Of a stretch of DNA of 64,000 nt, positions 1 to 64,000 are shown one piece after another (the stretch's first letter is position 1; each line of letters opens with the position of its first letter). This DNA is from Gemmatimonadota bacterium (GTDB lineage Bacteria > Gemmatimonadota > Gemmatimonadetes > Gemmatimonadales > GWC2-71-9). Where the stretch lies: positions 6,156 to 70,155 of the forward strand of contig QHTK01000046.1 in assembly GCA_003220795.1 (NCBI GenBank), in the 5' to 3' direction. A program made the translations under genes and the position numbers. The notes beneath the pieces are model-generated. The model was not told where the DNA came from and made no database searches. It worked only from the letters and a program-made list of their open reading frames with translations.

Positions 1-2
1 TG

Positions 3-677
3 ACCGCGCTTGCTCCACGCACAGTGGTCCTCGATGTCGGCTGCGGTACCGGGAACTACCTGCGCGCTCTTGCCGAGTGGCGGCCCGACCTGCTGTACGC
101 AGGTTTCGACATCTCCAAGCCCATGCTCCGGGAAGCTGCCAAGCGAGCTCCTCAGGCCCAGTACTTAGCCGCCGACGGTTCTCGAGCATTCCCCATTTGT
201 AATCAGTCCTGTGGCCTCGTCTTTACGGTCGACGTGATCCACCACATCGATAATCTCGCGACGTGTTTTTCCGAGTGCGCCCGAGTTCTTCAGCCGGGCA
301 GCCGGCTTGTGTTCGTGACGGACTCTGAGGAGACGTTCCGGCAACGCAGTCTAACGAAGTTCTTCCCTGAGATCCTGTCCATTGAGCTCCAGCGCTATCC
401 ATCGCTGCCGTCGCTCCAGCAGCATGCGAGCGCTGTCGGCCTGCAACTTCTTGCCCGGGAACGTGCTGAAGGATGGATACCGCTCAGTGACGAGTTCGTG
501 ACCAAGTTGGCGGCCAAGTGCTCCTCGGCTATGCGCTTGCTAGCACCGGAGTATCACGCGGCGGGCATGGCCCGAGTCAGAGAAGCCCAGGCTCGCGGGG
601 AGCAATGGCGATCGTGCTATACGCTGCTCCACTATGGCTCGGCGTTCGGTGGTGGCAGCGGCCTAACAAGCGCTTGA
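3..677 (+). CDS. Class I SAM-dependent methyltransferase (5' end outside window)
   Basis: Frame open to the window edge; motif I VLDVGCGTGNY near the start of the visible part; stop lies inside attC 661-792. Confidence 0.7.
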   Translation, partial: TALAPRTVVLDVGCGTGNYLRALAEWRPDLLYAGFDISKPMLREAAKRAPQAQYLAADGSRAFPICNQSCGLVFTVDVIHHIDNLATCFSECARVLQPGSRLVFVTDSEETFRQRSLTKFFPEILSIELQRYPSLPSLQQHASAVGLQLLARERAEGWIPLSDEFVTKLAAKCSSAMRLLAPEYHAAGMARVREAQARGEQWRSCYTLLHYGSAFGGGSGLTSA

Positions 678-792
678 AGCTGGCGGGCGGTGATCGCCTT
701 AAGGAAGCGGAGTGTTGTGCCCTGGCGGGCACGAATTATCGTTCAGCGCCCTGCGGGCGAGTCGCCCACAGCTTAAGCGCGATCCGTTAGGC
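661..792 (+). repeat. attC site, class A (centre subtype A2), 132 bp
   Basis: GCCTAAC 661-667 and GTTAGGC 786-792; arms GCCTAACAAGCGCTTGAAGCTGG / CAGCTTAAGCGCGATCCGTTAGGC form an imperfect inverted repeat; centre ...GCACGAATTATCGTTCAG... Confidence 0.85.
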
Positions 793-825
793 CGCGGAGC
801 CACAAGGGTGGGAGGAGAGAATCGT

Positions 826-1725
826 GTGATTGCGTATCGCATTACGACTCTCGCCTTCGCGACACTGCTCGCGACCGGTTGCTTGACGGGCCCTGACCAG
901 CCTGCGTTCGAGATAGCCTATCGCGGCGAACTTGGCTCGACCGGCGGCATAATTGCCATGACACCGGACGGATCGAACGGGCGTGTACTGGTCACCCCTA
1001 CTGAGGGACCGGGTTGCCCTTCCTTCTCGCCAGACGGCCGCAAGATCGCCTTTGCAGGAAGTACGACCAATCGGATCGCAATCATCGATGTTCCATCACG
1101 AGCGGAGACGTGGCTAACGTCGGGTTGGTGTCCGACGTGGTCCCCTGACGGAGCCCAACTCGCGTTCTTCCGCGGGCCCATCAGCGCTCCTAACGGGTGG
1201 GGCCTTTATGTCATGAACATCGACGGCACAGGCCTCAGGGAACTCGCTCCAGACGGCTTTGATACAGGTGGGCTCGATTGGTCACCGGATGGTCGCTGGC
1301 TCGCTGTTTCCACCTATTCGGAGGGGAGACTACTATTCGTCGACGCTGCTACGGGTGCGCGAAGACTGCCGTCCCCGGCAAGGGTCCTTCTGGGTTTCCA
1401 ACCCGCCTGGGCGCCCGACGGTCAACAAGTTGCATACGTCACCGGCACCCCCGCGCAGGGACAGGAGATCTGGCTTATCGACATCTCTGACGGCACTGTC
1501 CGCCAAGTGACGCATTCGCCTACGGACGCGACTCCCTACCACAACTATCGTCCGCGATGGTCGCCAGACGGAACCATGATTGTCTACTGGCGCATCGGAC
1601 CTGTCACGAGCCCAGGTCGCAGCGATCCGCACATAGTCTTAGTCGGGGTCGATGGCATTGAGCGCTCGTGGAAGGCTGCCACGCCAATCCTCGGTGACCA
1701 GCCGTTCTGGCGTCGGTCTCCCTAA
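826..1725 (+). CDS. PD40/TolB-like beta-propeller lipoprotein
   Basis: GTG after GGAGGAGAGA; lipobox LLATGC; repeated SPDG/WSPDG motifs (FSPDGRKIAF, WSPDGAQLAF, WSPDGRWLAV, WAPDGQQVAY, WSPDGTMIVY). The track ORF start (712) lies inside the attC. Confidence 0.6.
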   Translation: MIAYRITTLAFATLLATGCLTGPDQPAFEIAYRGELGSTGGIIAMTPDGSNGRVLVTPTEGPGCPSFSPDGRKIAFAGSTTNRIAIIDVPSRAETWLTSGWCPTWSPDGAQLAFFRGPISAPNGWGLYVMNIDGTGLRELAPDGFDTGGLDWSPDGRWLAVSTYSEGRLLFVDAATGARRLPSPARVLLGFQPAWAPDGQQVAYVTGTPAQGQEIWLIDISDGTVRQVTHSPTDATPYHNYRPRWSPDGTMIVYWRIGPVTSPGRSDPHIVLVGVDGIERSWKAATPILGDQPFWRRSP

Positions 1726-1732
1726 TCCCGCG

Positions 1733-1873
1733 GCCTAACAAGCGCTTGAAGCTGGCGAGCGCTTATCGTTCTAATGGAAGCGGAGTATTGTGCCCCTGGC
1801 TGGGCACGGACTTCGTCCCAGACTCTTGCGCCGGCGGGCGGTTCGCCCGCAGCTTAAGCGCGATCCGTTAGGC
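1733..1873 (+). repeat. attC site, class A (subtype A1), 141 bp
   Basis: GCCTAAC 1733-1739, GTTAGGC 1867-1873; conserved centre with GTGCCCCTGGCTGGGCAC hairpin. Confidence 0.85.
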
Positions 1874-1956
1874 GGCGCGAATCATCGTGGCGCTTGCATC
1901 GAGAGTGTCCGTGCAATCACAACCAGGCAACTTTACGCGTAGGCGGTGGCTCGAGG

Positions 1957-2706
1957 GTGAGTGAATCGGTCATCAGCGTGTCGGAGCTGACGCGCCGCTT
2001 CGGTGCCACGACGGCCCTGGACTCGGTGAGCGTGTCCCTCCCGCGTGGGGCGGTCTACGGCCTCGTCGGCGCAAACGGAGCGGGGAAGACGACGCTCATC
2101 AAACATATTCTGGGTCTGCTACGGGCGGAAAGGGGCTCGGTGCGCGTCTTCGGCCTCGATCCGGTCGCCGAACCGGTCGCCGTCCTTTCGCGGATTGGCT
2201 ATCTGTCCGAGGAAAACGACCTCCCCGGCTGGATGGGAGTCGACGAGCTGATTCGTTACACGAGTGCCTTCTATCCGAAGTGGGATGACGCCTACGCGGA
2301 GGAACTGCGGCGGGCGTTCGCGCTCGATCCGGCGGCGAAGATCAAGGATCTCTCCAGGGGGCAGAAGGCGCGTATGGGACTGCTCATCGCGCTGGCCCAT
2401 CGGCCCGAGCTGCTGGTGCTGGATGAGCCGTCGTCCGGCCTCGATCCGATCGTTCGCCGCGACATACTCGGCGCCGTCATTCGCACCATCGCCGACGAAG
2501 GCCGCACGGTGCTCTTTTCGTCGCACTTGTTGCAGGAAGTGGAGCAGGTCGCCGATCACGTCACGATGATTCATCAGGGCGCGATCGTATTGAGCGCACC
2601 GCTGGACGACATCAGAGAGTCCCACCGCATCGCCGGGCGCGTTCCCTCTCTCGATGAGATTTTCGTCGCCCACGTCGGGACGCCAGCGTCAGCCGCGGAC
2701 GCGTAA
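1957..2706 (+). CDS. ABC transporter ATP-binding protein
   Basis: Walker A GANGAGKTT, signature LSRGQKARM, Walker B LLVLDEP; start uncertain (1894 or 1957). Confidence 0.85.
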   Translation: MSESVISVSELTRRFGATTALDSVSVSLPRGAVYGLVGANGAGKTTLIKHILGLLRAERGSVRVFGLDPVAEPVAVLSRIGYLSEENDLPGWMGVDELIRYTSAFYPKWDDAYAEELRRAFALDPAAKIKDLSRGQKARMGLLIALAHRPELLVLDEPSSGLDPIVRRDILGAVIRTIADEGRTVLFSSHLLQEVEQVADHVTMIHQGAIVLSAPLDDIRESHRIAGRVPSLDEIFVAHVGTPASAADA

Positions 2707-2709
2707 GCC

Positions 2710-4344
2710 ATGCGTTCCCCTGCTCTTGCAATGGGCTGGGAGTTTCGCCGGCGGCATCTCTGGGCCCTGATCGCAATGGCCGGCTACCTGCTTGCCCTGG
2801 CGGCCATCAAGCTCCTGTTCCTCAGGCCGATGGAGCCCATCAGGCTGGATCCGCCCGATGGCAGGGCAGCCGTGGTGATCACGCCCCTGACGGCGACGTA
2901 CTTCTATCTACTCGCGGCGTTCAGTTTCGGCCTTGCCGGTGACCTCGGGGCGCGCCCATCGATCTATCCCGCCCGCATGTTCGCGCTGCCGCTGAGAACC
3001 GCCGCCCTGGTGGGCTGGCCGATGCTGTATGGAACCGCCGCCGTGACGATCCTGTGGCTGGTCACCGCGCTCTCCGCGCGGTGGCCGTGGGGAATCGAGC
3101 TTCCGCTGATCTGGCCGGCGCTGCTGGCCGCGGTATTCCTCGCGTGGACGCAGGCGCTGATGTGGATGCCCTACGGCTTGCCGGGGCTGCGGGCGATCGT
3201 CACCGTGCCGTGGCTGGCCACGCTGGATGCCGTCGCGCTGCTGGCGATTCACTACCAGGTCCCTGAGCCCATGATGGTGGCCTTCCTGGTGCCGCAGCTG
3301 CCCCTCGCGTACGTCACCGCCTGCTCCGCCGTTGGCCGGGCTCGCCGCGGCGAGGTGCCCGATTGGCGGGGAATGTTCGCCCGGCCTGCGAGCAACGCCG
3401 TGCTGACCCGGCGGCGAGACCATTTTCCTTCGCCCGCCGGGGCTCAAGCGTGGTTCGAGTGGCGGCGGCATGGCCGGTCGCTGCCGGCGCTCGTAGGTCT
3501 CGTTCTGCCGTTCGAGCTGGCGTTGCTCTGGCTCGCCAAGGACGCGCCGGCATTCGTCTTCGAAATACTGTTTCTCGCACTGATCACGCCGCCGTTCATG
3601 GCCGCCTTCACGGCATGGACCGTGAGCCAGCCGAATCCCCAGGTGCGCGATTCCTACGGCGTGCCGCCGTTCATCGCGACGCGGCCGTTGACCAGCGCCG
3701 AGCTCATCGCCGCCAAGCTGAAGATGGCGATGTGGAGCACGCTGGCCGCGTGGCTGCTGGTGCTCGTCGCGATGCCGCTCGCGCTCGAGTGGTCGGGCAC
3801 CTGGTCCGTGGTGACGGAACGGGCGCGGCGCATGAATGACGCCATCGGGACGCCCCGCGCGGCGACGGTCGTGCTCCTCATCCTGGCGGGGTTCATCGTC
3901 GCGACCTGGAAGCAGCTGGTGCAGAGCTTGCACATCGGCCTGACCGGCCGTGAATGGATCGTCAAGGGGAGCGTGTTGCTCACGCTGACGTTCCTCATCC
4001 TGCTCGGACCGATCGTGGAGTGGATCATCGACAGCCCAAGCGGGCAGCGCGCCTTATGGAACGCGCTGCCCCTAATCCTGGCCGGTCTGGTGGGCCTGAA
4101 GATGTCCGCTGCCGCCTGGATCGCGACGCGCCTCGATCGCAGCCGGCTGCTGGGCGACCGCGCGCTCGTCGCCGGCGCGGCCAGCTGGGTCCTCGCCGTA
4201 CTCGCGCTCTACGGTGTGCTCGTGTGGTTTTTCTCCACGCCCTTCGTCGCGCGCTACGTGCTCGCGCTCATCGCGATCCTGGCGGTCCCCCTCGCGCGAA
4301 TCTCGGCGGCGCCGCTGGCGCTCGCGTGGAACCGGCATCGGTGA
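2710..4344 (+). CDS. Polytopic membrane protein, probable permease partner of the ABC ATPase
   Basis: 544 aa with many hydrophobic segments; starts 4 nt after the ATPase stop. Confidence 0.6.
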   Translation: MRSPALAMGWEFRRRHLWALIAMAGYLLALAAIKLLFLRPMEPIRLDPPDGRAAVVITPLTATYFYLLAAFSFGLAGDLGARPSIYPARMFALPLRTAALVGWPMLYGTAAVTILWLVTALSARWPWGIELPLIWPALLAAVFLAWTQALMWMPYGLPGLRAIVTVPWLATLDAVALLAIHYQVPEPMMVAFLVPQLPLAYVTACSAVGRARRGEVPDWRGMFARPASNAVLTRRRDHFPSPAGAQAWFEWRRHGRSLPALVGLVLPFELALLWLAKDAPAFVFEILFLALITPPFMAAFTAWTVSQPNPQVRDSYGVPPFIATRPLTSAELIAAKLKMAMWSTLAAWLLVLVAMPLALEWSGTWSVVTERARRMNDAIGTPRAATVVLLILAGFIVATWKQLVQSLHIGLTGREWIVKGSVLLTLTFLILLGPIVEWIIDSPSGQRALWNALPLILAGLVGLKMSAAAWIATRLDRSRLLGDRALVAGAASWVLAVLALYGVLVWFFSTPFVARYVLALIAILAVPLARISAAPLALAWNRHR

Positions 4345-5300
4345 CCGCACCAACCGTCATGCGGAAGGGAAAGCACGCCATCGGCGCGGTGCTGGCGCTG
4401 TTGAGCCTGCCAGTGCTGCTGGTGCTGGTCGAGGCGGTGTCGTTCCGCGTGGCGAACCGGCCCAACGGTTCGTTCATGTCCTCCGGGCGGAAGCGCGAAT
4501 ACGTACTCTACGTGCCGAGAAGCTACGATCGCGCGGAGCCAACGGCGCTGGTCATCAGCCTGCACGGCGCGGGCATGTGGGGGGCGGCCCAGAAGGAAAC
4601 GAGCCAATGGAACCGCGTGGCGGACGAGCATGGCTTCATCGTCGTGTACCCGTCGGGAGAGGGCGGCGGCGGACCACGGGTCTGGCACGAGGGCGGCGGC
4701 GCCGGACCCTCGCGTGATGTCCGATTCATCTCCGAGCTGATCGACACACTGGAGGCGCGGTACAACATCGATCCGGGGATGATCTACGCCAACGGGCTTT
4801 CCAATGGCGGAGGCATGTCGTTCGCGCTCTCCTGCACGTTGTCCGACCGGATCGCCGCGGTCGGGATGGTAGGAGCTGCTCTCCTGGTGCCGTTCAGCTG
4901 GTGCACGGACCAGCGACCGGTGCCGATGATCGCGTTTCACGGGACCGCCGATGCGGCTGCTCCGTACAAGGGAGGGTTCTCGTGGGTTGCCCCTCAGCGA
5001 TTTCAGGGCGTCCGTGCCTTTACGGCGAGTTGGGCCCGACGAAACCGGTGCGGAACGAATCCAGTCGATTCTGTGGTCGCGACGGACGTCACGCGCCTCG
5101 AATACACGAAGTGCGCTGACGACGCGGCGGTGGTGCTCTATACCATTAGAGGAGGAGGCCACACCTGGCCCGGTGGCCAGCCGCTGCCGGAATGGTTCGT
5201 CGGGCGCACCAGCAACAGTATCGACGCATCGAGCCTGATGTGGGCGTTCTTTCGTGCGCATCGGCTTCGAGAGGCGCAGACCGGGGCGCAGCACAAGTGA
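4341..5300 (+). CDS. Secreted alpha/beta-hydrolase esterase (PHB-depolymerase/LpqC-like)
   Basis: GTGA overlap with the upstream stop (alternative ATG 4359); N-terminal TM/signal; LHGAGMWG and nucleophile elbow GLSNGGGMS. Confidence 0.7.
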   Translation: MTAPTVMRKGKHAIGAVLALLSLPVLLVLVEAVSFRVANRPNGSFMSSGRKREYVLYVPRSYDRAEPTALVISLHGAGMWGAAQKETSQWNRVADEHGFIVVYPSGEGGGGPRVWHEGGGAGPSRDVRFISELIDTLEARYNIDPGMIYANGLSNGGGMSFALSCTLSDRIAAVGMVGAALLVPFSWCTDQRPVPMIAFHGTADAAAPYKGGFSWVAPQRFQGVRAFTASWARRNRCGTNPVDSVVATDVTRLEYTKCADDAAVVLYTIRGGGHTWPGGQPLPEWFVGRTSNSIDASSLMWAFFRAHRLREAQTGAQHK

Positions 5301-5358
5301 GGTGGCGTCCGGCGATGTGCTGTGATAATTATCCGGGTGGCGTTGTGTTGACCGCGCC

Positions 5359-5436
5359 GTCTAACACGCGCTTGAAGCTGACGGGCGCTGATCGTTCTAG
5401 TGGAAACGGAGTGTTGTGCCCCAACCGGGCACGGAC
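5359..5436 (+). repeat. attC left half only (R''/L'' arm plus centre; right arm deleted)
   Basis: GTCTAACACGCGCTTGAAGCTGACGGGCG...GGAGTGTTGTGCCCCAACCGGGCACGGAC, then fused directly to the next ORF start; no L'/R'. Confidence 0.7.
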
Positions 5437-5441
5437 AGGCG

Positions 5442-5888
5442 ATGCCTTCACTCTTTGACCCCAAGACCCGAGATGCCATCCTCGACCGGATCGCCCGCTT
5501 GGCACCGGATCGCAAGCCGCTCTGGGGGCGTTTCACGGCGCCAGAGATGGTCTGCCATGTGAGCTGCGATCTGCGGCACGGTCTTGGGGAGCTGGAGACC
5601 GCGCCGCCCTCTGGCCCACTGAGCCATGCGCCACTCAACTGGTTGGCGATCCACGTGATCCCTTGGCCGAAAGGGAAGGGACGGAGCCCGCCCGAATTTC
5701 TCGCCACGCGGCCAACGACCTGGCAAGCAGACGTCAGTCGCTTACGCGAGTTGGTTGACCGTTTTGTTGATCGGGGACCGGCGGCGCCGTGGCCACCGAG
5801 CCGTGTCTTTGGCCGCATTTCCGGGCGAAGCTGGGGCGTGATGCTGCACAAGCATCTTGATCATCATCTCCGCCAGTTCGGGGTGTGA
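5442..5888 (+). CDS. DinB-superfamily protein (DUF1569-like)
   Basis: C-terminal HKHLDHHLRQFGV signature; the track start (5400) lies inside the attC half-site. Confidence 0.65.
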   Translation: MPSLFDPKTRDAILDRIARLAPDRKPLWGRFTAPEMVCHVSCDLRHGLGELETAPPSGPLSHAPLNWLAIHVIPWPKGKGRSPPEFLATRPTTWQADVSRLRELVDRFVDRGPAAPWPPSRVFGRISGRSWGVMLHKHLDHHLRQFGV

Positions 5889-5910
5889 TCTCGCAGCAGG
5901 TGCGTCAGCA

Positions 5911-6051
5911 GCCTAACAAGCGCTTGAAGCTGGCGGGCGCTGATCGTTCTAGTGGAAACGGAGTGTTGTGCCCCTGGCGGGGCACGGACTTCGTCGAACG
6001 GCCTTGCGCCGGCGGGCGGGTCGCCCGCAGCTTAGGCGCGATCCGTTAGGC
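5911..6051 (+). repeat. attC site, class A1, 141 bp
   Basis: GCCTAAC 5911-5917, GTTAGGC 6045-6051; central hairpin GTGCCCCTGGCGGGGCAC 5968-5985. Confidence 0.85.
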
Positions 6052-6099
6052 AGCCGCGGCACACGTCATTCCGCCAAGAGCGTGCGTGTCCTTCGCACT

Positions 6100-7170
6100 A
6101 TGAGCCCCAATCCGTTGCGTGTACACCTTGAGGGCACCCGAGTGTACCTCCGCGTCGCCATTGCAGCCTTCATTCTTCCCACCGGAACAGCGGGAAGCCC
6201 GCTCCCACTGGATGCCGTGCAGGGCGGCTACTTGGTCGTTTACGGTGTGAAGACCGTCACACCGTTACTCACTCCGGAACAAGCACGGCAACGCGGCCTG
6301 CCGTTCGGCGAGATACCGAAGGTTCACGTGACCCGTCTCTTTGCGGTCGAGCCATTGAGTGGAAAGACGGCGTCGGTCTTTTCGGACGAGGCACTGCCGG
6401 TCATGGTCCTGAATCGCGAAGGTGGTGGGGAAACGGCCGTGTACGGCATCGTCGCCACCAATTCCTCCCAGCGCAAAGCGATCGCACTCATGGGTATGCG
6501 ACGCGGTCCGGGCGATCCACGACGTACATCATCGCTGTATGAACTGTCCTTAGACGGAAGGAACGTTGTCCGAAAAATCTCGGATGTTGAGAGTATGATC
6601 GCGTTCGCTGTGTCTCGTGACGGCGAGCAGATCGCGTACTTTCTATACAACCCGAAGAGGCTCGTTATTCGGAGCACGAGCTCTGGGAAGGTCGGCCGAG
6701 AGGTTAGTCTCGAAGGAAACGAATTCGCTGGCCTGCCGAGTCTAAGCTGGTCACCTGATGGGCGTTTAGTGTTGGTACGACGGTGGCCAGGTCCAGAGCA
6801 CGAGACCCAGTACGATCTCATCCACCTTCCGGAGGGGCGCGTCGAGAGAACCGGGATTAACGGCGAGATATACTCGTTTTTTCCCAAGAGCAATCGCGTT
6901 CTGGGCGTGCACTTGATATACGACAGATCCAGCGCCTCACCTCTCCGGCAGTTTTTCTCGATGGCCTTCCCCGAACGCGAAGCGGTCAATCTCTCACTCC
7001 CCCCATGTAGAGGATCCTGGCATGCGGAAGTATCACCGGATGAGACACTGATCGCGTATCCTTGTGATGAGAAGATCGTGATTCGCTCGTTGGCCCAAGG
7101 TGATGAGCCCAAAGGCGAGACAACTGTCGCTGTGGGGCACGCTGAGGTGATTGGCTGGATAGTCAAGTGA
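6100..7170 (+). CDS. Hypothetical protein with PD40-like repeats
   Basis: First ATG after attC 5911-6051; SWSPDGRLVLV and VSPDETLIAYP motifs. Confidence 0.45.
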   Translation: MSPNPLRVHLEGTRVYLRVAIAAFILPTGTAGSPLPLDAVQGGYLVVYGVKTVTPLLTPEQARQRGLPFGEIPKVHVTRLFAVEPLSGKTASVFSDEALPVMVLNREGGGETAVYGIVATNSSQRKAIALMGMRRGPGDPRRTSSLYELSLDGRNVVRKISDVESMIAFAVSRDGEQIAYFLYNPKRLVIRSTSSGKVGREVSLEGNEFAGLPSLSWSPDGRLVLVRRWPGPEHETQYDLIHLPEGRVERTGINGEIYSFFPKSNRVLGVHLIYDRSSASPLRQFFSMAFPEREAVNLSLPPCRGSWHAEVSPDETLIAYPCDEKIVIRSLAQGDEPKGETTVAVGHAEVIGWIVK

Positions 7171-7209
7171 CCCTGAGCCTGGCCTCCACGGCCACGCGGG
7201 TACGCGGCT

Positions 7210-7350
7210 GCCTAACAAGCGCTTGAAGCTGGCGGGCGCTGATCGCTCTAAAGGAAGCGGAGTGTTGTGCCCTGGCGGGCACGGACTGATCGTCCAATGA
7301 CCTTGCGCCGGCGAGCGAGTCGCCCGCAGCTTAAGCGCGATCCGTTAGGC
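7210..7350 (+). repeat. attC site, class A1, 141 bp
   Basis: GCCTAAC 7210-7216, GTTAGGC 7344-7350. Confidence 0.85.
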
Positions 7351-7370
7351 CGATGCGCTCGGAGGCTCCT

Positions 7371-7901
7371 ATGAGCTACCGTCTTGCGGTCACACTTCTC
7401 CTCGGTCTCGTGCCCCTGGTCGCGTGCGCCGCCGTGGCTCAAACGGCTCGTGTTGGCGCCCACTACGGCGTCAACCTCAGTGACGGTCACTGGGAAGACG
7501 AGCGGCTCGGCGCGCAGGCCTCTGTTCACATCATCGGTCCCCTTGAGACCGCCGGCGCGCTCAGCGTCTTCACCAACTGGCCCGGAGCCACCGGCTTCAC
7601 CGGCTCAGCGTGGCAGGCCTATTGGACCGTGCGCGTTAGGCCTCGAGGTTCGGTGTCATTCGCGTCAGTTGGCTATGGCTTCATCCTGATACACAGCAGC
7701 TTGCGCAACACGAGCCTCCAACTCGACACGTCCGGCAGCAACTTCACTGACGCTATCGTGCTGGGTCTGGAAGCTCCCACCCCCTACGTTCGTCCGTTCG
7801 CCGACGTCTATCTGATTGACATCCTCGATCGTGAGTCCGCCGTCGGCGTGAATCTGCTCATGGGCATCCAGATCCGCTTACCCACCAGGCCGTCGAGTTG
7901 A
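7371..7901 (+). CDS. Secreted hypothetical protein
   Basis: GGAGG 5 nt upstream; signal peptide MSYRLAVTLLLGLVPLVACAAVAQ; alternative ATG at 7353. Confidence 0.45.
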   Translation: MSYRLAVTLLLGLVPLVACAAVAQTARVGAHYGVNLSDGHWEDERLGAQASVHIIGPLETAGALSVFTNWPGATGFTGSAWQAYWTVRVRPRGSVSFASVGYGFILIHSSLRNTSLQLDTSGSNFTDAIVLGLEAPTPYVRPFADVYLIDILDRESAVGVNLLMGIQIRLPTRPSS

Positions 7902-7908
7902 GCGCACG

Positions 7909-8049
7909 GCCTAACAAGCGCTTGAAGCTGGCGGGCGGTGATCGCTCTAAGGGAAGCGGAGTGTTGTGCCCCTGGCGGGCACGGGACTTCGTCCACCACC
8001 CTTGCGCCGACGCGTGAGTCGCCCGCAGCTTAAGCGCGATCCCGCCACG
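7909..8049 (+). repeat. attC site, class A1, with R' box destroyed
   Basis: GCCTAAC 7909-7915 and intact L' CAGCTTAAGCGCGATCC, but the expected GTTAGGC position (8043-8049) reads CGCCACG. Confidence 0.7.
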
Positions 8050-8065
8050 AGGTCGTGCGACCGTT

Positions 8066-8377
8066 ATGGGAACCGCCGCTGTTGCCGCCATAATCCTACG
8101 CAAGGAGCGCCGCGCGGTCGAAGCCTTCGCACGCGGGGGTGCGACTAGCCCCGCGGCGGCCCAATCCCTGGAAGCACTCGGGATTCCCGACGGGCTCGCG
8201 GTGCAGCGGTTGCGCGACCACGCGGTGTTGCGGGAAGGGGCACCGGGCCTTTACTTCGTTGACCTCGAAGTCTGGCACGCGGTCCGCCGAGCGCGCCGGC
8301 GCATTCTTCTCGTCTTGGCCATCGTAGTGCTTGCGGCCGCGCTGGCCCTCGGCGGGCTCGGTCCTTGGCATCGTTGA
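8066..8377 (+). CDS. Hypothetical protein with C-terminal TM helix
   Basis: Single ORF in the cassette; ILLVLAIVVLAAALALGGL. Confidence 0.4.
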   Translation: MGTAAVAAIILRKERRAVEAFARGGATSPAAAQSLEALGIPDGLAVQRLRDHAVLREGAPGLYFVDLEVWHAVRRARRRILLVLAIVVLAAALALGGLGPWHR

Positions 8378-8400
8378 TCGAACACTTCCCGGCATCGGCG

Positions 8401-8543
8401 GCCTAACAAGCGCTTGAAGCTGGCGGGCGTTTATCGCTTCTATGGAAGCAGAGTGTTGTGCCCCTGGCGGGCCACGGACTGTCGTCCCACGGCCTTGCGC
8501 GGGCGAGCGGGTTCGCCCGCAGCTTAAGCGCGATCCGGTAGGC
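8401..8543 (+). repeat. attC site, class A1, variant R' (GGTAGGC)
   Basis: GCCTAAC 8401-8407; GGTAGGC 8537-8543. Confidence 0.8.
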
Positions 8544-8631
8544 AGCACCCAACCGCTTGCCGCTCTTAGTGAGTGCTGATGAAAGTACGCCGGCTCGTTC
8601 AGGACCGTCGCAACTCGAGGGTTGAGGTCCA

Positions 8632-9036
8632 ATGACTGCGCCAACCACTCAGGCACAACTCGGCTACATCGCCCCGTTCTTCATTGTGCGCGATGTCATG
8701 CCAGCCATCGCGTTCTACAAAGATCGCCTAGGCTTCGAACTAACGTTTCTCGGTCCCGAGGATGATCCATACTTCGCCATGCTGAAGCGAGACGGCGTTC
8801 GGCTCATGCTCAAGGCCATCACGCCTGAGGTGCAGCCGACGCCGAATCCCAGCCGGCATCACTGGGCCAGGTGGGACGCGTACGTCTATACTCCTGATCC
8901 GGACGCGCTGGCCGAGGAGTTCACATCCCGTGGCGTTTCGTTCCGGGAGCCTCTTGGCAACAACTCGGACCAACTGCGCGGGTTCGAAGTCATGGATGCG
9001 GACGGGTACGTTTTGTACTTCGGGCGACCACTCTAG
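8632..9036 (+). CDS. VOC (glyoxalase/bleomycin-resistance) family protein
   Basis: YIAPFFIVRDVMPAIAFYKDRLGFE ... GFEVMDADGYVLYFG, a typical VOC beta-alpha-beta-beta-beta pattern. Confidence 0.75.
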   Translation: MTAPTTQAQLGYIAPFFIVRDVMPAIAFYKDRLGFELTFLGPEDDPYFAMLKRDGVRLMLKAITPEVQPTPNPSRHHWARWDAYVYTPDPDALAEEFTSRGVSFREPLGNNSDQLRGFEVMDADGYVLYFGRPL

Positions 9037-9155
9037 CGTCCGACGGGGAGCGTGGCCTCGTCCGCCTGAGAGAGCGGTCGCTCGATGCATCGACAACGTG
9101 CTCAACAGACGGGGCGGTTCTGAAAGGGTTCATTGATGAGGTGCGTGGGCGTGCT

Positions 9156-9296
9156 GCCCAACACGCGCTTGAAGCTGCCGGGCGGTGGTCGCTTTCAAGG
9201 AAGCGAAGTGTTGTGCCCCTGGCGGGGCACGGACTTCGTCCACCACCCTTGCGCTGGCGCGCGGGTCGCCCGCAGCTTAAGCGCGATCCGTTAGGC
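9156..9296 (+). repeat. attC site, class A1, variant R'' (GCCCAAC)
   Basis: GCCCAAC 9156-9162, GTTAGGC 9290-9296. Confidence 0.8.
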
Positions 9297-9309
9297 CGAG
9301 CGTGAGCAT

Positions 9310-9648
9310 ATGAGAAAGGGAAAGAAGCCTCAGAAGAACACGCAGCCGGGTAAGCGCAAGGGCCCGGTTGAGAACAAGGATTCGGGTAGCGAAGAGGAGT
9401 TCGAGCGGCAGACGCAGGAAGACGCTGAGCTCGTCCCTCCCGCGCGTCGGCCACCGACGGCTGTCGGGGCAGGGACTCCACCATTGCCGCCTCGCCCCTC
9501 GGGCCCGTCACGCTCCACGCCGGAGCCGTACCGTCGGCCGGCCCTGTTCCGTTTGCTGCAGAGTGTTCGGGCTGCCGTGGGAGCGGTGCTTGACTTGGCG
9601 GATGCTGCTGTCGACGCCGTCACGAAGGGCCTGCAGGGTCGGGCCTGA
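9310..9648 (+). CDS. Hypothetical low-complexity protein
   Basis: Only cassette ORF; K/P/E-rich, probably disordered. Confidence 0.3.
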   Translation: MRKGKKPQKNTQPGKRKGPVENKDSGSEEEFERQTQEDAELVPPARRPPTAVGAGTPPLPPRPSGPSRSTPEPYRRPALFRLLQSVRAAVGAVLDLADAAVDAVTKGLQGRA

Positions 9649-9659
9649 GTGCGCCGCCG

Positions 9660-9672
9660 GCCTAACAAGCGG
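9660..9672 (+). repeat. attC relic (R'' box only)
   Basis: GCCTAACAAGCGG right after the stop of ORF 9310-9648; the rest of the site is absent. Confidence 0.45.
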
Positions 9673-9693
9673 GCGTCACCACGTGAAGGGTCG

Positions 9694-10581
9694 ATGACAC
9701 ACTTTGTGCCACCTCCCGTCGTCGGGATCCTCCTACTGGCGTGCTCGTCACCTGCCTGGGCCAGCCAATCTCCCCCTGACACGACTAAGTACCAGGCCGT
9801 CAACGATTCCTTCGCTTTGATCTTGGCCGAGTACCTTGATCCTCGGTTGGCCTCGGCGCGCGACAGCGGACCGTCGCTGTACATGGTTGCCACCACGAGG
9901 CGCACCTTCAGTTGTCTACTACCGCTCGGGATGTCCCTCAATTCTAGGGGGAGCCACATCGACTTGTACTTGGCCGGCGTGCCAAGGGGCCCGCAGCTCT
10001 GTCCAAGTGCAATCGGTCCGGCGCGCGGGACCGTTCGCTTACCTGCTAAGGTGGGGGCGTACGACATCGTCATTCGCCGGCCCGACGGCCTGGAGGACAC
10101 GTACACGCTTCTTGTAACGGACACCCTCACCGAAGTGACCACGCTGGCGAGCAGGTATACAACGCTCACGCCGGTGAGACGCTGGCGAGCGCGCCGCAAC
10201 ACCCTCAGCATGACCTGCACCCTGCCTTGGAAAGGGGCGGCAGTGGACTCGTCTCAATCCTGGGTTTGCACGACCTTTGCTGCATGGCTGCGAGACTCGT
10301 TGGGCATGCGGCTGTTTCGGTTCGGGGAAGGTCCCGCCATACCATTTCCGGACGCGCCCCCTCAACAGTGGGGCGACGTCCTATACTTCGAGTACACTCG
10401 GGCGGGCGCCTTCCCTCACGGCTACGCGCTGCTTCAACGATTCAGTCACCACTACATGGCCAGCAAAGCGCCCAACGCCTCTGTACGATTGATCAACTGG
10501 CGTGGCGCTGAGGTCGATTCATACCGATGTCGGCCAGACCAACAATGGTGCCAGCCGAGCGACCAGTTTCCCCCATGGTGA
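9694..10581 (+). CDS. Hypothetical lipoprotein
   Basis: Signal and lipobox ILLLACSS; ATG after the R'' relic. Confidence 0.45.
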   Translation: MTHFVPPPVVGILLLACSSPAWASQSPPDTTKYQAVNDSFALILAEYLDPRLASARDSGPSLYMVATTRRTFSCLLPLGMSLNSRGSHIDLYLAGVPRGPQLCPSAIGPARGTVRLPAKVGAYDIVIRRPDGLEDTYTLLVTDTLTEVTTLASRYTTLTPVRRWRARRNTLSMTCTLPWKGAAVDSSQSWVCTTFAAWLRDSLGMRLFRFGEGPAIPFPDAPPQQWGDVLYFEYTRAGAFPHGYALLQRFSHHYMASKAPNASVRLINWRGAEVDSYRCRPDQQWCQPSDQFPPW

Positions 10582-10582
10582 C

Positions 10583-10724
10583 GCCTAAACAAGCGCGTGA
10601 AGCTGTGGGGCGCGCTCGTTCTAAAGGAAGCCGTGGGGTCATGCCCTAGCGGGCACGGGGCTGTCGTCCACTATTCTTGCGCCGGCGGGCGGGTCGCCCG
10701 CAGCTTAAGCGCGATCCGTTAGGC
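10583..10724 (+). repeat. attC site, class A1 (diverged left arm), 142 bp
   Basis: GCCTAAAC 10583-10590 (1-nt insertion in R''), GTTAGGC 10718-10724. Confidence 0.75.
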
Positions 10725-10748
10725 AGCGCGGCGCTTGAGGAGGTCCTC

Positions 10749-11354
10749 GTGCGGGCTAATCGAACGCCGATTCTCTCTGTCATAATCGGCCTCCTGGGCC
10801 TTTCACCGTATGCTCAAGCGCAGTCCGGGTTACCCCAACCTGGTGAGCGTCTTCGCTATTGGATGCGACCGTGTCATGGTATGTCGCGGGTTTCACCGTT
10901 CTGCGGGACTCACAGCGAGGGAATCCTCCTCTCACTCGTCCCGGATTCAGTCCACCCAGATTCACTTCGCCTTATGCTTCGGTCGGAGGCCCTTGCACTG
11001 TCGGTTCCCGTGCGCGACATGGTCCGACTAGAGCGGCGCTCTGGACGCAGGTCCGCGTTCTGGACCGGGGCGGGCTGGGGGGCCTCGATCGGGGGAATCA
11101 GCGGCCTCGGCGTGGGGCTGATCCTTATCAAACCAGCGGTGTGCACTGATCCTGTCCGCCATTTGTGCGGCAAGGCGGGTGCAGGCGTTGTCGGAGGGCT
11201 CACGGGGGCATTAGGGGGCGCACTGCTAGGCGGGATCCTGGGCGCGGTCCTCGGGCGGGATCGCTGGCAACCCGTGTGTCTCGAAGCGATGCGGCTCAAT
11301 AGTGCATCTTCGTCACGAGGTCCTGTATTGATCCTTGCGTGCCGCTCGTTCTGA
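10749..11354 (+). CDS. Secreted protein with glycine-zipper C-terminal region
   Basis: GAGGAGG RBS then GTG; signal peptide; GAGWGASIGGISGLGVG ... GGLTGALGGALLGGILGAVLG. Confidence 0.4.
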   Translation: MRANRTPILSVIIGLLGLSPYAQAQSGLPQPGERLRYWMRPCHGMSRVSPFCGTHSEGILLSLVPDSVHPDSLRLMLRSEALALSVPVRDMVRLERRSGRRSAFWTGAGWGASIGGISGLGVGLILIKPAVCTDPVRHLCGKAGAGVVGGLTGALGGALLGGILGAVLGRDRWQPVCLEAMRLNSASSSRGPVLILACRSF

Positions 11355-11363
11355 TGCCGCGCT

Positions 11364-11465
11364 GCCTAACCCGCGCCTGAAGCTGACGGCGCCCGTCATC
11401 TGTGGTAGAATTGCGTTTGTGAACATGACAGCTCGGCGCCGCACCTTAGGCGCACCCCGTTAGAC
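11364..11465 (+). repeat. attC site, class B, 102 bp
   Basis: GCCTAAC 11364-11370 ... GTTAGAC 11459-11465; arms GCCTAACCCGCGCCTGAAGCTGACGGCGCC / GGCGCCGCACCTTAGGCGCACCCCGTTAGAC; centre unrelated to class A. Confidence 0.8.
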
Positions 11466-11493
11466 GGCGCGTTCACTCCACTCAAAGCCATCC

Positions 11494-11823
11494 ATGGCCT
11501 TCGACGAACGGTTAGCGGAACGAATTCGCGGCTCGCTTGGTAAGCGCAAAGGCCTGGTCGAGAAGAAGATGTTTGGCGGCGTCGCGTTTCTTCTGAATGG
11601 CAACATGTGCGTTGGCGTTCACAAGTCCGACCTCCTCGTGCGGCTGGCCCCGGACGAGACGGACGGTGCTCTGTCGCAGCCGCACACGCGGCGCTTCGAT
11701 CTCACCGGGCGTCCAATGCAAGGTTGGATTCTGGTCGAGCCTGCGGGATTGAAGACTGATGCGAAGCTTGGCAAATGGGTACAGGTGGCCACGAAGTACG
11801 CGTCCTCATTGCCAGCAAAGTGA
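11494..11823 (+). CDS. TfoX N-terminal-domain protein
   Basis: KKMFGGVAFLLNGNMCVGV motif. Confidence 0.7.
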   Translation: MAFDERLAERIRGSLGKRKGLVEKKMFGGVAFLLNGNMCVGVHKSDLLVRLAPDETDGALSQPHTRRFDLTGRPMQGWILVEPAGLKTDAKLGKWVQVATKYASSLPAK

Positions 11824-11830
11824 GCGCGCC

Positions 11831-11968
11831 GTCTAACAAGCGCTTGAGGCTGACGGGGCCGGCTCTTAAAGGAATCGTCCGGTTGTGCGCCAGCGACCTG
11901 ATGGTGCAGGGCAGGGCTCCTTGCGCCTCTTGGAAGTCGCCCCGCAGCTTACGCGCAGTCCGTTAGGC
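11831..11968 (+). repeat. attC site, class A (diverged centre), 138 bp
   Basis: GTCTAAC 11831-11837, GTTAGGC 11962-11968. Confidence 0.8.
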
Positions 11969-12065
11969 GGCACGCGCCCCTAGAGGTCCGGTATTCTGTG
12001 AGGATCGACGACTACGTAAGCTCCTTTCACTCGAGATTCCTCTTTCTCGATCCATCGATTCTGCC

Positions 12066-12350
12066 GTGTCGACTCTTGCCCACCTCAACTTCGTGGGTGA
12101 TTCCATCAAAGGTGCCGATGTCAACGTGGAGGCCGGCGCTGTGGTTGCAAACCATTACAACGAGCGCCGAAACAAAGAGATTAGGGTTTACATTCGGGGG
12201 CAAGAGATCCGCTCGGGCGTGGAGAAGTTCGGTGCAGTCATCGGGGATCACTGTCGCCTCGGCGCCAATGCGGTGTTGTCGCCCGGTACGGTTCTTGAAC
12301 CGAACGCGGTTGTTAGCCGTCTTGCTCTCGTGAACCAGGCCCCTGAGTAG
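12066..12350 (+). CDS. Stand-alone left-handed beta-helix (hexapeptide-repeat) fragment
   Basis: 94 aa with GTG start; hexapeptide-like periodicity (IKGADVNVEAGAVVAN ... IGDHCRLGANAVLSPGTVLEPNAVV); no nucleotidyl/acyl-transferase N-domain. Confidence 0.5.
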   Translation: MSTLAHLNFVGDSIKGADVNVEAGAVVANHYNERRNKEIRVYIRGQEIRSGVEKFGAVIGDHCRLGANAVLSPGTVLEPNAVVSRLALVNQAPE

Positions 12351-12356
12351 CGTGCC

Positions 12357-12497
12357 GCCTAACAAGCGCTTGAAGCTGCCGGGCGGTGACCGCCCTAAGG
12401 GAAGCAGAGTGTTGTGCGCCGGCGCGCACGAACTATCGTTCAACTACTCGGCGCCCTGCGGGCAAGTCGCCCGCAGCTTAGGCGCGAGCCGTTAGGC
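12357..12497 (+). repeat. attC site, class A2, 141 bp
   Basis: GCCTAAC 12357-12363, GTTAGGC 12491-12497; centre GTGCGCCGGCGCGCACGAACTATCGTTCAAC. Confidence 0.85.
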
Positions 12498-12537
12498 AGC
12501 AGCAGTATCACGAGTCATTGAGGCCGGAGCCGAACCG

Positions 12538-12816
12538 ATGGAGCCAGCTATCCCTGTCATGGCGGTCATCGGGGCCATCGCGGTTAGCGTGATCGTCGTG
12601 CGATTCGCCACCGCCTTTGCTAAACGACTTGAACGCCGCCCTCCCAGTGTTGCGCCGCCTGATCCGGCAATCGGAGAGCTTCGTGATGCACTCGATGCCA
12701 TGCAAGAACGGCTCGATTTCCTCGAGCGCGCCCTGGTTGCTCAGAGGAACCAGAGTGGCCGCGCCCTGCCAGCGCCGGGTGACCGCGCGGACCCACCCGG
12801 CCAGACGTCTTCATAG
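12538..12816 (+). CDS. Small N-terminal-TM plus coiled-coil protein
   Basis: TM VMAVIGAIAVSVIVV, then ELRDALDAMQERLDFLERAL; paralog of 20845-21093. Confidence 0.45.
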   Translation: MEPAIPVMAVIGAIAVSVIVVRFATAFAKRLERRPPSVAPPDPAIGELRDALDAMQERLDFLERALVAQRNQSGRALPAPGDRADPPGQTSS

Positions 12817-12826
12817 CTATGCTGCT

Positions 12827-12963
12827 GCCTAACAAGCGCTTGAAGCTGGCGGGCGGTGATCGCTCTAAGGGAGCCGGAGTGTTGTGCCCTGGCGGGCACG
12901 GACTGTTCGTCCAACACCCTTGCGCCGCCTGGCGGGTCGCAGCTTAAGCGCGATCCGTTAGGC
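12827..12963 (+). repeat. attC site, class A1, 137 bp
   Basis: GCCTAAC 12827-12833, GTTAGGC 12957-12963. Confidence 0.85.
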
Positions 12964-12993
12964 CGCTGGCCAATACGGTGCTGGCTCAAGCGC

Positions 12994-13404
12994 CTACTCT
13001 TCCTTTAGTCCCTTTCCGATGCGGAACACATGGCCGTCGGGATGTCGCACGTGCATTTCCCGCACGTTCCAAGGCATGTCCGTCGGCGGCCACGTCACCT
13101 CGATGCCCTGCTTAACGCACTGTTCATAGACGGCATCCACGTCCTCGACCCACCAACTCATCCAGCAGCCTTTGTCTTGCGTCTCGTCCTCGAAACTAGC
13201 GAAGGTGCTCGTGTTCTTCCCTTTCCCGCGTCCGCCTTGGCCGCCGCGACACATAAAGATCTCGCACGGACCGGAGCCAACGGCGCCAAATCCCGTCGGG
13301 TCGCCCCAGCGCCACAACTCTTTCCAGCCCAGCTTGGCGAACCACGCAAAACTGGTGTCCATGTTCGACACATTGAGAATCGGGGTCACGCCGTGAACGA
13401 TCAT
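12994..13404 (-). CDS. VOC (glyoxalase) family protein, inverted relative to the array
   Basis: MIVHGVTPILNVSNMDTSFAWFAKLGW ... MHVRHPDGHVFRIG; the track start (13482) lies inside the attC, so trimmed to the ATG at 13404. Confidence 0.7.
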   Translation of the reverse strand: MIVHGVTPILNVSNMDTSFAWFAKLGWKELWRWGDPTGFGAVGSGPCEIFMCRGGQGGRGKGKNTSTFASFEDETQDKGCWMSWWVEDVDAVYEQCVKQGIEVTWPPTDMPWNVREMHVRHPDGHVFRIGKGLKEE

Positions 13405-13473
13405 TGTGCTGCTCCTAACTAATCGAGAAGTGTCACGCCGCGAATCTAGCACGCCGATCAACTTTGGCCAGCG

Positions 13474-13610
13474 GCCTAACAAGCGCTTGAAGGCGGGCGC
13501 TTATCGTTTTGAGGGAAAGGGAGTGTTGTGCCCCTGGCGGGGCACGGACTTCGTCCCACGCCCTTGCGCCGGCGGGCGAGTCGCCCGCACCTTAAGGCGA
13601 TCCGTTAGGC
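13474..13610 (+). repeat. attC site, class A1, 137 bp
   Basis: GCCTAAC 13474-13480, GTTAGGC 13604-13610. Confidence 0.85.
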
Positions 13611-13665
13611 TGCAGCCTCTGTTCCGAACCTGAGCACCCGAGTCGTAGCTCGAGGGGAGGTTCCG

Positions 13666-14043
13666 ATGACACGCGCTGCCTTTATGCTCCTTCATGCGAT
13701 TCTCGCTCTAGCGTTCGGCATTGGCTTCGTGTTGGCACCGGCGTCCGTGTTGGCGCTCTACGGCGTGGCGACCGACCCGGCCGGAACCTTCATGGCTCGC
13801 CTGTGGGGGGCTGCGGCCATCCAGATCGGGCTTGCAGCTTGGTTGGCGAGGAAAGATATGGATACGCCAGCACGTCGTGCCGTCCAGCTCGGGAATGCTG
13901 CCGGACTCGCAGTCGGTTTCGTCATCGCGCTCCTAAGCCAGCTCGCCGGTCTCTTCAACGCGTTCGGTTGGTCGACGGTTATTCTCTTCTTGCTGCTATG
14001 CGTCGGCTACAGCTATTTCCACGCGCGGCCGAGCGACGCTTGA
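13666..14043 (+). CDS. Small membrane protein (about 4 TM)
   Basis: GGGAGG RBS; hydrophobic throughout. Confidence 0.5.
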   Translation: MTRAAFMLLHAILALAFGIGFVLAPASVLALYGVATDPAGTFMARLWGAAAIQIGLAAWLARKDMDTPARRAVQLGNAAGLAVGFVIALLSQLAGLFNAFGWSTVILFLLLCVGYSYFHARPSDA

Positions 14044-14067
14044 CCCAAGCGACGGTGGCTCGCTGCA

Positions 14068-14205
14068 GCCTAACAAGCGCTTGAAGCTGGCGGGCGGTCA
14101 TCGCTTTAAAGGAAGCAGTGTTGTGCCCTTGCGGGCACGGACTGTCGTCCCACACCCTTGCGCCGGCGAGCGAGTCGCCCGCAGCTTAAGCGCGATCCGT
14201 TAGGC
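14068..14205 (+). repeat. attC site, class A1, 138 bp
   Basis: GCCTAAC 14068-14074, GTTAGGC 14199-14205. Confidence 0.85.
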
Positions 14206-14208
14206 AGC

Positions 14209-14646
14209 ATGCAACCAAACACCAGCGCGAGCCAATTCGAAGAGCCGTTGAGGCGCACGTTGGCGAGAAACGTGGCTCTCGCCGCAAGCGTGGGCGTGGT
14301 GCTTGCAGTGCAGAGACATAGCCTCAGGTTGGTACTACCCATTGCGGCCCTTGCTCTGTGGTTCTCGCTTGGCGGGCATTACGTCGAGGTTGCATTCTTG
14401 AACGGTCTTCGGGCGCGCATTTCGAAAGGCCGGCTCACACAAGTAGCACTGCGACTATTGGTGTGGTTTGCTGGCGGCGTAGTGCTCTATGTATTGATGG
14501 GCGCCTCAGCCCACGTCCTCCGGCTCGACGCCCCACCACTGAGGATGTGGTGGTACGGGGGTCTGCTGCTCATCGGAGTCGAGCTCGCGGTTCATGGCCT
14601 CTTAGCAATGCGAGGTAGACCAAACTTCTACAATGGGCGCGGGTAG
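14209..14646 (+). CDS. Membrane protein
   Basis: First ATG after attC 14068-14205; several TM segments. Confidence 0.45.
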   Translation: MQPNTSASQFEEPLRRTLARNVALAASVGVVLAVQRHSLRLVLPIAALALWFSLGGHYVEVAFLNGLRARISKGRLTQVALRLLVWFAGGVVLYVLMGASAHVLRLDAPPLRMWWYGGLLLIGVELAVHGLLAMRGRPNFYNGRG

Positions 14647-14659
14647 GGGATGGCATGCT

Positions 14660-14800
14660 GCCTAACAAGCGCTTGAAGCTGGCGGGCGCTGATTGCTCTA
14701 ATGGAAGCGGAGTGTTGTGCCCCTGGCGGGGCACGGACTTCGTCCCACACCCTTGCGCCGGCGGGCGAGTCGCCCGCAGCTTCAGCGCGATCCGTTAGGC
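14660..14800 (+). repeat. attC site, class A1, 141 bp
   Basis: GCCTAAC 14660-14666, GTTAGGC 14794-14800. Confidence 0.85.
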
Positions 14801-14816
14801 GGCATCACTGGAGACA

Positions 14817-15176
14817 ATGCCAAGGCTCGCTGCTGCCGGCGCACTCGCGCTTCTTCTCGGATGGGCCGCGGCGCATGGCCTCTCCCTTCAATGGTGGACG
14901 CTCGTGCCCTGGGGGCTCGCGGCGGTTGCTCTGGGCTACCGAGCGAACAGAGCGACCGCCGTGGTTGCCGGCGCCCTTTACGGGTTCGTCTTGTGCTTCG
15001 TATTCACGCTCGCGACCTATGGCGGGGCGGCACCGGCGATCACTCGGGTGCCGTTCTTCACGGTTCTGGGTCTCGTCGGTGCCTTGTGCGGTTTGCTGCT
15101 TGCACTACTCGGGGCGTTCCTCATGCCCGGGAAACGCGTGCCAGGGGAATCACCGTCCAGGGATGATGCCGCCTAA
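14817..15176 (+). CDS. Membrane protein
   Basis: 4 predicted TM segments; stop TAA is inside the R'' box. Confidence 0.5.
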   Translation: MPRLAAAGALALLLGWAAAHGLSLQWWTLVPWGLAAVALGYRANRATAVVAGALYGFVLCFVFTLATYGGAAPAITRVPFFTVLGLVGALCGLLLALLGAFLMPGKRVPGESPSRDDAA

Positions 15177-15309
15177 CAAGGCTTGAGGCTGTCGGGCGGT
15201 GAGCGCTGTAAGGGAAACGGAGCGTTGTGCCCTGGCGGGCACGGACTGTCGTCCAACACCCTTGCGCCGGTGAGCGGGTCGCCCGCAGCTTAAGCGCGAT
15301 CCGTTAGGC
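15171..15309 (+). repeat. attC site, class A1, 139 bp
   Basis: GCCTAAC 15171-15177 (its TAA is the stop of ORF 14817-15176), GTTAGGC 15303-15309. Confidence 0.85.
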
Positions 15310-15320
15310 GCCCACGCACT

Positions 15321-15752
15321 ATGCACATCATGTTCCTGCTCCCGCTGCTGGGCCTCGCGGTCCAAGTGTCTCCTCTGGATTCTCTCGCCCAGGTAGTCTT
15401 GCGTTTGGAAGCGCAGCGGCGCGCTTCCCACCTTGGTGGGGACGCCACGCAGCTCGCTGCGATCCTTGCGGATGACTTCATAGACATCGGTGCGAATGGC
15501 GTGCACCGCACCAAGCAGCAAAACGTGGAGGATACACGGGCCCGCGTCATACAGTGGACGACTCTCGTGGTCAGCAACGAGCAGGTCCAGGTGTTCGATT
15601 CGACTGCAGCCGTCGTTACTGGTGAGCAGCAGGGGGCTGGCACCTACGGTGGTCGGCCGTTTGCCCGCAGGACCCGCTACATTCGCGTTTACCTCAAGCG
15701 AAATGGCCGCTGGCAGAATGTTGCGGCACAGAGTGCGCTTATCACGCCATAG
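15321..15752 (+). CDS. NTF2-like (DUF4440/SnoaL-like) protein with signal peptide
   Basis: ...DDFIDIGANGVHRTKQQ ... RYIRVYLKRNGRWQNVAAQ, a typical DUF4440 pattern. Confidence 0.6.
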   Translation: MHIMFLLPLLGLAVQVSPLDSLAQVVLRLEAQRRASHLGGDATQLAAILADDFIDIGANGVHRTKQQNVEDTRARVIQWTTLVVSNEQVQVFDSTAAVVTGEQQGAGTYGGRPFARRTRYIRVYLKRNGRWQNVAAQSALITP

Positions 15753-15763
15753 GCGGGGCGGGC

Positions 15764-15851
15764 GCCTAACAAGCGCTTGAAGCTGGCGGGCGGTGATCGC
15801 TCTTAGGGAAGCGGAGTGTTGTGCGCTGACGCGCACGAACTATCGTTCAAC
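15764..15851 (+). repeat. attC left half only (class A2)
   Basis: GCCTAAC 15764-15770 ... GCGCACGAACTATCGTTCAAC, then unrelated sequence and the RBS of the next ORF; right arm missing. Confidence 0.7.
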
Positions 15852-15874
15852 AGCAAACAACACCGGAGGCCGAA

Positions 15875-16306
15875 ATGAAGCGCACTTGGACGCTGGGTGC
15901 AGTCTCAGTTGCTCTGGCCTTGACGACCGCTGTCGTCTTTGCGCAGAGGGAACAAGGCACAGGTGTGATCTTTGCCCGTTCACGTTCGGCGAAGTTTGCG
16001 CCGCTGGTTCCCGGCGTCTCTAGTTATGTGGCCTGGGGAGATACACTCACAGGGCCGTTTGGCGGCTTTACGAAGTTCCGCCCTGGATTCGACGCAGGCC
16101 TGCACACTCACACGGCTGACGTTTTGCTTGTGGTCTTACGGGGCGCTTACCTCTACAGGGACGATGCTGGCGCCAAGCGTGTTGGTCCGGGCGATTTTCT
16201 CCGGATCCCGGGGGGCCACAAGCACTGGAGCGGTGGAGACCGTAAAGAAGGGGCACTTTTCTATCAGGAGACGTTCGGCAAGTTCGATTTGATACCAGCA
16301 AAGTAG
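15875..16306 (+). CDS. Secreted cupin-domain protein
   Basis: GGAGG RBS; signal peptide; GLHTHTADVLLVVL ... IPGGHKHWSGG. Confidence 0.65.
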   Translation: MKRTWTLGAVSVALALTTAVVFAQREQGTGVIFARSRSAKFAPLVPGVSSYVAWGDTLTGPFGGFTKFRPGFDAGLHTHTADVLLVVLRGAYLYRDDAGAKRVGPGDFLRIPGGHKHWSGGDRKEGALFYQETFGKFDLIPAK

Positions 16307-16351
16307 CGGCGGTCGGTTTGTCGCCCCGGTTGGCGTGGTTTGGTGCGGGCT

Positions 16352-16492
16352 GCCTAACAAGCGCTTGAAGCTGGCGGGCGGTGATCGCTTTAAGGGAAGC
16401 GGAGTGTTGTGCCCCTGACGAGGCGCGGACTGTCGTCCACCAGCCTTGCGCCGGCGGGCGGGTCGCCCGCAGCTTAGCGCGATCCGTTAGGC
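16352..16492 (+). repeat. attC site, class A1, 141 bp
   Basis: GCCTAAC 16352-16358, GTTAGGC 16486-16492. Confidence 0.85.
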
Positions 16493-16608
16493 GGCGCCGC
16501 TCCAGCTCCTCTCTTGACGACTTGAAGCGTCAGTGTTCTGCTTCTTGCGCAGATGCCGACGCAGAAGGCCCTGCGTCAATAGACGCAAGCCACGCGAGGA
16601 GCCGGCCC

Positions 16609-17157
16609 ATGCCTACCCCAGTCGATCGGCGTGCAGTGGACCTAGCCGCTTTCCCAAACCTTGTCGTCATTTATCTAGGCATGCGAGTACGCACCTTCGC
16701 CGGCATCAAGACCTTGCTTGGCCTTGGCCCCCAAATCGACAAGGCCGGTGCTGCCCGGCCTGAAGGCCTGCTCCATTTCGAAAACAACATCATTTTCCGC
16801 CTCTTCCCGTTGCATATCGGCATGCGGTGGTACTGGAAGGACTTCGAGTCCATGGAGCGGTGGACGCGCTCAGAGCCGCACCGCATCTGGTGGCAGAACT
16901 TCATTCGTGACTCCGGTGGCACGGGGTTCTGGCATGAAGCGTATTTCATGCGCGGGGGAATGGAAGGTGTTTACGTCGACGTGAACCGCCCACCCGTGGG
17001 CTTCCAGGCGTTCGCGCGTGATGTGCCTATGCGCGGGCCCATGTTCTCCGCCCGACAGCGCCTCCAAGTCTCGGGAGATACCCCAGCACAACCGCCAGGC
17101 ATGACGGAGTCGGATCTGTACCAATCTGGGCGATCTGGCCGCGAGGGCGCCGCCTAA
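16609..17157 (+). CDS. Hypothetical protein (possibly DUF4188-like; recall-based)
   Basis: First ATG after the attC; WWQNFIRDSGGTGFWHEAYF motif; stop TAA inside R''. Confidence 0.45.
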   Translation: MPTPVDRRAVDLAAFPNLVVIYLGMRVRTFAGIKTLLGLGPQIDKAGAARPEGLLHFENNIIFRLFPLHIGMRWYWKDFESMERWTRSEPHRIWWQNFIRDSGGTGFWHEAYFMRGGMEGVYVDVNRPPVGFQAFARDVPMRGPMFSARQRLQVSGDTPAQPPGMTESDLYQSGRSGREGAA

Positions 17158-17275
17158 CAAGCGCTTGAAGCTGGCGGGCGTGATCGCCTTAAAGGAAGCG
17201 GCGTGTTGTGCCGCTGGCGCAGCACGGCCATCGTCCGGCACCTTAGGCCGGCGACACCCGCAAGCTCGGGGCGCT
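17152..17275 (+). repeat. Degenerate attC (left arm intact, right arm heavily mutated, R' lost)
   Basis: GCCTAAC 17152-17158 (TAA is the stop of ORF 16609-17157); right side CACCTTAGGCCGGCGACACCCGCAAGCTCGGGGCGC only loosely matches the consensus. Confidence 0.6.
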
Positions 17276-17299
17276 CTCTGAACCATAGAGGAGGGATAC

Positions 17300-17800
17300 A
17301 TGCCTTGTCGCCTTCACCTCCCACTGGCGGCCGCTCTGCTGGCGGGCAGCCCTTCGCTGCACGCACAGGAACCTGTTGTCGGCGCGCGCGATCCGGACGC
17401 CCTGTTCCACAGCAGCGACCCGAAGCTCAATACGAACAAGCAGGTTGCCTACCACATTGTAAAAGACCTGCTTGAGGCGGGGCACTGGGAACTGGCAGAC
17501 AAGTACCTAACCGAGCGGTACATCCAGCACAATCCGAACGCGGCGTCGGGACGCAATGGTGTGGTGAAGTTCTTCACCGAGGTCCGGAAGGTGACGCCCG
17601 TGCCAATCCCGCAGAAGATGAACACGAAAGTCGTGTCGGTGGTGGCGGAGGGCGATCTCGTGGTGGTCGCGTACGTCCACGAAGCGAAGGACGCCAAGGA
17701 TTCCTCACAGAGCTACACCACGACTTGGTTCGATATGTGGCGTTTCAAGGATGGCAAAGCGGACGAACACTGGGATCCGGCAACGCGCATAGGTCAATGA
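17300..17800 (+). CDS. Secreted SnoaL-like/NTF2-fold protein
   Basis: GAGGAGGG RBS; signal peptide; YLTERYIQHNPNAASGRNGVVKFF. Confidence 0.65.
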   Translation: MPCRLHLPLAAALLAGSPSLHAQEPVVGARDPDALFHSSDPKLNTNKQVAYHIVKDLLEAGHWELADKYLTERYIQHNPNAASGRNGVVKFFTEVRKVTPVPIPQKMNTKVVSVVAEGDLVVVAYVHEAKDAKDSSQSYTTTWFDMWRFKDGKADEHWDPATRIGQ

Positions 17801-17851
17801 TTGTTGGGGATGAACCCAAGAATCGCCGACCGAATCGATGAGCGGCCCCAA

Positions 17852-17927
17852 GGCGGGGCGCGGACTTCGTCCCACAGCCTTGCGCCGGTGGACGGGTCGC
17901 CCGCAGCTTAAGCGCGATCCGTTAGGC
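17852..17927 (+). repeat. attC right half only
   Basis: GGCGGGGCGCGGACTTCGTCCCACAGCCTTGCGCCGG...CGCAGCTTAAGCGCGATCCGTTAGGC, R' at 17921-17927; no R''/L''. Confidence 0.7.
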
Positions 17928-17974
17928 GGCACCAACGACGCACCTGGCGATTAGCACGCCAAGGAGGGGAGCTC

Positions 17975-18298
17975 ATGGCCGCGGTCAAACTCATAGTGAT
18001 GTACCCAATGCCGAAAGACGTGCAGGCCTTCGAGCGACTCTATCAGGATGAGCACGTACCTATGGCGGTGAAGAAGCTCGGCGGTAAGACAAAGCTCGTT
18101 GCGACCAAGGTCCAGGGTTCGCCTCAGGGCAAGCCCGCGTTTTACCGGATTGCCGAGGTCCATTTTCCATCGCTCGAAGCCCTGCAGGCCTGTGCCGCGT
18201 CGGCAGGTGGGAAGGAGACATTGGCGCACGCGGCGAAGATTTCGTCGGGCGGACCACCGATCATGCTGATTGCGGAGGAGCAGACCTTTGCCTTTTGA
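17975..18298 (+). CDS. EthD-domain protein
   Basis: AAGGAGGGG RBS; KLIVMYPMPKDVQAFERLYQDEHVPM ... 107 aa. Confidence 0.7.
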   Translation: MAAVKLIVMYPMPKDVQAFERLYQDEHVPMAVKKLGGKTKLVATKVQGSPQGKPAFYRIAEVHFPSLEALQACAASAGGKETLAHAAKISSGGPPIMLIAEEQTFAF

Positions 18299-18491
18299 GA
18301 GCGCCGCTGCAGGTGCCCCATCTTACAATAGCGCGGGTCTGCATTCGAACTGCGGCGAGGTTTCCAACCCAAAGTCACTATGAGGAGGTTCTCTGAGCCA
18401 ACCTGCAAAGAAGGGCACGCAGAAGTCCGCCAAGAGCACCACCGCGATCGGCAAGACGTTCAAGGGATTCACGGACGAGGAACGAATCGCG

Positions 18492-18884
18492 ATGAAGGAG
18501 CGCATCCAAGAGCTGAAGGCGGTGGCGCGTCGCGGCCCGCGCGCGGACAAGGCGGATGGGGAAACCGCCGTGCTCGCGAAGATCGCCGAGATGCCGGAAC
18601 CGGATCGCGCGATGGCCAAGCGGCTCCATGCTATCATCAAAGCCAGCACGCCAGCCCTCTCGGCGAGACCCTGGTACGGGATGCCCGCGTATGCCAAGAA
18701 CGGCAAGGTCGTCTGCTTCTTCCAAAGCGCGCAGAAGTTCAAGACGAGGTACGCGACGTTCGGCTTCAGCGACGCGGCGAACCTCGACGAAGGCGCCGTG
18801 TGGCCCACCGCCTTCGCGCTGAAGGAGTTGACCGCCGCCGAAGAGGCAAAGATCGGCGCGCTCGTGAAGAGAGCGGTGAGCTGA
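18492..18884 (+). CDS. DUF1801 (YdhG-like) protein
   Basis: [33 protein letters not shown]; N-terminus may extend to a non-ATG start near 18393 (AGGAGG upstream). Confidence 0.6.
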
Positions 18885-19042
18885 GGACTGATCTCGCCAC
18901 TGGGCCCGGCGCAAAGCGGCGGTGGCGTCCCCTTGGCCATCATCACCCGGCCGGTTGGTCGGTATGTCGTGTGATGGGTGTTGCTGCTGGCGAGGAGTTG
19001 CCCTGTTGCAGAACGCCAAGCCGTCAGCACCGGAGGAGAATC

Positions 19043-19507
19043 ATGCGATACCTTGCAGTCCTATTTTCGACGATAGGTCTCGCAGCCTGCAGCACGGCTC
19101 CCGTCACGCGCAGTGAATCCCATACAGTAACTCCCACGCAGGTACTTCCTGCTGAACTGCAGAACACGGCAATCGATTCGGTCGTACAATTCTTGCTTAC
19201 CGCAGCCGCTACTGATTTTCATACCCACCGCCCACCAGATCCTGTTCGCTTTCGTGTTGTGCGCATTGGGCACGTTATGACTCCTAGTGGAAGGGAACAG
19301 TACATGTTGTGCGGCGACTTTATGCCAACGGAGGAAAGAGGCAAGGCTGAGTGGACGCCTTTCGCGACGATCAAGACGTCGGGTTACGAACAATGGCTTG
19401 GGGCTCAAGCTGCGCGCTTTTGCCAGGGTTCATCGATCATATGGGACAAGGTGGGCGATCTGTCGTCCTCGCTGCAGACACGACTCGATTCTCTGCGACA
19501 TCTGTGA
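19043..19507 (+). CDS. Hypothetical lipoprotein
   Basis: GGAGGAG RBS; MRYLAVLFSTIGLAACS lipobox; the 18380-19507 track ORF is a frame run-on. Confidence 0.5.
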   Translation: MRYLAVLFSTIGLAACSTAPVTRSESHTVTPTQVLPAELQNTAIDSVVQFLLTAAATDFHTHRPPDPVRFRVVRIGHVMTPSGREQYMLCGDFMPTEERGKAEWTPFATIKTSGYEQWLGAQAARFCQGSSIIWDKVGDLSSSLQTRLDSLRHL

Positions 19508-19523
19508 TGGTGGTGAAGTTGCC

Positions 19524-19625
19524 GCCTAACACGCGCCTGAAGCTGACGGCGCCCGTCGGCTATGGTAGAATTCCATTTGTGATCATTGTTGCTCGGCGCC
19601 GCAGCTTAGGCGCACCCCGTTAGGC
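19524..19625 (+). repeat. attC site, class B, 102 bp
   Basis: GCCTAAC 19524-19530, GTTAGGC 19619-19625; near-identical arms and GGTAGAATT centre as the 11364 site. Confidence 0.8.
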
Positions 19626-19633
19626 GGCAGCAC

Positions 19634-20188
19634 ATGCCAAGGGGAGTTACGAGAACCAGAACGTTAGCGGCGGCACTCAGTGTCATCGCGTTGCTTCCAA
19701 CATCGCCGGCGGCGGATGTCACCTTCGCGATCATTGAGTACCGAGTGCTGCAGCGCGTAGGCCAGGTCCGTCTGACAACCGGCTTCGTGCACGATCCCGC
19801 GACGCAAATGGCTATGTTCGCAGATCTCGAATCCTTTGATCGCCAAGGCATCATCCTGATCGCAGGCGGTTCGGTTCGTCATTTTAAGCGACGTGAAACG
19901 ATCGGCTCTCATACGGTCGAGACGGCCATATCGGTCTATCCCGCGGTTGGGCACGGGTACCGGGGTGGCCTTGCAACGGCGGACGTCATCGTCACGGTCG
20001 ATGGAAGAAAGAAGATCGATTGTCCCTACGACCAGGGGCCAATCGAGTTGGCCGAACTTGACATCCTACCTCTCGAAGACATGATCTCAATCACCGGCTC
20101 CTACGACGACAAAGAGGTCCGGGGCGGGATCTCCTTGGACAGCACCCAAACGATAGACACGCCGTGGCTGGAACGACACGTGAGATGA
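19634..20188 (+). CDS. Secreted hypothetical protein
   Basis: Starts 9 nt after the class B attC; signal-like N-terminus. Confidence 0.4.
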   Translation: MPRGVTRTRTLAAALSVIALLPTSPAADVTFAIIEYRVLQRVGQVRLTTGFVHDPATQMAMFADLESFDRQGIILIAGGSVRHFKRRETIGSHTVETAISVYPAVGHGYRGGLATADVIVTVDGRKKIDCPYDQGPIELAELDILPLEDMISITGSYDDKEVRGGISLDSTQTIDTPWLERHVR

Positions 20189-20245
20189 AACGCACGAGGC
20201 TGGCTATCGGGTAGACTCGTGCGTGCCGAAGAGACCGAGACTACC

Positions 20246-20385
20246 GCCTAACAAGCGCTTGAGGCTGCCGGGCGGTGATCGCTTCAAGGGAAGCGGAATG
20301 TTGTGCCCTGGCGGGCGGGGACTGTCGTCCACTGCTCTTGCGCCGGCGGGCGAGTCGCCCGCAGCTTAAGCGCGATCCGCTAAGC
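20246..20385 (+). repeat. attC site, class A1, variant R' (GCTAAGC)
   Basis: GCCTAAC 20246-20252; R' position 20379-20385 reads GCTAAGC. Confidence 0.75.
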
Positions 20386-20403
20386 AGCCACGAGCTCTCG
20401 ATC

Positions 20404-20676
20404 ATGGCCGAAGCCGCCGCCCATGCCGCCGCAATCGCGCAGGCCATCAAGGCTTCGGGTACGCTCGTCCGGCTCGAGCCCCAGGATTTCTCTCGCATTC
20501 TGCATAAGCAAGATGCTCCGCTCGTCGTCAGAGCCCGGGGCGGTTTCTTTCGGACTCGCTGGTACTACCTGACGTCCTACAAGGGGCTGGCGTTCTTCGC
20601 TCTCTGTGACGAACCGTTGCCACTGCCGGGTAGGGCCGAGGTGATCGACGCGCGAAAGATCTGGGCACCGACGTAG
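20404..20676 (+). CDS. Hypothetical protein
   Basis: First ATG after attC 20246-20385. Confidence 0.35.
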   Translation: MAEAAAHAAAIAQAIKASGTLVRLEPQDFSRILHKQDAPLVVRARGGFFRTRWYYLTSYKGLAFFALCDEPLPLPGRAEVIDARKIWAPT

Positions 20677-20740
20677 CGGCTTCTCCAAGAGGAGCGCTCC
20701 ACTGTCTTCGTGCTGGCGCCCGCCGCGCAATCGACGACCA

Positions 20741-20806
20741 CGGAGCTCGTCCAACACCCTTGCGCTGGCGGGCGGCTCGCCCGCAGCTTAAGCGCGATCC
20801 GTAGGC
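20741..20806 (+). repeat. attC right half only (R' with 1-nt deletion)
   Basis: CGGAGCTCGTCCAACACCCTTGCGCTGGCGGGCGGCTCGCCCGCAGCTTAAGCGCGATCCGTAGGC. Confidence 0.65.
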
Positions 20807-20844
20807 AGCGCTGGCAAGTATCAGGCTCAAGAGAGAAAGGCCAC

Positions 20845-21093
20845 ATGGAACCAGGTGTGTTTCTTGCCGCGCTTCTAATATTCGTAGGGATTCCCGCTTA
20901 CACGGTGATCAGGATCGCTCGTCTGCGCGCCGCTCGTCTTCAATCACCATCGGCCGACGTCACTGAGCGGCTCGAGGCAGTTGAACATCGTGTCGAGGAC
21001 CTCCAACAGGAGCTAGCAGAAACACAGGAGCGTCTCGATTTCGCGGAGCGTTTGCTCAGCAAGGCACGGGAAGAGCGGCGGATTGGCAGCTAG
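20845..21093 (+). CDS. Small N-terminal-TM plus coiled-coil protein
   Basis: TM FLAALLIFVGIPAYTVI, then LQQELAETQERLDFAERLL; paralog of 12538-12816. Confidence 0.45.
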   Translation: MEPGVFLAALLIFVGIPAYTVIRIARLRAARLQSPSADVTERLEAVEHRVEDLQQELAETQERLDFAERLLSKAREERRIGS

Positions 21094-21104
21094 AGGCGAT
21101 TCCA

Positions 21105-21130
21105 CGCAGCTTCAACGCGATCCGTTTGGC
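21105..21130 (+). repeat. attC relic (L'/R' end)
   Basis: CGCAGCTTCAACGCGATCCGTTTGGC versus consensus CGCAGCTTAAGCGCGATCCGTTAGGC. Confidence 0.55.
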
Positions 21131-21156
21131 CGCTGCCGCCATTAACCACAGGGCTC

Positions 21157-21663
21157 ATGTCCGGCAAGCGTCACATTCTACTCGTCCTGGTCGTGGCGGT
21201 AGGTCTCGCGGTTGGCTTTCTTGTCGTACGCCAGCTGCGCACGCCCAGGTCTACCATCCTTGAACAGCCGCCGCCACCACCACCGGCCGTGGAGCCGCTC
21301 AAGCCGGCGCTTCAAGCAGATGCCGAAGGGCGATACGTCCCCGGCTATCGCTTTTCGGTAGGTCGTTTCCGATTCACCGGTTTCAGCCTTCGTCCGGAGG
21401 CTGTCGTCACATTCGCCCAGGCGACCTCCGGTACTGAGGAGGCAGTGTCCTGCCTCGAGGCTACCATCAATGCTCCTACTATCCATCTCCGCTGTGAATA
21501 CGCTCAGGTGGGCACCGTCACGATCGAGGGAAAGTTTCTCACTCGATTGGCGACGAACCGACTTGATCTCCCGGTCGTGTTCGCGGTCGTGACGGTTCGT
21601 GCTCCGAGCGGAGAGATCTTGTATAGTGCGCGGAACTCGTTCGTATGGGAGCCGGGCCGCTGA
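21157..21663 (+). CDS. Membrane-anchored hypothetical protein
   Basis: N-terminal TM ILLVLVVAVGLAVGFLVV, then a PPPPPP linker. Confidence 0.4.
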   Translation: MSGKRHILLVLVVAVGLAVGFLVVRQLRTPRSTILEQPPPPPPAVEPLKPALQADAEGRYVPGYRFSVGRFRFTGFSLRPEAVVTFAQATSGTEEAVSCLEATINAPTIHLRCEYAQVGTVTIEGKFLTRLATNRLDLPVVFAVVTVRAPSGEILYSARNSFVWEPGR

Positions 21664-21708
21664 TCGGTCATTCATTCGGCGCCGTAGTGCCCGACATCGT
21701 GCAGAGGA

Positions 21709-21722
21709 GCGATCCGTTAGGC
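21709..21722 (+). repeat. attC relic (R' end)
   Basis: GCGATCCGTTAGGC, exact match to the 3' terminus of class A sites. Confidence 0.5.
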
Positions 21723-21766
21723 AGCGACCCCCTTTCCCCCAACCCACCACACCCCTGGAGCAGCGG

Positions 21767-22132
21767 ATGATCCTCGGTCTACGTACCGTCATCTATCATG
21801 TACCCGACCTGGAACGCGCCACGGCGTGGTACAGCTCGGTCTTCGGCGTTCAACCCTACTTCGACGAGCCGTTCTACGTCGGCTTCAACGTTGGCGGCTA
21901 CGAGCTGGGGCTGGATCCGGACACGACGAGGGTACGTCCGGGCGCGGGTGGAGCGGTGGCCTACTGGGGCGTACCAGACGTCGACGCCGCGGTCCGGCAG
22001 TTCACTCGCGCCGGCGCGAGTCTCGAGGCGCCCGTGCAGAACGTCGGTGGCGACATTCGTGTGGCAACGATCGCCGATCCGTTTGGCAACTTGGTGGGCC
22101 TGATTGAGAATCCCCACTTCGCCGCTGCCTAA
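21767..22132 (+). CDS. VOC (glyoxalase) family protein
   Basis: LRTVIYHVPDLERATAWYSSVFG ... IADPFGNLVGLIE; stop TAA within a GCCTAAC relic. Confidence 0.75.
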   Translation: MILGLRTVIYHVPDLERATAWYSSVFGVQPYFDEPFYVGFNVGGYELGLDPDTTRVRPGAGGAVAYWGVPDVDAAVRQFTRAGASLEAPVQNVGGDIRVATIADPFGNLVGLIENPHFAAA

Positions 22133-22136
22133 CGAG
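22127..22136 (+). repeat. attC relic (R'' box only)
   Basis: GCCTAACGAG; its TAA is the stop codon of ORF 21767-22132. Confidence 0.4.
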
Positions 22137-22152
22137 CAACCGCACACAAGCC

Positions 22153-22785
22153 ATGCCGAGCCCGGCCGTCGACACCGTGGTCGCCGCGATACGTGCCTGC
22201 TCGGGCAGCGCCCATCGCCTGGTCGTGGCCATTGATGGACGCAGTGGTTCTGGCAAGAGCACCGTGGCGGAGGCGGTCGCTCGGGCCATCGACGCCGTCA
22301 TCGTGCCCTGCGATGATTTCTTCGCCGCTGGCGTGAGCGACGCGGAATGGGACCGCCGCACGCCAGCGCAACGGGCGGCAGATGCCATAGACTGGCGCCG
22401 GCTGAAACGCGAAGCGCTCGAGCCGTTGCGGACGGGTCGTCCGGCGCGTTGGCATGCCTTCGACTTCTCGGCCGGTCCCCGTCGTGACGGCACCTATCCT
22501 TTGCAAAGGACGCCGACCGAGCGTGGTCCGAAGCCTGTCGTGCTGCTCGACGGCGCCTATTCCGCGAGGCCCGAGCTCGCAGACGTTGTTGACCTGACCG
22601 TGCTGGTCGAGGCGGCCCCGACCACGCGTGAGACGCGCCTCGCAGCCCGTGAGGCGACAGATTTCCTCCGGCAGTGGCACGCCCGGTGGGATCCCGCCGA
22701 AGCGTACTACTTTACACACGTGTGTCCCCCCTCGACCTTCGACGTGGTTCTGCGAACTGAATCCTCGGAGGGCTGCATCTCGTGA
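22153..22785 (+). CDS. P-loop kinase (uridine-kinase-like)
   Basis: Walker A GRSGSGKST; LLDGAY Walker-B-like segment. Confidence 0.65.
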   Translation: MPSPAVDTVVAAIRACSGSAHRLVVAIDGRSGSGKSTVAEAVARAIDAVIVPCDDFFAAGVSDAEWDRRTPAQRAADAIDWRRLKREALEPLRTGRPARWHAFDFSAGPRRDGTYPLQRTPTERGPKPVVLLDGAYSARPELADVVDLTVLVEAAPTTRETRLAAREATDFLRQWHARWDPAEAYYFTHVCPPSTFDVVLRTESSEGCIS

Positions 22786-22961
22786 TTACACCGGACGCGG
22801 AGATCGAGCGCGTCGCCACGGCGCTGCACGACCACTGGCACGTCGCGGGGCTTGGGAGCTCCATCGACGTGCCATGACGCAGGCCAGCGATGGGCGGCCT
22901 CACCATACCAACAGGTTCGCATGGCGACCACCCGGATAAACGAGTGCCAGTCCCGGCTCGA

Positions 22962-22995
22962 GCCTAACAAGCACGTAAAGCTCGTGGGCCACGGC
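22962..22995 (+). repeat. Degenerate attC left arm
   Basis: GCCTAACAAGCACGTAAAGCTCGTGGGCCACGGC versus consensus GCCTAACAAGCGCTTGAAGCTGGCGGGCG. Confidence 0.5.
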
Positions 22996-23007
22996 TTGGA
23001 ACCGGTC

Positions 23008-23086
23008 GCCTAACAAGCGTTTGAAGCTGCCGGGCGGTTGCGCCGGCGCGCGAGTGCCCGCAGCTTAAAGCTGCGAGCCGTTAGGC
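23008..23086 (+). repeat. Compact attC site, 79 bp (class A arms, centre deleted)
   Basis: GCCTAAC 23008-23014, GTTAGGC 23080-23086; GCCTAACAAGCGTTTGAAGCTGCCGGGCGG joined directly to TTGCGCCGGCGCGCGAGTGCCCGCAGCTTAAAGCTGCGAGCCGTTAGGC. Confidence 0.75.
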
Positions 23087-23127
23087 CGCCGCTTCACATC
23101 AGCACGACTCTCGATGGGAGATCCGGT

Positions 23128-23640
23128 TTGCCCCCGCCACCCGATCTACGAGCGACGCTTGTTGCCGCGTGGAGGACCAACAACCGGGTCAGCGTCTACC
23201 TCGTCCAGCACCTACCGTCTGTGCTCTGGGACATCGCTATTCCTGGAGCGCCACAGCGCACGATCCGAATGATCTTGGCCCACCTTCACAACGCACGCTG
23301 CATGTGGATCAAGACGCTCGGACGGGAGCACGGGATCACCGCTCCCACTCGCGTCGATCATCGTCGCGTCGCGCGTCGGCAACTCATTGCCGCACTGAAA
23401 CGCAGTGGCAAGGGGATCGAGGCGCTTCTCACGTTGGGCCTGGCGGCGGAGGGCCGAGTGCCGCCGTCGAAGGGGTACGTGTGGCGGAACCTATCCCTCG
23501 ATGTTGGCCATGTGCTCACCTACTTCGTCGCGCATGAGGCTCATCACCGTGGTCAGATCGTCATGGTGGCCCGCCAGACGGGCCACCGGTTGCCGAGGGC
23601 GACCGCAGGCGGGCTGTGGCAATGGAAGCCTCACGCCTGA
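23128..23640 (+). CDS. DinB-family protein
   Basis: ILAHLHNARCMW ... YFVAHEAHHRGQI; no ATG or GTG after the attC, so TTG 23128 is proposed and the start is uncertain. Confidence 0.6.
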   Translation: MPPPPDLRATLVAAWRTNNRVSVYLVQHLPSVLWDIAIPGAPQRTIRMILAHLHNARCMWIKTLGREHGITAPTRVDHRRVARRQLIAALKRSGKGIEALLTLGLAAEGRVPPSKGYVWRNLSLDVGHVLTYFVAHEAHHRGQIVMVARQTGHRLPRATAGGLWQWKPHA

Positions 23641-23680
23641 TGATCTGCCTTACGCGTCCAACGCTCACAAAGGATCCGCT

Positions 23681-24604
23681 GTGATACGTTCCGGGTCCGC
23701 CGGCAACGTTATCCTCGTAACAGGCGCCGGCGGCCAAGTCGGGTCGAGGCTTTCGTCACTGTTACGCGCAGCCGGGCATCGCGTGTTGGCGGTCGATATT
23801 CACGCCAATGCCCTCGAGAACGTGGAATCGTGCGACATCAGGAGAGACGATCAGGTAGCGCGCCTATTCGCCTCGACCTCGATTCGAACCGTGGTCCACC
23901 TCGCGGCGATCCTTCCAACGGCCTCTCGAGCCGATCCCATCATAGCAACCGAAGTGAACCTGACCGGCACGCTCCGCTTGCTCCGCGAAGCGCTCACGCA
24001 TCAAGTAGAGCGTTTCGTCTTCGGGAGCTCCATGAGCGTCTACGGATCGTCGGGTGGGTCGCGTGCCCTGAACGAACACGACCGCGCGGCGCCAGACGAT
24101 CCCTACGGCGCAGCGAAACGGGCAGTGGAGCTTGCCGGTGAGAGCCTCGCCGTCACAACGGGCTTCGGTTTCGTCGCGTTGCGGATGGCGCGGGTCGTCG
24201 GCCCTGGTGCCAAGAGTACCGCATCGGGTTGGCGCTCCCAGATCTTTGACACCTTAGCGTCGCCTGGCCAACCTGCCATCGCCATCCCGTTCGCTCCCAC
24301 CGCCCGGTTATCGCTGGTACACGTCGATGACGTGGCCCGCATGTTGACCATTCTGGCCCAAGCAGCTGAACTTCCGCAACGTATTTACAACAGTCCGGCT
24401 GAGGTGTGGGAGACACAACACCTCGCAAATCTGGTCGAGCAAGTGACGAAGGTTCCTGTTCGGCTGGGTGAGGCCCAGGGAGGACCAATTCCCGATGGGA
24501 CGCGCTTTGTGCACGACTTTGGTTTTCGGCTCGGAGGCCTCGCGGACTATCTCTCGAGTAGCCGCGGGACCTCCCCCACATTACGATCGATCCTCGAGCC
24601 ATGA
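23681..24604 (+). CDS. NAD-dependent epimerase/dehydratase
   Basis: Rossmann motif VILVTGAGGQVGS; YGAAK catalytic motif (PYGAAKRAVE). Confidence 0.8.
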   Translation: MIRSGSAGNVILVTGAGGQVGSRLSSLLRAAGHRVLAVDIHANALENVESCDIRRDDQVARLFASTSIRTVVHLAAILPTASRADPIIATEVNLTGTLRLLREALTHQVERFVFGSSMSVYGSSGGSRALNEHDRAAPDDPYGAAKRAVELAGESLAVTTGFGFVALRMARVVGPGAKSTASGWRSQIFDTLASPGQPAIAIPFAPTARLSLVHVDDVARMLTILAQAAELPQRIYNSPAEVWETQHLANLVEQVTKVPVRLGEAQGGPIPDGTRFVHDFGFRLGGLADYLSSSRGTSPTLRSILEP

Positions 24605-24654
24605 GTCGCGGGGCGGGTTCGCTGCTTCCGCAAGGACCTCTCGAGAGGCTGCCG

Positions 24655-24692
24655 CTCTTGCGCCGGCGGGCGATTCGCCCGCAGCTTAAGCG
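24655..24692 (+). repeat. attC right-arm relic (no R')
   Basis: CTCTTGCGCCGGCGGGCGATTCGCCCGCAGCTTAAGCG immediately upstream of the ATG at 24698. Confidence 0.6.
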
Positions 24693-24697
24693 AGCTC

Positions 24698-25135
24698 ATG
24701 GCCGCGCCACTCCTACGTTGGCTCCGGGCTGTGCTATTCTTGGGCCTCGTGTATCTTGTCACCGGCATCACCTTCGCGGCGCTCGCCAGTCGGGCTGCGT
24801 CCAATCCGATGCGAATGACCTGGCGGCTCGCCGCCTGGGCGATCAGCGGCGCCGCGTTCGCGGCGCACATTGCGTACGAACAGGTTCGGCTGCGCAGCTC
24901 GCCTGGGCCAACGGCACTGCACGCATCGTTGGCGGTCGCCCTGGGGGCCTTCGCGCTGGCGGTCGCGGCGAATGTTCACGCGCAGGCCGCCGCAAGCCAC
25001 CAACCGTCCCATTTCCTCGCGCTCGTGCTATGGCCGGTCGTGACCGCACTGCCGGCGTTTGTTGTCGGCCTGGCCGCAGCTGCCGGCCTTGGCTTGGCGC
25101 GGGCCCGCGGTGACCGCAGTGAAGGGAGAGGGTGA
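24698..25135 (+). CDS. Membrane protein
   Basis: 4 hydrophobic segments; ATG directly after the attC relic. Confidence 0.45.
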   Translation: MAAPLLRWLRAVLFLGLVYLVTGITFAALASRAASNPMRMTWRLAAWAISGAAFAAHIAYEQVRLRSSPGPTALHASLAVALGAFALAVAANVHAQAAASHQPSHFLALVLWPVVTALPAFVVGLAAAAGLGLARARGDRSEGRG

Positions 25136-25138
25136 ACT

Positions 25139-25549
25139 ATGGTGCACGTTAACTATCTGGCCGTCCTCGTGGCAGCAGTCGCCGTGTTCGTGCTCGGCTG
25201 GCTCTGGTACAGTCCCCTGCTGTTCTACAAGCCGTGGATGCGGCTGCGCGGCATGGACCCTGTCGCCGCGATGGCTGGCGCGAAGATGCCCGGGGGGAAG
25301 CTGCTCATCGAGCTGGTCCGGTGCCTCGTCCTCGCCTACGTGATCGCGCGCTTCGTGGCCCTACTCGGCGTCAGCGGTGGGCTCGGCGCGGTGCACTTCG
25401 GCCTCTCCTTGTGGGTCGGGTTCCCGGTGATCCTGCTCACGGGATCGGTCCTCTGGGAGAACATCCCGTGGAAGCTCGCCGCCATCCATGCCGGTGACTG
25501 GCTCGTGAAGATGTTGGTGATACCGATCATCGTGAGCGCGTGGCGGTAG
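25139..25549 (+). CDS. DUF1761 membrane protein
   Basis: NYLAVLVAAVAVFVLGWLWYSPLLF... Confidence 0.6.
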   Translation: MVHVNYLAVLVAAVAVFVLGWLWYSPLLFYKPWMRLRGMDPVAAMAGAKMPGGKLLIELVRCLVLAYVIARFVALLGVSGGLGAVHFGLSLWVGFPVILLTGSVLWENIPWKLAAIHAGDWLVKMLVIPIIVSAWR

Positions 25550-25573
25550 CTCACGGGGGACGCCCTCAGACCT

Positions 25574-26116
25574 ATGGATTTCGACTTGGACCTCGCGATC
25601 GCAGTGCTGCGACGGTCGCCCGCCACGCTCCGGGCGCTGCTCGACGGTCTCAGCGACTCTTGGATCCGAGCCAACGAGGGTCCCGAAACATTCAGTCCGT
25701 TCGATGTGGTAGGACACCTCATCGACGGTGAGGAAACCGATTGGATCCCGCGCGCTCGCATCATTCTGGCGCAGGGGCCCGAACTCCGCTTCGAACCCTA
25801 CGATCGATTCCGCCACCGCGCACGCAACGTGGGGCGCTCCGCGGCGTCGCTCCTCGCCGAATTTGCGCGATTGCGGACGGCGAACGTACAGCAGCTCGAG
25901 TCCTGGAACCTTACCGCGACGGAGCTCGATCTCCCCGGTGAACACCCGACGTTGGGCCGTGTGACGCTGCGTCAGTTATTGGCCGCATGGGTGGTGCATG
26001 ACCTCGGACATGTGGCTCAGGTAGCGAGGGTGATGGCGAAGCAATACCGAGACCAGGTCGGGCCGTGGATCCCGTTTCTGCCGGTGCTCACCGACCATCC
26101 CGTACCGCGCTCATGA
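25574..26116 (+). CDS. DinB-family protein
   Basis: FDVVGHLIDGEETDW ... WVVHDLGHVAQVARV. Confidence 0.7.
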   Translation: MDFDLDLAIAVLRRSPATLRALLDGLSDSWIRANEGPETFSPFDVVGHLIDGEETDWIPRARIILAQGPELRFEPYDRFRHRARNVGRSAASLLAEFARLRTANVQQLESWNLTATELDLPGEHPTLGRVTLRQLLAAWVVHDLGHVAQVARVMAKQYRDQVGPWIPFLPVLTDHPVPRS

Positions 26117-26150
26117 TTCCGCCAGCCGACTACTCCCCGGGAGTGTCACC

Positions 26151-26576
26151 GTGTCCGAGCCTGTCGCGTACCCGTACGAGACGCGTCTCAACATCCTCTT
26201 TCCTCATCTCGCCGTTGTCGACCTCCAGCCGCTGATCGACGCCTGCCAGTTCCAGTGGTATAACCAGACCCTCTGCAAGGTGAATGACTCGGTCGTCCGA
26301 CTGGGCGTGATGCAGGGCGAGTATCACTGGCATCAGCACGACGCCGACGACGAGTTCTTCTATGTAGTAGAGGGCCAGTTCATCATCGATCTCGAGGGAC
26401 GCTCGGTCACACTCGGCCCGCGACAGGGCTTCGTGGTACCGCGGGGGGTCTTGCATCGCACTCGCGCTCCCGTGCGCAGCGTGATTCTCATGGTCGAGAC
26501 GGCGAGCATTGTGCCCACCGGGGACGCAGCGCGGCGCGGCGGTGGACACCCCAGCTCACGCCGCCGAGCCGATTGA
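26151..26576 (+). CDS. Cupin-domain protein
   Basis: GEYHWHQHDADDEFFYVVEG ... VVPRGVLHRTRA. Confidence 0.65.
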   Translation: MSEPVAYPYETRLNILFPHLAVVDLQPLIDACQFQWYNQTLCKVNDSVVRLGVMQGEYHWHQHDADDEFFYVVEGQFIIDLEGRSVTLGPRQGFVVPRGVLHRTRAPVRSVILMVETASIVPTGDAARRGGGHPSSRRRAD

Positions 26577-26617
26577 TCGATGCCGACCGTGCAAACAGAC
26601 GTGCTCGAGAGGTTTCG

Positions 26618-27136
26618 ATGAAACGTGTGCTGGTGATCGGTTCCGGTGGGACCGGGAAGACCACCGTCGCCCGGCGACTCGCCCAGCGGACGGGCCTTCC
26701 TCTCATCCACCTCGACCTCCTGTATTGGCGGCCCGGATGGCAGCCGACGCCGGGCGACGAATGGCAGCAGACCGTGGGGCGGCTTGTCGCCGGTGAAGAG
26801 TGGATCATCGACGGCAACTATGGAGGGACGCTCGACCTCCGTCTGACGGCCTGCGACACGGTCGTGTTCCTCGATTTGCCCCGCCTGCTGTGCCTCTGGC
26901 GTGTCCTCGTGCGGCAGCTGCGCTATTTTGGCCGTGAACGCCCCGAGCTTCCACCGGGGTGTCGCGAGCGATTGAGCTGGGAATTTCTCGTCTGGATATG
27001 GACCTATCCGTCGCGACGTCGGGGAGCCATTCTGGAGCGCTTGCAAGCGCTCGATCAGGGGAAGCGCGTCGCCATTCTGCGCAGTTCGTGCGAGATAGAC
27101 GACTTCATTGCCGGACGTCCTGGGGGAGCCTCATGA
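26618..27136 (+). CDS. Adenylate-kinase-related P-loop protein (topology-modulation FlaR-like)
   Basis: MKRVLVIGSGGTGKTT ... IHLDLLYWRPGW. Confidence 0.7.
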   Translation: MKRVLVIGSGGTGKTTVARRLAQRTGLPLIHLDLLYWRPGWQPTPGDEWQQTVGRLVAGEEWIIDGNYGGTLDLRLTACDTVVFLDLPRLLCLWRVLVRQLRYFGRERPELPPGCRERLSWEFLVWIWTYPSRRRGAILERLQALDQGKRVAILRSSCEIDDFIAGRPGGAS

Positions 27137-27840
27137 AGCCATTCTTGATCGTCGCCGTCTGCGCGGCCACAGGATTCGGCTGGACGCCTCGCTGCGCGTC
27201 GCAGGGCCAGCCACGCAGCCTCTTCAATGGTAAGGACCTCACGGGCTGGCACGTCGACGTCCCGGCCGCCGACTCCAACCCGCGGCTCCGCAGTCCGTTC
27301 CTCGTGCGCAATGGAGTGCTCGTGAGCCTGGGTGAGCCCCGCGGGCATCTCATCACGGATTCGAGCTACCGCGACTACCGGCTCGACGTCGAATACCGCT
27401 TCCCAGCAAAGCCCGGCAACTCCGGTGTGTTGGTACACGCGTCGACGCCGCGCGCCCTCTACGCGATGTTTCCGCGCTCGATCGAGGTGCAGTTGGAGCA
27501 CGGGAACGCCGGCGATTTCTGGTGCATTCTGGAAGACATCCACGTGCCCGACATGGAGCGTCGGCGCGGACCACCGGCGCAATGGGGGACCACGGAGGGC
27601 AAGGCGCGACGCATCCTGAACTTGACCGACAACTCCGAGAAGCCGGTCGGCGAGTGGAACACCATGGTGATCGAGGCCGTCGGCCGCGCGATCAGAGTCT
27701 GGGTCAACGGGGACGTGGTGAATGACGGCTCGGACGCGACGGCCGATCGCGGCCGGATCGCGCTGCAGTCGGAAGGGTCCGAGGTCGAGTTCCGGAAGGT
27801 CTCCCTGGCCCCGATCAGCAAGCTGACCGTCACGCCTTGA
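27133..27840 (+). CDS. DUF1080 (3-keto-disaccharide hydrolase-like) secreted protein
   Basis: Signal peptide; LFNGKDLTGW ... IALQSEGSEVEFRKVSL. Confidence 0.7.
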   Translation: MKPFLIVAVCAATGFGWTPRCASQGQPRSLFNGKDLTGWHVDVPAADSNPRLRSPFLVRNGVLVSLGEPRGHLITDSSYRDYRLDVEYRFPAKPGNSGVLVHASTPRALYAMFPRSIEVQLEHGNAGDFWCILEDIHVPDMERRRGPPAQWGTTEGKARRILNLTDNSEKPVGEWNTMVIEAVGRAIRVWVNGDVVNDGSDATADRGRIALQSEGSEVEFRKVSLAPISKLTVTP

Positions 27841-27890
27841 GTCAACACGCATGTGAAGCTGGCGAGCGCATGCACGGAGAGTAGAATTCC
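27841..27890 (+). repeat. Class B attC left-half relic
   Basis: GTCAACACGCATGTGAAGCTGGCGAGCGC...GTAGAATTCC versus class B GCCTAACACGCGCCTGAAGCTGACGGCGCC...GGTAGAATTCC; starts right after the stop at 27840. Confidence 0.5.
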
Positions 27891-27906
27891 AAACGAGGAG
27901 GCGCAC

Positions 27907-28119
27907 ATGGCTGAGAGCGTGTACAAAGTCATCGAGCTGATCGGGACCAGCCCCGAATCCTGGGAGAAAGCAGCTGCCGCAGCGATCAAGCGAGCGGCGA
28001 AAACGTTGCGCGACCTCCGAGTGGCCGAGATCTCGCAACTCGACATGCAGCTGAAAGACGGCAAGGTCGAGAGCTATCGCGCGAAGGTCAAAGTGTCCTT
28101 CAAGTACGAAGGGGACTAG
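27907..28119 (+). CDS. Dodecin-family flavin-binding protein
   Basis: 70 aa; VYKVIELIGTSPESWEKAAAAAI ... YRAKVKVSFKYE. Confidence 0.7.
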   Translation: MAESVYKVIELIGTSPESWEKAAAAAIKRAAKTLRDLRVAEISQLDMQLKDGKVESYRAKVKVSFKYEGD

Positions 28120-28131
28120 GCCCCAAGCCTC

Positions 28132-28872
28132 GTGTTCACGGAGTCGGCCGAGCTCTACGACCTCATCTACTCCAGTTCTAAGGACTACCGGGCCGAGACG
28201 GCGCACATCGCGGCGCTGCTGCGGTCCCTGCATCCGGCCTGCCGCACGCTGCTCGACGTAGGCTGCGGCACCGGCGAGCACGCTCGTCTGCTTGCCAGCC
28301 TCCACGGCTTCACGGTGGACGGCCTAGACCTGAATCCGGACTTCCTCCGGATTGCGCGGGCGAAGCACTCCGCCGGGCGATTTCTCGAGGCGGACATGAG
28401 CAATTTCCGGCTTCCCAGTCAGTACGACGCGATCCTCTGCCTGTTCAGCTCGATCGGCTACCTGAAGACGCTCGATCGGGTCAAACAAGCCCTGCACTGC
28501 TTCCGGAAGCATCTGGAACCCGACGGCGTCGTCATCGTCGAACCGTGGTTCTCGCCTGACAAAATGCACACGGGCCACCCTTCGAGCCGCGCAGCCGAGG
28601 CTCCAGGCATTCGGGTGCAGCGACTCGGCACCACTGAGGTGGAAGGTCGGCTCTCGCGCCTCCGCTTCGAGTATACGATTGAGACCGTGGACGGAACGCG
28701 GCACGCGACGGAAGTTCATGAATTGGGTCTCTTCACAGTCGAGGAGATGCTCTCAGCGTTCAGCGCCACACGCCTGTTGGCAGAGTATCAACCCGACGGA
28801 CTCGCTGGACGTGGCCTGTACATTGCCCGTCCTGCACCGGGTGGTCCCGACCCCCACCTTAGGCCGCAGTGA
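28132..28872 (+). CDS. Class I SAM-dependent methyltransferase
   Basis: YDLIYSS...LLDVGCGTGEH...DAILCLFSSIGY. Confidence 0.8.
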   Translation: MFTESAELYDLIYSSSKDYRAETAHIAALLRSLHPACRTLLDVGCGTGEHARLLASLHGFTVDGLDLNPDFLRIARAKHSAGRFLEADMSNFRLPSQYDAILCLFSSIGYLKTLDRVKQALHCFRKHLEPDGVVIVEPWFSPDKMHTGHPSSRAAEAPGIRVQRLGTTEVEGRLSRLRFEYTIETVDGTRHATEVHELGLFTVEEMLSAFSATRLLAEYQPDGLAGRGLYIARPAPGGPDPHLRPQ

Positions 28873-28914
28873 GCTGGCGCGCCTTGAGTCTCGCTTTGTG
28901 ACGCACTACCACTG

Positions 28915-30276
28915 ATGGAGCGCCGCTTCGGCCTGATTCACGCCACGGCGCTCAATATGACGAACATGATCGGGATCGGACCGTTCATCACGATCCCGCT
29001 GCTCATGTCCGCGCTCGGCGGCCCGCAGGCCATGCTCGGCTGGCTGGTCGCTCTGGTGATCGTGCTGTGCGACAGCACGGTCTGGAGCGAGCTCGGGGCG
29101 GCGTTGCCGGGATCCGGCGGGTCGTTCGGGTATCTGCGCCAGGGCTATGGCGCCGAGCAGGTCGGCCGGCTGATGGGCTTTCTCTTCGTCTGGCAATTCG
29201 TGCTCAGTGGCCCCCTCGAGATCGCGTCCGGGTACATCGGCTTCGCCCAGTACTTGGGCTACATCTGGAAGGGAATCACGACGCGTCAGACGATGCTCGT
29301 CGTGACCATCATCGGGCTCGCGAACTTGGCACTCCTGTACCGGCGCATCAGATCGATCGCGACGATCACCGTGGCGCTCTGGATCGGCACGGTCGTCACC
29401 GTCATCGCGGTCGTCGCGACCGGCGTACGGCATTTCGACCCCAAGATCGCCTTCGACTTTCCGCCGGGAGCGTTCAACTTCTCCCGGGGCTTTCTCGTGG
29501 GCCTCGGCGCCGCCTCGCGGATCGGCGTATACGACTACCTCGGCTATTACGACGTCTGTTATATCGGCGACGAGGTCGAGAATCCCGGCCGGGTGATCCC
29601 GCGGTCGATTCTCATCAGCACGATGGCGGTCGCGGTGATCTATCTCGCGGTCAATCTCTCGATCATCGGCGTCGTCCCCTGGCGGGACTTCGTCCCGGCC
29701 GCGTCGCACCCGCAGTCCAACTTCATCGTGTCGGTTCTCATGGAACGGACGTACGGTCCGGGCATCGCGACGCTATTCACGGCGATGATCCTGTGGACCG
29801 CGTTCGGCTCGGTCTTCGCCCTCTTGCTCGGGTACTCGCGGGTGCCGTATGCGGCGGCGAAGGACGGCTACTTCTTCAAAGTCTTCGCGCGCCTCCATCC
29901 GTCCCAGGGATTCCCCAGCGTCTCGCTGGTCGTGCTGGGCGTCCTCTCGATCCTCGCCGGGTTCGTGTCGCTGGGCATGGTGATCGATGCATTGATCACG
30001 ACGCGGATTCTGGTGCAGTTCATCGGGCAGATCGGCGCGGTGACGTTGCTGCGCCGGCGGGCGCCGGACCTGCCGAGGCCGTATCGGATGTGGCTCTATC
30101 CCATGCCGAGTCTCGTCGCTCTGCTGGGATGGATCTTCATTTTCGCCACGACGCCGCCCATGGTGGTCGCGTTTGGACTGGGTGCGCTGCTGCTCGGTGT
30201 CGTGTGCTTCGGTGCTTGGTCGTGGAGAGGACGAACCTGGCCCTTCGCGGCGCGAGGTCTGGCGGCATCGCTCTGA
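28915..30276 (+). CDS. APC-family amino-acid permease
   Basis: 453 aa, about 12 TM; NMTNMIGIGPFITIP, GSGGSFGYL. Confidence 0.85.
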   Translation: MERRFGLIHATALNMTNMIGIGPFITIPLLMSALGGPQAMLGWLVALVIVLCDSTVWSELGAALPGSGGSFGYLRQGYGAEQVGRLMGFLFVWQFVLSGPLEIASGYIGFAQYLGYIWKGITTRQTMLVVTIIGLANLALLYRRIRSIATITVALWIGTVVTVIAVVATGVRHFDPKIAFDFPPGAFNFSRGFLVGLGAASRIGVYDYLGYYDVCYIGDEVENPGRVIPRSILISTMAVAVIYLAVNLSIIGVVPWRDFVPAASHPQSNFIVSVLMERTYGPGIATLFTAMILWTAFGSVFALLLGYSRVPYAAAKDGYFFKVFARLHPSQGFPSVSLVVLGVLSILAGFVSLGMVIDALITTRILVQFIGQIGAVTLLRRRAPDLPRPYRMWLYPMPSLVALLGWIFIFATTPPMVVAFGLGALLLGVVCFGAWSWRGRTWPFAARGLAASL

Positions 30277-30287
30277 TGACGTCCCTT

Positions 30288-30782
30288 TCAGGCCGCCCCG
30301 ATCGGCGCGGCGCGGAACCCCCTGTCCGCGGCAACGCCGAGCCAGATGAAGAGCGCCAACACCAGGAGCTGCGTGATAGCAAACGGCGGCTCGGACTGGG
30401 TAGGCGCGGAGACGATCAAGGCGGGCAGCCGGCGGAACAACTGCGTGACCAGGACGAAGGTGTTGAAGTATGTGGCGAGCACCACGCCGGCGGCGTAGAT
30501 GCGGCGCCACGCCCCCGCGAAGTGTCTGAGATACTGCGCGACGACGACACCCGCCAGGACCACGAGTGACACGATCCCCACGATGTGTGACGGCAGCAGC
30601 GTGACGAAGGGGAACCCGAAGCCCGTGACGCTCGTCAAGACCGTGGTGACCAGGAAGACGAGCGCCCAGCGGCCGAGGAGTTTTCCGCTCGCGAACCCTC
30701 CTGCGACGACGAGACCGGCGAGGATGCCGATCAGGCTCAGCACCACGTGGATCAGCGTGAACGTCGTGAGGCTGAAGATCAT
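30288..30782 (-). CDS. Membrane protein
   Basis: 5 hydrophobic segments; only coherent ORF in the region. Confidence 0.5.
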   Translation of the reverse strand: MIFSLTTFTLIHVVLSLIGILAGLVVAGGFASGKLLGRWALVFLVTTVLTSVTGFGFPFVTLLPSHIVGIVSLVVLAGVVVAQYLRHFAGAWRRIYAAGVVLATYFNTFVLVTQLFRRLPALIVSAPTQSEPPFAITQLLVLALFIWLGVAADRGFRAAPIGAA

Positions 30783-30877
30783 GGTGGTGTCCTTGCGGGA
30801 GGGGAGGGGCAGCTGGTGGACCGAGCTAACCTACGCGCTACCTTCCGTTCCCGCGAACGGCCCGTAGTTTAAAACCC

Positions 30878-31228
30878 ATGCGCCTTCTCAGCGTCGTCGT
30901 GATCGCCAGCCTGCTCACCGCCTGCGAGCGCTCGATCGAGGTGCGCGGTATCTACGTAAACGACGATGGAGCCGGGGCCCTGGTCCCGTGCGACCAGCCC
31001 AAGACGCTGCTGAGCGTCAGCGACTCGGGACTGGCAAGCCGCTACCGGCTCCAAGCGACCAAGCCGTATGAGCCGGTCTACGTTCGCCTGCGTGGCGTCC
31101 GGGCGGACTCGGGGAGCATCTACGGCGGAAATCACCATTTGCGAGTCGGACAGATTCTCGAGGTGCGAGCGCGCGGGGCAGGGGAGTGTCCGAACGTCGC
31201 CAACTCGGTCTCATCGGTACTGCGCTGA
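30878..31228 (+). CDS. Hypothetical lipoprotein
   Basis: MRLLSVVVIASLLTAC lipobox. Confidence 0.5.
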   Translation: MRLLSVVVIASLLTACERSIEVRGIYVNDDGAGALVPCDQPKTLLSVSDSGLASRYRLQATKPYEPVYVRLRGVRADSGSIYGGNHHLRVGQILEVRARGAGECPNVANSVSSVLR

Positions 31229-31253
31229 TCCCTCCGGCCCGCCCCGCGAAGCC

Positions 31254-31862
31254 ATGATCGACGTGCGACCCGTCACCCTCGAGGGCGGCGGCGTCCGCCT
31301 CGAGCCGCTGACCGAAGACCACCACGACGCGCTTGCGACCGCGGCGGGCGATGGCCGCCTGTGGGAGCTGTGGTTTATCGGCGTCCCCCCGCCCGAGGGG
31401 ATGCGGGCCTACGTGGCCGACGCGCTCCAGGGGCAGCGGGACGGGCACATGCTCCCCTGGGCCGTGCGTGATCTCGCGAGCGGCACCGTCATCGGCTCGA
31501 CGCGCTATCACGACATCGTCCGCGGAATCGATCGCGTGGAAATCGGGCACACCTGGTACGCCCAAAGCCGTCAACGCACGCACGTCAACACGACGTGCAA
31601 GCTGCTCCTGCTCGCCCACGCGTTCGACACCCTCGGGTGCAAGGTCGTCGGCCTCCGGACGGACAACTTCAACTTTCGCTCGCAGCGGGCCATTGCAGCG
31701 CTGGGGGCGAAGCAGGACGGCGTGATCCGGCACTACGGCCTGCGGCGCGACGGATCGGTGCGTGACGTGGTGATGTACAGCATCCTCGCCGCGGAATGGC
31801 CGGACGTGCGGCGGCATCTCGAGTTGCGGCTCGCACGCCACGCGACGGCCAAGCGGCCGTAG
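31254..31862 (+). CDS. GNAT N-acetyltransferase (RimJ/RimL-like)
   Basis: VRLEPLTEDHHDAL ... RSQRAIAALGAKQDGVIR. Confidence 0.75.
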   Translation: MIDVRPVTLEGGGVRLEPLTEDHHDALATAAGDGRLWELWFIGVPPPEGMRAYVADALQGQRDGHMLPWAVRDLASGTVIGSTRYHDIVRGIDRVEIGHTWYAQSRQRTHVNTTCKLLLLAHAFDTLGCKVVGLRTDNFNFRSQRAIAALGAKQDGVIRHYGLRRDGSVRDVVMYSILAAEWPDVRRHLELRLARHATAKRP

Positions 31863-31877
31863 CATCCGTCTGCAATC

Positions 31878-33026
31878 ATGCGCCTCACGGTCTCCTTACT
31901 GTTCGCCGCCGCATGGACTCCTGTAGCGCCGATTCACGCGCAACGCGCCGATACGACGGTGCGCGTAGCGGTCGGGTTCGGAGTCGACACGGGATCCATT
32001 CCGAACCAGGAGATCTTCGCCCTGTGGCGCACCTACCTCTCGAGTCGCCCGGGGTGTCTACAACCGGCCCCTCTATGGTCGCCGTCCGAGCAGGCACGGT
32101 GGCCTGTTGTCGATCTGCTGTGCAGCTATGTGTACCAAGGGTTCACGAGGTTCACCGTCGTGGACCTCGCTCCTGCGATCGGGCTGGACAGCACCTACCT
32201 CATCCGCACGCTCGTCGGGAGAGTGTCCGATCCCGGGCAGGACCTGCAGCCACTGGCCCTCTACCGGGTCTACGCGACGCGTGAGGGAGGGCGGTGGGTG
32301 CTGGCCAACGCGCTGCCACGAGTGACCCGCCGCTGGAATCACGAAACGATCGGCCGCGTCACGTTCGTGTATCCCCCGACACGCCGTTTCGTACGCGCCC
32401 GCGCTCAGGCGACCGCCGTGTTCGTCGACTCTCTCGCCCGCGCGTTTCAGGTGCCTCCACCGCCCACCATCGGCTACTACTTCACAGACGACCTCATCGA
32501 AACCCTGGGTGCGGCCGGTCTCGAGTTCTTCCCGCTCGGCGGTGACACGGTCGGAGGGCGGAGCAACGCGCCGGATCATCTGGTCTTCATCGGCTCGTCC
32601 AGCAACGGCGAGGGCTACCGCCACGAGCTCGCGCACGTCATCCTGTGGCCCTTTCTGGCCCCGCTCCAGGCTGCGGGCCTCGTCCAGGAGGGGCTCATGA
32701 CGTGGACCGGGGGCTCTGCCGGGCTCGACTTCAGGGACCTCATGCCCGGGCTCAAACTGTATCTCGATGCCCACCCTGATCTGACGCTCGAGCGCGTAGT
32801 CACCGACCCGCCTCCGCGCAGCGGATCCCTCGACGTCGGCTACGACGGACTCGCGGTCCTGTGCCAGATGGTCTACGATGTCGGGGGTCTCGCGGGCGTT
32901 CGTAGCCTGGCGAGCGCCGGGCGGGACCCAAGCGCCGTCCTCGGCACCGCTGCCCGCCTGTTGAACGTCCCCCAGGCTCGACTCGACCGGCTCTGGCGCG
33001 ATCGCGTCGCCGCGTTGGCGCGCTAG
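31878..33026 (+). CDS. Secreted hypothetical protein with HExxH motif
   Basis: Signal peptide; GYRHELAHVILWPF. Confidence 0.45.
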   Translation: MRLTVSLLFAAAWTPVAPIHAQRADTTVRVAVGFGVDTGSIPNQEIFALWRTYLSSRPGCLQPAPLWSPSEQARWPVVDLLCSYVYQGFTRFTVVDLAPAIGLDSTYLIRTLVGRVSDPGQDLQPLALYRVYATREGGRWVLANALPRVTRRWNHETIGRVTFVYPPTRRFVRARAQATAVFVDSLARAFQVPPPPTIGYYFTDDLIETLGAAGLEFFPLGGDTVGGRSNAPDHLVFIGSSSNGEGYRHELAHVILWPFLAPLQAAGLVQEGLMTWTGGSAGLDFRDLMPGLKLYLDAHPDLTLERVVTDPPPRSGSLDVGYDGLAVLCQMVYDVGGLAGVRSLASAGRDPSAVLGTAARLLNVPQARLDRLWRDRVAALAR

Positions 33027-33087
33027 CGCGGCGCGATCGCGTTGCGCCGGCCGCCAAACGTCTACAGCTTAGGCCCCGATGATCCGC
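33015..33087 (+). repeat. Possible collapsed attC relic
   Basis: ...GCGCGATCGCGTTGCGCCGGCCGCCAAACGTCTACAGCTTAGGCCCCGATGATCCGC; keeps the TTGCGCCGGC, CAGCTTA and GATCCG blocks in consensus order. Confidence 0.35.
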
Positions 33088-33249
33088 AAACTCCCGTCCG
33101 GGAAGTATCGACTCTACTCGATGAAGCGGGATCCCAGGACCGGCAAGCGCCGGAACCTCGGGACGTTCCCGACGCGTGCCGCCGCCCTGCGGCACGAGCG
33201 GGCCGTGCAGTTCTTCAAGCACCGCCCCCGCTATTCTGACCTCGGGTGA
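33079..33249 (+). CDS. Small basic protein (56 aa), below the ORF-track cutoff
   Basis: My translation: MIRKLPSGKYRLYSMKRDPRTGKRRNLGTFPTRAAALRHERAVQFFKHRPRYSDLG; resembles a widespread small-protein family from memory. Confidence 0.4.
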   Translation: MIRKLPSGKYRLYSMKRDPRTGKRRNLGTFPTRAAALRHERAVQFFKHRPRYSDLG

Positions 33250-33252
33250 CTG

Positions 33253-33696
33253 GTGCAACCCGACACGGGGATCAACGCTGTGGCGCACGCGATTCAGCTC
33301 GCCGTCGCGCCCGTGTTCCTGCTCTCAGGAATCGGGGCGGTGCTGGCGGTTCTAACGAACCGCCTCTCGCGCATCATCGATCGCGGCCGGGCGCTCGACA
33401 GCCAACTGGCGGCCGGCGCTCCCCCCGATGCGGCGGCGGCCATTCACGCCGAGCTGAACGCCCTGTCGCGCCGCGCCCGGCTCATCAGTCGCGCGATCAC
33501 GCTCTGCACGGTTACGGCGCTGTTGGTATGCGCGGTCATCGCCACACTGTTCGTCGGCGCCTTTGTGGGTTTTGACGCCTCGGTACCCGTCGCGCTTTTC
33601 TTTGTGGCAGCCATGGTCGCCTTCTTCGGAGGCTTGTTGTCGTTCCTCCGGGAGATCTTCATTGCCACGGCAAATCTCCGCATCGGCCCTCATTAG
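33253..33696 (+). CDS. DUF2721 membrane protein
   Basis: AIQLAVAPVFLLSGIGAVLAVLTNRLSRIIDR. Confidence 0.65.
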   Translation: MQPDTGINAVAHAIQLAVAPVFLLSGIGAVLAVLTNRLSRIIDRGRALDSQLAAGAPPDAAAAIHAELNALSRRARLISRAITLCTVTALLVCAVIATLFVGAFVGFDASVPVALFFVAAMVAFFGGLLSFLREIFIATANLRIGPH

Positions 33697-33707
33697 GTAG
33701 CCACCAC

Positions 33708-33968
33708 GTGCGGACAGACGGGGAAGAGCCGACGGACCTCGTGGTCGTGTTTCAGACCGGGGACACGGTAGCGCTGGCGTTGGCGAAGGCGGCACTCGAG
33801 GATGAGGGGATCCCGTTCGTCACGCAGGGCGAGGGCGTGCAGGACTTGATCGGAGCCGGCCGGATGCCGGGCGGTTTCAATCTGGCCGCGGGTCCCGTCC
33901 GAATTCATGTAGAGCGACGGAACGCCGCGCGCGCGCGTGAGGTCCTGGCCGGGATCGCGCCCCGCTGA
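33708..33968 (+). CDS. DUF2007 (putative signal-transducing) protein
   Basis: 86 aa; LVVVFQTGDTVALALAKAALEDEGIPF. Confidence 0.6.
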   Translation: MRTDGEEPTDLVVVFQTGDTVALALAKAALEDEGIPFVTQGEGVQDLIGAGRMPGGFNLAAGPVRIHVERRNAARAREVLAGIAPR

Positions 33969-33978
33969 TGGCTCCTGG

Positions 33979-35331
33979 TCAACCCTTAATGGTCTTGGTG
34001 GCCTCGTCCCAGGATACGGCGCCCCTCCGAAAGTACGACTCATTCGCCATGTGACACGCCAGCGCCGCGTGGTGACCGAACACGACGTCCTCCACCACCG
34101 GTTTCCGGGTGCGTACGGCTTCAAAGAACGTCCACTGGTGTGGCCGGATGTCGTCGAAGTCCGGCCCGCTGAACGAGATCGTCTCCGGCATCGTTACCGG
34201 TTGGCCCATCTTGGGATCGTTCTCCTCGTGCCACTTGGCGAGGTAGGCCTGCCGCAACGCCCGCGGGTAGCTGCCCGTGTAATAGCTGGGGTATTGGTCC
34301 TTGCCGGACTGGGGCGTGAGGGTCAGGGCGGATCCCGTGACCTCCAGCAGGCCCTTTGAGCCCTGGATGCGGTACGTCTCCGGCATTTCCGTTCCCAGGT
34401 TCAGCCGCATGTACACCGGCAAACCGTCGTAGTCGTATACGACGGCCTGGACATCGGGCATGTTGCGGCCGTCCTTCCAGCGTCGGATACCGCCCACGGC
34501 ACTCGCCTGTTTGGGCGGGGCGTTGATCCCCAGCATGAACATCATCCCGCTGACCAGGTGCACCAGCAGGTCGCCGGCCACGCCGGTGCCGTACTCCTTC
34601 CAGCAGCGCCAGCGCGCGAAGATGAAGGGATCGAACGGGCGTTTGGGGACGGTCCCTTGCCACGTGTCCCAGTCGAGGTTCTTGGGGGAGAGATCGGGCG
34701 GCGGCGGATACTCCCACGCGCCGGTGGGGTCGTTGCGCCCCAGCCAGCCCTCGACGAGCATCAGATCGCCGAGGGTGCCCTGCGCGATCAGCTCCTTGGC
34801 CTTGGCGCAGACCTGGGAGCTGACGCGCTGCGAGCCGATCTGCACGATGCGGCCCGACCGCTTGGCCGCATCCACCATGGCCACGCCGTCGGCGGCGCTG
34901 TGCGACATCGGCTTCTCGCAGTAGATGTCCTTCCCCGCGGAGACCGCGTCCACGACCACCTGCTTGTGCCAGTGATCGGGCACGGCAGCCACGATGCAGT
35001 CGATCTCCTTGTTGTCGAGCAGCTCCTGATAGCGGCGCGTGACGGGCAGATCCGCCCGCACGATCTCGCGTGCCAACGTGTGCCGGCCATCGTACAGGTC
35101 GCAGGCGGCGGCGCATTCCACGCCGGGCAGCGTGATCGCCTGGGACAGGAGTCCCGAGCCCTGCATGCCGACGCCGATCATGCCGAAGCGGACCCGGTCA
35201 GAGGCGGCCACGGCCCCCGGATCGGGCACGAGATGGGGTGGGAGCGGCCCGAGCGTATTCGCGGCGAGCGACGCGCCGGCGGCCGCGCTCATGCCGACGA
35301 ACTCGCGGCGCGAATAGTTGTGCGTCTTCAC
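33979..35331 (-). CDS. Gfo/Idh/MocA-family oxidoreductase with Tat signal
   Basis: SRREFVGMSAAAGASLAA; FGMIGVGMQG Rossmann motif. Confidence 0.85.
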   Translation of the reverse strand: MKTHNYSRREFVGMSAAAGASLAANTLGPLPPHLVPDPGAVAASDRVRFGMIGVGMQGSGLLSQAITLPGVECAAACDLYDGRHTLAREIVRADLPVTRRYQELLDNKEIDCIVAAVPDHWHKQVVVDAVSAGKDIYCEKPMSHSAADGVAMVDAAKRSGRIVQIGSQRVSSQVCAKAKELIAQGTLGDLMLVEGWLGRNDPTGAWEYPPPPDLSPKNLDWDTWQGTVPKRPFDPFIFARWRCWKEYGTGVAGDLLVHLVSGMMFMLGINAPPKQASAVGGIRRWKDGRNMPDVQAVVYDYDGLPVYMRLNLGTEMPETYRIQGSKGLLEVTGSALTLTPQSGKDQYPSYYTGSYPRALRQAYLAKWHEENDPKMGQPVTMPETISFSGPDFDDIRPHQWTFFEAVRTRKPVVEDVVFGHHAALACHMANESYFRRGAVSWDEATKTIKG

Positions 35332-35556
35332 GGCGTCTCCCTGTCACGTGAGGTTCTAGCGGCGTTACACCACAGCAGCGTCGGCCTATTATGCAGGCTC
35401 GACGGGAGGCACGGTAGGGCGGCCCGTGCTTGCATCACTTTGCCTCACAAAGTACATTGCCTGGCGGGGTCCAACAGGGAGGAGGTCGGACTCACGCTCC
35501 TGCCGATCCCGCTTGCGTTTCTCGACTGGATTGTCCGCGCTCTTGGGAGGTGAACG

Positions 35557-35790
35557 ATGGCGCAGCGCCGCTGGTTCGTTGCGTGGGGCTGGGTATACCG
35601 GCCGGTGACCTGGCAGGCCTTCGTGCTGGTGCTCCTCGCCGCCCTGTTTTGCCTGCAAGTGTTTTGGGCGGTCGATCGCCACTCGCACTCCGTGAGTGAC
35701 ACATTGTACGGGATTTTTCCGTACGTCGCGCCGTGCCTCATGCTCTTGAACTGGGCCGCTTCGAAGACCAGCGGAGGCGCGGCGGCCTGA
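35557..35790 (+). CDS. Small membrane protein
   Basis: GGGAGG RBS; 2 TM. Confidence 0.35.
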   Translation: MAQRRWFVAWGWVYRPVTWQAFVLVLLAALFCLQVFWAVDRHSHSVSDTLYGIFPYVAPCLMLLNWAASKTSGGAAA

Positions 35791-35884
35791 GCAGGGAAGG
35801 GCCCGGAGCAAGCTGCAACCACCTTGCCCGACGCGCGCGTCACCAGCAGTTTTAGCGCGCGTGGTCAACAGGGGATCGAGCCGG

Positions 35885-36487
35885 ATGACGAGAGCGTGCG
35901 TGGTCGGGGCCGGGGCGCTGGCGCTCATCGGGACCGCAGCACAGGCCCAGACCGACCGCGACCGGCCGGGCTACAGCGCGGCGGACGTGCACTTCATGGC
36001 GGGCATGATCGTCCACCACGCGCAGGCGGTGCTGATCGCCGGCTGGGCGCCGACGCACGACGCGAGTCCGGCCCTGCGCGCGCTGTGCGAGCGCATCGTC
36101 GTCGGACAACGTGACGAGATCGCCGTCATGCAGCGCTGGTTGCGGGAGCGCCATCAGCCGGTGCCGGATCCCGACCCGCACGGCTACCTGATGCCGGGGA
36201 TGGATCACCCCATGCTGATGCCGGGCATGCTGACCCAGGCACAGTTGGCGCAGCTCGACGCCGCCCGTGGCGCTGGGTTCGATCGGCTGTTCCTCACCTT
36301 CATGATCCAGCACCACCGCGGTGCCCTCACCATGGTGCGCGAGCTGGTCGACACCCCGGGCGCGGCGCGGGACGGGCCGTTGTTTCAGATCGCCTCCGAC
36401 GTGAGCGCCGACCAGACGACGGAGATCGACCGCATGACCCGCATGCTCGATGGCCTGCCTCAACCCCCTCAACGGAGCCCCCAGTGA
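35885..36487 (+). CDS. DUF305-family secreted protein (copy 1)
   Basis: Signal peptide; FMAGMIVHHAQAV, MQRWL, FLTFMIQHHRGALTMV; alternative GTG at 35861. Confidence 0.75.
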   Translation: MTRACVVGAGALALIGTAAQAQTDRDRPGYSAADVHFMAGMIVHHAQAVLIAGWAPTHDASPALRALCERIVVGQRDEIAVMQRWLRERHQPVPDPDPHGYLMPGMDHPMLMPGMLTQAQLAQLDAARGAGFDRLFLTFMIQHHRGALTMVRELVDTPGAARDGPLFQIASDVSADQTTEIDRMTRMLDGLPQPPQRSPQ

Positions 36488-38481
36488 GATCCAAGCTCGT
36501 CCTGCTCGCGTTCGGCACGGTCGTCGCCGCCTGCGCCACCGCCACGAAGTTCGACATGTCCCCCACGGCGCCCAGCCCCGATCGACGTGTCGGGCTGCGC
36601 GCGGGGTGGATGAACGCCGCCGCAGCGGCGTGGAATCTGCGCCTCGTCACCGCCGCGCCCAAGCCGGCGGCGTTCACGGACGATACCAATCCCGGCGATT
36701 TCGCCTTCCTCAATTCGGACATTGCGTTCACCGGACACTACGTCATTCAGGGCAACTTCCACGGTTTGCAGGTGTGGGACATCGCGCAGCCGAGCCATCC
36801 CACGCTCGTCACGACCTACGCCTGCCCCGACGCGCAGAACGACGTCTCGGTGTACCGCAACCTGCTGTTCACCTCGGGCGAGGACTTCAACGGCCGGCTC
36901 GACTGCGGGACCCAGGGCGTGCCGGATTCGGTGAGCAAGGACCGCATGCGCGGCATCCGCATCTTCGACATCTCGGACATCACGCACCCCAAGCCCATCA
37001 CCAGCGTGCAGACGTGCCGTGGCTCGCACACCCACACCGTCGTCACCGATCCGAACGACCCGGTGAACATCTACATCTACGTGTCGGGCTCGGCCCCGGT
37101 CCGCTCGCCCAATGAGCTCGCGGGATGTTCCGACCTGACGCCGGACAAGGATCCGAACAGCGAGCGGTTCCGCATCGAGGTGATCCAGGTGCCCCTGGCC
37201 CATCCGGAGCAGGCGCACGTGGTGAGCAAGCCGGCGATCCTCGCGGACCTCACCGCGCGGGAATCGCACGGCGAGGCGCCGGAGGATATCGCCGCGGCGG
37301 CCAAGGCGGCCGCGGAGGCGCGCGCCAAGGGCGGGTTCACCGCGACGATACGCGGCACGGAAATCGTCCTGGGGCCGCGCTTCGTCGCCGCGCGGCTCGA
37401 CAGCATCATCAAGGCGCGCGGGGGCAGCGGGGCACCGACCGGCGCCGACAGCGCCACGCTGCGGGCCGCGGTGCAGGGCATCGTGGATCGGATCGTCAAC
37501 CCGCCGAACCCCGGAAACGGTCCCCGGCCGGGGCCGGTCCAGTGCCACGACATCACCGTCTACCCGGCGCTGGGGATCGCGGGCGGCGCGTGCGCCGGGT
37601 ACGGCCTGCTGCTCGACATTCGCGACCCGGCCCACCCGCGGCGGCTCGCCGCGGTGGCCGATTCGAACTTCGCGTTCTGGCATTCGGCGACGTTCAACAA
37701 CGACGGCACCAAACTGCTGTTCACCGACGAGTGGGGTGGGGGGCTAGCGCCCAAGTGCCGCGTTACCGACAAGCCCGAGTGGGGAGCCGACGCGATCTTC
37801 ACCGTGGCCCACGACACGATGACGTTCCGCAGCTACTACAAGCTGCCGGCGCCGCAGACGTCCAACGAAAACTGTGTGGCGCACAACGGCTCGCTCGTGC
37901 CCGTCCCCGGGCGCGACATCATGGTCCAGGGCTGGTATCAGGGCGGCATCTCCGTGTTCGACTGGACCGATCCGACGCACCCTAAGGAGATCGCGTACTT
38001 CGACCGCGGCCCGATGGACTCGACCAAGCTGGTGGGCGCCGGCTCGTGGTCCGCGTACTGGTACAACGGTTACATCATCAGCTCGGAAATTGGGCGCGGG
38101 CTGGACGTGCTCGAGTTGTTGCCGAGCGGCTTGCTGTCGCAGAACGAGATCGACGCGGCGAAGCTCGTGCACTTCGACTACCTGAACGTCCAGGACCAGC
38201 CCAAGCTGGTCTGGCCCCCGAGCTTCGTGGTGGCGCGCGCCTACGTGGACCAGCTGGCGCGCGCGAACGGTCTGGCGCCCGACAAGGTGGCGGCCGTGCG
38301 GTCCGCGCTCGCACGCGCCGAGGGGCTGTCGGGGCAGCAGCGCCAGGACGCGCTGACGCAGCTGGCGACGCAGCTGAACAATGATTCCCAGGGCGCCGCA
38401 GATCAGGCGAAGGTGCGGGCGCTCGCCACAGCCGTGACGGAACTGGCCAACGGGAGGGGCGCGGGCCGAGCCGGGCTGTAG
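36484..38481 (+). CDS. LVIVD-repeat-type beta-propeller lipoprotein (copy 1)
   Basis: GTGA overlap with the upstream gene; lipobox VVAAC; repeated ...hP..h motifs (VWDIAQPSHP, IFDISDITHP, LLDIRDPAHP, VFDWTDPTHP). Confidence 0.65.
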   Translation: MRSKLVLLAFGTVVAACATATKFDMSPTAPSPDRRVGLRAGWMNAAAAAWNLRLVTAAPKPAAFTDDTNPGDFAFLNSDIAFTGHYVIQGNFHGLQVWDIAQPSHPTLVTTYACPDAQNDVSVYRNLLFTSGEDFNGRLDCGTQGVPDSVSKDRMRGIRIFDISDITHPKPITSVQTCRGSHTHTVVTDPNDPVNIYIYVSGSAPVRSPNELAGCSDLTPDKDPNSERFRIEVIQVPLAHPEQAHVVSKPAILADLTARESHGEAPEDIAAAAKAAAEARAKGGFTATIRGTEIVLGPRFVAARLDSIIKARGGSGAPTGADSATLRAAVQGIVDRIVNPPNPGNGPRPGPVQCHDITVYPALGIAGGACAGYGLLLDIRDPAHPRRLAAVADSNFAFWHSATFNNDGTKLLFTDEWGGGLAPKCRVTDKPEWGADAIFTVAHDTMTFRSYYKLPAPQTSNENCVAHNGSLVPVPGRDIMVQGWYQGGISVFDWTDPTHPKEIAYFDRGPMDSTKLVGAGSWSAYWYNGYIISSEIGRGLDVLELLPSGLLSQNEIDAAKLVHFDYLNVQDQPKLVWPPSFVVARAYVDQLARANGLAPDKVAAVRSALARAEGLSGQQRQDALTQLATQLNNDSQGAADQAKVRALATAVTELANGRGAGRAGL

Positions 38482-38488
38482 GTGTCGG

Positions 38489-39091
38489 ATGAAGACGACC
38501 TTCCTCGCGGTCATCGTCGCGGCGGCGTGCGCCACGACCACCCGCCAGGGGCCGGCGGCGCGTCCCGCCTCACCCGCGGCGCCCGCCTTCACGCCGGCCG
38601 ACGTGCGCTTCATGGCCGGCATGATCGGTCACCACGCGCAGGCGGTGCTGATGGCCGGCTGGGCGCCCTCGCACGATGCGAGTGCGGCCGTGCGCGCCCT
38701 GTGCGAGCGGGTCGTCGTGGGCCAGCGCGACGAGATCGCCCTCATGCAGCGCTGGCTCCGGGAGCGGCATGAGCCCGTGCCGGAAGCGGATCCCGCTCAC
38801 TTCACGATGCCGGGCATGGACCCCTCCATGCTGATGCCCGGTATGTTGACCGCCGAGCAGCTGGCGCAGCTGGATCGGGCACGTGGCCCCGAGTTCGACC
38901 GGCTGTTCCTGACGTTCATGATCCAGCACCACCAGGGTGCCATCACCATGGTGAATCAGCTGTTCGGCTCGCAGGGTGGGGGAGAACAAGAGACGGTGTT
39001 CCGGTTCGCCTCCGACGTCTTCGCCGATCAGTCCACCGAAATTGACCGCATGAACCGCATGCTCGAAGCCTTCCACCGGAGCCCACCGTGA
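38489..39091 (+). CDS. DUF305-family lipoprotein (copy 2)
   Basis: Lipobox VAAAC; same motifs as copy 1. Confidence 0.75.
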   Translation: MKTTFLAVIVAAACATTTRQGPAARPASPAAPAFTPADVRFMAGMIGHHAQAVLMAGWAPSHDASAAVRALCERVVVGQRDEIALMQRWLRERHEPVPEADPAHFTMPGMDPSMLMPGMLTAEQLAQLDRARGPEFDRLFLTFMIQHHQGAITMVNQLFGSQGGGEQETVFRFASDVFADQSTEIDRMNRMLEAFHRSPP

Positions 39092-41046
39092 AAGCTGCGT
39101 CGTTGTCTCTGTCGCTTGCGACCCTCGCGCTGTCCCTCGCCGCGTGCGCCACCGCGAAGCTCGATATGTCCACTACGGCGCCCAGCCCCGACCGACGGGT
39201 CGGGCTGCGCGCGGGAGAGATGAACGCCGGCGAAGCGACCTGGAACCTGCGGGTAGTCTCGAAAACTCGGCCGTCGGAGAAGTTCGCCGGGGTCACGAAC
39301 TCCGATCTCTCGTTCTCCGGGCATTATGTGATCCAGGGCAATTACAACGGCTATCAGGTCTGGGACATGATGAACCCGAAGAAGCCGCGGCTGAAGATCG
39401 GGTTTCTCTGTCCGGCTTCACAAAGCGACGTCTCCGTCTACAAGAACCTGCTCTTCGTATCGGGTGAGGGCATGTCCGGCCGGCTCGATTGCGGCACGCA
39501 GGGGGTGCACGACTCGGTCAGCGCGGACCGGCTCCGCGGCATCCGGATCTTCGACATCACCGACATCGCCAACCCGAAGTACATCGGGAATGTCCAGACC
39601 TGCCGGGGGTCGCACACGCACACCGTGGTGGAAGATCCCACCGACAAGGACAACGTGTACGTCTACGTGTCCGGATCGGCGGGCGTGCGGTCGCCGAACG
39701 AGCTCCCCGGGTGCTCGACGCTGGCGCCGGATCAGGACCCGAACTCCGCGCTGTTTCGGATCGAGATCATCAAGGTGCCGCTGGCCCACCCGGAGCTGGC
39801 GAGCATCGTGAGCTCGCCCCGGATCTTCAACGATCTCACGGAAGCCGCCACGCACGCCGAGGCGCCGGAGGATATCGCCGCCGCGGCGAAGGCCGCCGCT
39901 GAAGCGCGGGCCCAAGGCGGATTCACCGCGACGATCCGCGGCATAGAGCGCGTTGCACCGTCGGGATTCATCCAGCCGCTGCTCGACAGCATCGTCAAGG
40001 CCCGACAGGGGACCGGTGCGCCAACGGGTGCGGACAGCGCTGCGCTCCGAGGGGCCTTGCAGCGGATCGTGGATGCGCTGGTCGGCGGCCCGCCGCCCGG
40101 CATGAGGAACGGGGTGCGCCCCGGGCCCACCCAGTGCCACGACATCACCGTCTACCCGGCCATCGGGCTGGCCGGCGGTGCTTGCGGCGGGTACGGCCTG
40201 CTGCTGGATATCCATGATGTGGCCCACCCGAAGCGGATCAGCGCCGTGGCCGATTCGAACTTCTCGTTCTGGCACTCGGCGACGTTCAACAACGACGGGA
40301 CCAAGCTCCTGTTCACCGACGAGTGGGGCGGCGGCGGGCAGCCCCGCTGCCGAGCGACGGACAAGTACGAGTGGGGCGCCGACGCGATCTTCACGCTGTC
40401 GGGTGACACCATGAAGTTCCAGAGCTACTACAAAATGCCCGCCCCGCAGACGGCGAACGAAAACTGCGTGGCGCACAACGGCTCGTTGATTCCGATCCCG
40501 GGGCGCGACATCATGGTCCAGGCCTGGTATCAGGGGGGAGTGTCGGTGTTCGACTGGACCGATCCGGCGCATCCCAAGGAGATCGCGTATTTCGACCGCG
40601 GCCCGATGGACGCGACCAAGCCCGTGGGCGCGGGCTCGTGGTCCGCGTACTGGTACAACGGCTATATCGTGAGCTCGGAGATCGCACGGGGGCTCGATAT
40701 CCTCGAGCTGCAGCCGAGCGGGTTCCTCTCCCAGAACGAGATCGATGCGGCGAAGCTGGTGCACTTCGACTACCTGAACGTCCAGGACCAGCCCAAGCTG
40801 GTCTGGCCGGCGAGCCTCGTGGTGGCGCGCGCCTACCTGGACCAGCTCGCCCGCTCCAACGGCTTGGCGCCCGACAAGGTGGCGGCCATGCGGGCCGCGC
40901 TCGCGCGCGCCGAACGGCTTTCGGGGCCAGAGCGGCGGGACGCGCTGACGCCGCTGGTGACCGAGCTAGACGGCAGTTCGCAGGGCGCCGGCGATCCGGC
41001 GAAGGTGCAGGCGCTCGCCGCGGTGGTGAAGAACCTGATGGAATGA
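39088..41046 (+). CDS. LVIVD-repeat-type beta-propeller lipoprotein (copy 2)
   Basis: GTGA overlap; lipobox SLAAC; collinear with copy 1 along its full length. Confidence 0.65.
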
Positions 41047-41057
41047 AGGAGGTCGTC

Positions 41058-41618
41058 ATGACCGGATTGCTCGCGCTGTCGCTCCCGATCCTGCTGTCGG
41101 CGGTGCTCGTCTTTGTCGTGAGCTCCGTGATCCACATGGCGTCGCCCTGGCACAAGGGTGACTACCCCAAGCTGTCGAACGAAGACCGCGTGATGGACGC
41201 GCTGCGGCCGCTCGCCATCCCGCCGGGGGACTACATGATGCCACGCCCGGCGAGCAGAGAGGAGATGCGCTCCCCGCAGTTCCTCGAAAAGTTCAAGAGA
41301 GGCCCGGTCATGATGTTCACCGTGTGGCCCGGCGGCTCCATGTCGATGGGGAGGCAGCTCGTGCAGTGGTTCCTGTACGCCGTCGCCGTCGGATGCTTCG
41401 CGGCATATGTCGCGGGGCGCGCCCTGTCTGCCGGCGCCCCGTCGGCACAGGTGTTCCGGCTCGCCGGTGTCACGGCGTTTGTGGGATACTCGCTGGCGCT
41501 GTGGCAGATGTCGATCTGGTACCGCCGCTCCTGGACGATCACGATCAAGGCGACGGTGGACGGGGTGATCTACGCGCTGCTCACAGCCGCCGCATTCGCA
41601 TGGTTGTGGCCGCACTAG
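41058..41618 (+). CDS. Membrane protein
   Basis: AAGGAGG RBS; 4 TM; the track ORF N-extension (40638) is a run-on. Confidence 0.5.
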
Positions 41619-42706
41619 CATGGTTGTCGTTGCTGGGCCCGCTGTGCGGCCAGGGACCTGGCTGGATGTTTGGTCCCTTCGAGAAGCCCCAACACGTCAA
41701 CCCGGTCCTCACGCCCAATCCCGCCGCCACGTTCCGTTCTCCCGTGAACGACAGCGTCGTGCGGTGGGAGGAGTTCGCCACCTTCAATCCCGCGGCCGCA
41801 GTGAGAGACGGGAAGGTGTACGTGCTGTACCGCGCCGAGGACGCGAGCGGCGAGATGCGGATCGGCCGCCATACCTCGCGTCTCGGGCTGGCCAGGAGCG
41901 AGGACGGACTGCGTTTCACACGAGATAATGCGCCGGTGCTGTACCCGGACAAGGACGCGCAAGCGCAGTTCGAATGGCCCGGCGGAGTCGAGGACCCGCG
42001 TCTCATCGAGGCGCGGGACAGCACCTATGTGCTGACCTACACGCAGTGGAACCGCGACATCCCGCGCCTGGCCATCGCGACGTCCCGGGACTTGATCCAT
42101 TGGACCAAGCACGGGCCCGCATTCGCGCGCGCGGGCGGCGGGAAGTACCGGGATCTGGAATCCAAGTCAGGAGCCATCCTCGGCCAGGTGGCCGGAAACC
42201 GGATCATCGCGACCGCGCTGCACGGGAAGTACTGGATGTACTTCAATGTCCCCGACATTCTCATCGCCACCTCCGACGACCTCGTCGACTGGACGCCCCT
42301 GGCGGACTCGAGCGGCCGGCTGGTCAAGGTGCTCTCGCCCCGCTCCGGATATTTCGACTCCTGGCTGGTCGAGGCCGGTCCGCCGGCGCTCCTCACCGCT
42401 CACGGGATTCTCTTGCTGTACAACGCGGGCAACAGCGGCGAGTTTGGCGACCCGACTCTTCCCGCGCGGGTGTATACGGGGGGACAAGCGTTGTACGACT
42501 CCCGCAATCCGCTCAAGCTGATCGCTCGCTCGGACGCGCCGTTCCTTCGGCCCACGGAGGACTACGAGCGGAACGGGCAGTACCCGGCGGGAACGACGTT
42601 CGTGGAGGGGCTGGTCCCGTTCCACGGGCGCTGGTACCTGTACTACGGTACGGCCGACTCGCGGGTCGGGGTAGCGGTGTGGGATCCGAGCCGGCGTACG
42701 CGGTGA
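41600..42706 (+). CDS. Glycoside hydrolase family 130-like protein
   Basis: Signal peptide; [20 protein letters not shown] ... [14 protein letters not shown] ... [15 protein letters not shown]. Confidence 0.7.
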
Positions 42707-42808
42707 CGGCGCAACCGGGCTCCCCAGCGGCTCGCCGACCGGCGCACGCGCGCGTAGTTTAAGCGCCGCGTGCGTTGTCATCCGCGTCCAGTTGGAAGGA
42801 GCCCGACC

Positions 42809-43462
42809 ATGGCGATCCGCATTGGTGACGAAGCGCCCGACTTCACCGCCGAAACGACCGAGGGCCCGATTCATTTTCACGAGTGGCTCGGCGACAAGTG
42901 GGCGATCCTGTTCTCGCACCCCAAGGACTTCACGCCGGTGTGCACCACCGAGCTCGGTTACATGGCCCGCCTCAAGCCGGAGTTCGACCGGCGCAACACC
43001 AAAGTCCTCGGGCTGAGCGCCGACCCCGTGAGTGACCACGCCCGCTGGGTCAACGACATCCAGGAGACCCAGGGCCACGCGGTGAACTACCCGCTGATCG
43101 GCGACGCCGACCTGACCGTGGCCAAGCTGTACGACATGATCCACCCGAACGCGAGCGGCGGGAAGCGCACGGCGGTGGAGAACGCGACCGTGCGGTCGGT
43201 GTTCGTGATCGGTCCGGACAAGAAGGTCAAGGCGATGATCGCCTATCCCATGAGCACCGGCCGCAATTTCGATGAAGTGCTGCGACTGCTCGACTCCGTG
43301 CAGCTCACGGCGAAGCATGCAGTGGCGACGCCGGTCAACTGGAAGCCGGGTCAGGACGTGATCATCCCCGCGTCGGTCTCGGACGAGGATGCTCGGAAGA
43401 AGTATCCGCAGGGCTTCAAGACCCACAAGCCCTATCTGCGTACCGTGCAACAGCCGAAATAG
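42809..43462 (+). CDS. 1-Cys peroxiredoxin
   Basis: IGDEAPDFTAETTEGPIHFHEW ... FSHPKDFTPVCTTE. Confidence 0.9.
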   Translation: MAIRIGDEAPDFTAETTEGPIHFHEWLGDKWAILFSHPKDFTPVCTTELGYMARLKPEFDRRNTKVLGLSADPVSDHARWVNDIQETQGHAVNYPLIGDADLTVAKLYDMIHPNASGGKRTAVENATVRSVFVIGPDKKVKAMIAYPMSTGRNFDEVLRLLDSVQLTAKHAVATPVNWKPGQDVIIPASVSDEDARKKYPQGFKTHKPYLRTVQQPK

Positions 43463-43476
43463 GGAGGAGCGCGCCG

Positions 43477-45267
43477 ATGACCCTCGTCAGGGTCGCCCCC
43501 CTCGCGCAGGACGTCGATCTGTCCAAGACCTACGACGCGGTGGTCGTAGGCTCGGGCGCGGCCGGCGGCATGGCCGCCCACGTCCTGACGACACGCGGCC
43601 TGAAGGTGCTGATGCTCGAGGCCGGGAAGAAGCTGCCCATCGAGCAGGAGCTGCGCTCGATGCAGTGGCCCTACGATCACCCGCGCCGGGGGGACGCCCC
43701 GCCCGGTTACCATGCGCTGTCGTTCAACGAGTACACCATCCGGACGCCTCCGTACGCCAAGAACAGCACGTTCAAGCACGTCATGTCCTATGTGGGCGGG
43801 TGGGGCGGGTCCGACTACGTCAAGAACATTCTCGTCGACGAGAAGGATCATCCCTACACCGGCACGACGTACGCGTGGGTGCGCGCGCGCGCGCTCGGGG
43901 GCAAGACCAACATCTGGGGCCGCCTGGCCTTGCGCCTGTCGGACTACGACTTCAAGGCGAAGACCCACGACGGTTACGGCGAAGACTGGCCGATCTCGTA
44001 CGCGGACCTGGAGCCCTACTACGACAAGGTCGACCTCTACCTTGGCATCTCCGGGCACAAGGAGAACCTGCCGCATCTGCCCGACAGCCTGTTCCAGCGA
44101 CCCACCAAGCTCAATCTCGCCGAAGTGCAGCTGCGGGAGAGCCTCAAGAAGATGGGACGGGTCCTGACGCCGTACCGCGCCGGCGTCACCACCGATGGCC
44201 TGAAGCACAACCGGTACCGGAGCAAGTGTTACGGCCGCGGTGCCTGCGGCCGGCGCCCGGGTGGGTGCGATATCCACGCCGCGTTCGACTCGCCCACCGG
44301 GCTCATCTACCCCGCGATGGACACCGGGAATCTCACGGTTCGGCCCAACTCGATCGCGCATGAGATCCTGGTCGACCCCAATACCGGTCGGGCGCGGGGC
44401 GTTGCCTTCCTCGACAGTGAGACGCGCAAGAGCTACGAAGCCAAGGCCAGGGTCGTGATCGTGGCAGCCTCGACGCTCGAATCCGCCCGCCTGCTGCTCC
44501 TGTCGCGCTCGCGCCAGCATCCCAACGGCCTCGGCAACTCGAGCGGGCACGTGGGCCACAACTTCTGCGAGCACGTGATGGGTCCCGGGGTCACGGGGCT
44601 CGTGAAAGACTTGGTCGGCAAGCCGCCCACCTTGGACGACGGCCGCCCCGGCGGGTTCTACATCCCCCGGTTCCGCAACCTGAAGGACCGTCAACCGGGG
44701 TTCGTGCGCGGCTATGGCTTCGAGGGAGGCGGTGGCTTTTCGATTTTCCCGGGGCATGCCTTTGGGGCCAAGGGATTCGGCGCGCAATTCAAGAAAGACG
44801 TGCGCGACCACGCCGGCGCGTTCATCAGGATGGGCGGCTTCGGCGAGGTGCTGGCCCGCTACGAGAACTACGTCGATCTCGATCCCGACGCGAAAGACGC
44901 GTGGGGGATCCCCACACTGCGCTTCCATTATCAGTTCGGCGACAACGAGCGCAGGATGTGCGAGGACATGGTGGTCGCCGGGCGCGAGATGTTCGAGGCG
45001 GCGGGGATCGAGGTCGTGGGCGCGGACGATAAGATGCTGACCGAGGGATGGTCGATTCACGAGCTGGGCACGGCCCGGATGGGAAACGACCCCAAGACGT
45101 CGGTGCTGAATCAGTTCCAGCAGTCCCACGACGTGAAGAACCTGTTCGTCGTGGACGGGTCGAGTCACGTGAGCGCGTCGTGCCAGAATCCCACGTGGAC
45201 CATCATGGCTCTGGCGTGGCGCTCCTGTGAGTATCTGGCGAGCGAATTCAAGAAAGGGAACGTATGA
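43477..45267 (+). CDS. GMC-family FAD oxidoreductase
   Basis: YDAVVVGSGAAGG; C-terminal HELGTARMG ... NLFVVDGS. Confidence 0.85.
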   Translation: MTLVRVAPLAQDVDLSKTYDAVVVGSGAAGGMAAHVLTTRGLKVLMLEAGKKLPIEQELRSMQWPYDHPRRGDAPPGYHALSFNEYTIRTPPYAKNSTFKHVMSYVGGWGGSDYVKNILVDEKDHPYTGTTYAWVRARALGGKTNIWGRLALRLSDYDFKAKTHDGYGEDWPISYADLEPYYDKVDLYLGISGHKENLPHLPDSLFQRPTKLNLAEVQLRESLKKMGRVLTPYRAGVTTDGLKHNRYRSKCYGRGACGRRPGGCDIHAAFDSPTGLIYPAMDTGNLTVRPNSIAHEILVDPNTGRARGVAFLDSETRKSYEAKARVVIVAASTLESARLLLLSRSRQHPNGLGNSSGHVGHNFCEHVMGPGVTGLVKDLVGKPPTLDDGRPGGFYIPRFRNLKDRQPGFVRGYGFEGGGGFSIFPGHAFGAKGFGAQFKKDVRDHAGAFIRMGGFGEVLARYENYVDLDPDAKDAWGIPTLRFHYQFGDNERRMCEDMVVAGREMFEAAGIEVVGADDKMLTEGWSIHELGTARMGNDPKTSVLNQFQQSHDVKNLFVVDGSSHVSASCQNPTWTIMALAWRSCEYLASEFKKGNV

Positions 45268-45827
45268 CCGACGCGACCAATCCCAAGGGCGAGACGCTCT
45301 CGCGCCGCGAGATGCTCGAAGTGACCGCAGCGGCGATCGCCGCTCCGTTGCTCAAGCAGGGGCCGGCGGCAGTGCAGCCAGCGCTCCAGACCGGCCCCAA
45401 GTTTTTCACCGGGCCGGAGTTTGCGCTGCTCGACGAGCTGTCAGACTTGATCATCCCCACCGACGCCCATTCCCCCGGCGCGCGCGCCGCCGGCGTGGCC
45501 GCGTACCTCGATTTCCGTTTGGCGGACTCGCTCGATACCGAGCAGCAGACTAAGTGGCGCTCGGGTCTCGCGGCCGTCGACGCCCTGTCGAAGGAGCTGA
45601 ATGGGCAGGCCTTCCTGCAGGGTTCGGCCGACCAGCGGGTCGCGGTGCTCACGCGGATTGCGGCGGGGGAGCAGGACCCCAAGACTCCCGCCGAGCACTT
45701 CTTCCAGGAGCTCAAGCGGTCGACGGTGCGAGCGTACTACACCTCCAAGGTCGGGATCCATGCCGACCAGCAGTACAAGGGAAACGTGTACCAGCGGGGG
45801 GAATTCGCAGGCTTCGATGCGAAGTGA
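45264..45827 (+). CDS. Gluconate 2-dehydrogenase subunit 3-family protein
   Basis: ATGA overlap with the GMC gene; Tat-like SRREMLEVTAAAIAAPL. Confidence 0.7.
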   Translation: MTDATNPKGETLSRREMLEVTAAAIAAPLLKQGPAAVQPALQTGPKFFTGPEFALLDELSDLIIPTDAHSPGARAAGVAAYLDFRLADSLDTEQQTKWRSGLAAVDALSKELNGQAFLQGSADQRVAVLTRIAAGEQDPKTPAEHFFQELKRSTVRAYYTSKVGIHADQQYKGNVYQRGEFAGFDAK

Positions 45828-45842
45828 GACGATGTTTTCAAG

Positions 45843-45963
45843 TGACGGAAGCGCTTTAGGTTAAGCTGCCTGCGTGATCCCCGCCACAGCCGGGAATACG
45901 GGCCCTCAGCGAGAGTTGATAGCGCCCAAGGTTCACTGAGGCCGCAGCGCCCCCTCCTCAGGG
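45843..45963 (+). repeat. Possible decayed full-length attC relic
   Basis: GGAAGCGCTTTAGGTTAAGCTGCCTGCGTGATCC (compare AAGCGCTTGAAGCTGGCGGGCGGTGATCGC) ... GGCCGCAGCGCCCCCTCCTCAGG (compare GCCCGCAGCTTAAGCGCGATCCGTTAGG), in an intergenic gap between + strand genes. Confidence 0.35.
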
Positions 45964-45989
45964 TAGTCTCTCACTTACAGGAGAGAGCG

Positions 45990-46712
45990 ATGCGCGTCTT
46001 CATAGTATTGCTCGCCTTGGTCACCGCGCCGCTCGTCGCGGCGGTGTCCCAAGATCACACGCGGTCGGCCCGTCGGGACAACGACGCCGTTCGGCATTCG
46101 AACGTGCGGGGCGGCGACGTGGATCGGGACGATGACGGCGAGAAATGCGATAAGGCACACCCTGCCGCGCGGGGCGGGTCGGCCCGGTCGTTCGAGGTTC
46201 GACAGGACGCGCTGCATCGGCAGGACGCCCAACATCGGCGCGACGGCAAGGGGGATGAGGGCTGCGTCGTCGGTGATCCGCCGCCCCCGCCCCCTCCGCC
46301 GCCGGCGCCGCCACCGCCGCCACCGCCGCCGCCGCCGCCTCCTCCTCCTCCTCCTCCTCCGGTTCCGCCTCCACCGGCACCGGGGCTCGGGGAGATCGAT
46401 GGGACGGCGTTCCTGGACGCGGCGTCCAACGGGTTCCGGACTGGCACTGAGCCCGGTTTGGCGGGCTGGGTCATCCAGCTCAGCGGGCCGGTGAGCAGGG
46501 ACACAACCACCGATGTCAACGGGAACTACGTCGTCGGGAACCTACCGGGCGGCACGTACCTGGTGTGCGAGGTACTGCAGACCAGCTGGCGACAGACGGT
46601 GCCGATGAGCGGCCCCGTCTGCCCAGCGGGCGGCTTCGGGTATACCGTCGACATCCCGGACGGAGTCGCCATCCGTTTCCTCGGCAACGACTTTGGGACG
46701 GTGACGCCTTAG
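45990..46712 (+). CDS. Secreted protein with long polyproline tract and C-terminal beta-sandwich (SdrD-B/CarboxypepD_reg-like) region
   Basis: Signal peptide; proline-dominated run of about 35 residues; GWVIQLSGP...TTTDVNGNYVVGNLPGGTYLVCE. Confidence 0.5.
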   Translation: MRVFIVLLALVTAPLVAAVSQDHTRSARRDNDAVRHSNVRGGDVDRDDDGEKCDKAHPAARGGSARSFEVRQDALHRQDAQHRRDGKGDEGCVVGDPPPPPPPPPAPPPPPPPPPPPPPPPPPPVPPPPAPGLGEIDGTAFLDAASNGFRTGTEPGLAGWVIQLSGPVSRDTTTDVNGNYVVGNLPGGTYLVCEVLQTSWRQTVPMSGPVCPAGGFGYTVDIPDGVAIRFLGNDFGTVTP

Positions 46713-46740
46713 CCTGACGGTGATACGGCCACACGACAGG

Positions 46741-46763
46741 GCCCCGGGCAGTCTCGCCGGGGC
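46741..46763 (+). terminator. Possible intrinsic terminator hairpin
   Basis: GCCCCGG-GCAGTCTCG-CCGGGGC stem-loop 29 nt after the stop at 46712, followed by CCTTCTGTTT. Confidence 0.45.
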
Positions 46764-46780
46764 CCTTCTGTTTGGTCCGG

Positions 46781-46814
46781 TTGCGCCGGCGAGGGTCGCC
46801 CCGCAGCTTAGGGC
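46781..46814 (+). repeat. attC right-arm relic
   Basis: TTGCGCCGGCGAGGGTCGCCCCGCAGCTTAGGGC versus consensus TTGCGCCGGCGAGCGAGTCGCCCGCAGCTTAAGCGC; just upstream of the RBS/start at 46829. Confidence 0.55.
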
Positions 46815-46828
46815 AACGAGGAGGCACG

Positions 46829-47416
46829 GTGCCCGGCCCGACGTCGCGCCTGGAAGCCTTCAGCGACGGCGTCTTCGCCATCGCCATCACGCTGCTCATT
46901 CTCGAGATCAAAGTCCCGCCCCCAGGAGCCGCCGGGGAGCTCGGTCCGGCCCTGGCGCGCCTGTGGCCCTCGTACCTGGCGTTGGTCACCAGCTTCGCCA
47001 ACGTCGGAGTGATGTGGATCAACCACCATCGGCTGTTCGGGTTGATCGAGCGCACTGACGAGGGTCTGTTGGGGTTGAATCTCCTGCTCCTGCTGGGCGT
47101 TACCTTGGTACCGTTTCCCACCGCGCTGCTGGCGGAACATCTCCGCGGGCCGGACCAGCGGGTCGCTGGAGTCGTGTACGCCGGGACATTCCTCGTGTTG
47201 GCGCTGATCTTCAACCTGTTGTGGCGCCACGCGCGGCGCGGTGGCCTCGTGGTGCGGCACGTCCACGTGGACTCGATCACCCGTCAATACGCCGTGGGTC
47301 CGCTGCTCTACGCCGCCACCCTGGGGATCGCCGTCGTGAGCGGCACTGCATGTCTGGTCGTGAACGGCGTCATCGCCATCTATTTCGCCCTGCCGCCCCG
47401 CCTGTGGCAGCGTTGA
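46829..47416 (+). CDS. TMEM175/DUF1211-family membrane protein (putative K+ channel family)
   Basis: GAGGAG RBS then GTG; RLEAFSDGVFAIAITLLILE signature. Confidence 0.7.
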   Translation: MPGPTSRLEAFSDGVFAIAITLLILEIKVPPPGAAGELGPALARLWPSYLALVTSFANVGVMWINHHRLFGLIERTDEGLLGLNLLLLLGVTLVPFPTALLAEHLRGPDQRVAGVVYAGTFLVLALIFNLLWRHARRGGLVVRHVHVDSITRQYAVGPLLYAATLGIAVVSGTACLVVNGVIAIYFALPPRLWQR

Positions 47417-47450
47417 CCTAACCCGGGAGATCAGCGTGATCGCTCTAGCG
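47415..47450 (+). repeat. attC left-half relic
   Basis: GACCTAAC (overlaps the stop of 46829-47416) ... GTGATCGCTCTAGCGG versus consensus GCCTAAC...GGTGATCGCTCTAAGGG. Confidence 0.5.
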
Positions 47451-48026
47451 GTAGTTCTTTTCACCATCGCCCAAGAACCGGAGACGCCGCTCCGCATCGC
47501 CGCGAGCAGCTTCGCGTCAGTCGAGGTGCACCTGAACGCCCGACGGATCGGCACCCGTTGGTTTGAGGAGGATGCCAGCCTCTCCGGGCCCTCCCGGATC
47601 GTGATCACCTACGGCCAGCCTCACGCGCGCGGCCGGCGTGTCGAGGGCGGGCTCGTTCCTCTCGACACCGTGTGGCGCTTCGGCGCCAACATGGCGACCA
47701 CGCTCCACAGCGACGTCGACCTCACGCTGGGGGACTTGAAGCTACCGCGCGGCGATTACTCCCTGTTCGTCCTGTACACGCGCGCCGGTTGGCAGCTGAT
47801 CGTCAACCGCGGCACGGGGCAGTGGGGCACCGATTACGATGCCGCGCGCGACGTGGGACGGGTGCCGCTCGCGAGCCGCGCGCTCGCGGAGCCGGAGGGC
47901 GCGCTCAGCATCTATCTCGTCCCCGAGGCGGCGCGCCCCAGCACGGGCTACGCCGACCTGCGGGGAGTGCTGCGGATCAAATGGGGAAGCAGCGAGCTCA
48001 GCACACCGTGGCGGATCGGACCGTGA
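47436..48026 (+). CDS. DUF2911-family protein
   Basis: IVITYGQPHARGRRV...VWRFGANMATTL...GDYSLFV; the first codons (MIAL) come from an attC relic, so the true start is uncertain. Confidence 0.6.
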   Translation: MIALAVVLFTIAQEPETPLRIAASSFASVEVHLNARRIGTRWFEEDASLSGPSRIVITYGQPHARGRRVEGGLVPLDTVWRFGANMATTLHSDVDLTLGDLKLPRGDYSLFVLYTRAGWQLIVNRGTGQWGTDYDAARDVGRVPLASRALAEPEGALSIYLVPEAARPSTGYADLRGVLRIKWGSSELSTPWRIGP

Positions 48027-48042
48027 CCGGGGCGCCGCCGGA

Positions 48043-48417
48043 TCACTGACCGCCGGGCCGTCGGGCGCGCATTTCGGCGATGTTCTTGTCCCACGTCTTT
48101 TGTTGATCGGCGGTCAGCACGCCACGAATCTCGTCGTCCTGCTGCCGGAACACCTCGCGCATTTTTACGCGGGTCGCCGAATCGGGCCGGGTGCCCGGCG
48201 TAAAGGCAGGCAGCTGGGCGGCGTAGCGCGCCCGGATGGAGTCGATCTTCGCCTGCTGCGCCGCCGTCAGGGTGATGTCCTTGAGCAGCGCCTGCATGCG
48301 CCGCTCCGCGAAGGCGGAGCGCCCCGGGCCGCCTCCCGCCGACGGGCTTTGCGCCGGCGCGGTCGACGCCGCGAGGGCCAGGATCGCGGCGGATCCCAAT
48401 GCGATGGACAGCTTCAT
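48043..48417 (-). CDS. Periplasmic LTXXQ-motif (Spy/CpxP-like) protein
   Basis: Signal peptide; LTAAQQAKI and LTADQQKTW motifs. Confidence 0.6.
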   Translation of the reverse strand: MKLSIALGSAAILALAASTAPAQSPSAGGGPGRSAFAERRMQALLKDITLTAAQQAKIDSIRARYAAQLPAFTPGTRPDSATRVKMREVFRQQDDEIRGVLTADQQKTWDKNIAEMRARRPGGQ

Positions 48418-48574
48418 GTCGCTTCCTCCTGTGGGGTGAAAAGGCTGGTAACTTCAAAGCCTACGGGCGACGTCCCAGGTTTGTTGTGTCGCGGATGGTG
48501 TGGTGTTCGCGCACTTGCCCCGGGTCACGGCGGACACGAGATTTCCTGACGTACTTTGACCCGGAGCCGCGGCG

Positions 48575-48748
48575 ATGTCGAAGGGTGATGACAAGAAAAT
48601 TGCCGCCTTGGCGAAGAAGAACGCCGCCAAGGCGGCCAAGGCCAAGCCGAGCCGGCGACGGCAATACGACGATACGCTGCCGCCGGAGCGAGAGGACGAT
48701 GTGGATCTGCGCGACTTCTTTTCGGAGATGAAGAAGCGCGAGTTCTAG
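48575..48748 (+). CDS. Possible small Lys/Ala-rich protein (57 aa, below the track cutoff)
   Basis: My translation: MSKGDDKKIAALAKKNAAKAAKAKPSRRRQYDDTLPPEREDDVDLRDFFSEMKKREF. Confidence 0.3.
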   Translation: MSKGDDKKIAALAKKNAAKAAKAKPSRRRQYDDTLPPEREDDVDLRDFFSEMKKREF

Positions 48749-48773
48749 TCCTCGCCCCTTAAGTGCTTGTCCG

Positions 48774-49082
48774 ATGCCCACCTACGAATACAAATGCCCG
48801 GCGGGGCACTTGTTCGAGAAATTCTTTCCGACGATGCACGACAAACGTCGGGAGAAGTGCCCCGTGTGCGGCCGGCAAGCGGAGCGGCAGATCTCCGGGG
48901 GGGCGGGCCTTGTCTTCAAAGGCTCCGGCTTCTACATCACCGATTACAAGCGGGCCGGTGAGAAGAAGCCGGAGGGGAACGAGGAGCCCAAGCCCTTGCC
49001 TGAGTCGAAGCCCACGGTCGAGTCGAAAACGCCCGAAGGCACCAAGAGCAAGAAGAAGAAAACAGACTCCGGCGACAAGTGA
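48774..49082 (+). CDS. FmdB-family zinc-ribbon protein
   Basis: MPTYEYKCPAGHLFE ... CPVCG. Confidence 0.75.
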   Translation: MPTYEYKCPAGHLFEKFFPTMHDKRREKCPVCGRQAERQISGGAGLVFKGSGFYITDYKRAGEKKPEGNEEPKPLPESKPTVESKTPEGTKSKKKKTDSGDK

Positions 49083-50728
49083 GGGTGCACGAGGCGATCC
49101 GCGCGGCGCTGGCGGATGCCGCGGCGCGGCTGGGAGCGCCCGTCGTGGCGTCGGACATTGAGCTCGAGCGTCCCCGCGATCCGGCGCACGGCGACGTCGC
49201 GACGAACCTCGCGCTGGTGCTCGCCCAGAGCCTGAAGGGCAAGCCTCGGGCGGTGGCCGAGCGCCTGGTCGCGGCGCTCGAGCTTCCCCAGAGCGTCGTT
49301 CGCAAGATCGACGTCGCGGGACCGGGGTTCATCAACTTCTTCCTCGCCGAAGCCGAGCTCGCCGGCGTGCTCGAGACGGTGCTGGCGGCCGGCGACCGCT
49401 ACGGACGGAGCGACGCCGGGCAGGGCAGGCCCGTGAACGTCGAGTTCGTCTCTGCCAATCCCACCGGTCCGCTGCACGTAGGCCACGGCCGGCAGGCCGC
49501 GCTGGGCGATGCGATCGCGTCGCTGCTCGACTGGACGGGGTGGCGCGTCACGCGCGAATTCTATTACAACGATGGCGGCGCCCAGATCATGCAGCTGGCG
49601 CGGAGTGTGCAGGCGCGGATCGGAGAGCTGCATGGCCGCCCCACCACCCTTCCAGAGGGTGGCTATCACGGTGAGTACATCCGCGACATCGCCGAGCGCT
49701 ACCTCGCCGCCCATCCCGGCGACCCAGAGGGTGCCGACCTCGATCACGTGCGGCGGTTTGCGGTGCAGGAGCTTCGCAAGGAGCAGGACGCGGACCTGCA
49801 GGCCTTGGGCGTCACGTTCGATGTCCACTTTCTCGAGTCGTCCCTGTACACGACCAGCAAGGTCGAGAAGACGCTGGGTCGGCTGGTGGGGGCGGGGCAT
49901 ACCTACGAGAAGGACGGCGCTCTCTGGCTCAAGACGACCGACTTCGGGGACGATAAGGACCGCGTGATGCGCAAGCGGGCGGAAAAAGGCGGCGAGTACA
50001 CCTATTTCCTCCCGGACGTCGCCTATCACGTCGACAAATGGGAGCGGGGGTTCGCACGGGCGATCAACGTCCAGGGCGCGGACCATCATAGCACGGTCAC
50101 TCGCGTCCGCATCGGGCTGCAGGCGCTCGAGCTCGGCATCCCGGCGGGCTACCCCGAGTACGTGCTGCACCAGATGGTGACGGTGACGAAGGGCGGCGCG
50201 GAGATGAAGATCTCCAAGCGCGCCGGCAGTTACATGACCGTGCGCGAGCTGGTCGACGAGGTGGGGCGCGACGCGGTGCGCTACTTCTTCCTGATGCGCC
50301 GGGGAGACTCGCACCTCGTGTTCGATGTGGACCTCGCCAAGAGCCAGACCGAGGAGAACCCCGTCTTCTACGTCGAGATGGCGCACGCCCGTCTGAGCGG
50401 CATCTTCCGCGTCGCCGGGCGGGCGCCCGAGACCGCCTCGCCGGACGGTGTGAATCTCGCGGCGCTGGACCAGCCGGAAGAGCTGCTCTTGCTGAAGCAG
50501 CTCGCCGACTTTCCGAGCCTCGTGGCGGGCGCCGCCGCCGCGCTCGAGCCGCACCGCGTCACAGGCTACCTCGAGGGGCTGGCCCGGATCGTCCACGCGT
50601 GGTATCACAAGTACCGCGTGCTCGGCGAGCCGGAGGAGGCGGCGCGGCTCGTGCTGGCTCGCGCCGTACGTCAGGTGCTGGCGAACGGCCTCTCGCTCAT
50701 GGGCGTCAGCGCCCCGGACAGGATGTAG
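49079..50728 (+). CDS. argS: Arginine--tRNA ligase
   Basis: SANPTGPLHVGHGR (HIGH), MKISKRAG (KMSKS-like), C-terminal M. Confidence 0.92.
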   Translation: MRVHEAIRAALADAAARLGAPVVASDIELERPRDPAHGDVATNLALVLAQSLKGKPRAVAERLVAALELPQSVVRKIDVAGPGFINFFLAEAELAGVLETVLAAGDRYGRSDAGQGRPVNVEFVSANPTGPLHVGHGRQAALGDAIASLLDWTGWRVTREFYYNDGGAQIMQLARSVQARIGELHGRPTTLPEGGYHGEYIRDIAERYLAAHPGDPEGADLDHVRRFAVQELRKEQDADLQALGVTFDVHFLESSLYTTSKVEKTLGRLVGAGHTYEKDGALWLKTTDFGDDKDRVMRKRAEKGGEYTYFLPDVAYHVDKWERGFARAINVQGADHHSTVTRVRIGLQALELGIPAGYPEYVLHQMVTVTKGGAEMKISKRAGSYMTVRELVDEVGRDAVRYFFLMRRGDSHLVFDVDLAKSQTEENPVFYVEMAHARLSGIFRVAGRAPETASPDGVNLAALDQPEELLLLKQLADFPSLVAGAAAALEPHRVTGYLEGLARIVHAWYHKYRVLGEPEEAARLVLARAVRQVLANGLSLMGVSAPDRM

Positions 50729-50729
50729 C

Positions 50730-51653
50730 GTGTCGCTCTTGGTGGTGGGATCGGTCGCCCTCGACTCGGTCGCGACGCCGTTCGGCGAGACGGCGGACGC
50801 GCTCGGCGGCTCGGCCGTGTTCTTCAGCGTCGCGGGGTCCATCCTCCACCCCGTGCAAGTCGTGGGCGTCGTGGGCAGCGACTTCCCCCTCGCCGCCCTG
50901 TATGCGCTCGAGCAGCGCGGCATCGACCTCTCGGGTGTCGAGCAGGCGAAAGGGGAATCGTTCCGCTGGAAGGCGCGCTACTCCTACGACCTCGCCAGCC
51001 GCGAGACGCTGGAGACGCGCCTCGGCGTGTTCGCGGACTTCCGACCCAAGCTCCCGGCCACGTTTCGCGACGCGGAGTACGTGTTCCTCGGCAACATCGA
51101 CCCCGAGCTCCAGCTCGGTGTGCTCGACCAGGTGAAGGCGCCGAAGCTCGTCGCGTGCGACACGATGAACTACTGGATTCAGTCGAAGCGCGATCTCTTG
51201 CTCGAGCTGCTGCGCCACATCGACATCCTCATGGTGAACGACTCGGAGGCGCGGGAGCTGTCCGGCGACTGGAATATCTACCGGGCCGCGCAGTGGATCC
51301 TGCAGCGCGGGCCGAAAATGACGGTCTTGAAGCAGGGCGAGCACGGCGCGCTGCTGGTGGACGCCACCACGACCTTCAAGGTCCCGGCCTACCCGCTCCA
51401 GGAGGTATTCGATCCCACCGGGGCGGGCGATGCGTTCGCCGGCGGCTTCATGGCCCACCTGGCGCGGAACGGCGACCTCTCCGCGCCGAATCTGCGCCGC
51501 GCGATGGTGTACGGTGCCGCCATGGGATCGTTCGCGGTCGAGGCGTTCGGGATCCAGGGGTTCGACAAGGTCACGCCGGCCGCGGTGCGCGCCCGCGTGC
51601 ACGCGTTCAAGCAGCTCGTCCACTTCGAGGTGGACGCGCCCGCCGGCCCGTGA
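50730..51653 (+). CDS. PfkB-family carbohydrate kinase
   Basis: DPTGAGDAFAGGF motif. Confidence 0.8.
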   Translation: MSLLVVGSVALDSVATPFGETADALGGSAVFFSVAGSILHPVQVVGVVGSDFPLAALYALEQRGIDLSGVEQAKGESFRWKARYSYDLASRETLETRLGVFADFRPKLPATFRDAEYVFLGNIDPELQLGVLDQVKAPKLVACDTMNYWIQSKRDLLLELLRHIDILMVNDSEARELSGDWNIYRAAQWILQRGPKMTVLKQGEHGALLVDATTTFKVPAYPLQEVFDPTGAGDAFAGGFMAHLARNGDLSAPNLRRAMVYGAAMGSFAVEAFGIQGFDKVTPAAVRARVHAFKQLVHFEVDAPAGP

Positions 51654-52675
51654 CCGACCGCTACGCGGCGGCGGGCGTCCGGCTCGACGCCGCCGGGGAG
51701 GCGAAGCGCCGCATCGCCGAGCTGGTGCGCAGCACGCGGACGTCGCTCGCGCTCGGCGAGATCGGCGCGTTCGGCGGCATGGTGCGCGTCCCACCGGGGT
51801 ACGAGCGCCCCGTGCTCGTCCTGTCGACCGACGGCGTCGGGACCAAGCTGCTCGTCGCCGCCCGGGCCGGGATCCACGACACCGTAGGTGAGGATCTCGT
51901 GAATCACTGCGTGAACGACGTCCTGGTGCACGGGGCGCGGCCGCTCGCGCTGCTCGACTACATCGCGACGGGAAAGCTCGAGCCCGACGTCGCCGCGGCG
52001 CTCGTCGCCGGGGTGGCGCGCGGCTGCCGCGCGCACGACATGACGCTGGCGGGGGGCGAGACGGCGGAGCTTCCCGACCTGTACCAGCCGGGGCAGTACG
52101 ATGTGGCGGGCACGATCGTGGGAGTCGTAGAGGAGGGCGCGGCGCTGCACGGCGACCGCGTGCGCCCCGGCGACGTGTTGATCGGCTACGCGTCGAACGG
52201 ACTGCACACCAACGGCTACACGCTCGCCCGCCAGATCGTGTTCGAGACGCTCGGACTGGATGTGGGCCATGAATTTCCGGAGACCGGTCAGTCGGTGGCA
52301 CAGGTGTTGCTCGCGGTGCACCGGAGCTATGCGACGGCCGTGACCCCGATCATCTCCCGCCTGCATGCCCTGGCACACATTACCGGTGGCGGCATCGCCG
52401 GCAACGTGGTGCGCGTCCTGCCACAGGACTGCGAGGCCGTCATCGACGCCCGCGCGTGGCGCTGGCCGGCCGTCTTCCGGGTACTAATGCGGGCCGGCCG
52501 GGTGTCACTCGGCGAGATGCGCCGCGTGTTCAACCTCGGAGTCGGTATGATCGCGATCGCCGGGCGCGACGACCTGGAAGCCATCACGGCGGCGGCCCGG
52601 CGCGTCCAGGTGGAGACATGGTTGGTCGGCGAGGTGCGCGCCGGGACGAAGGGTGTGCGCTTCGCCGAGCGCTGA
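51650..52675 (+). CDS. purM: Phosphoribosylformylglycinamidine cyclo-ligase (AIR synthetase)
   Basis: YAAAGVRLDAAGEAK ... LVLSTDGVGTKL ... GEDLVNHCVNDVLV. Confidence 0.9.
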   Translation: MTDRYAAAGVRLDAAGEAKRRIAELVRSTRTSLALGEIGAFGGMVRVPPGYERPVLVLSTDGVGTKLLVAARAGIHDTVGEDLVNHCVNDVLVHGARPLALLDYIATGKLEPDVAAALVAGVARGCRAHDMTLAGGETAELPDLYQPGQYDVAGTIVGVVEEGAALHGDRVRPGDVLIGYASNGLHTNGYTLARQIVFETLGLDVGHEFPETGQSVAQVLLAVHRSYATAVTPIISRLHALAHITGGGIAGNVVRVLPQDCEAVIDARAWRWPAVFRVLMRAGRVSLGEMRRVFNLGVGMIAIAGRDDLEAITAAARRVQVETWLVGEVRAGTKGVRFAER

Positions 52676-52691
52676 ACACAAAGGAGGACCC

Positions 52692-53666
52692 ATGTATCAT
52701 ATCAAGATGAGCACGACCGCGACGATTGTCCTCGCGGCGCTCGCGGCGCCGCTCGCGGCCCAAGAGCCGCAATGCGCCATGCCCGACCCGAACGCCACCG
52801 CCGCCTGCAACACCGCGGTCGACGCGATGCGGGCGTTCCATCCGCTCGCCGGCATGATCGTGAGCGGCGGCAACCCCGTGCTCGGCACCTCCGGGTCACT
52901 GGGCGGGATCGGACATCTCACGATCACCGCGCGGGTGAACGCCATCAAGGCGTCGCTCCCCAACCCGGACTCGGCGAGTCAGAGCCGGGTGCCGTCGAGC
53001 TTCCACGGCGCCATCCCGGCGCCGCTGGTGGAAGCGGCCCTCGGGTTGGTGCGCGGGCGCGGCGGGTTCCTCTCGGTGGACGCGCTCGGCTCGGCGGTCG
53101 TGCTGCCCACGAGCCGCGTGTCGGGTCTGTCCGTGGACTCGAACGCGGCGCACATCGGCGGCGCCGCCCTCGGCATCGGCTACGGCGCTCGCGTCGGGAT
53201 TCTGGGCGGCACCTTCCCGATCCCGGCGCTGTCTGTGAGCTGGATGCATCGTACGCTGCCGCGTATTCAATACGGCAACCTCGGCCCGGCCTTCGGCACC
53301 GGGGACCAGTTCGAGTTCAGCATGGACTTGAAGGCCGACAACTATCGCGCGGTCGCGAGCTGGAAGTTCGTGCTCGTGGATCTCGCCGCCGGTCTCGGCG
53401 TCGATCACTACTCTTCCAGCGCGACGAGCATCAGCTTCCACGACAACCCGCTGAGCCCGGGCAATGTGCGGACGGTCGTCATCAACCCGAGCAGCACGCG
53501 CGAGGTGGCGTTCGTGAACGGTGGGCTGAGCCTCGCCGCGCTCAAGCTCGTAGCCGAGCTCGGGTTCCAGACGGGGAAGGACCAGCACTTCACAACGAAC
53601 TTCTCCAACTTCGACCCCAAGGCGGGCCATGTCTTCGGAGGCGTCGGGCTCCGCTTCGGCTTCTAA
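52692..53666 (+). CDS. Putative outer-membrane beta-barrel protein
   Basis: AAGGAGG RBS; signal peptide; alternating-hydrophobic strands; C-terminal GLRFGF. Confidence 0.5.
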   Translation: MYHIKMSTTATIVLAALAAPLAAQEPQCAMPDPNATAACNTAVDAMRAFHPLAGMIVSGGNPVLGTSGSLGGIGHLTITARVNAIKASLPNPDSASQSRVPSSFHGAIPAPLVEAALGLVRGRGGFLSVDALGSAVVLPTSRVSGLSVDSNAAHIGGAALGIGYGARVGILGGTFPIPALSVSWMHRTLPRIQYGNLGPAFGTGDQFEFSMDLKADNYRAVASWKFVLVDLAAGLGVDHYSSSATSISFHDNPLSPGNVRTVVINPSSTREVAFVNGGLSLAALKLVAELGFQTGKDQHFTTNFSNFDPKAGHVFGGVGLRFGF

Positions 53667-53688
53667 CGGACCTCCCGAACGGGAGGCG

Positions 53689-54762
53689 ATGGGACGCGCC
53701 CTCGACCTCGCGCTGCGGGGTTGGGGGCGCGTCGCTCCGAATCCCCTCGTCGGCGCCGTCGTCCTGCAGGGTGGGACCGTGGCCGGCGAGGGGTTTCACG
53801 CGGAATTCGGAGGGCCGCACGCGGAGGTCGTGGCGCTCGCGGCCGCGGGCGAGCGGGCGCGCGGCTCGACCGTCGTGGTAACGCTCGAGCCGTGCGCCCA
53901 CCACGGCAAGACGCCGCCCTGCACCGAGGCGATCGTCGCCGCCGGGGTGACGCGCGTGGTCGCCGCCATTCGTGATCCCGACCCCGAGGCGCGGGGTGGA
54001 GCCGAGGTGCTGCGCGCCACGGGCGTGGCCGTGACGTTCGGCGTGCTCGCCGAGCGGGCCGCGGCGCTCAACGCCCCGTTCCTGTTCGCGCGCGCGCAAG
54101 CCGAGCGCCCCTTCGTGGCGCTCAAGCTCGCGACGTCGATCGACGCCCGTATCGCGGACGCCCACGGGAGCTCGCGCTGGGTGTCGGGCGAGGCCGCGCG
54201 CGAGTACGTGCATTGGCTGCGCGCCGGATTCGACGCGATCGCCGTCGGCGGGACGACCGCCCTACGGGACGATCCGCAGCTCACCGTGCGCGGCCCTGTC
54301 ACCCCGCGCCGGCCGCCCGTCCGCGTGGTGTTCGACCGACGGGCCATGCTGAACGAGACCGCCAACCTCGTCAATACGGCGCGCGAGAAGCCGACCTGGG
54401 TCATGGCGTCGCCGGACGCCCCGGCGGGAAGCGTCGCGCTGCTGGAGCGGAGCGGTGTGCGGGTGTTTCGCCCGGCGTCGCTCGCGGACGGCCTGCGGAT
54501 GCTGCGCAGCGCCGGGATCCACTCGGTGCTGTGTGAAGGCGGCGGGGCGCTGGGCGCGAAGCTCCTGGCCGAAGGGCTGGTCGACCGACTGTACTGGGTC
54601 CAGGCCCCGGTGTGGCTGGGAGAGGGCGCCGTGCCGGCCTTTCCGGGCGTGGCCGGGGCGGCGCTCCCCGCGGCGCCGCGCTGGATTCCCGTGGAGCGGC
54701 GCGCCATGGGTCCGGATACATTATTGGTATTGGACAGGCGGCTATGTTTACCGGAATCGTAA
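53689..54762 (+). CDS. ribD: Bifunctional riboflavin-biosynthesis deaminase/reductase
   Basis: HAEVVAL ... TLEPCAHHGKTPPC deaminase motif plus a reductase domain. Confidence 0.9.
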   Translation: MGRALDLALRGWGRVAPNPLVGAVVLQGGTVAGEGFHAEFGGPHAEVVALAAAGERARGSTVVVTLEPCAHHGKTPPCTEAIVAAGVTRVVAAIRDPDPEARGGAEVLRATGVAVTFGVLAERAAALNAPFLFARAQAERPFVALKLATSIDARIADAHGSSRWVSGEAAREYVHWLRAGFDAIAVGGTTALRDDPQLTVRGPVTPRRPPVRVVFDRRAMLNETANLVNTAREKPTWVMASPDAPAGSVALLERSGVRVFRPASLADGLRMLRSAGIHSVLCEGGGALGAKLLAEGLVDRLYWVQAPVWLGEGAVPAFPGVAGAALPAAPRWIPVERRAMGPDTLLVLDRRLCLPES

Positions 54763-55352
54763 GTGCGGTCGGGACCGTCGCCAAGGCGTCACGGGAAACG
54801 GGAAACGGGAAACGGGAAACGGGCCTCACTCTCACGATCCGCGCCCCGTTCAAGGGGTTGAAGAAAGGCGAGAGCATCGCCGTGAACGGCGCCTGCCTCA
54901 CGGTCGAGCGGGTTGTGAAGAGGGGGTTCACCGTACACGTGATCGAGACCACCGCGGGCCGGACCCTGTTCGGCGAATACGTGAGTGGTCGGAAAGTGAA
55001 TCTCGAGCGGGCGCTACGCGCGGCGGACCGCCTCGGTGGGCACATCGTGCAGGGGCACGTCGACGGGGTGGCCGTGGTGGAGCGCGCGGACCGACGCGGC
55101 GACGCGTGGGTGTACGACCTGCGCGTGCCGCGCGACGTGCGCGACAGCTCGGTCCCACAGGGATCGATCACGTTGGATGGCGTGGGTTTGACGATCAACG
55201 CGCTCCCGGGGCCGGACCTGGTGCAGGTGGCGCTGATTCCGTTCACCCGCCGGCGCACGACGCTCGGAAACCTGCGCGTGAGCGACCGGGTGCACGTGGA
55301 GGGAGACGTGCTGGGGAAGTACGTGAGGCACTTATGCCACAACACACCATAG
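54744..55352 (+). CDS. ribE: Riboflavin synthase
   Basis: MFTGIV ... SIAVNGACLTV ... GSITLDGVGLTI internal duplication. Confidence 0.9.
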   Translation: MFTGIVSAVGTVAKASRETGNGKRETGLTLTIRAPFKGLKKGESIAVNGACLTVERVVKRGFTVHVIETTAGRTLFGEYVSGRKVNLERALRAADRLGGHIVQGHVDGVAVVERADRRGDAWVYDLRVPRDVRDSSVPQGSITLDGVGLTINALPGPDLVQVALIPFTRRRTTLGNLRVSDRVHVEGDVLGKYVRHLCHNTP

Positions 55353-56539
55353 AACAAGCCATCGCGGATATCCGTGCGGGGAAGCTCGTCATCGTGGCCG
55401 ACGACGAGAGCCGCGAGAACGAGGGGGACCTGGTCGGCGCCGCCGAGCGGGTCACTCCGGCGATGATCAATTTCCTCGCGACGCACGGGCGCGGGCTCGT
55501 CTGTCTGACGTTGATGCCGGACCGGTGCCAGGCGTTGGGTCTCACGCAGATGGCCGAGCACAACACCGAGGCGCACGAAACCGCCTTCACCGTTTCGATC
55601 GACGCGGCCACGCGCTTCGGGGTCACGACCGGCATCTCGGCCGCCGACCGGGCGGCGACGGTGCGCGCCGCCATCGATCCCGCCACGGTGCCGGGGGACC
55701 TGCGCCGGCCGGGTCACGTGTTCCCCTTGCGGGCGCGTCCGGGCGGCGTGCTGCAGCGCGTGGGCCAGACCGAGGCGAGCGTCGATCTCGCGCGGCTGGC
55801 GGGGCTCTATCCCGCGGGCGTGATCTGTGAGATCCTGAACGCCGACGGCTCGATGGCGCGGCGCCCCGATCTGGAGCGGTTCGCCGAGCGACACGCGCTC
55901 ACCTTCATCACGGTGGCGCAGCTCGTGGCCTACCGGCTGGCGCATGAGCGTCTGGTGCACCGCGTCGCGCAGGCGCGCTTGCCCACGCCGTACGGGGAGT
56001 TCGCGATCATCGGCTACAAGAACGACGTGGACGTGGCGGAGCACGTGGCGCTGGTGCACGGCGACGTGGCGCGGCAGCCGCGCGTGCTGGTGCGTATGCA
56101 CTCGAAGTGCCTGACGGGCGATGTGTTCGGGTCGGCTCGGTGCGACTGCGGCTGGCAGCTGGACAGTGCGATGCGCGCGATCGCGGCCGAGGGCCGGGGC
56201 GTGGTCGTCTATCTCGATCAGGAGGGCCGGGGGATCGGCCTCCTCAACAAACTCAAGGCGTACGAGCTCCAGGACGCGGGCCACGATACGGTGGACGCGA
56301 ACCGCGAGCTTGGCTTCAAGCCCGACCTCCGCAACTACGGCATCGGGGCCCAGATCCTGCTCGACCTCGGGCTCTCCTCCATCCGCGTGCTCACCAACAA
56401 CCCGATGAAGCTGGTCGGGCTCGAGGGCTACGGGCTGGAGATCGTCGAGCGCGTCCCGATCGTGATGACTCCCTCGAACGAGAACCGCTCCTACCTCGAC
56501 GCCAAGCGGGACAAACTCGGTCACCTGCTCACCCACTGA
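55334..56539 (+). CDS. ribBA: 3,4-dihydroxy-2-butanone-4-phosphate synthase / GTP cyclohydrolase II
   Basis: DDESRENEGDLV; RMHSKCLTGDVFGSARCDCG. Confidence 0.92.
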   Translation: MPQHTIEQAIADIRAGKLVIVADDESRENEGDLVGAAERVTPAMINFLATHGRGLVCLTLMPDRCQALGLTQMAEHNTEAHETAFTVSIDAATRFGVTTGISAADRAATVRAAIDPATVPGDLRRPGHVFPLRARPGGVLQRVGQTEASVDLARLAGLYPAGVICEILNADGSMARRPDLERFAERHALTFITVAQLVAYRLAHERLVHRVAQARLPTPYGEFAIIGYKNDVDVAEHVALVHGDVARQPRVLVRMHSKCLTGDVFGSARCDCGWQLDSAMRAIAAEGRGVVVYLDQEGRGIGLLNKLKAYELQDAGHDTVDANRELGFKPDLRNYGIGAQILLDLGLSSIRVLTNNPMKLVGLEGYGLEIVERVPIVMTPSNENRSYLDAKRDKLGHLLTH

Positions 56540-56541
56540 CC

Positions 56542-57027
56542 GTGGCCGAGTTCCAGAGTTCGCCCCGCGCGCCGCGTCAGGTCCGCGTGGCCGTGCTGGT
56601 CGCCCGTTACAACGAGGTCGTCACGAGCCGGTTGCTCGAGGGCGCGCGCCAGTGCCTGCAGGAGAAGGGGGTGGCGGACGGGCGCGTGGACGTGGTCTGG
56701 GTCCCGGGGGCGTTCGAGCTGCCCGTGGCCGCGGAAGCCGCAGCCGCGAGCGGGCGGTACTCGGCGATCGTGGCGCTCGGCTGCGTGATCCGGGGCGAGA
56801 CGCCGCACTTCGAGTACGTAGCGGGCGAGGCGGCGCGCGGGCTCGGCACCGTCGCGCTCGCCCATCGCCTCGCCGTCGGGTTCGGGGTGCTGACCACTGA
56901 ATCGCTCGAGCAAGCGATGGCGCGGGCGGGCGGCGCGGCCGGGAACAAAGGCTACGAGGCGGCCGAGGCGGCTCTCACCACGGCGGACGTCCTGGCCCAG
57001 CTCAGCCGTGCAGCGCCCCGAGACTAA
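56542..57027 (+). CDS. ribH: 6,7-dimethyl-8-ribityllumazine synthase
   Basis: VAVLVARYNEVVTSRLL ... VPGAFELP ... GCVIRGETPHFEYV. Confidence 0.9.
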   Translation: MAEFQSSPRAPRQVRVAVLVARYNEVVTSRLLEGARQCLQEKGVADGRVDVVWVPGAFELPVAAEAAAASGRYSAIVALGCVIRGETPHFEYVAGEAARGLGTVALAHRLAVGFGVLTTESLEQAMARAGGAAGNKGYEAAEAALTTADVLAQLSRAAPRD

Positions 57028-57421
57028 AGCCCGGGCCCGCGCCCTCCAGCTCCTGTACGCCTGGGAATTGTCGGGCCGCCCGTCGATCGCGACGCTGGTG
57101 GCGCGACTGGCCGGCGGGTTCGGGCGCGTGCCCGAGGGCTTCGACCGCGGCGCGGACCTCGCGGCCAAGGCGATCGCGGGGCTCCCCGAGTTCGACCGGC
57201 GCGTCGCCGATGCCGCCGAGCACTGGCGACTGGACCGCGTGGGCGTGGTGGAAAAGAGCATTCTGCGCCTGGCGCTCGCGGAGCTGGCCGAGGGGGCGAC
57301 GCCGCCGCGCGTCGTCATCGACGAGGCGGTGAAGCTGGCCCACTGGTTTGCCGGCGCCAAGGCGCCGGCGTTCGTGAACGGCGTGCTGGACGCCGTCGCC
57401 CGCGAATTCGGCGCGCTGTGA
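57008..57421 (+). CDS. nusB: Transcription antitermination factor NusB
   Basis: ARALQLLYAWEL ... ILRLALAEL ... VNGVLDAV. Confidence 0.85.
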   Translation: MQRPETKARARALQLLYAWELSGRPSIATLVARLAGGFGRVPEGFDRGADLAAKAIAGLPEFDRRVADAAEHWRLDRVGVVEKSILRLALAELAEGATPPRVVIDEAVKLAHWFAGAKAPAFVNGVLDAVAREFGAL

Positions 57422-58533
57422 GGATCCTGCTGGTCAACTGGAACGACCGCGAGAATCCACACGCCGGCGGCGCCGAAATCCACCTCCACGAGATCTTCGG
57501 CCGGTTGGTCCAGTGGGGGCATGGCGTCGACCTGGTGACGAGCGGCTGGCCGGGGGGCGCCCGCGAGACCGTGCTCGACGGGATGCGCGTGCACCGCTGC
57601 GGCGGGCGTCACACGTTCGGGCTGCACGCCCGCGGCGCCGTCCGGCGCCTGCTGCGCGCGCACACCTACGACGTCGTCGTCGAGGATATCAACAAGCTGC
57701 CGCTCTATCTGACCCAGCTGACCGACCTGCCGTTCTGTGTGATCGTGCCGCACCTGTTCGGCACGACGGCGTTCGCCGAAGCGAGCTGGCCGATCGCGGC
57801 GACCGTGTGGGCGGCAGAGCGCTTGATCCCGCGCGTGTACCGGCGCGCGGCGTTCCACGCGATCTCCGACAGCACGCGCGACGACCTGGTGCGGCGGGGG
57901 ATCCGGCGGGAGCGGGTGGAAGTCATCTACCCCGGCGTCGATGCGGCGTGGTATTCCCCGGATGCGGCTGTGCCGCGGGCGGCGACGCCGACGTTCTTGT
58001 ATGTGGGGCGTCTCAAGCGTTATAAAGGAGTGGAAACCGCGGTGCGGGCCGTGGCCCTGGCGCGGGCGGCGCGTCCCGACGTGACGCTCGAGATCGCCGG
58101 GCAGGGGGACGACCGCGTCCGGCTGGAGCGGCTGGCCGGGGAGCTGGGTCAGGGCGACGCCGTGCGCTTTTTCGGGTTCGTATCGGAGGAAGCGAAGCGC
58201 CGCTTGCTGCGACGGGCCTGGGCGGTGGTGCTCCCGAGCCCGAAGGAGGGGTGGGGCATCTCCAACGTCGAGGCGGCGGCGTGCGGCACGCCCGCGCTGG
58301 CCTCGGACAGTCCCGGGTTGCGGGAGTCGGTGCGGCACGGCGAGACCGGGTTCCTCGTGCCGCACGGCGACGTGGCGGCATTGGCCGACCGGGTGCTCGA
58401 GCTCGCGTTCGACCCGGCGCTGACCGCCCGGCTGGGCCGCGGCGCCCGCGCCTTCGCGGAGCAGCTGTCGTGGGAGCGCGCGGCCCGAGCTACGGAAGGC
58501 CATCTCCGGTGCGTCATCGCTCAGGAGGAGTGA
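57418..58533 (+). CDS. GT4-family glycosyltransferase
   Basis: MRILLVNW ... C-terminal EGWGISNVEAAACGTP. Confidence 0.8.
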   Translation: MRILLVNWNDRENPHAGGAEIHLHEIFGRLVQWGHGVDLVTSGWPGGARETVLDGMRVHRCGGRHTFGLHARGAVRRLLRAHTYDVVVEDINKLPLYLTQLTDLPFCVIVPHLFGTTAFAEASWPIAATVWAAERLIPRVYRRAAFHAISDSTRDDLVRRGIRRERVEVIYPGVDAAWYSPDAAVPRAATPTFLYVGRLKRYKGVETAVRAVALARAARPDVTLEIAGQGDDRVRLERLAGELGQGDAVRFFGFVSEEAKRRLLRRAWAVVLPSPKEGWGISNVEAAACGTPALASDSPGLRESVRHGETGFLVPHGDVAALADRVLELAFDPALTARLGRGARAFAEQLSWERAARATEGHLRCVIAQEE

Positions 58534-58535
58534 CC

Positions 58536-58871
58536 ATGCGGATCACGATCACCGCGCGCCACTGCGAGGTACCGGACGAGCTCCGCGCGCGCGCGCGCCG
58601 GCTGGTCGAGCGGTTGAGTCGGATGGCGACGCGGCCGCACGACGCCCAGGTGCTGTTCGACGAGGACCACGGCACGCCCGTCGTCGAGATGCGGGTGCAC
58701 GTCGCGCGGGGTGTGGTCCACGTGGGCGTCGCGGAAGCGCCCGATCATCGCTCCGCGCTCGACCGCGCGGCGGCCAAGGTGCGGCGCCAGCTCGACAAGG
58801 CGCCGCGGAAGCGGACGAAGCGGCGCCAGCGGGGGACTGCCCGCCGGGTGCTGGAGCGCGAGCCGCGATGA
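58536..58871 (+). CDS. hpf: Ribosome hibernation-promoting factor (short HPF/RaiA type)
   Basis: MRITITARHCEVPDELR ... DHRSALDRAAAKVRRQL. Confidence 0.75.
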   Translation: MRITITARHCEVPDELRARARRLVERLSRMATRPHDAQVLFDEDHGTPVVEMRVHVARGVVHVGVAEAPDHRSALDRAAAKVRRQLDKAPRKRTKRRQRGTARRVLEREPR

Positions 58872-59836
58872 CGGGACTCCGCGTGCGGGACCTGCTCGAG
58901 CGCAAGGGCGATCCGCTGCAGCTCGAGGCACTGACGGGGGAAGTGGGCATCGAGCGCGTGATCACGACTCCGGAGGCGTCGAGTCCCGGCCTGGTGCTCG
59001 CGGGCTACACGAAGCGCTTCGCAGCGCACCGCATCCACGTGCTGGGCGAGACCGAGATCACCTACCTCGCCTCGCTCGGTGCCGCCGAACGCCGCGCGTC
59101 GCTCGAGACTTTCCTGCGGTTCGATCTGCCGTGCGTGGTCATCTCGAAGGGGCAGGATCCGCCCCCCGAGCTGGTCGAACTGGCGCGGGCCCAGGGCGTG
59201 CCCGTGATCCGCACCAAGCTCAAGACCGCCGAATTCTATCGCCGCCTGAAGCCGTTCCTCGACGAGGCGTTCGCGCCCAATACGACGGTGCACGCGTCGC
59301 TCGCCGACGTGTTCGGCGTCGGCCTGTTGTTCCTCGGCCGCTCGGGGATCGGCAAGAGCGAGTGCGTGCTCGATCTGGTCGAGCGCGGTCACCGGCTGGT
59401 GGCGGACGACATCGTCCACGTCACCCGCCACGGGAACGACGTGCTGATCGGCCGGGGGCATGAGCTGGCACGACACTACATGGAGATCCGCGGCGTGGGG
59501 CTGATCGACATCCGCGCGCTGTTCGGGGTGCGCGCGGTGCGCCAGCAGAAGCGCATCGAGGTCGTAGTCCAGCTCGACGACTGGGACGCGACGCGGGAGT
59601 ACGATCGTACCGGCCTCGACGGGCAGACGACGCAGCTCCTCGACATCACGCTGCCGCTCGTGACCGTGCCGCTCAACCCGGGAAAGAATCTCACCGTAAT
59701 CTGTGAGGTGGTGGCGATGAACCACCTGCTGCGCTACAGCGGCGTGGATTCGGCGAAGCACTTCAACGAGCGCCTCCTCAAGCGTATGGCGGAACGGCGC
59801 GAGCTGCAGCAATACCTCGAGGAGGACTATGAGTGA
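58868..59836 (+). CDS. hprK: HPr kinase/phosphorylase
   Basis: GRSGIGKSE P-loop; EIRGVGLIDI. Confidence 0.9.
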   Translation: MTGLRVRDLLERKGDPLQLEALTGEVGIERVITTPEASSPGLVLAGYTKRFAAHRIHVLGETEITYLASLGAAERRASLETFLRFDLPCVVISKGQDPPPELVELARAQGVPVIRTKLKTAEFYRRLKPFLDEAFAPNTTVHASLADVFGVGLLFLGRSGIGKSECVLDLVERGHRLVADDIVHVTRHGNDVLIGRGHELARHYMEIRGVGLIDIRALFGVRAVRQQKRIEVVVQLDDWDATREYDRTGLDGQTTQLLDITLPLVTVPLNPGKNLTVICEVVAMNHLLRYSGVDSAKHFNERLLKRMAERRELQQYLEEDYE

Positions 59837-60209
59837 GCCGCTGCGCGGGGTGATCGTGTCACACGCGGCGGTGGCGCAGGCGCTGAAATCGGCCGTCGCG
59901 GCGATCACCGGTGTCGAGGACGCCCTCGTCTCCGTGAGCAACGAAGGCTGCGATTCGGGGGCGCTGACGGCGCGGCTCACCGCCGCGATCGCCGGCCAGC
60001 CGGCGGTGCTGTTCGTGGATCTGCCGGGCGGGTCCTGCTTGACGAGCTCCATCAGACTCGCCAAGGGCAACTCGGACGTGGCGCTCGTCACCGGTGTGAA
60101 CCTGGCGATGCTGCTCGACTTCGTGTTCCACCGCGACCTGCCGCCGCTCGAGGCCGCCCGCCGGGCCGCGGAGGCGGGGAGCCGAGCGATCCGCACGCCG
60201 GCGGCATGA
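59829..60209 (+). CDS. PTS EIIA, mannose class
   Basis: GVIVSHAAVAQAL ... VLFVDLPGGS. Confidence 0.75.
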   Translation: MSEPLRGVIVSHAAVAQALKSAVAAITGVEDALVSVSNEGCDSGALTARLTAAIAGQPAVLFVDLPGGSCLTSSIRLAKGNSDVALVTGVNLAMLLDFVFHRDLPPLEAARRAAEAGSRAIRTPAA

Positions 60210-60679
60210 GCATCGTGCTCTACCGGATCGACGATCGCTTGATTCACGGCCAGGTGGTCGTGGGGTGGGGGCAGCCGCTGCGCATCGGCTTCATCGTGCT
60301 CGTGGACGACGCCGTGCGTGCGAGCGAATGGGAGCAGGATCTCCACCGCATGGGCGTGCCCCCGCAGATCGAGGTGGTGTTCGCATCCGCGGCCGAGGCG
60401 GCCGAGCGGCTCCCCGAATGGGAAGCGGATCCGCGGCCCGGGATCGTGCTCACCGGGACCATCGACGCGCTCGCCGCACTCTCCAGCAACAGCCACCGGG
60501 TGAAACGGATCAACGTGGGCGGCATCCATCACCAGCCGGGACGCTCCGAGCGGTTGCGCTACGTCTATCTCAGCGACGCCGAGGCGGCCAAGCTGCGGGC
60601 GCTCGCGGCGCAGGGCGTCGAGATCACGGCCCAGGACGTGCCGACCGCGCGGGCGGTGCCGCTCGAGGAGTTCGCGTGA
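60206..60679 (+). CDS. PTS EIIB, mannose/sorbose class
   Basis: YRIDDRLIHGQVVVGW. Confidence 0.75.
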   Translation: MSIVLYRIDDRLIHGQVVVGWGQPLRIGFIVLVDDAVRASEWEQDLHRMGVPPQIEVVFASAAEAAERLPEWEADPRPGIVLTGTIDALAALSSNSHRVKRINVGGIHHQPGRSERLRYVYLSDAEAAKLRALAAQGVEITAQDVPTARAVPLEEFA

Positions 60680-61353
60680 CCCTCGAGCTGCAGCTCTTCC
60701 TGCTCGTGTGGGGCACGCTCGTCGGGCTCGATCTCGTCAGCGTCCCACAGATGATGATCGCGCGCCCGATCGTGGCGGGCCCGGTCGCCGGCGCGATCCT
60801 GGGCGATCTGGCGACCGGCCTGCAGCTCGGCGTCTTGTTCGAGCTGTTCCAGTACGACGTGATGCCGATGGGGGCCAGCCGCTACCCCGAGTACGGGCCC
60901 GCCACCGTCGCCGCCGTGAGCACGGCGCACGCCGCCGCGGGCACGCTGGGCCTCGGGCTGGGCGCGCTGGTGGGGCTCGTGACCGGGATGCTGGGTGGCC
61001 TGAGCATGTACGTGGTACGCCGCGCCACCCAACGTGCGGTGCAGGCCGTCGCCGGGCGGCTGGAGGCGGGGGACGTCCGGTTGCTCGTGCGGTTGCACGT
61101 CACCGCGATCGCGCGCGACGCGCTGCGCGCGGCCGTCGTAACCGCCGCGGGGCTCGCGCTCGCGCACGTCGTGCGCCTGTATTTCGGCGGCGCGCTCCCG
61201 CTGCGGGGTGTGACCTTGCTCGGCGTCGCGGCGGTCGCCGGCGCGATCGCCACGGCGACCGCGGGCACGCTGCGCGTGGTCGGTCGCGGGGCGAACCTGC
61301 GGTGGTTCGCCGCGGGCCTGGCCGGCGGGGCGGTGCTGGTGTGGCTGCGGTGA
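60676..61353 (+). CDS. PTS EIIC, mannose class
   Basis: GTGA overlap; polytopic; position between the IIB and IID genes. Confidence 0.65.
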   Translation: MTLELQLFLLVWGTLVGLDLVSVPQMMIARPIVAGPVAGAILGDLATGLQLGVLFELFQYDVMPMGASRYPEYGPATVAAVSTAHAAAGTLGLGLGALVGLVTGMLGGLSMYVVRRATQRAVQAVAGRLEAGDVRLLVRLHVTAIARDALRAAVVTAAGLALAHVVRLYFGGALPLRGVTLLGVAAVAGAIATATAGTLRVVGRGANLRWFAAGLAGGAVLVWLR

Positions 61354-62102
61354 CCCGGACGCGGCGTCCGCCGCTCGGCCGCAGCTTGCTGCGGCTGTTC
61401 ACGGTGCAGGGCTCCTGGAACTACGAGCGCCTGCAGGGGATCGGCGTGGGCGTGGCGGAGGAGCCGCTGCTGCGCGATCTGCGGGCGGCGGGGAACGGTG
61501 CGGTCTACCGGGCGGCCGTGGCGCGCGGGGCCCACTTCTTCAACGCGCATCCCTATCTCTGTGGACTCGCGGTGGGGGCGGCGGCGCGGGCCGAGCACGA
61601 GGGCGCGACCCCCGACCAGATCGAGCGACTGCGCAGCGCGCTGTGCGGCCCGCTCGGGTCGCTCGGCGACCGTCTGGTGTGGGCGGGATGGTTGCCGGTG
61701 ACGTCCGGCCTGGCGCTGATCGGCGTGGCGCTGGGGCTCGGGATGGACGCGGTGCTCGGCTTCCTGGTCGTGTACAACGTGGGGCACGTGGCGCTCCGGT
61801 GGTGGGCGCTGCGGGCAGGCTGGACGCATGGCGTGCGCGTCGCCGTCGCCCTGCACCAGCCGTTCCTGCAGCGCGCCGCGGCGTGGAGCGGTCCGGCGAT
61901 GGCGCTCGTGATCGGCGCGGCGCTGCCGCTCTCGGCGGCCTACCTGGCCGGGCCGTTCCCCGCTTGGGCGCGCGGCGTGCTGCTCGGCGCGGCGGCCGTC
62001 GGCGGCGCGATTCTATTGTGGTGGCGGGGGAGGCTCACCGGGTTGCGCTACGGCCTGGCCTTGCTCGCCGTCGCCGCGCTGGCAGGATGGATATGGCGGT
62101 GA
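61350..62102 (+). CDS. PTS EIID, mannose class
   Basis: LFTVQGSWNYERLQGIGV ... FFNAHPYL. Confidence 0.75.
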   Translation: MTRTRRPPLGRSLLRLFTVQGSWNYERLQGIGVGVAEEPLLRDLRAAGNGAVYRAAVARGAHFFNAHPYLCGLAVGAAARAEHEGATPDQIERLRSALCGPLGSLGDRLVWAGWLPVTSGLALIGVALGLGMDAVLGFLVVYNVGHVALRWWALRAGWTHGVRVAVALHQPFLQRAAAWSGPAMALVIGAALPLSAAYLAGPFPAWARGVLLGAAAVGGAILLWWRGRLTGLRYGLALLAVAALAGWIWR

Positions 62103-62419
62103 TCGAACGCGAAGCCAGGATCGTGAATCCGCTGGGGATGCACGCGCGCCCCGCGGCCGAGTTCGTCAAGGTGGCGAACCGCTTCAAATCGGCGGTCCAA
62201 GTGCGCAAGGACGACCTCGCGGTGAACGGGAAGAGCATCATGGGCGTGATGATGCTCGCGGCCGAGTGCGGCTCCTCGCTGTTCATCAAGACCGACGGCG
62301 AGGATGCCGACGCGGCCATGGAGGCCTTGCTCGCCTTGGTGGCCGATGGTTTCCACGAGATGCATCTCACGGCGGAGCTGCGTGACGCCGAGGACAATCC
62401 GGCGGAAGAGGGCGCATGA
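62093..62419 (+). CDS. ptsH: Phosphocarrier protein HPr
   Basis: NPLGMHARPAAEFV (active-site His) and NGKSIMGVMML (regulatory Ser); alternative ATG at 62087. Confidence 0.85.
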   Translation: MAVIEREARIVNPLGMHARPAAEFVKVANRFKSAVQVRKDDLAVNGKSIMGVMMLAAECGSSLFIKTDGEDADAAMEALLALVADGFHEMHLTAELRDAEDNPAEEGA

Positions 62420-64000
62420 GCGAGCGGCTGCTCAAGGGGATCGGCGTGTCCGCGGGGATCGCGGTGGGTCCCGCGGTCGTCGTGCGCTGGACCCTGCCGG
62501 AAGTGCCGCATCGCGTCGTGCCGCGGTCGCAGGTGGAGAAGGAGGTCCGCCGGCTGCGCGCCGCCGTGAAGGACGTCAAGCGCCACATCGCGGAGTTGAA
62601 GGCGAAGGCCGAGGACCGGGCGGGGGTGGACGAGGCGCGCATCTTCGACGCCCATCTGCTGATGCTCGAGGACAAGGAGTTTCTGTCGAGCGTAGCGGAG
62701 CTGATCCGTGAGAATCATCTCACGGCCGAGAAGGCGTTCGAGTTCAAGGCGCTCGAAATGCGCGATACCTGGATGGCCACCGGCAGCCCGCGGCTGAAGG
62801 ACCGGCTGGCGGATCTCTCCGGCGTGGTGATTCGCGTGATCGAGCACCTCATGCACCGCGGGGTGGACGAGCTGTGGGAGGGAATTACGCAACCCTCCGT
62901 GGTGGTGGCGAAAGAGCTGGGCCCCGGGCTCACGGTGCAGCTCGACCGCGAGCACGTCGTCGGGCTCGTGAGCGAGGAGGGCACGCGCACCTCGCACGCC
63001 GCGATCCTGGCGCACTCGATCGGCATTCCGGCGGTGTTCGGCGTGGCGGGTGCGATGCAGCGCATCGAGCCGGGCACGATGGTGGTGATGGACGGCACGC
63101 GCGGAATCGTCCTGCTCAACCCGACGGCACCGGAGATCGCCGAGGCGAAGGCACGCGAGCGGCGCCGGCGCGAACTCGCTTCGCAGCTCGAAGAAGTGGT
63201 CGAGCAGCCGGCCGTGACTACCGACGGCGTGCGCATCGTGCTGCGCGGCAACGTCGACCTCCCCGACGAGATCCGCCCCGCCCAGGAGCACCGGGCGGAA
63301 GGGGTCGGCCTGCTACGCACCGAGTTTCTCATCACCAGCCACACGACGCTCCCCACGGAGGACGAGCAGGCCGACTACTTCCGTCGCGTGGGGGTGGCGT
63401 TCGCCGGGCACCCGGTTGTGATCCGGACGTACGACCTGGGCGGCGACAAACTGCCCGGCCCGTTCCGCGTCCAGGCCGAAGGCAACCCGCAGCTCGGCTG
63501 GCGGGCGATCCGCGTGTGTCTCGACCGGCCCGAGATCTTCCGGACGCAGCTGCGGGCCGCGCTGCGGGCCGCGGCCCACGCGGACATTCAAGTGATGATC
63601 CCCCTAGTCACGCTGCTCGACGAAGTGGACCGCACGCGCGCGATGGTGAGCGAGGAGGCGGCGAATCTCACGCGGGAAGGCGTGGAGGCGGCGCCCTCGG
63701 TGCCGGTGGGGGTGATGGTGGAGACGCCGGCGGCGGCCGTGATGGCCGATCGGCTCGCCGCGGTGAGCGACTTTCTGAGCGTCGGCACCAACGATCTCAC
63801 GCAGTACACGCTCGCCGTCGATCGCGGCAACGCGCGGCTGGCCGATCGCTTCAACCCCCACGACCCGAGCGTGCTGCGACTGCTCAAGCTGGTGGCCGAT
63901 GCGGCGCGCGCCGCCGGCAAACCGGCGAGCGTGTGCGGCGAGATGGCGTCGGAACCGCTGCTGGCGTTCCTCCTCATCGGGCTCGGCTATGAGACGCTGT
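62416..64000 (+). CDS. ptsI: Phosphoenolpyruvate-protein phosphotransferase (Enzyme I), 3' end outside window
   Basis: ATGA overlap with ptsH. My translation MSERLLKGIGVSAGIAVGPAVV ... GTRTSHAAILAHSIGIPAV; frame open to the window end, so it is absent from the ORF track. Confidence 0.9.
   Translation, partial: MSERLLKGIGVSAGIAVGPAVVVRWTLPEVPHRVVPRSQVEKEVRRLRAAVKDVKRHIAELKAKAEDRAGVDEARIFDAHLLMLEDKEFLSSVAELIRENHLTAEKAFEFKALEMRDTWMATGSPRLKDRLADLSGVVIRVIEHLMHRGVDELWEGITQPSVVVAKELGPGLTVQLDREHVVGLVSEEGTRTSHAAILAHSIGIPAVFGVAGAMQRIEPGTMVVMDGTRGIVLLNPTAPEIAEAKARERRRRELASQLEEVVEQPAVTTDGVRIVLRGNVDLPDEIRPAQEHRAEGVGLLRTEFLITSHTTLPTEDEQADYFRRVGVAFAGHPVVIRTYDLGGDKLPGPFRVQAEGNPQLGWRAIRVCLDRPEIFRTQLRAALRAAAHADIQVMIPLVTLLDEVDRTRAMVSEEAANLTREGVEAAPSVPVGVMVETPAAAVMADRLAAVSDFLSVGTNDLTQYTLAVDRGNARLADRFNPHDPSVLRLLKLVADAARAAGKPASVCGEMASEPLLAFLLIGLGYETL

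What the first reader, a model, noticed from the sequence alone, without database searches (positions are those of the whole stretch)
1..23086. Large integron-type gene-cassette array (about 19 recognisable attC sites) with no integrase in the window
A 132-143 bp element recurs after nearly every short + strand ORF. It begins with GCCTAAC (fits RYYYAAC, the attC R'' box) and ends with GTTAGGC (fits GTTRRRY, the R' box). Its arms (GCCTAACAAGCGCTTGAAGCTGGCGGGCG / CGCCCGCAGCTTAAGCGCGATCCGTTAGGC) form an imperfect palindrome whose mismatches would leave bulged bases. All copies share one orientation, there is at most one per intergenic gap, and the units are mostly single promoter-less ORFs of 250-1100 bp. 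That is the organisation of a sedentary chromosomal integron or a CALIN. Orientation predicts intI/attI/Pc upstream of coordinate 1, and the first cassette ORF is cut by the window edge, so the array is larger than shown. The highly homogeneous attC family is typical of chromosomal arrays. If the host belongs to a lineage with few described integrons, this would be a new one.
Basis: partly seen in the sequence, partly recalled or inferred. Interest (0 to 1): 0.85.

Follow-up and report, generated by a model that had tools for sequence, protein, structure and literature searches.

The report
Soil Gemmatimonadales chromosomal integron cassette array
The left 24-25 kb of the window is a long gene-cassette array of a chromosomal integron in an uncultured soil Gemmatimonadales bacterium; it is a clear but ordinary example of a known gene-capture system, and its integrase gene lies outside the window.

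Summary
A 79-143 nt element occurs 27 times between 661 and 24694, always on the + strand: 16 intact copies, 3 full-length copies with a mutated R box, and 8 truncated remnants. No copy lies in the other ~39 kb.

The bottom strands fold like textbook attC sites: a 7-bp R box, a spacer loop, an L box, two extrahelical bases at positions 16 and 23 separated by a 6-bp stem, and a variable terminal structure. The stems are kept by compensatory changes across 124 family members.

The host is a soil Gemmatimonadales population (ArgRS 99% identical to named MAGs). The right flank is ordinary chromosome (argS, ptsI).

There is no intI in the window. In 14 of 14 related contigs, a bona fide integron integrase (TIGR02249, about 445 bits) lies directly upstream of the same attC family, on the same strand, as in Treponema.

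Near-identical contigs from other samples differ by whole cassettes. In three of five cases the crossover falls within the last ~20 nt of an attC, which ends in GTTAGGC.

Verdict: a sedentary chromosomal integron array, formally a CALIN within this window. It is a new member of a known kind, because Gemmatimonadota are already listed as integron hosts. Minor twists are an invariant extrahelical C16 and a co-directional intI.

The parts
661..792 (+). attC, intact, 132 nt (R'' GCCTAAC, R' GTTAGGC)
1733..1873 (+). attC, intact, 141 nt
5360..5442 (+). attC remnant: 5' 83 nt only, no L'/R'
5911..6051 (+). attC, intact, 141 nt
7210..7350 (+). attC, intact, 141 nt; the reference copy that was folded
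7909..8042 (+). attC, nearly full length, R' box deleted
8401..8543 (+). attC, full length, R' mutated to GGTAGGC
9156..9296 (+). attC, intact, R'' = GCCCAAC
10587..10724 (+). attC, full length, 1-nt insertion in R'' (GCCTAAAC)
11364..11465 (+). attC, intact, 102-nt class, R' = GTTAGAC
11831..11968 (+). attC, intact, divergent centre, R'' = GTCTAAC
12357..12497 (+). attC, intact
12827..12963 (+). attC, intact
13474..13610 (+). attC, intact
14068..14205 (+). attC, intact
14660..14800 (+). attC, intact
15171..15309 (+). attC, intact
15764..15853 (+). attC remnant: 5' 90 nt only
16352..16492 (+). attC, intact
17152..17261 (+). attC remnant: 5' part. A 98-bp deletion removed its 3' arm; the site is intact in L214 and L217.
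17852..17927 (+). attC remnant: 3' 76 nt with R' GTTAGGC
19524..19625 (+). attC, intact, 102-nt class
20246..20385 (+). attC, full length, R' mutated to GCTAAGC
20736..20803 (+). attC remnant: 3' part, R' with a 1-nt deletion
21095..21130 (+). attC remnant: 3' 36 nt (GTTTGGC)
23008..23086 (+). attC, intact, 79-nt class; the last intact site. A degenerate 5'-arm copy lies just upstream at 22962-22989.
24653..24694 (+). attC remnant: 3'-arm fragment without R'; the last recognisable trace of the array
1..677 (+). Cassette gene: class I SAM methyltransferase, 5' end cut by the window edge (259 aa in L001). Its stop codon lies inside the attC.
826..1725 (+). Cassette gene: PD40 beta-propeller lipoprotein, 299 aa
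1957..5300 (+). Three-gene cassette: ABC ATPase 1957-2706, 544-aa unknown 2710-4344, and an esterase-like ORF ending at 5300 (start uncertain). The block is conserved in L011, L019, L051 and L059.
5443..5910 (.). Cassette body with an uncertain ORF (5442-5888 on + or 5448-5627 on -); no Pfam hit
6142..7170 (+). Cassette gene, 342 aa, no Pfam hit
7371..7901 (+). Cassette gene, 176 aa, no Pfam hit; 93% identical copy in L119
8043..8400 (.). Cassette body with an uncertain ORF (8066-8377 on + or 8096-8371 on -)
8632..9036 (+). Cassette gene: glyoxalase/bleomycin-resistance fold; 98% identical copy in L049
9297..10586 (.). Cassette body of 1.3 kb. Gene callers disagree on the ORFs (+ 9310-9648 and 9694-10581, or - 9330-10211). 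The whole unit is absent in L218.
10749..11354 (+). Cassette gene, 201 aa, no Pfam hit
11494..11823 (+). Cassette gene: TfoX_N domain. A 79% identical copy is the first cassette after the intI pseudogene in L095.
12066..12350 (+). Cassette gene, 94 aa (weak Hexapep hit in the collection)
12538..12816 (+). Cassette gene, 92 aa, no Pfam hit
12994..13404 (-). Cassette gene: glyoxalase, reverse-oriented within its cassette. The body is 94% identical end to end to L025.
13666..14043 (+). Cassette gene, 125 aa; 95% identical copy present twice in L054
14209..14646 (+). Cassette gene, 145 aa, no Pfam hit
14817..15176 (+). Cassette gene, 119 aa, no Pfam hit
15321..15752 (+). Cassette gene: DUF4440 (SnoaL-like)
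15875..16306 (+). Cassette gene: cupin
16609..17157 (+). Cassette gene: af470-like monooxygenase
17300..17800 (+). Cassette gene: SnoaL-like, flanked by truncated attCs on both sides
17975..18298 (+). Cassette gene: EthD domain
18492..19507 (+). Two ORFs (130 aa 18492-18884; 154 aa 19043-19507) with no attC left between them
19634..20188 (+). Cassette gene, 184 aa, no Pfam hit
20404..21093 (+). Two small ORFs (20404-20676; 20845-21093) around the attC remnant 20736-20803
21157..21663 (+). Cassette gene, 168 aa, no Pfam hit
21767..22132 (+). Cassette gene: glyoxalase
22153..22785 (+). Cassette gene: P-loop kinase-like (AAA_33/AAA_16)
23302..24604 (+). Last unit with a trace of attC: DinB (23302-23640) plus NAD-dependent epimerase (23681-24604), followed by the remnant 24653-24694
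24698..26576 (+). Possible fossil cassettes with no attC left: 145-aa ORF, DUF1761 (87% identical to an array-borne copy in L052), DinB_2, cupin. GC3 is intermediate.

Best explanation
Window 1 to about 24,700 is the integrase-distal part of the cassette array of a sedentary chromosomal integron in an uncultured soil Gemmatimonadales (Gemmatimonadota) bacterium.

Each unit is a mostly promoter-less gene, occasionally 2-3 genes, followed by an attC site.

Inferred from the established integron mechanism: the bottom (- strand) of each attC folds into a hairpin with an R box, a spacer loop, an L box, two extrahelical bases and a variable terminal structure. An IntI tyrosine recombinase cuts it in the R' box (G|TTAGGC as read on the top strand). 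It either excises the cassette (attC x attC) or inserts it at attI.

Inferred from relatives: the integrase and attI lie upstream of coordinate 1, outside the window and at least 13 kb away. By analogy with 14 related contigs, intI is on the same strand as the cassettes, with attI about 110 nt after its stop codon.

The array acts as a reservoir of small accessory genes. Its proximal part is being reshuffled in natural populations. Its distal third (about 17-26 kb) is decaying into fixed genes as attC sites are lost.
For: Shown directly:
- There are 27 same-strand sites or remnants confined to 661-24694, and none in the remaining ~39 kb.
- DNA folds of the bottom strands give a 7-bp R box, an asymmetric spacer, a 6-bp L box, one extrahelical base, a 6-bp stem, a second extrahelical base, a 6-bp stem, and a variable end. 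Eight of the ten folds have z-scores of -3.8 to -5.3; the 102-nt site 11364-11465 gives -3.1 and the 79-nt site 23008-23086 gives -2.0 on its bottom strand.
- The extrahelical bases lie on the arm opposite the AAC triplet, at positions 16 and 23. This matches attC_aadA7 as described in PMC5027507.
- Over 124 family members, 97.9% of arm cells pair. Seven pairs show compensatory changes, and slid controls pair at only 21-46%.
- Cassette bodies recur end to end at 85-98% identity in other Gemmatimonadales arrays with different neighbours.
- Contigs more than 99.5% identical from other samples differ by whole cassettes. In three comparisons the crossover maps to the last ~20 nt of an attC, which ends in GTTAGGC.
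- Independent contigs from at least 8 samples are colinear with window 5355-25755 at 99.6-99.9%, so the array is not an assembly artefact.
- The right flank is chromosomal: argS, ptsI, peroxiredoxin. ArgRS is 99% identical to proteins named 'Gemmatimonadetes bacterium'.

Shown in relatives only:
- The intI genes score 441-450 bits on TIGR02249 (cutoff 265). They keep the IntI-specific segment and the catalytic residues.
- In 14 of 14 contigs, the family's attCs lie only downstream of intI on the same strand, the first one 282-873 nt after the stop codon.
- In 8 contigs a conserved GTCnAATTnnCGTTAGGC lies 107-110 nt after the stop codon.
Against: - No intI, attI or Pc is present in the window. 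None is present in the roughly 13 kb of overlapping upstream contigs either. So integrase presence and activity in this genome are inferred.
- Two related MAG contigs carry frameshifted intI (L095, L015).
- 11 of the 27 sites are mutated or truncated.
- One of the five polymorphisms is a mid-attC chimera, best explained by homologous recombination rather than by IntI.
- The attC covariance model of IntegronFinder could not be run, and Rfam holds no attC family.
- The extrahelical bases are C16 and a non-conserved base at position 23, not the usual G16 and T23. The spacer loop is 2 versus 5 nt, not 5-6 on each arm.
Confidence: 0.75

Rival explanations
1. CALIN, a fossil array. The sites are genuine attCs, but this genome has lost or pseudogenised its integrase. 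The array is then reshaped only by homologous recombination and deletions, or by an integrase supplied in trans.
For: - No intI lies in the window or in about 13 kb of upstream overlap.
- Frameshifted intI occurs in the relatives L095 and L015.
- 11 of the 27 sites are damaged.
- Two polymorphisms are not integrase-like: a mid-attC chimera in L218 and a 98-bp microhomology deletion in the window.
- Window 5355-25755 is invariant across 8 samples.
Against: - Three independent cassette gain, loss or replacement events between contigs more than 99.5% identical have their crossover within the last ~20 nt of the attC. In one of them the two attCs share only 18 nt there, which is too short for efficient RecA recombination.
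- 16 sites remain intact.
- Most relatives examined have full-length intI.
Confidence: 0.2
2. REP/BIME- or MITE-like intergenic palindromic repeats unrelated to integrons, for example transcription terminators or transposable miniature elements.
For: The elements are palindromic, intergenic, highly repeated and GC-rich.
Against: - All copies share a single orientation, and within each of the 84 loci that carry the family every copy lies on one strand.
- They are confined to one block, with zero copies in ~39 kb of adjacent chromosome.
- The R'' and R' boxes and the extrahelical bases lie at canonical attC positions.
- They are linked to a true integron integrase in 14 of 14 contigs.
- Homology between arrays is modular, cassette by cassette.
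Confidence: 0.02
3. Assembly or binning artefact: a chimeric contig that joins repeat-rich metagenomic fragments to an unrelated chromosome.
For: - Arrays of near-identical repeats break assemblies. Most contigs that carry these cassettes are 2-5 kb.
- The 22-mer also occurs on short contigs binned into unrelated phyla.
Against: - Eight independent contigs of up to 45 kb, from JGI, ENA and NCBI, span window 5355-25755 at 99.6-99.9%. They include the junction into the flank.
- The upstream overlap contigs L001-L004 match window 1-4042 at more than 99%.
Confidence: 0.02

Closest known systems
Sedentary chromosomal integrons of Vibrio (VCR superintegron) and Xanthomonas
   Same: - A large chromosomal array: at least 27 sites here and about 47 in the composite with upstream contigs.
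- A homogeneous, lineage-specific attC family of about 130-140 nt.
- Mostly small genes of unknown function, glyoxalase-fold proteins and toxin-antitoxin-like pairs.
- Cassette-level variation between close strains.
- The attC bottom strands probably lie on the leading-strand template. The GC skew evidence for this is weak (compare PMC5371416).
   Different: - The host phylum is Gemmatimonadota.
- In relatives, intI is co-directional with the cassettes rather than divergent.
- The extrahelical bases are an invariant C16 and a variable base at position 23.
- The spacer loop is 2/5 nt.
- Three attC length classes occur in one array.
Treponema denticola-type ('atypical orientation') chromosomal integrons (PMC3607928)
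   Same: In the 14 related contigs intI is transcribed toward attI and the cassettes, so all genes share one direction.
   Different: - The phylum and the attC family are different.
- No phylogeny was made here to test whether the integrases are related to the Treponema group.
- The layout is shown only for relatives, not for this genome.
attC_aadA7 / class 1 mobile-integron attC sites (PMC5027507)
   Same: The arm geometry is identical: R'' of 7 nt, then 5 nt, then 3 nt, then an extrahelical base at position 16, a 6-bp stem, and an extrahelical base at position 23. The boxes are RYYYAAC / GTTRRRY.
   Different: - The sites are 79-143 nt long, against about 60 nt.
- The variable terminal structure is conserved and branched.
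- The extrahelical bases are C16 and N23, not G16 and T23.
- Part of the 'spacer' is base-paired.
CALIN (cluster of attC sites lacking integron-integrase; IntegronFinder category, PMC9024848)
   Same: Taken alone, the window has at least 2 attC sites and no intI, so software would label it a CALIN.
   Different: The window is cut inside the array, and the array continues upstream. Population data suggest recent integrase-type recombination.

Membership tests
attC recombination site | Terminal inverse-core and core boxes RYYYAAC ... GTTRRRY that are mutually complementary | tested here: met
   16 sites have both boxes with at most 1 mismatch; typically GCCTAAC / GTTAGGC. Of 171 unique family members with both R boxes, 170 start with GCCTAAC and 171 end with GTTAGGC.
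attC recombination site | An imperfect palindrome that folds as a single-strand hairpin with R and L boxes separated by an unpaired central spacer | tested here: met
   DNA folds give R box 7 bp, L box 6 bp, and a spacer of GGATC opposite TT. Eight of the ten folds have z-scores of -3.8 to -5.3; the 102-nt and 79-nt sites score -3.1 and -2.0. The spacer is shorter and more asymmetric than the usual 5-6 nt per arm (PMC5027507).
attC recombination site | Extrahelical bases on the L'' arm of the bottom strand, the first and last separated by a 6-bp stem | tested here: met
   The unpaired bases lie at positions 16 and 23 on the arm opposite the AAC triplet, with the 6-bp stem AAGCTG/CAGCTT between them. 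Base identity is atypical: C at position 16 in 168 of 171 sites, and C/T/G/A = 103/33/26/9 at position 23.
attC recombination site | The structure is conserved through sequence change (covariation) | tested here: met
   97.9% of cells are paired. Seven pairs carry compensatory changes, in 135 cells against 43 in shuffles. Slid controls pair at 21-46%.
attC recombination site | A score above threshold with the IntegronFinder attC covariance model | not testable with these tools
   The model is not available here. Rfam 15 has no attC family and gave no hits in the window.
Integron cassette array | Several attC sites in one orientation, each at the 3' end of a gene or short gene group, spaced by one cassette | tested here: met
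   All 27 sites are on the + strand, with one per gene end and typical spacing of 0.47-1.4 kb. No locus among the 84 that carry the family has mixed strands.
Integron cassette array | Cassettes are independently mobile units bounded at the R' box | tested here: met
   Cassette bodies are shared end to end with other arrays that have different neighbours. Three presence/absence or replacement polymorphisms have their crossover within the last ~20 nt of an attC, which ends in GTTAGGC. One further polymorphism is a mid-attC chimera, consistent with homologous recombination.
Complete integron | An intI gene (tyrosine recombinase with the IntI-specific insertion) adjacent to the array | tested here: not met
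   tblastn found no intI in the window at E below 0.07, and none in about 13 kb of upstream overlap. The feature is met only in relatives: TIGR02249 scores of 441-450 bits against a cutoff of 265, and a conserved LPxAxxxK(Y/F)PxAxxxWxWQWVFP segment.
Complete integron | An attI site and a Pc promoter at the head of the array | not tested
   Both lie outside the window. In 8 related contigs a conserved motif ending in GTTAGGC lies 107-110 nt after the intI stop codon and is a candidate attI. No promoter analysis was done.
Sedentary chromosomal integron | Chromosomal location, a large array (more than 10-20 cassettes) and high attC identity | tested here: met
   argS and ptsI lie in the flank. 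There are 19 full-length sites plus 8 remnants in the window. Mean identity of the long class is 83%. Compare PMC5371416 and PMC9024848.
CALIN | At least 2 attC sites with no integron integrase nearby | tested here: inconclusive
   This is true for the window as given, but the window starts inside the array, and the upstream sequence that was recovered still consists of cassettes.
REP/MITE-type dispersed repeats | Copies scattered through the genome in both orientations, irrespective of gene ends | tested here: not met
   There are zero copies in 24695-64000 and a single orientation everywhere.

The most novel reading that the evidence does not exclude
Gemmatimonadales integrons may form a functionally distinct subclass with three features. 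(1) The integrase recognises attC hairpins that have an invariant extrahelical C at position 16, no conserved T at position 23, and a short 2/5-nt spacer loop. (2) attI lies about 110 nt downstream of a co-directional intI. (3) Cassettes are therefore transcribed by read-through from the integrase's own promoter, which would couple integrase induction to cassette expression. These abundant soil bacteria would then be a major, so far unassigned, source of the soil gene-cassette pool.
Probability: 0.25. Interest if true: 0.55.

Novelty: new member of a known kind. Interest (0 to 1): 0.36.

Why it matters
- It documents a large, well-resolved sedentary integron in an abundant but uncultured soil lineage, Gemmatimonadales, seen in many JGI, ENA and NCBI soil samples.
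- It provides an attC family signature (GCCTAAC-AAGCG-CTT-G-AAGCTG-N-...-GATCC-GTTAGGC) that could be used to assign soil cassette amplicons to a host.
- It shows cassette turnover directly, between near-identical genomes in nature.
- The co-directional intI and the atypical extrahelical bases give testable variations on IntI-attC recognition.
- It does not change the concept of integrons.

Tried and rejected
1. The Rfam gathering search of the whole window found nothing; Rfam has no attC family. There are no tRNAs or tmRNA, so no tRNA-linked island.

2. I tried to walk upstream to intI.
   - The look-up of encoding contigs with the PD40 protein gave L001, about 5 kb upstream.
   - A homologue search with L001's DUF433 gene gave P0127 and then L202, a further ~8 kb upstream.
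   - A third homologue search, with L202's dienelactone-hydrolase gene, found no exact copy on a longer contig.
   - Its 88% homologue P0249 sits in a non-integron chromosomal context.
   - So the intI of this population was not reached.

3. None of the 80 metagenome intI loci overlaps the window or L001, and L202-L209 have no intI-linked overlap of at least 95% identity over at least 300 bp with any fetched locus. The only near match is one cassette, 98% identical, shared with L095.

4. The weak profile hit at 35815-35859 was read and rejected as chance. It has no R boxes and no arm complementarity.

The hits were validated independently with NCBIfam TIGR02249.

6. I considered that the + strand might be the recombinogenic strand. 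[quoted passage not shown]

7. No promoter or terminator scan was run. The sigma-70 consensus is of doubtful relevance in Gemmatimonadota, so 'promoter-less' remains untested.

8. Literature searches for this attC sequence, or for a description of Gemmatimonadota integrons, found only a listing of the phylum in a review.

Full report
OBSERVATION

Dinucleotide shuffles gave none.

A profile HMM built from 11 complete copies, followed by reading the partial hits, gives 27 sites or remnants, all on the + strand:
- 16 intact copies;
- 3 full-length copies with a point-damaged R box (8401-8543, R' = GGTAGGC; 10587-10724, R'' = GCCTAAAC; 20246-20385, R' = GCTAAGC);
- 8 truncated remnants, the last at 24653-24694.

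A family-independent scan looked for RYYYAAC...GTTRRRY pairs 50-170 nt apart with complementary boxes. It recovers exactly the intact family members and finds nothing in 23087-64000. This serves as an internal control of about 41 kb.

There are three length classes, of about 140, 102 and 79 nt. The 16 long copies average 83% pairwise identity.

A table of ORFs and sites shows one site after each gene or short gene group. The first ORF is cut by the window edge. It is a 259-aa methyltransferase that is complete in an overlapping contig.

ANATOMY OF THE SITE

Folded as single-stranded DNA, the bottom strand of a typical copy (7210-7350) reads as follows: 5'-GCCTAAC (R'), then GGATC, then GCGCTT (L'), then AAGCTG, then CGGGCG, then a variable centre, then CGCCCG, an unpaired C, CAGCTT, an unpaired C, AAGCGC (L''), TT, and GTTAGGC (R'')-3'.

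This gives a 7-bp R box, an asymmetric spacer loop, a 6-bp L box, one unpaired base, a 6-bp stem, a second unpaired base, and another 6-bp stem. Eight of the ten folds have z-scores of -3.8 to -5.3. The 102-nt site 11364-11465 gives -3.1, and the 79-nt site 23008-23086 gives -2.0 (bottom strand) and -3.0 (top strand).

Counted from R'', the unpaired bases are at positions 16 and 23. They lie on the arm opposite the AAC triplet. This is the geometry described for attC_aadA7 (G16, T23, an obligatory 6-bp spacing; PMC5027507). It also shows that the - strand is the recombinogenic 'bottom' strand, and hence that the cassette genes are on the canonical top strand.

Two details are atypical. Across 171 unique family members, position 16 is C in 168, where G is usual. 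Position 23 is C/T/G/A in 103/33/26/9, where a conserved T is usual. The free variation at position 23 is itself what an unpaired base should show. The spacer loop is 2 versus 5 nt rather than 5-6 per arm.

In an alignment of 124 sites from the window and related loci, 97.9% of arm cells form standard pairs. Seven pairs carry compensatory changes, in 135 cells against 43 in shuffles. Sliding the partner by 1-3 columns drops pairing to 21-46%.

HOST AND CONTEXT

The 22-mer GCCTAACAAGCGCTTGAAGCTG occurs in more than 117 stretches of the species-representative genome collection. Almost all are soil Gemmatimonadales or Gemmatimonadota MAGs.

The window's arginyl-tRNA synthetase (49079-50725) is 99% identical to proteins named 'Gemmatimonadetes bacterium 13_1_20CM_69_28' and similar. 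It is found at 99-100% identity on many JGI, ENA and NCBI soil contigs.

The right flank encodes ordinary chromosomal functions: amino-acid permease, peroxiredoxin, GMC oxidoreductase, argS, a PfkB kinase, a glycosyltransferase and ptsI.

Composition shifts along the window. GC is 62.9% in 1-23086 and 68.6% beyond 28.9 kb. Median GC3 is 0.71 in array genes, 0.78 in 23.1-28.9 kb, and 0.86 in the flank. This is as expected for horizontally pooled cassettes.

CASSETTE CONTENT

Pfam finds small accessory enzymes and many orphans:
- a SAM methyltransferase;
- a PD40 lipoprotein;
- a three-gene unit (ABC ATPase, a 544-aa protein, an esterase);
- three glyoxalase-fold proteins, one of them reverse-oriented;
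- TfoX_N, DUF4440, cupin, an af470-like monooxygenase, SnoaL, EthD, and a P-loop kinase.

After the last intact attC come DinB plus an epimerase, followed by an attC remnant. Then come four small + strand genes without any attC (a 145-aa ORF, DUF1761, DinB_2, cupin). The DUF1761 gene is 87% identical to a copy lying inside the attC array of L052. I read 24.7-26.6 kb as probable fossil cassettes; this is inference.

Site damage is concentrated distally. In 1-17 kb, 14 of 19 sites are intact. In 17-25 kb only 2 of 8 are.

THE INTEGRASE

No intI is in the window (tblastn, best E = 0.07).

Three of them score 441-450 bits on NCBIfam TIGR02249 'integron integrase' (cutoff 265, full-length match). 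They retain the IntI-specific segment (LPxAxxxK(Y/F)PxAxxxWxWQWVFP) and the catalytic R, K, HxxR, H and Y residues.

A metagenome scan with these proteins gave 80 more intI loci. In all 14 contigs that hold both an intI and attCs of this family:
- every attC lies downstream of the intI stop codon;
- every attC is on the same strand as intI;
- the first attC lies 282-873 nt after the stop codon.

This is the atypical layout known from Treponema, with intI transcribed toward attI and the cassettes (PMC3607928).

In 8 of these contigs, a conserved GTCnAATTnnCGTTAGGC lies 107-110 nt after the stop codon and is a candidate attI (inference). Many intI contigs end within a few hundred bases after intI, as expected if assemblies break at the repeat array.

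THE ARRAY CONTINUES UPSTREAM

Contig L001 overlaps window 1-3995 at 99.5% and adds about 5 kb with 8 more attCs. L202 (NCBI GCA_001919565.1) overlaps L001 at 99.7% and adds a further ~8 kb with about 12 more sites. It still begins inside a cassette.

The composite is at least 37 kb with about 47 sites or remnants, and no integrase has yet been reached. Further walking failed.

EVIDENCE FOR MOBILITY

Between genomes: many cassette bodies match other Gemmatimonadales arrays end to end at 85-98% identity, while the neighbouring cassettes do not. Examples are 12964-13473 in L025, 13611-14067 (present twice) in L054, 8544-9091 in L049, and 7351-7908 in L119.

Within the population (backbones more than 99.5% identical), five polymorphisms were examined.
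1. L207 lacks one cassette of L001. Its attC equals the upstream attC_1 over its whole length, including a diagnostic base. It is followed immediately by the sequence that follows attC_2. The two attCs share only their last 18 nt, so the crossover lies in AAGCGCGATCCGTTAGGC.
2. L205 and L208 diverge from L001 directly after GTTAGGCGC, into a different cassette.
3. L206 has a different upstream cassette with its own attC (13 differences). It becomes identical from ...GCTTAAGCGCGATCCGTTAGGC onward.
4. L218 lacks window 9297-10586. Its attC is a chimera of the two flanking sites with a mid-site crossover, which fits homologous recombination.
5. The truncated site at 17152-17261 is intact in L214 and L217. 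The window carries a 98-bp deletion between short direct repeats.

Three of the five events thus have the signature of IntI-type exchange at R', and two do not.

Window 5355-25755 is otherwise colinear at 99.6-99.9% with 8 independent contigs. This validates the assembly and shows that the distal array is stable while the proximal part varies.

MECHANISM (best explanation, about 0.75; array identity itself about 0.97)

Shown: attC structure, orientation, modularity and R'-box junctions.

Inferred from the established integron model: IntI binds folded bottom strands, cuts between A and C of AAC in R', excises cassettes by attC x attC recombination, and inserts them at attI. Expression is from a promoter at the head of the array. 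Here this could be by read-through from the co-directional intI, which is speculative.

The weak positive GC skew and the gene orientation of the flank suggest that the + strand is the leading strand. This would place the attC bottom strands on the leading-strand template, as in 25 of 30 sedentary integrons (PMC5371416). This evidence is weak.

RIVALS

- A CALIN whose integrase is lost (about 0.2) fits the absence of intI, the pseudogenes in two relatives and the decayed sites. It does not fit the R'-box junctions between near-identical contigs.
- REP/MITE repeats (about 0.02) are contradicted by the confinement to one block, the single orientation, the box geometry and the linkage to intI.
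- An assembly artefact (about 0.02) is contradicted by the independent contigs.

COMPARISON AND NOVELTY

The locus works like, and by the tested criteria is, an integron cassette array of the sedentary chromosomal type. Within the window alone, the defining intI and attI are not met, so software would call it a CALIN (PMC9024848).

Gemmatimonadota are already listed among phyla with integrons (PMC8618304), and co-directional intI is known (PMC3607928). I found no description of this attC family or of its C16 variant. It is therefore a new member of a known kind, of moderate interest.

Noticed in passing
window 35861-41046: A two-gene unit is duplicated in tandem: DUF305 protein (208 and 200 aa) plus a ~650-aa protein with a weak LVIVD-repeat hit. 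The large proteins are 73% identical. It is unrelated to the integron.
   Followed up: partly
L008, L021, L026, L028, L031, L038, L050, L052, L061, L071, L075, L079 (genome-contig hits): The exact Gemmatimonadales attC 22-mer also occurs on mostly short contigs of MAGs labelled Candidatus Nitrosopolaris (an archaeon), Acidobacteria, Eisenbacteria, Planctomycetales, Nitrospirales, Polyangiaceae, Alcaligenaceae and others. Misbinning of repeat-rich fragments is the likeliest cause. This is a caution for reports of integrons in unusual taxa.
   Followed up: no
L205:3370-4263 and L208:3420-4295; L202:5719-5973; L202:8315-8858: Variant cassettes occur in sister contigs of the same population: a metallo-beta-lactamase-fold protein that hits the Anti-Pycsar Apyc1 family, a ParE-like toxin, and a DUF433-DUF5615 (antitoxin/PIN-like) pair. 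That pair appears disrupted in L001 and L203.
   Followed up: no
L210:10001-10945 and L211:2480-3424: An 88% identical homologue of the dienelactone-hydrolase cassette gene of L202 lies in another genome in an ordinary chromosomal context (GreA, LigD, a TonB-type receptor), with no attC or intI nearby. It could be a source gene or a fully fossilised cassette.
   Followed up: partly
L214:11920-12020 versus window 17240-17262: In L214 and L217, the intact attC is followed by a 49-nt stretch and then a second TTAGGC. This looks like a nearly empty mini-cassette. The window has lost it, together with the attC 3' arm, in one 98-bp deletion.
   Followed up: partly
L054:3221-3677 and 3819-4275: The cassette homologous to window 13611-14067 is present twice in tandem in another MAG's array, each copy 95% identical to the window.
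   Followed up: no
window 12994-13404 (- strand): A glyoxalase gene lies on the opposite strand inside an otherwise normal cassette. Such inverted cassette genes must carry their own promoter.
   Followed up: no
L122-L201 (metagenome intI loci): Contigs very often end shortly after the intI stop codon. The median is 823 nt of downstream sequence, and many have fewer than 300 nt. This is consistent with assemblies collapsing at the start of repeat-rich arrays, which would inflate 'In0' calls in metagenomes.
   Followed up: no
window 35815-35859: This weak profile hit to the attC 3' arm (E = 0.01) has no R box and no complementary arm. I judged it a chance match.
   Followed up: yes

Follow-up and report, generated by a model that had tools for sequence, protein, structure and literature searches.

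The window, a 64,000-nt stretch of a contig from an uncultured soil Gemmatimonadales MAG (G000; 103 contigs, 92% complete), sits within the cassette array of a chromosomal integron. The array extends from the contig edge, 6.1 kb to the left of the window (negative coordinates are upstream of the window on the same contig), to an amino-acid permease gene (28915-30276, + strand, Pfam), a conserved chromosomal gene that forms its distal boundary. It reaches the left edge at C2:82, with 9 further sites in those 6.1 kb; this end is an assembly break, and two more sites were found on a separate 5.6-kb contig, C18. About 40 site remnants were detected, with a mean column identity of 86%. The proximal, presumably young block of the window (1-16492, + strand) carries 19 attC sites of ~140 nt (GCCTAAC...GTTAGGC), 14 of them structurally intact.

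No Rfam family matched the repeats at the gathering threshold, so we built our own covariance models: CM R1 from the bottom strand of 23 intact sites in this genome and CM R2 solely from sites of the relatives G004 (SMAG_U11559), G005 and G008. CM R2 gave the same scores, ruling out circularity from the proximal-trained model. In 23 sites of the contig the core sites follow RYYYAAC/GTTRRRY (GCCTAAC / GTTAGGC, at least 6/7 complementarity), and the bottom strand folds into a long imperfect hairpin (RNAalifold consensus of 40 pairs, 6 with compensatory changes; DNA fold z = -5.1 and -5.3 for intact sites). The same repeat family was detected directly beside intI, above the TIGR02249 cut-off, in G005:C148 and G008:C15. 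The repeats are thus predicted to be attC sites, and their recombination by an integrase is putative, based on the association with intI in relatives. We called a site strictly intact if it had both arms, AAC at the end of R'', GTT at the start of R' and R boxes complementary at 6/7 positions or more.

Upstream of the window (CM R1 scores), two sites of a short 90-nt class (-6073 and -5459, 71 bits each) are followed by sites at -4962, -4121 and -3283 (154, 165 and 150 bits), -2582 and -1445 (154 and 160 bits), -823 (154 bits, point damage, CAC for AAC) and -276 (109 bits, point damage, GTC for GTT). The proximal block of the window has sites at 661 and 1733 (131 and 154 bits), 5911 and 7210 (157 and 164 bits), 9156 (149 bits), 11831, 12357 and 12827 (87, 141 and 139 bits), 13474, 14068, 14660 and 15171 (127, 155, 160 and 148 bits) and 16352 (153 bits). 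Left halves remain at 5359 (56 bits) and 15764 (54 bits), R' is lost at 7909 (120 bits), GGT replaces GTT at 8401 (141 bits, point damage), R'' has an insertion at 10583 (121 bits) and the site at 11364 (38 bits) is of class B. The sequence-only reading, all of whose listed sites were recovered at the coordinates given, had described the sites between 661 and 16492 as nearly all complete; 14 of the 19 in the window and 21 of the 28 proximal sites in all are intact, with further point damage at -823, -276, 8401 and 10583.

Distal to this block, all on the + strand, CM R1 hits lie at 17152 (61 bits), 17814 (37 bits), 19524 (56 bits), 20246 (144 bits), 20667 (30 bits), 21054 (12 bits), 23008 (50 bits) and 24597 (27 bits). 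The degenerate attC at 17152-17284 (57.5 bits with CM R2) keeps the left arm and central hairpin; its right arm has diverged, without R', and the R box is unpaired. A right-half attC upstream of the EthD gene (17852-17927) runs from the central hairpin to the R' GTTAGGC. Three distal sites had been read as complete, and two of them are intact: the 102-nt class B attC at 19524-19625 (7/7 R-box pairing, DNA fold z = -5.3, 87% identity with site 11364) and the 79-nt minimal attC at 23008-23086, with its arms joined and its centre missing (7/7 R-box pairing). The third, a full-length class A attC at 20246-20385 (153 bits with CM R2), has a mutated crossover core: its GTT triplet is lost, since R' reads GCTAAGC in place of GTTAGGC, the R box is unpaired in the fold and z is only -2.4.

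The remaining distal sites are fragments. A right-half attC at 20741-20806 has an R' minus one T (CCGTAGGC), an L'-R' end scrap, CGCAGCTTCAACGCGATCCGTTTGGC (21105-21130), lies directly 3' of the stop of ORF 20845-21093, and an R'-end scrap, GCGATCCGTTAGGC (21709-21722), lies between ORF 21157-21663 and a VOC gene. The R'' scrap GCCTAACGAGC (22127-22137), overlapping the VOC gene stop codon exactly at the gene junction, is weak alone (~0.1 chance matches are estimated in 12 kb). A left-arm relic, GCCTAACAAGCACGTAAAGCTCGTGGGC, occupies 22962-22995 (79% repeat match). The relic of a right arm at 24655-24692 (38 nt, 97% identity with an intact site) breaks off short of R' and extends into the start codon of a membrane-protein gene, and between the DUF1080 and dodecin genes there is a class B left-half relic, GTCAACACGCATGTGAAGCTGGCGAGCGC ... 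GTAGAATTCCA (27841-27895, 85% repeat match), the centre motif of which is shared with class B site 19524. Searching the distal part for generic R-box pairs returned only 19524 and 23008, the remaining hits being inside coding regions; there is no hidden attC of another class in the distal part. CM R1 detected no site above noise beyond the 24597 relic. Beyond 24.7 kb there was no correct-strand hit at E<0.01, the best weak ones being 35899-35960 (17.5 bits, E 0.04) and 45842-45887 (14 bits, E 0.26); 33979-40000 is collinear core flank in G001 (AG28, the sister species), G004 and G005.

Scoring with two models, the first check proposed with the sequence-only reading, demonstrated a fall in score and integrity along the array. 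The CM R2 median is 142 bits before 16.5 kb vs 14 bits after (Mann-Whitney p=5e-5), 22 of 28 proximal vs 1 of 12 distal sites reach at least 100 bits, and score is correlated with position (Spearman rho -0.58, p=8e-5). The structurally intact fraction drops from 21/28 before 16493 to 2/12 after (Fisher p=0.0012), and an unbiased change-point search placed the break between 16352 and 17152 (permutation p=0.003). The 28 proximal sites, 7 of which are damaged too, have no internal trend (rho -0.10); the distal block declines internally (rho -0.65, p=0.02). The polar decay that had been suggested was therefore detected as a drop from proximal to distal, but it is not monotonic: site quality drops in one step and then declines gradually within the distal block, rather than falling smoothly along the array.

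Because the contig begins inside the array, its direction is not readable from the contig itself. With GCCTAAC...GTTAGGC read on the + strand, the polarity of the attC sites places attI on the left, and the intI positions in relatives confirm this earlier placement: a frameshifted intI pseudogene lies at the array end farthest from the permease in G005:C123, and intI genes above the family cut-off lie upstream of same-polarity sites in G008:C15, G005:C148 and G026:C8. The TIGR02249 profile search of the whole 92%-complete assembly detected no IntI above cut-off. The candidates in this genome were Xer-like hits only (at most 90 bits), and the flank of G005:C148 matches the middle of contig C13 here; no IntI was detected anywhere in the assembly. 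No IntI was found in G001-G004, and G005 has several intI loci. As the array runs into the contig end, intI may be missing through an assembly gap; with IntI and attI absent from the contig, array direction and activity are predicted.

In G000, G001, G004 and G005 the array lies beside one and the same permease gene. The permease has 88-90% nucleotide identity in G001, G004, G005 and G008 and is present in 80 Gemmatimonadales loci; among the 55 of these checked, attC adjoins it only in G001, G004 and G005, which makes the integron locus specific to this genus. Comparison with relatives was the second proposed check, and in G001 the distal part is conserved and the proximal part variable, as predicted. 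Whole-genome DNA searches with -6155 to 16492 found almost nothing shared with G001 (two gene-sized matches at 74-76% and one short attC piece), while from 17852-28112 the EthD, kinase, epimerase, membrane protein, DUF1761, DUF1080 and dodecin genes match at 83-91%, close to the core flanks (85-90%). The decayed part is thus the part common to the sister species, at core-like identity, and the intact part is almost unshared.

The order of the shared part is not frozen (the DUF1761 and membrane-protein genes are swapped and DUF1080 is displaced), and the methyltransferase adjoining the permease here is absent in G001, so the distal end is not strictly frozen and some differences between the two genomes do not fit insertion at attI only. 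The SnoaL cassette matches that of G004 at 95%, more closely than the core does; recent movement of some distal material is possible. The half-site upstream of EthD also occurs upstream of EthD in G001 (88%), and the junction of the SnoaL 3' end with the truncated site at 17852 is common to G004:C118 (95%). Found in independent assemblies as well, these truncated half-sites are inherited breaks.

The gene families named earlier were recognised by Pfam. No attC separates EthD (17975-18298), DUF1801 (18492-18884) and the lipoprotein gene (19043-19507) in the block 17975-19507 (+ strand), suggesting that the three are fused former cassettes. This idea of merged cassettes, already put forward from sequence, is supported for DUF1801, which in G005:C133 is a stand-alone cassette (89% identical) with attC on both sides, both missing in this genome. 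The site-free block (24698-28872, + strand, Pfam) has eight small co-oriented genes, encoding a membrane protein, DUF1761, DinB_2, cupin, P-loop NTPase, DUF1080/3-keto-disaccharide hydrolase, dodecin and SAM methyltransferase, with intergenic gaps of 3-42 nt. Three of these genes have attC sites as neighbours in G004/G005/G002: upstream of dodecin, an attC-bounded cassette in congeners, there are attC sites in G004:C99 and G002:C74, the P-loop gene has an attC beside it in G004:C99, and DUF1761 is inside the G004:C118 array. GC3 is 0.69 in the proximal, 0.70 in the mid, 0.78 in the site-free block and 0.85 in the core (far block vs proximal, p=0.0002). The genes of the site-free block are former cassettes.

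We consider it likely that the locus is an age-ordered cassette array of a sedentary chromosomal integron. New cassettes would be inserted at attI, which would lie past the contig's left end, and would displace older ones toward the permease at 28.9 kb. As attC serves mobility alone, host selection would not protect the attC of a resident cassette, and sites would decay by point mutations of the AAC/GTT core, then by arm deletions leaving half-sites, and finally by complete loss. Cassettes with working sites could still be excised and lost, a ratchet by which the old end would become enriched for cassettes unable to leave; the outcome would be fusion into multi-gene blocks, drift to host codon composition and vertical inheritance. 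We infer the neutrality of decay and the excision-driven ratchet. The step and gradient in site quality, the vertical sharing of the decayed part and the former cassette status of several distal genes are shown here, as are the inheritance of truncated sites, the change in GC3 and a matching polarity beside intI in relatives. The earlier proposal of older, immobilised cassettes distal to attI is supported by both site integrity and the sharing with G001.

The same pattern could be produced by two episodes, in which the ancestral array lost integrase activity and decayed whole, and a new block was added later by an integrase that had been restored or that acted in trans from a different locus, ~17 kb marking the interruption. 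The step-like pattern without a trend in the proximal block would fit, as would the G001 array, decayed throughout and without IntI, and the several intI loci of G005 make action in trans possible. The gradient of the distal block and the GC3 rise confined to the far block point instead to graded age. We regard two episodes as a plausible but less probable history, one that refines the age-ordered array and does not contradict it.

It is unlikely that the array ends at ~24.7 kb and that the genes of 24.7-28.9 kb are ordinary chromosomal genes, never cassettes. Their lack of intervening attC, their GC3 closer to the core and the conservation of several of them by the permease in G001 would agree with this, but the class B relic at 27841 and the attC contexts of dodecin, the P-loop gene and DUF1761 in congeners do not, and in more distant relatives the position immediately upstream of the permease is taken by a GNAT gene, not by these genes. 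Chimeric joins at attC repeats in the metagenome bin might also create half-sites and scraps, given an assembly of 103 contigs that breaks at the left of the array and leaves two sites on C18. Such artefacts are very improbable: MAGs of other studies (AG28, SMAG_U11559) have these truncated sites and junctions too, and four genomes keep the distal part collinear with core flanks. Decay independent of position, with polarity by chance, is the least credible: the 7 damaged proximal sites would allow it, but the Fisher, change-point and Mann-Whitney tests and the repetition in G005:C123 and G026:C8 argue strongly against it.

In Vibrio the attC repeats are described as uniform over the whole array. 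Similar to the Vibrio cholerae superintegron, this is a long chromosomal array of small co-oriented, mostly promoterless ORFs, with homogeneous, species-typical attC (RYYYAAC/GTTRRRY cores, long imperfect hairpin) and a cassette pool common to congeners; unlike it, the host is a high-G+C member of Gemmatimonadota, intI is co-oriented with the cassettes in relatives, decay affects one third of the array and the assembly yielded no IntI. The array exceeds 10-19 homogeneous sites and occupies a fixed locus in relatives, which places it among sedentary chromosomal integrons (general properties in PMC4889954, PMC8618304). On this assembly it also falls under the operational definition of CALIN, a cluster of attC sites lacking integron-integrase (at least 2 attC within 4 kb, no intI nearby; Cury et al. 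2016, PMC4889954), with 28 sites in 22.6 kb and no intI on the contig. Unlike a CALIN, it runs into a contig end and holds intact and degenerate states ordered within one array; the CALIN status may be an artefact of the contig break. Xanthomonas chromosomal integrons are reported to have inactivated intI and lineage-specific arrays (bioRxiv 10.1101/2025.06.18.660453), and intI decay is also treated in Nemergut 2008 (PMC2426708). The two systems share acquisition of an ancestral platform at a fixed chromosomal site followed by vertical cassette inheritance, and frequent intI pseudogenisation (here G005:C123; no IntI in G001-G004), and differ in phylum and insertion site (here the amino-acid permease). 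The passages searched in these two papers deal with intI loss and mention no positional gradient of attC integrity.

Chromosomal integrons are commonly assumed to feed genes into the stable genome, attC loss fixing the cassette, and polar decay of arrays, expected in theory, is clearly documented here; to our knowledge, examples with the whole process readable in one locus are rare. The kind of element is already known and the process predicted, and no new kind of element is revealed. A single contig here combines cassettes that look mobile with sites showing point damage, half-sites, scraps and a block free of sites whose codon composition is partly host-like, and sister genomes reveal which parts are old. 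The locus is thereby a concrete system for the rate of attC decay and for excision bias in what survives, and it bears on the share of a soil bacterium's accessory genome that began as cassettes. We propose tentatively, at somewhat less than even confidence, that polar attC decay is a general, measurable ratchet in Gemmatimonadales chromosomal integrons, making cassettes stable, genus-wide, vertically inherited genes. If so, truncation breakpoints held in common could be used as markers in phylogeny, and the integrity of a site would tell roughly how long its cassette has been resident.

In three other genomes, AG20, AG21 and AG3, the permease has diverged homologues of the distal genes as neighbours, and attC is lacking altogether. 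Of five arrays examined, G001 is fully decayed (every site at most 51 bits), G032 is uniformly intact (seven sites, no decay), and polarity was detected in G000, G005:C123 and G026:C8. In G005:C123 the order is the intI pseudogene, sites of 134, 152 and 153 bits, a 22-bit relic, 3.6 kb free of sites and the permease. In G026:C8, from another family and with an intact intI above cut-off, the four nearest sites are intact and the three farthest are an R''-less site, a half-site and a 40-nt relic.

We detected a ~140-nt repeat that recurs between C2:82, at the very start of the contig, and ~24.7 kb of the window (C2:6156-70155), in a 3.30 Mb, 92%-complete genome (G000) of 103 contigs. Its + strand sequence is GCCTAAC-AAGCGCTTGAAGCTG ... 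CAGCTTAAGCGCGATCC-GTTAGGC, and its ends match the attC core consensus RYYYAAC/GTTRRRY. The alignment of 23 copies folds into a long imperfect hairpin of 40 pairs, of which 6 show compensatory changes, and the intact copies, as single-stranded DNA, fold much more stably than shuffled sequences (z about -5). The segments between repeats are small co-oriented ORFs, and no Rfam family matches the repeat. This repeat family directly adjoins integron integrase (intI) genes above the TIGR02249 cut-off in the congener G005 (G005:C148) and in a further relative (G008:C15). Core consensus, hairpin fold, ORFs between repeats and the intI-adjacent copies in relatives together identify the tract as an integron cassette array, specifically a sedentary chromosomal integron array that is, going by present evidence, operationally a CALIN.

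A covariance model built from 23 intact sites (R1) was run with filters off over the window, the adjoining 6.1 kb on its left and a second, small contig. Nearly all sites through 16352 scored 110-165 bits. The exceptions before 16.5 kb were two short 90-nt sites, the two left halves at 5359 and 15764, the site at 11831 with 87 bits and, at 38 bits, the class B site at 11364. Beyond 16.5 kb the model gave 61, 37, 56, 144, 30, 12, 50 and 27 bits, and right of 24.7 kb the scan found nothing above noise. A second model (R2), built from G004, G005 and G008 sites alone to avoid circularity, agreed with R1, giving a median of 142 bits for the proximal sites (left of ~16.5 kb) versus 14 for the distal ones (from there to the permease at 28915; Mann-Whitney p=5e-5), with rho -0.58 between bits and position. 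Structural intactness, defined independently of sequence class by both arms, AAC and GTT cores and R-box complementarity of at least 6/7, was found in 21/28 sites before 16493 versus 2/12 after (Fisher p=0.0012). With no preset boundary, the change-point fell between 16352 and 17152 (permutation p=0.003).

The sequence-only reading had proposed polar decay along the array. The drop in quality from proximal to distal was confirmed, but no score trend was detected among the 28 proximal sites; the overall shape is a step followed by a gradient inside the distal part. Every relic in that reading is present in the sequence. Three distal sites had been called complete, and only those at 19524 and 23008 are structurally intact, while the one at 20246, although full length, has lost GTT (R' is GCTAAGC) and its R box does not form. 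Among the proximal sites, the one at 8401 carries GGT in place of GTT. A generic search of the distal part for hidden site classes (complementary xxxxAAC/GTTxxxx) returned only known sites outside coding regions, and the intergenic gaps at 24.7-28.9 kb measure 3-42 nt. The breakpoints of the half-sites at 5359-5440, 15764-15850, 17152-17250, 17852-17927 and 20741-20806 cluster around the conserved hairpin in the site's centre (GTGCCCC..GGGGCAC): left halves stop just past it, and right halves begin at it or just past it; the hairpin may be a favoured deletion point.

The permease (28915-30276) is a conserved chromosomal gene found in 80 loci, with 88-90% nucleotide identity in G001, G004, G005 and G008, and the right flank is collinear with the sister species G001 to at least 37 kb. 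In a whole-genome DNA search against G001, -6155 to 16492 gave only two gene-sized matches (74-76%) and one short attC-site piece. From 17852 to 28112, the region shares with G001 EthD with its half-site (88%), kinase (85%), epimerase (83%), membrane protein (83%), DUF1761 (91%), DUF1080 (89%) and dodecin (90%), identities in the same range as the core flank (85-90%). The sharing begins at 17852, beside the change-point in site quality. G001 has no IntI and its entire array scores at most 51 bits. The expectation of a conserved distal and a variable proximal part is borne out, but gene order is kept only in part: in G001 the membrane gene and DUF1761 have changed places, DUF1080 precedes the epimerase and the methyltransferase is absent, so "fixed" is too strong for the distal block.

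The right-half site before EthD is also present in G001, cut at nearly the same point, and the junction of the SnoaL 3' end with its truncated site (...GATGAGCG/GCCCCAA...) is common to G004:C118 at 95%. G000, G001 and G004 come from separate assemblies and studies, which speaks against an assembly artefact; on this comparison, the recurrence of the breaks shows that the truncated attC sites are inherited. The SnoaL cassette (17256-17851) matches G004:C118 at 95% identity, more than the 88-90% found for core genes, suggesting recent exchange with the attC already truncated, possibly by homologous recombination or within a larger unit. The string GAGCTCATGGCCGCG, start codon included, is present both at the EthD start (17968-17983) and at the cut of the 24655 relic (24691-24706), which may be chance or a shared junction.

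Former cassettes were recognized in the distal part. DUF1801 is 89% identical to a G005:C133 gene flanked by attC on each side, the homology beginning ~15 nt past the upstream R' and stopping before the downstream site. Neither flanking attC remains in G000, which for this gene supports the earlier suggestion of merged cassettes. In the congeners' contigs G004:C99 and G002:C74 a class A attC lies just before the dodecin gene, which in G000 instead follows a class B left arm and the class B centre motif GTAGAATTCCA; the P-loop gene adjoins attC in G004:C99, and DUF1761 lies within the G004:C118 array. More distant relatives carry a GNAT gene, not the genes of the site-free block, directly upstream of the permease, and therefore the block arrived in the genus of G000. 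Third-position G+C rises from 0.69 for proximal cassettes and 0.70 at 16.5-24.6 kb to 0.78 for the site-free block, against 0.85 for core genes (far block versus proximal, p=0.0002), the raised value of the far block being in agreement with longer residence.

Right of the permease, 30288-33900 is present in G000 and G001, but G004 and G005 have no such stretch separating their permease from the homologue of 33979. Its 382-aa ORF (31878-33026) has 77-78% nucleotide homologues within array contexts, between DUF1761 and attC relics in G004:C118 and upstream of dodecin in G002:C74. The GNAT gene (31068-31862) is directly upstream of the permease in ~25 more distant genomes, and the permease neighbourhood has therefore been rearranged in the genus of G000.

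An attI on the left had been assumed. It is not seen on this contig, which starts inside the array, and a profile search detected no IntI above the family cut-off in the whole 92%-complete assembly, but relatives support the direction. In G005:C123, moving away from the permease, 3.6 kb without sites is followed by a 22-bit relic, then by three sites scoring 153, 152 and 134 bits, and finally by an intI pseudogene in three frames (family-model positions 26-122, 133-252 and 249-281). G008:C15, G005:C148 and G026:C8 each have an intI above the cut-off that is oriented like the cassettes and located upstream of sites with the polarity seen in G000. Among the 41 related genomes searched, IntI exceeded the cut-off in 21 and in none of G000-G004. 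Contig C89 of G000, with its first 2.8 kb matching the far flank of the G005 locus, may join the array at its left end.

In the G026:C8 array, from another family, the four intI-nearest sites and site 6 are intact, and site 5 has lost R''. The final three comprise a site without R'', a 63-nt right half carrying GTC and a 40-nt relic in which both cores are mutated. This array's sites at 13216-13347 and 5933-6063 carry the same R'' replacement (TTCAGAGGAGCGCC... for GCCTAACCAGCGCC...), which looks like duplication or copying of a damaged site inside the array. G032 has seven intact sites and no decay. In three further genomes (AG20, AG21, AG3) the region upstream of the permease contains diverged homologues of the ORFs at 20845-21093 and 21157-21663, and a scan with filters off detected no attC there.

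Taken together, we showed that the array is age-ordered and that its old end, without recombination sites, is vertically inherited. In a resident cassette the site would no longer be selected for and would decay, old cassettes keeping working sites would be removed by excision, and the distal remainder would consist of cassettes unable to leave. In a possible variant of this explanation, integrase activity would have been interrupted before a new burst of insertions, which would account for the step. Integrons were already reported from Gemmatimonadota (PMC8618304), and Cury et al. proposed CALIN with degenerate attC as a step towards cassette stabilisation (PMC4889954); IntI decay is well described (PMC2426708). 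A positional gradient of attC integrity was not found described in the literature searched, with most subscription journals outside its coverage. The kind of system is already known; the array offers a clear and verifiable case of a process that had been predicted.

Two IntI genes of G005 exceed the cut-off (G005:C148 and G005:C104), and their chromosomal flanks are present in G000 (G000:C13:13509-17558 and G000:C16:39500-40608, respectively), where no IntI was found; thus the number and location of integron platforms vary within the genus. A separate 5.6-kb contig of G000 (C18) carries two intact attC sites of 160 and 162 bits (L007; 1359-1498 and 1966-2106), followed on the opposite strand by a 499-aa serine hydrolase of the beta-lactamase family (PF00144; 2131-3630), and could represent a further fragment of the array or a second array end.
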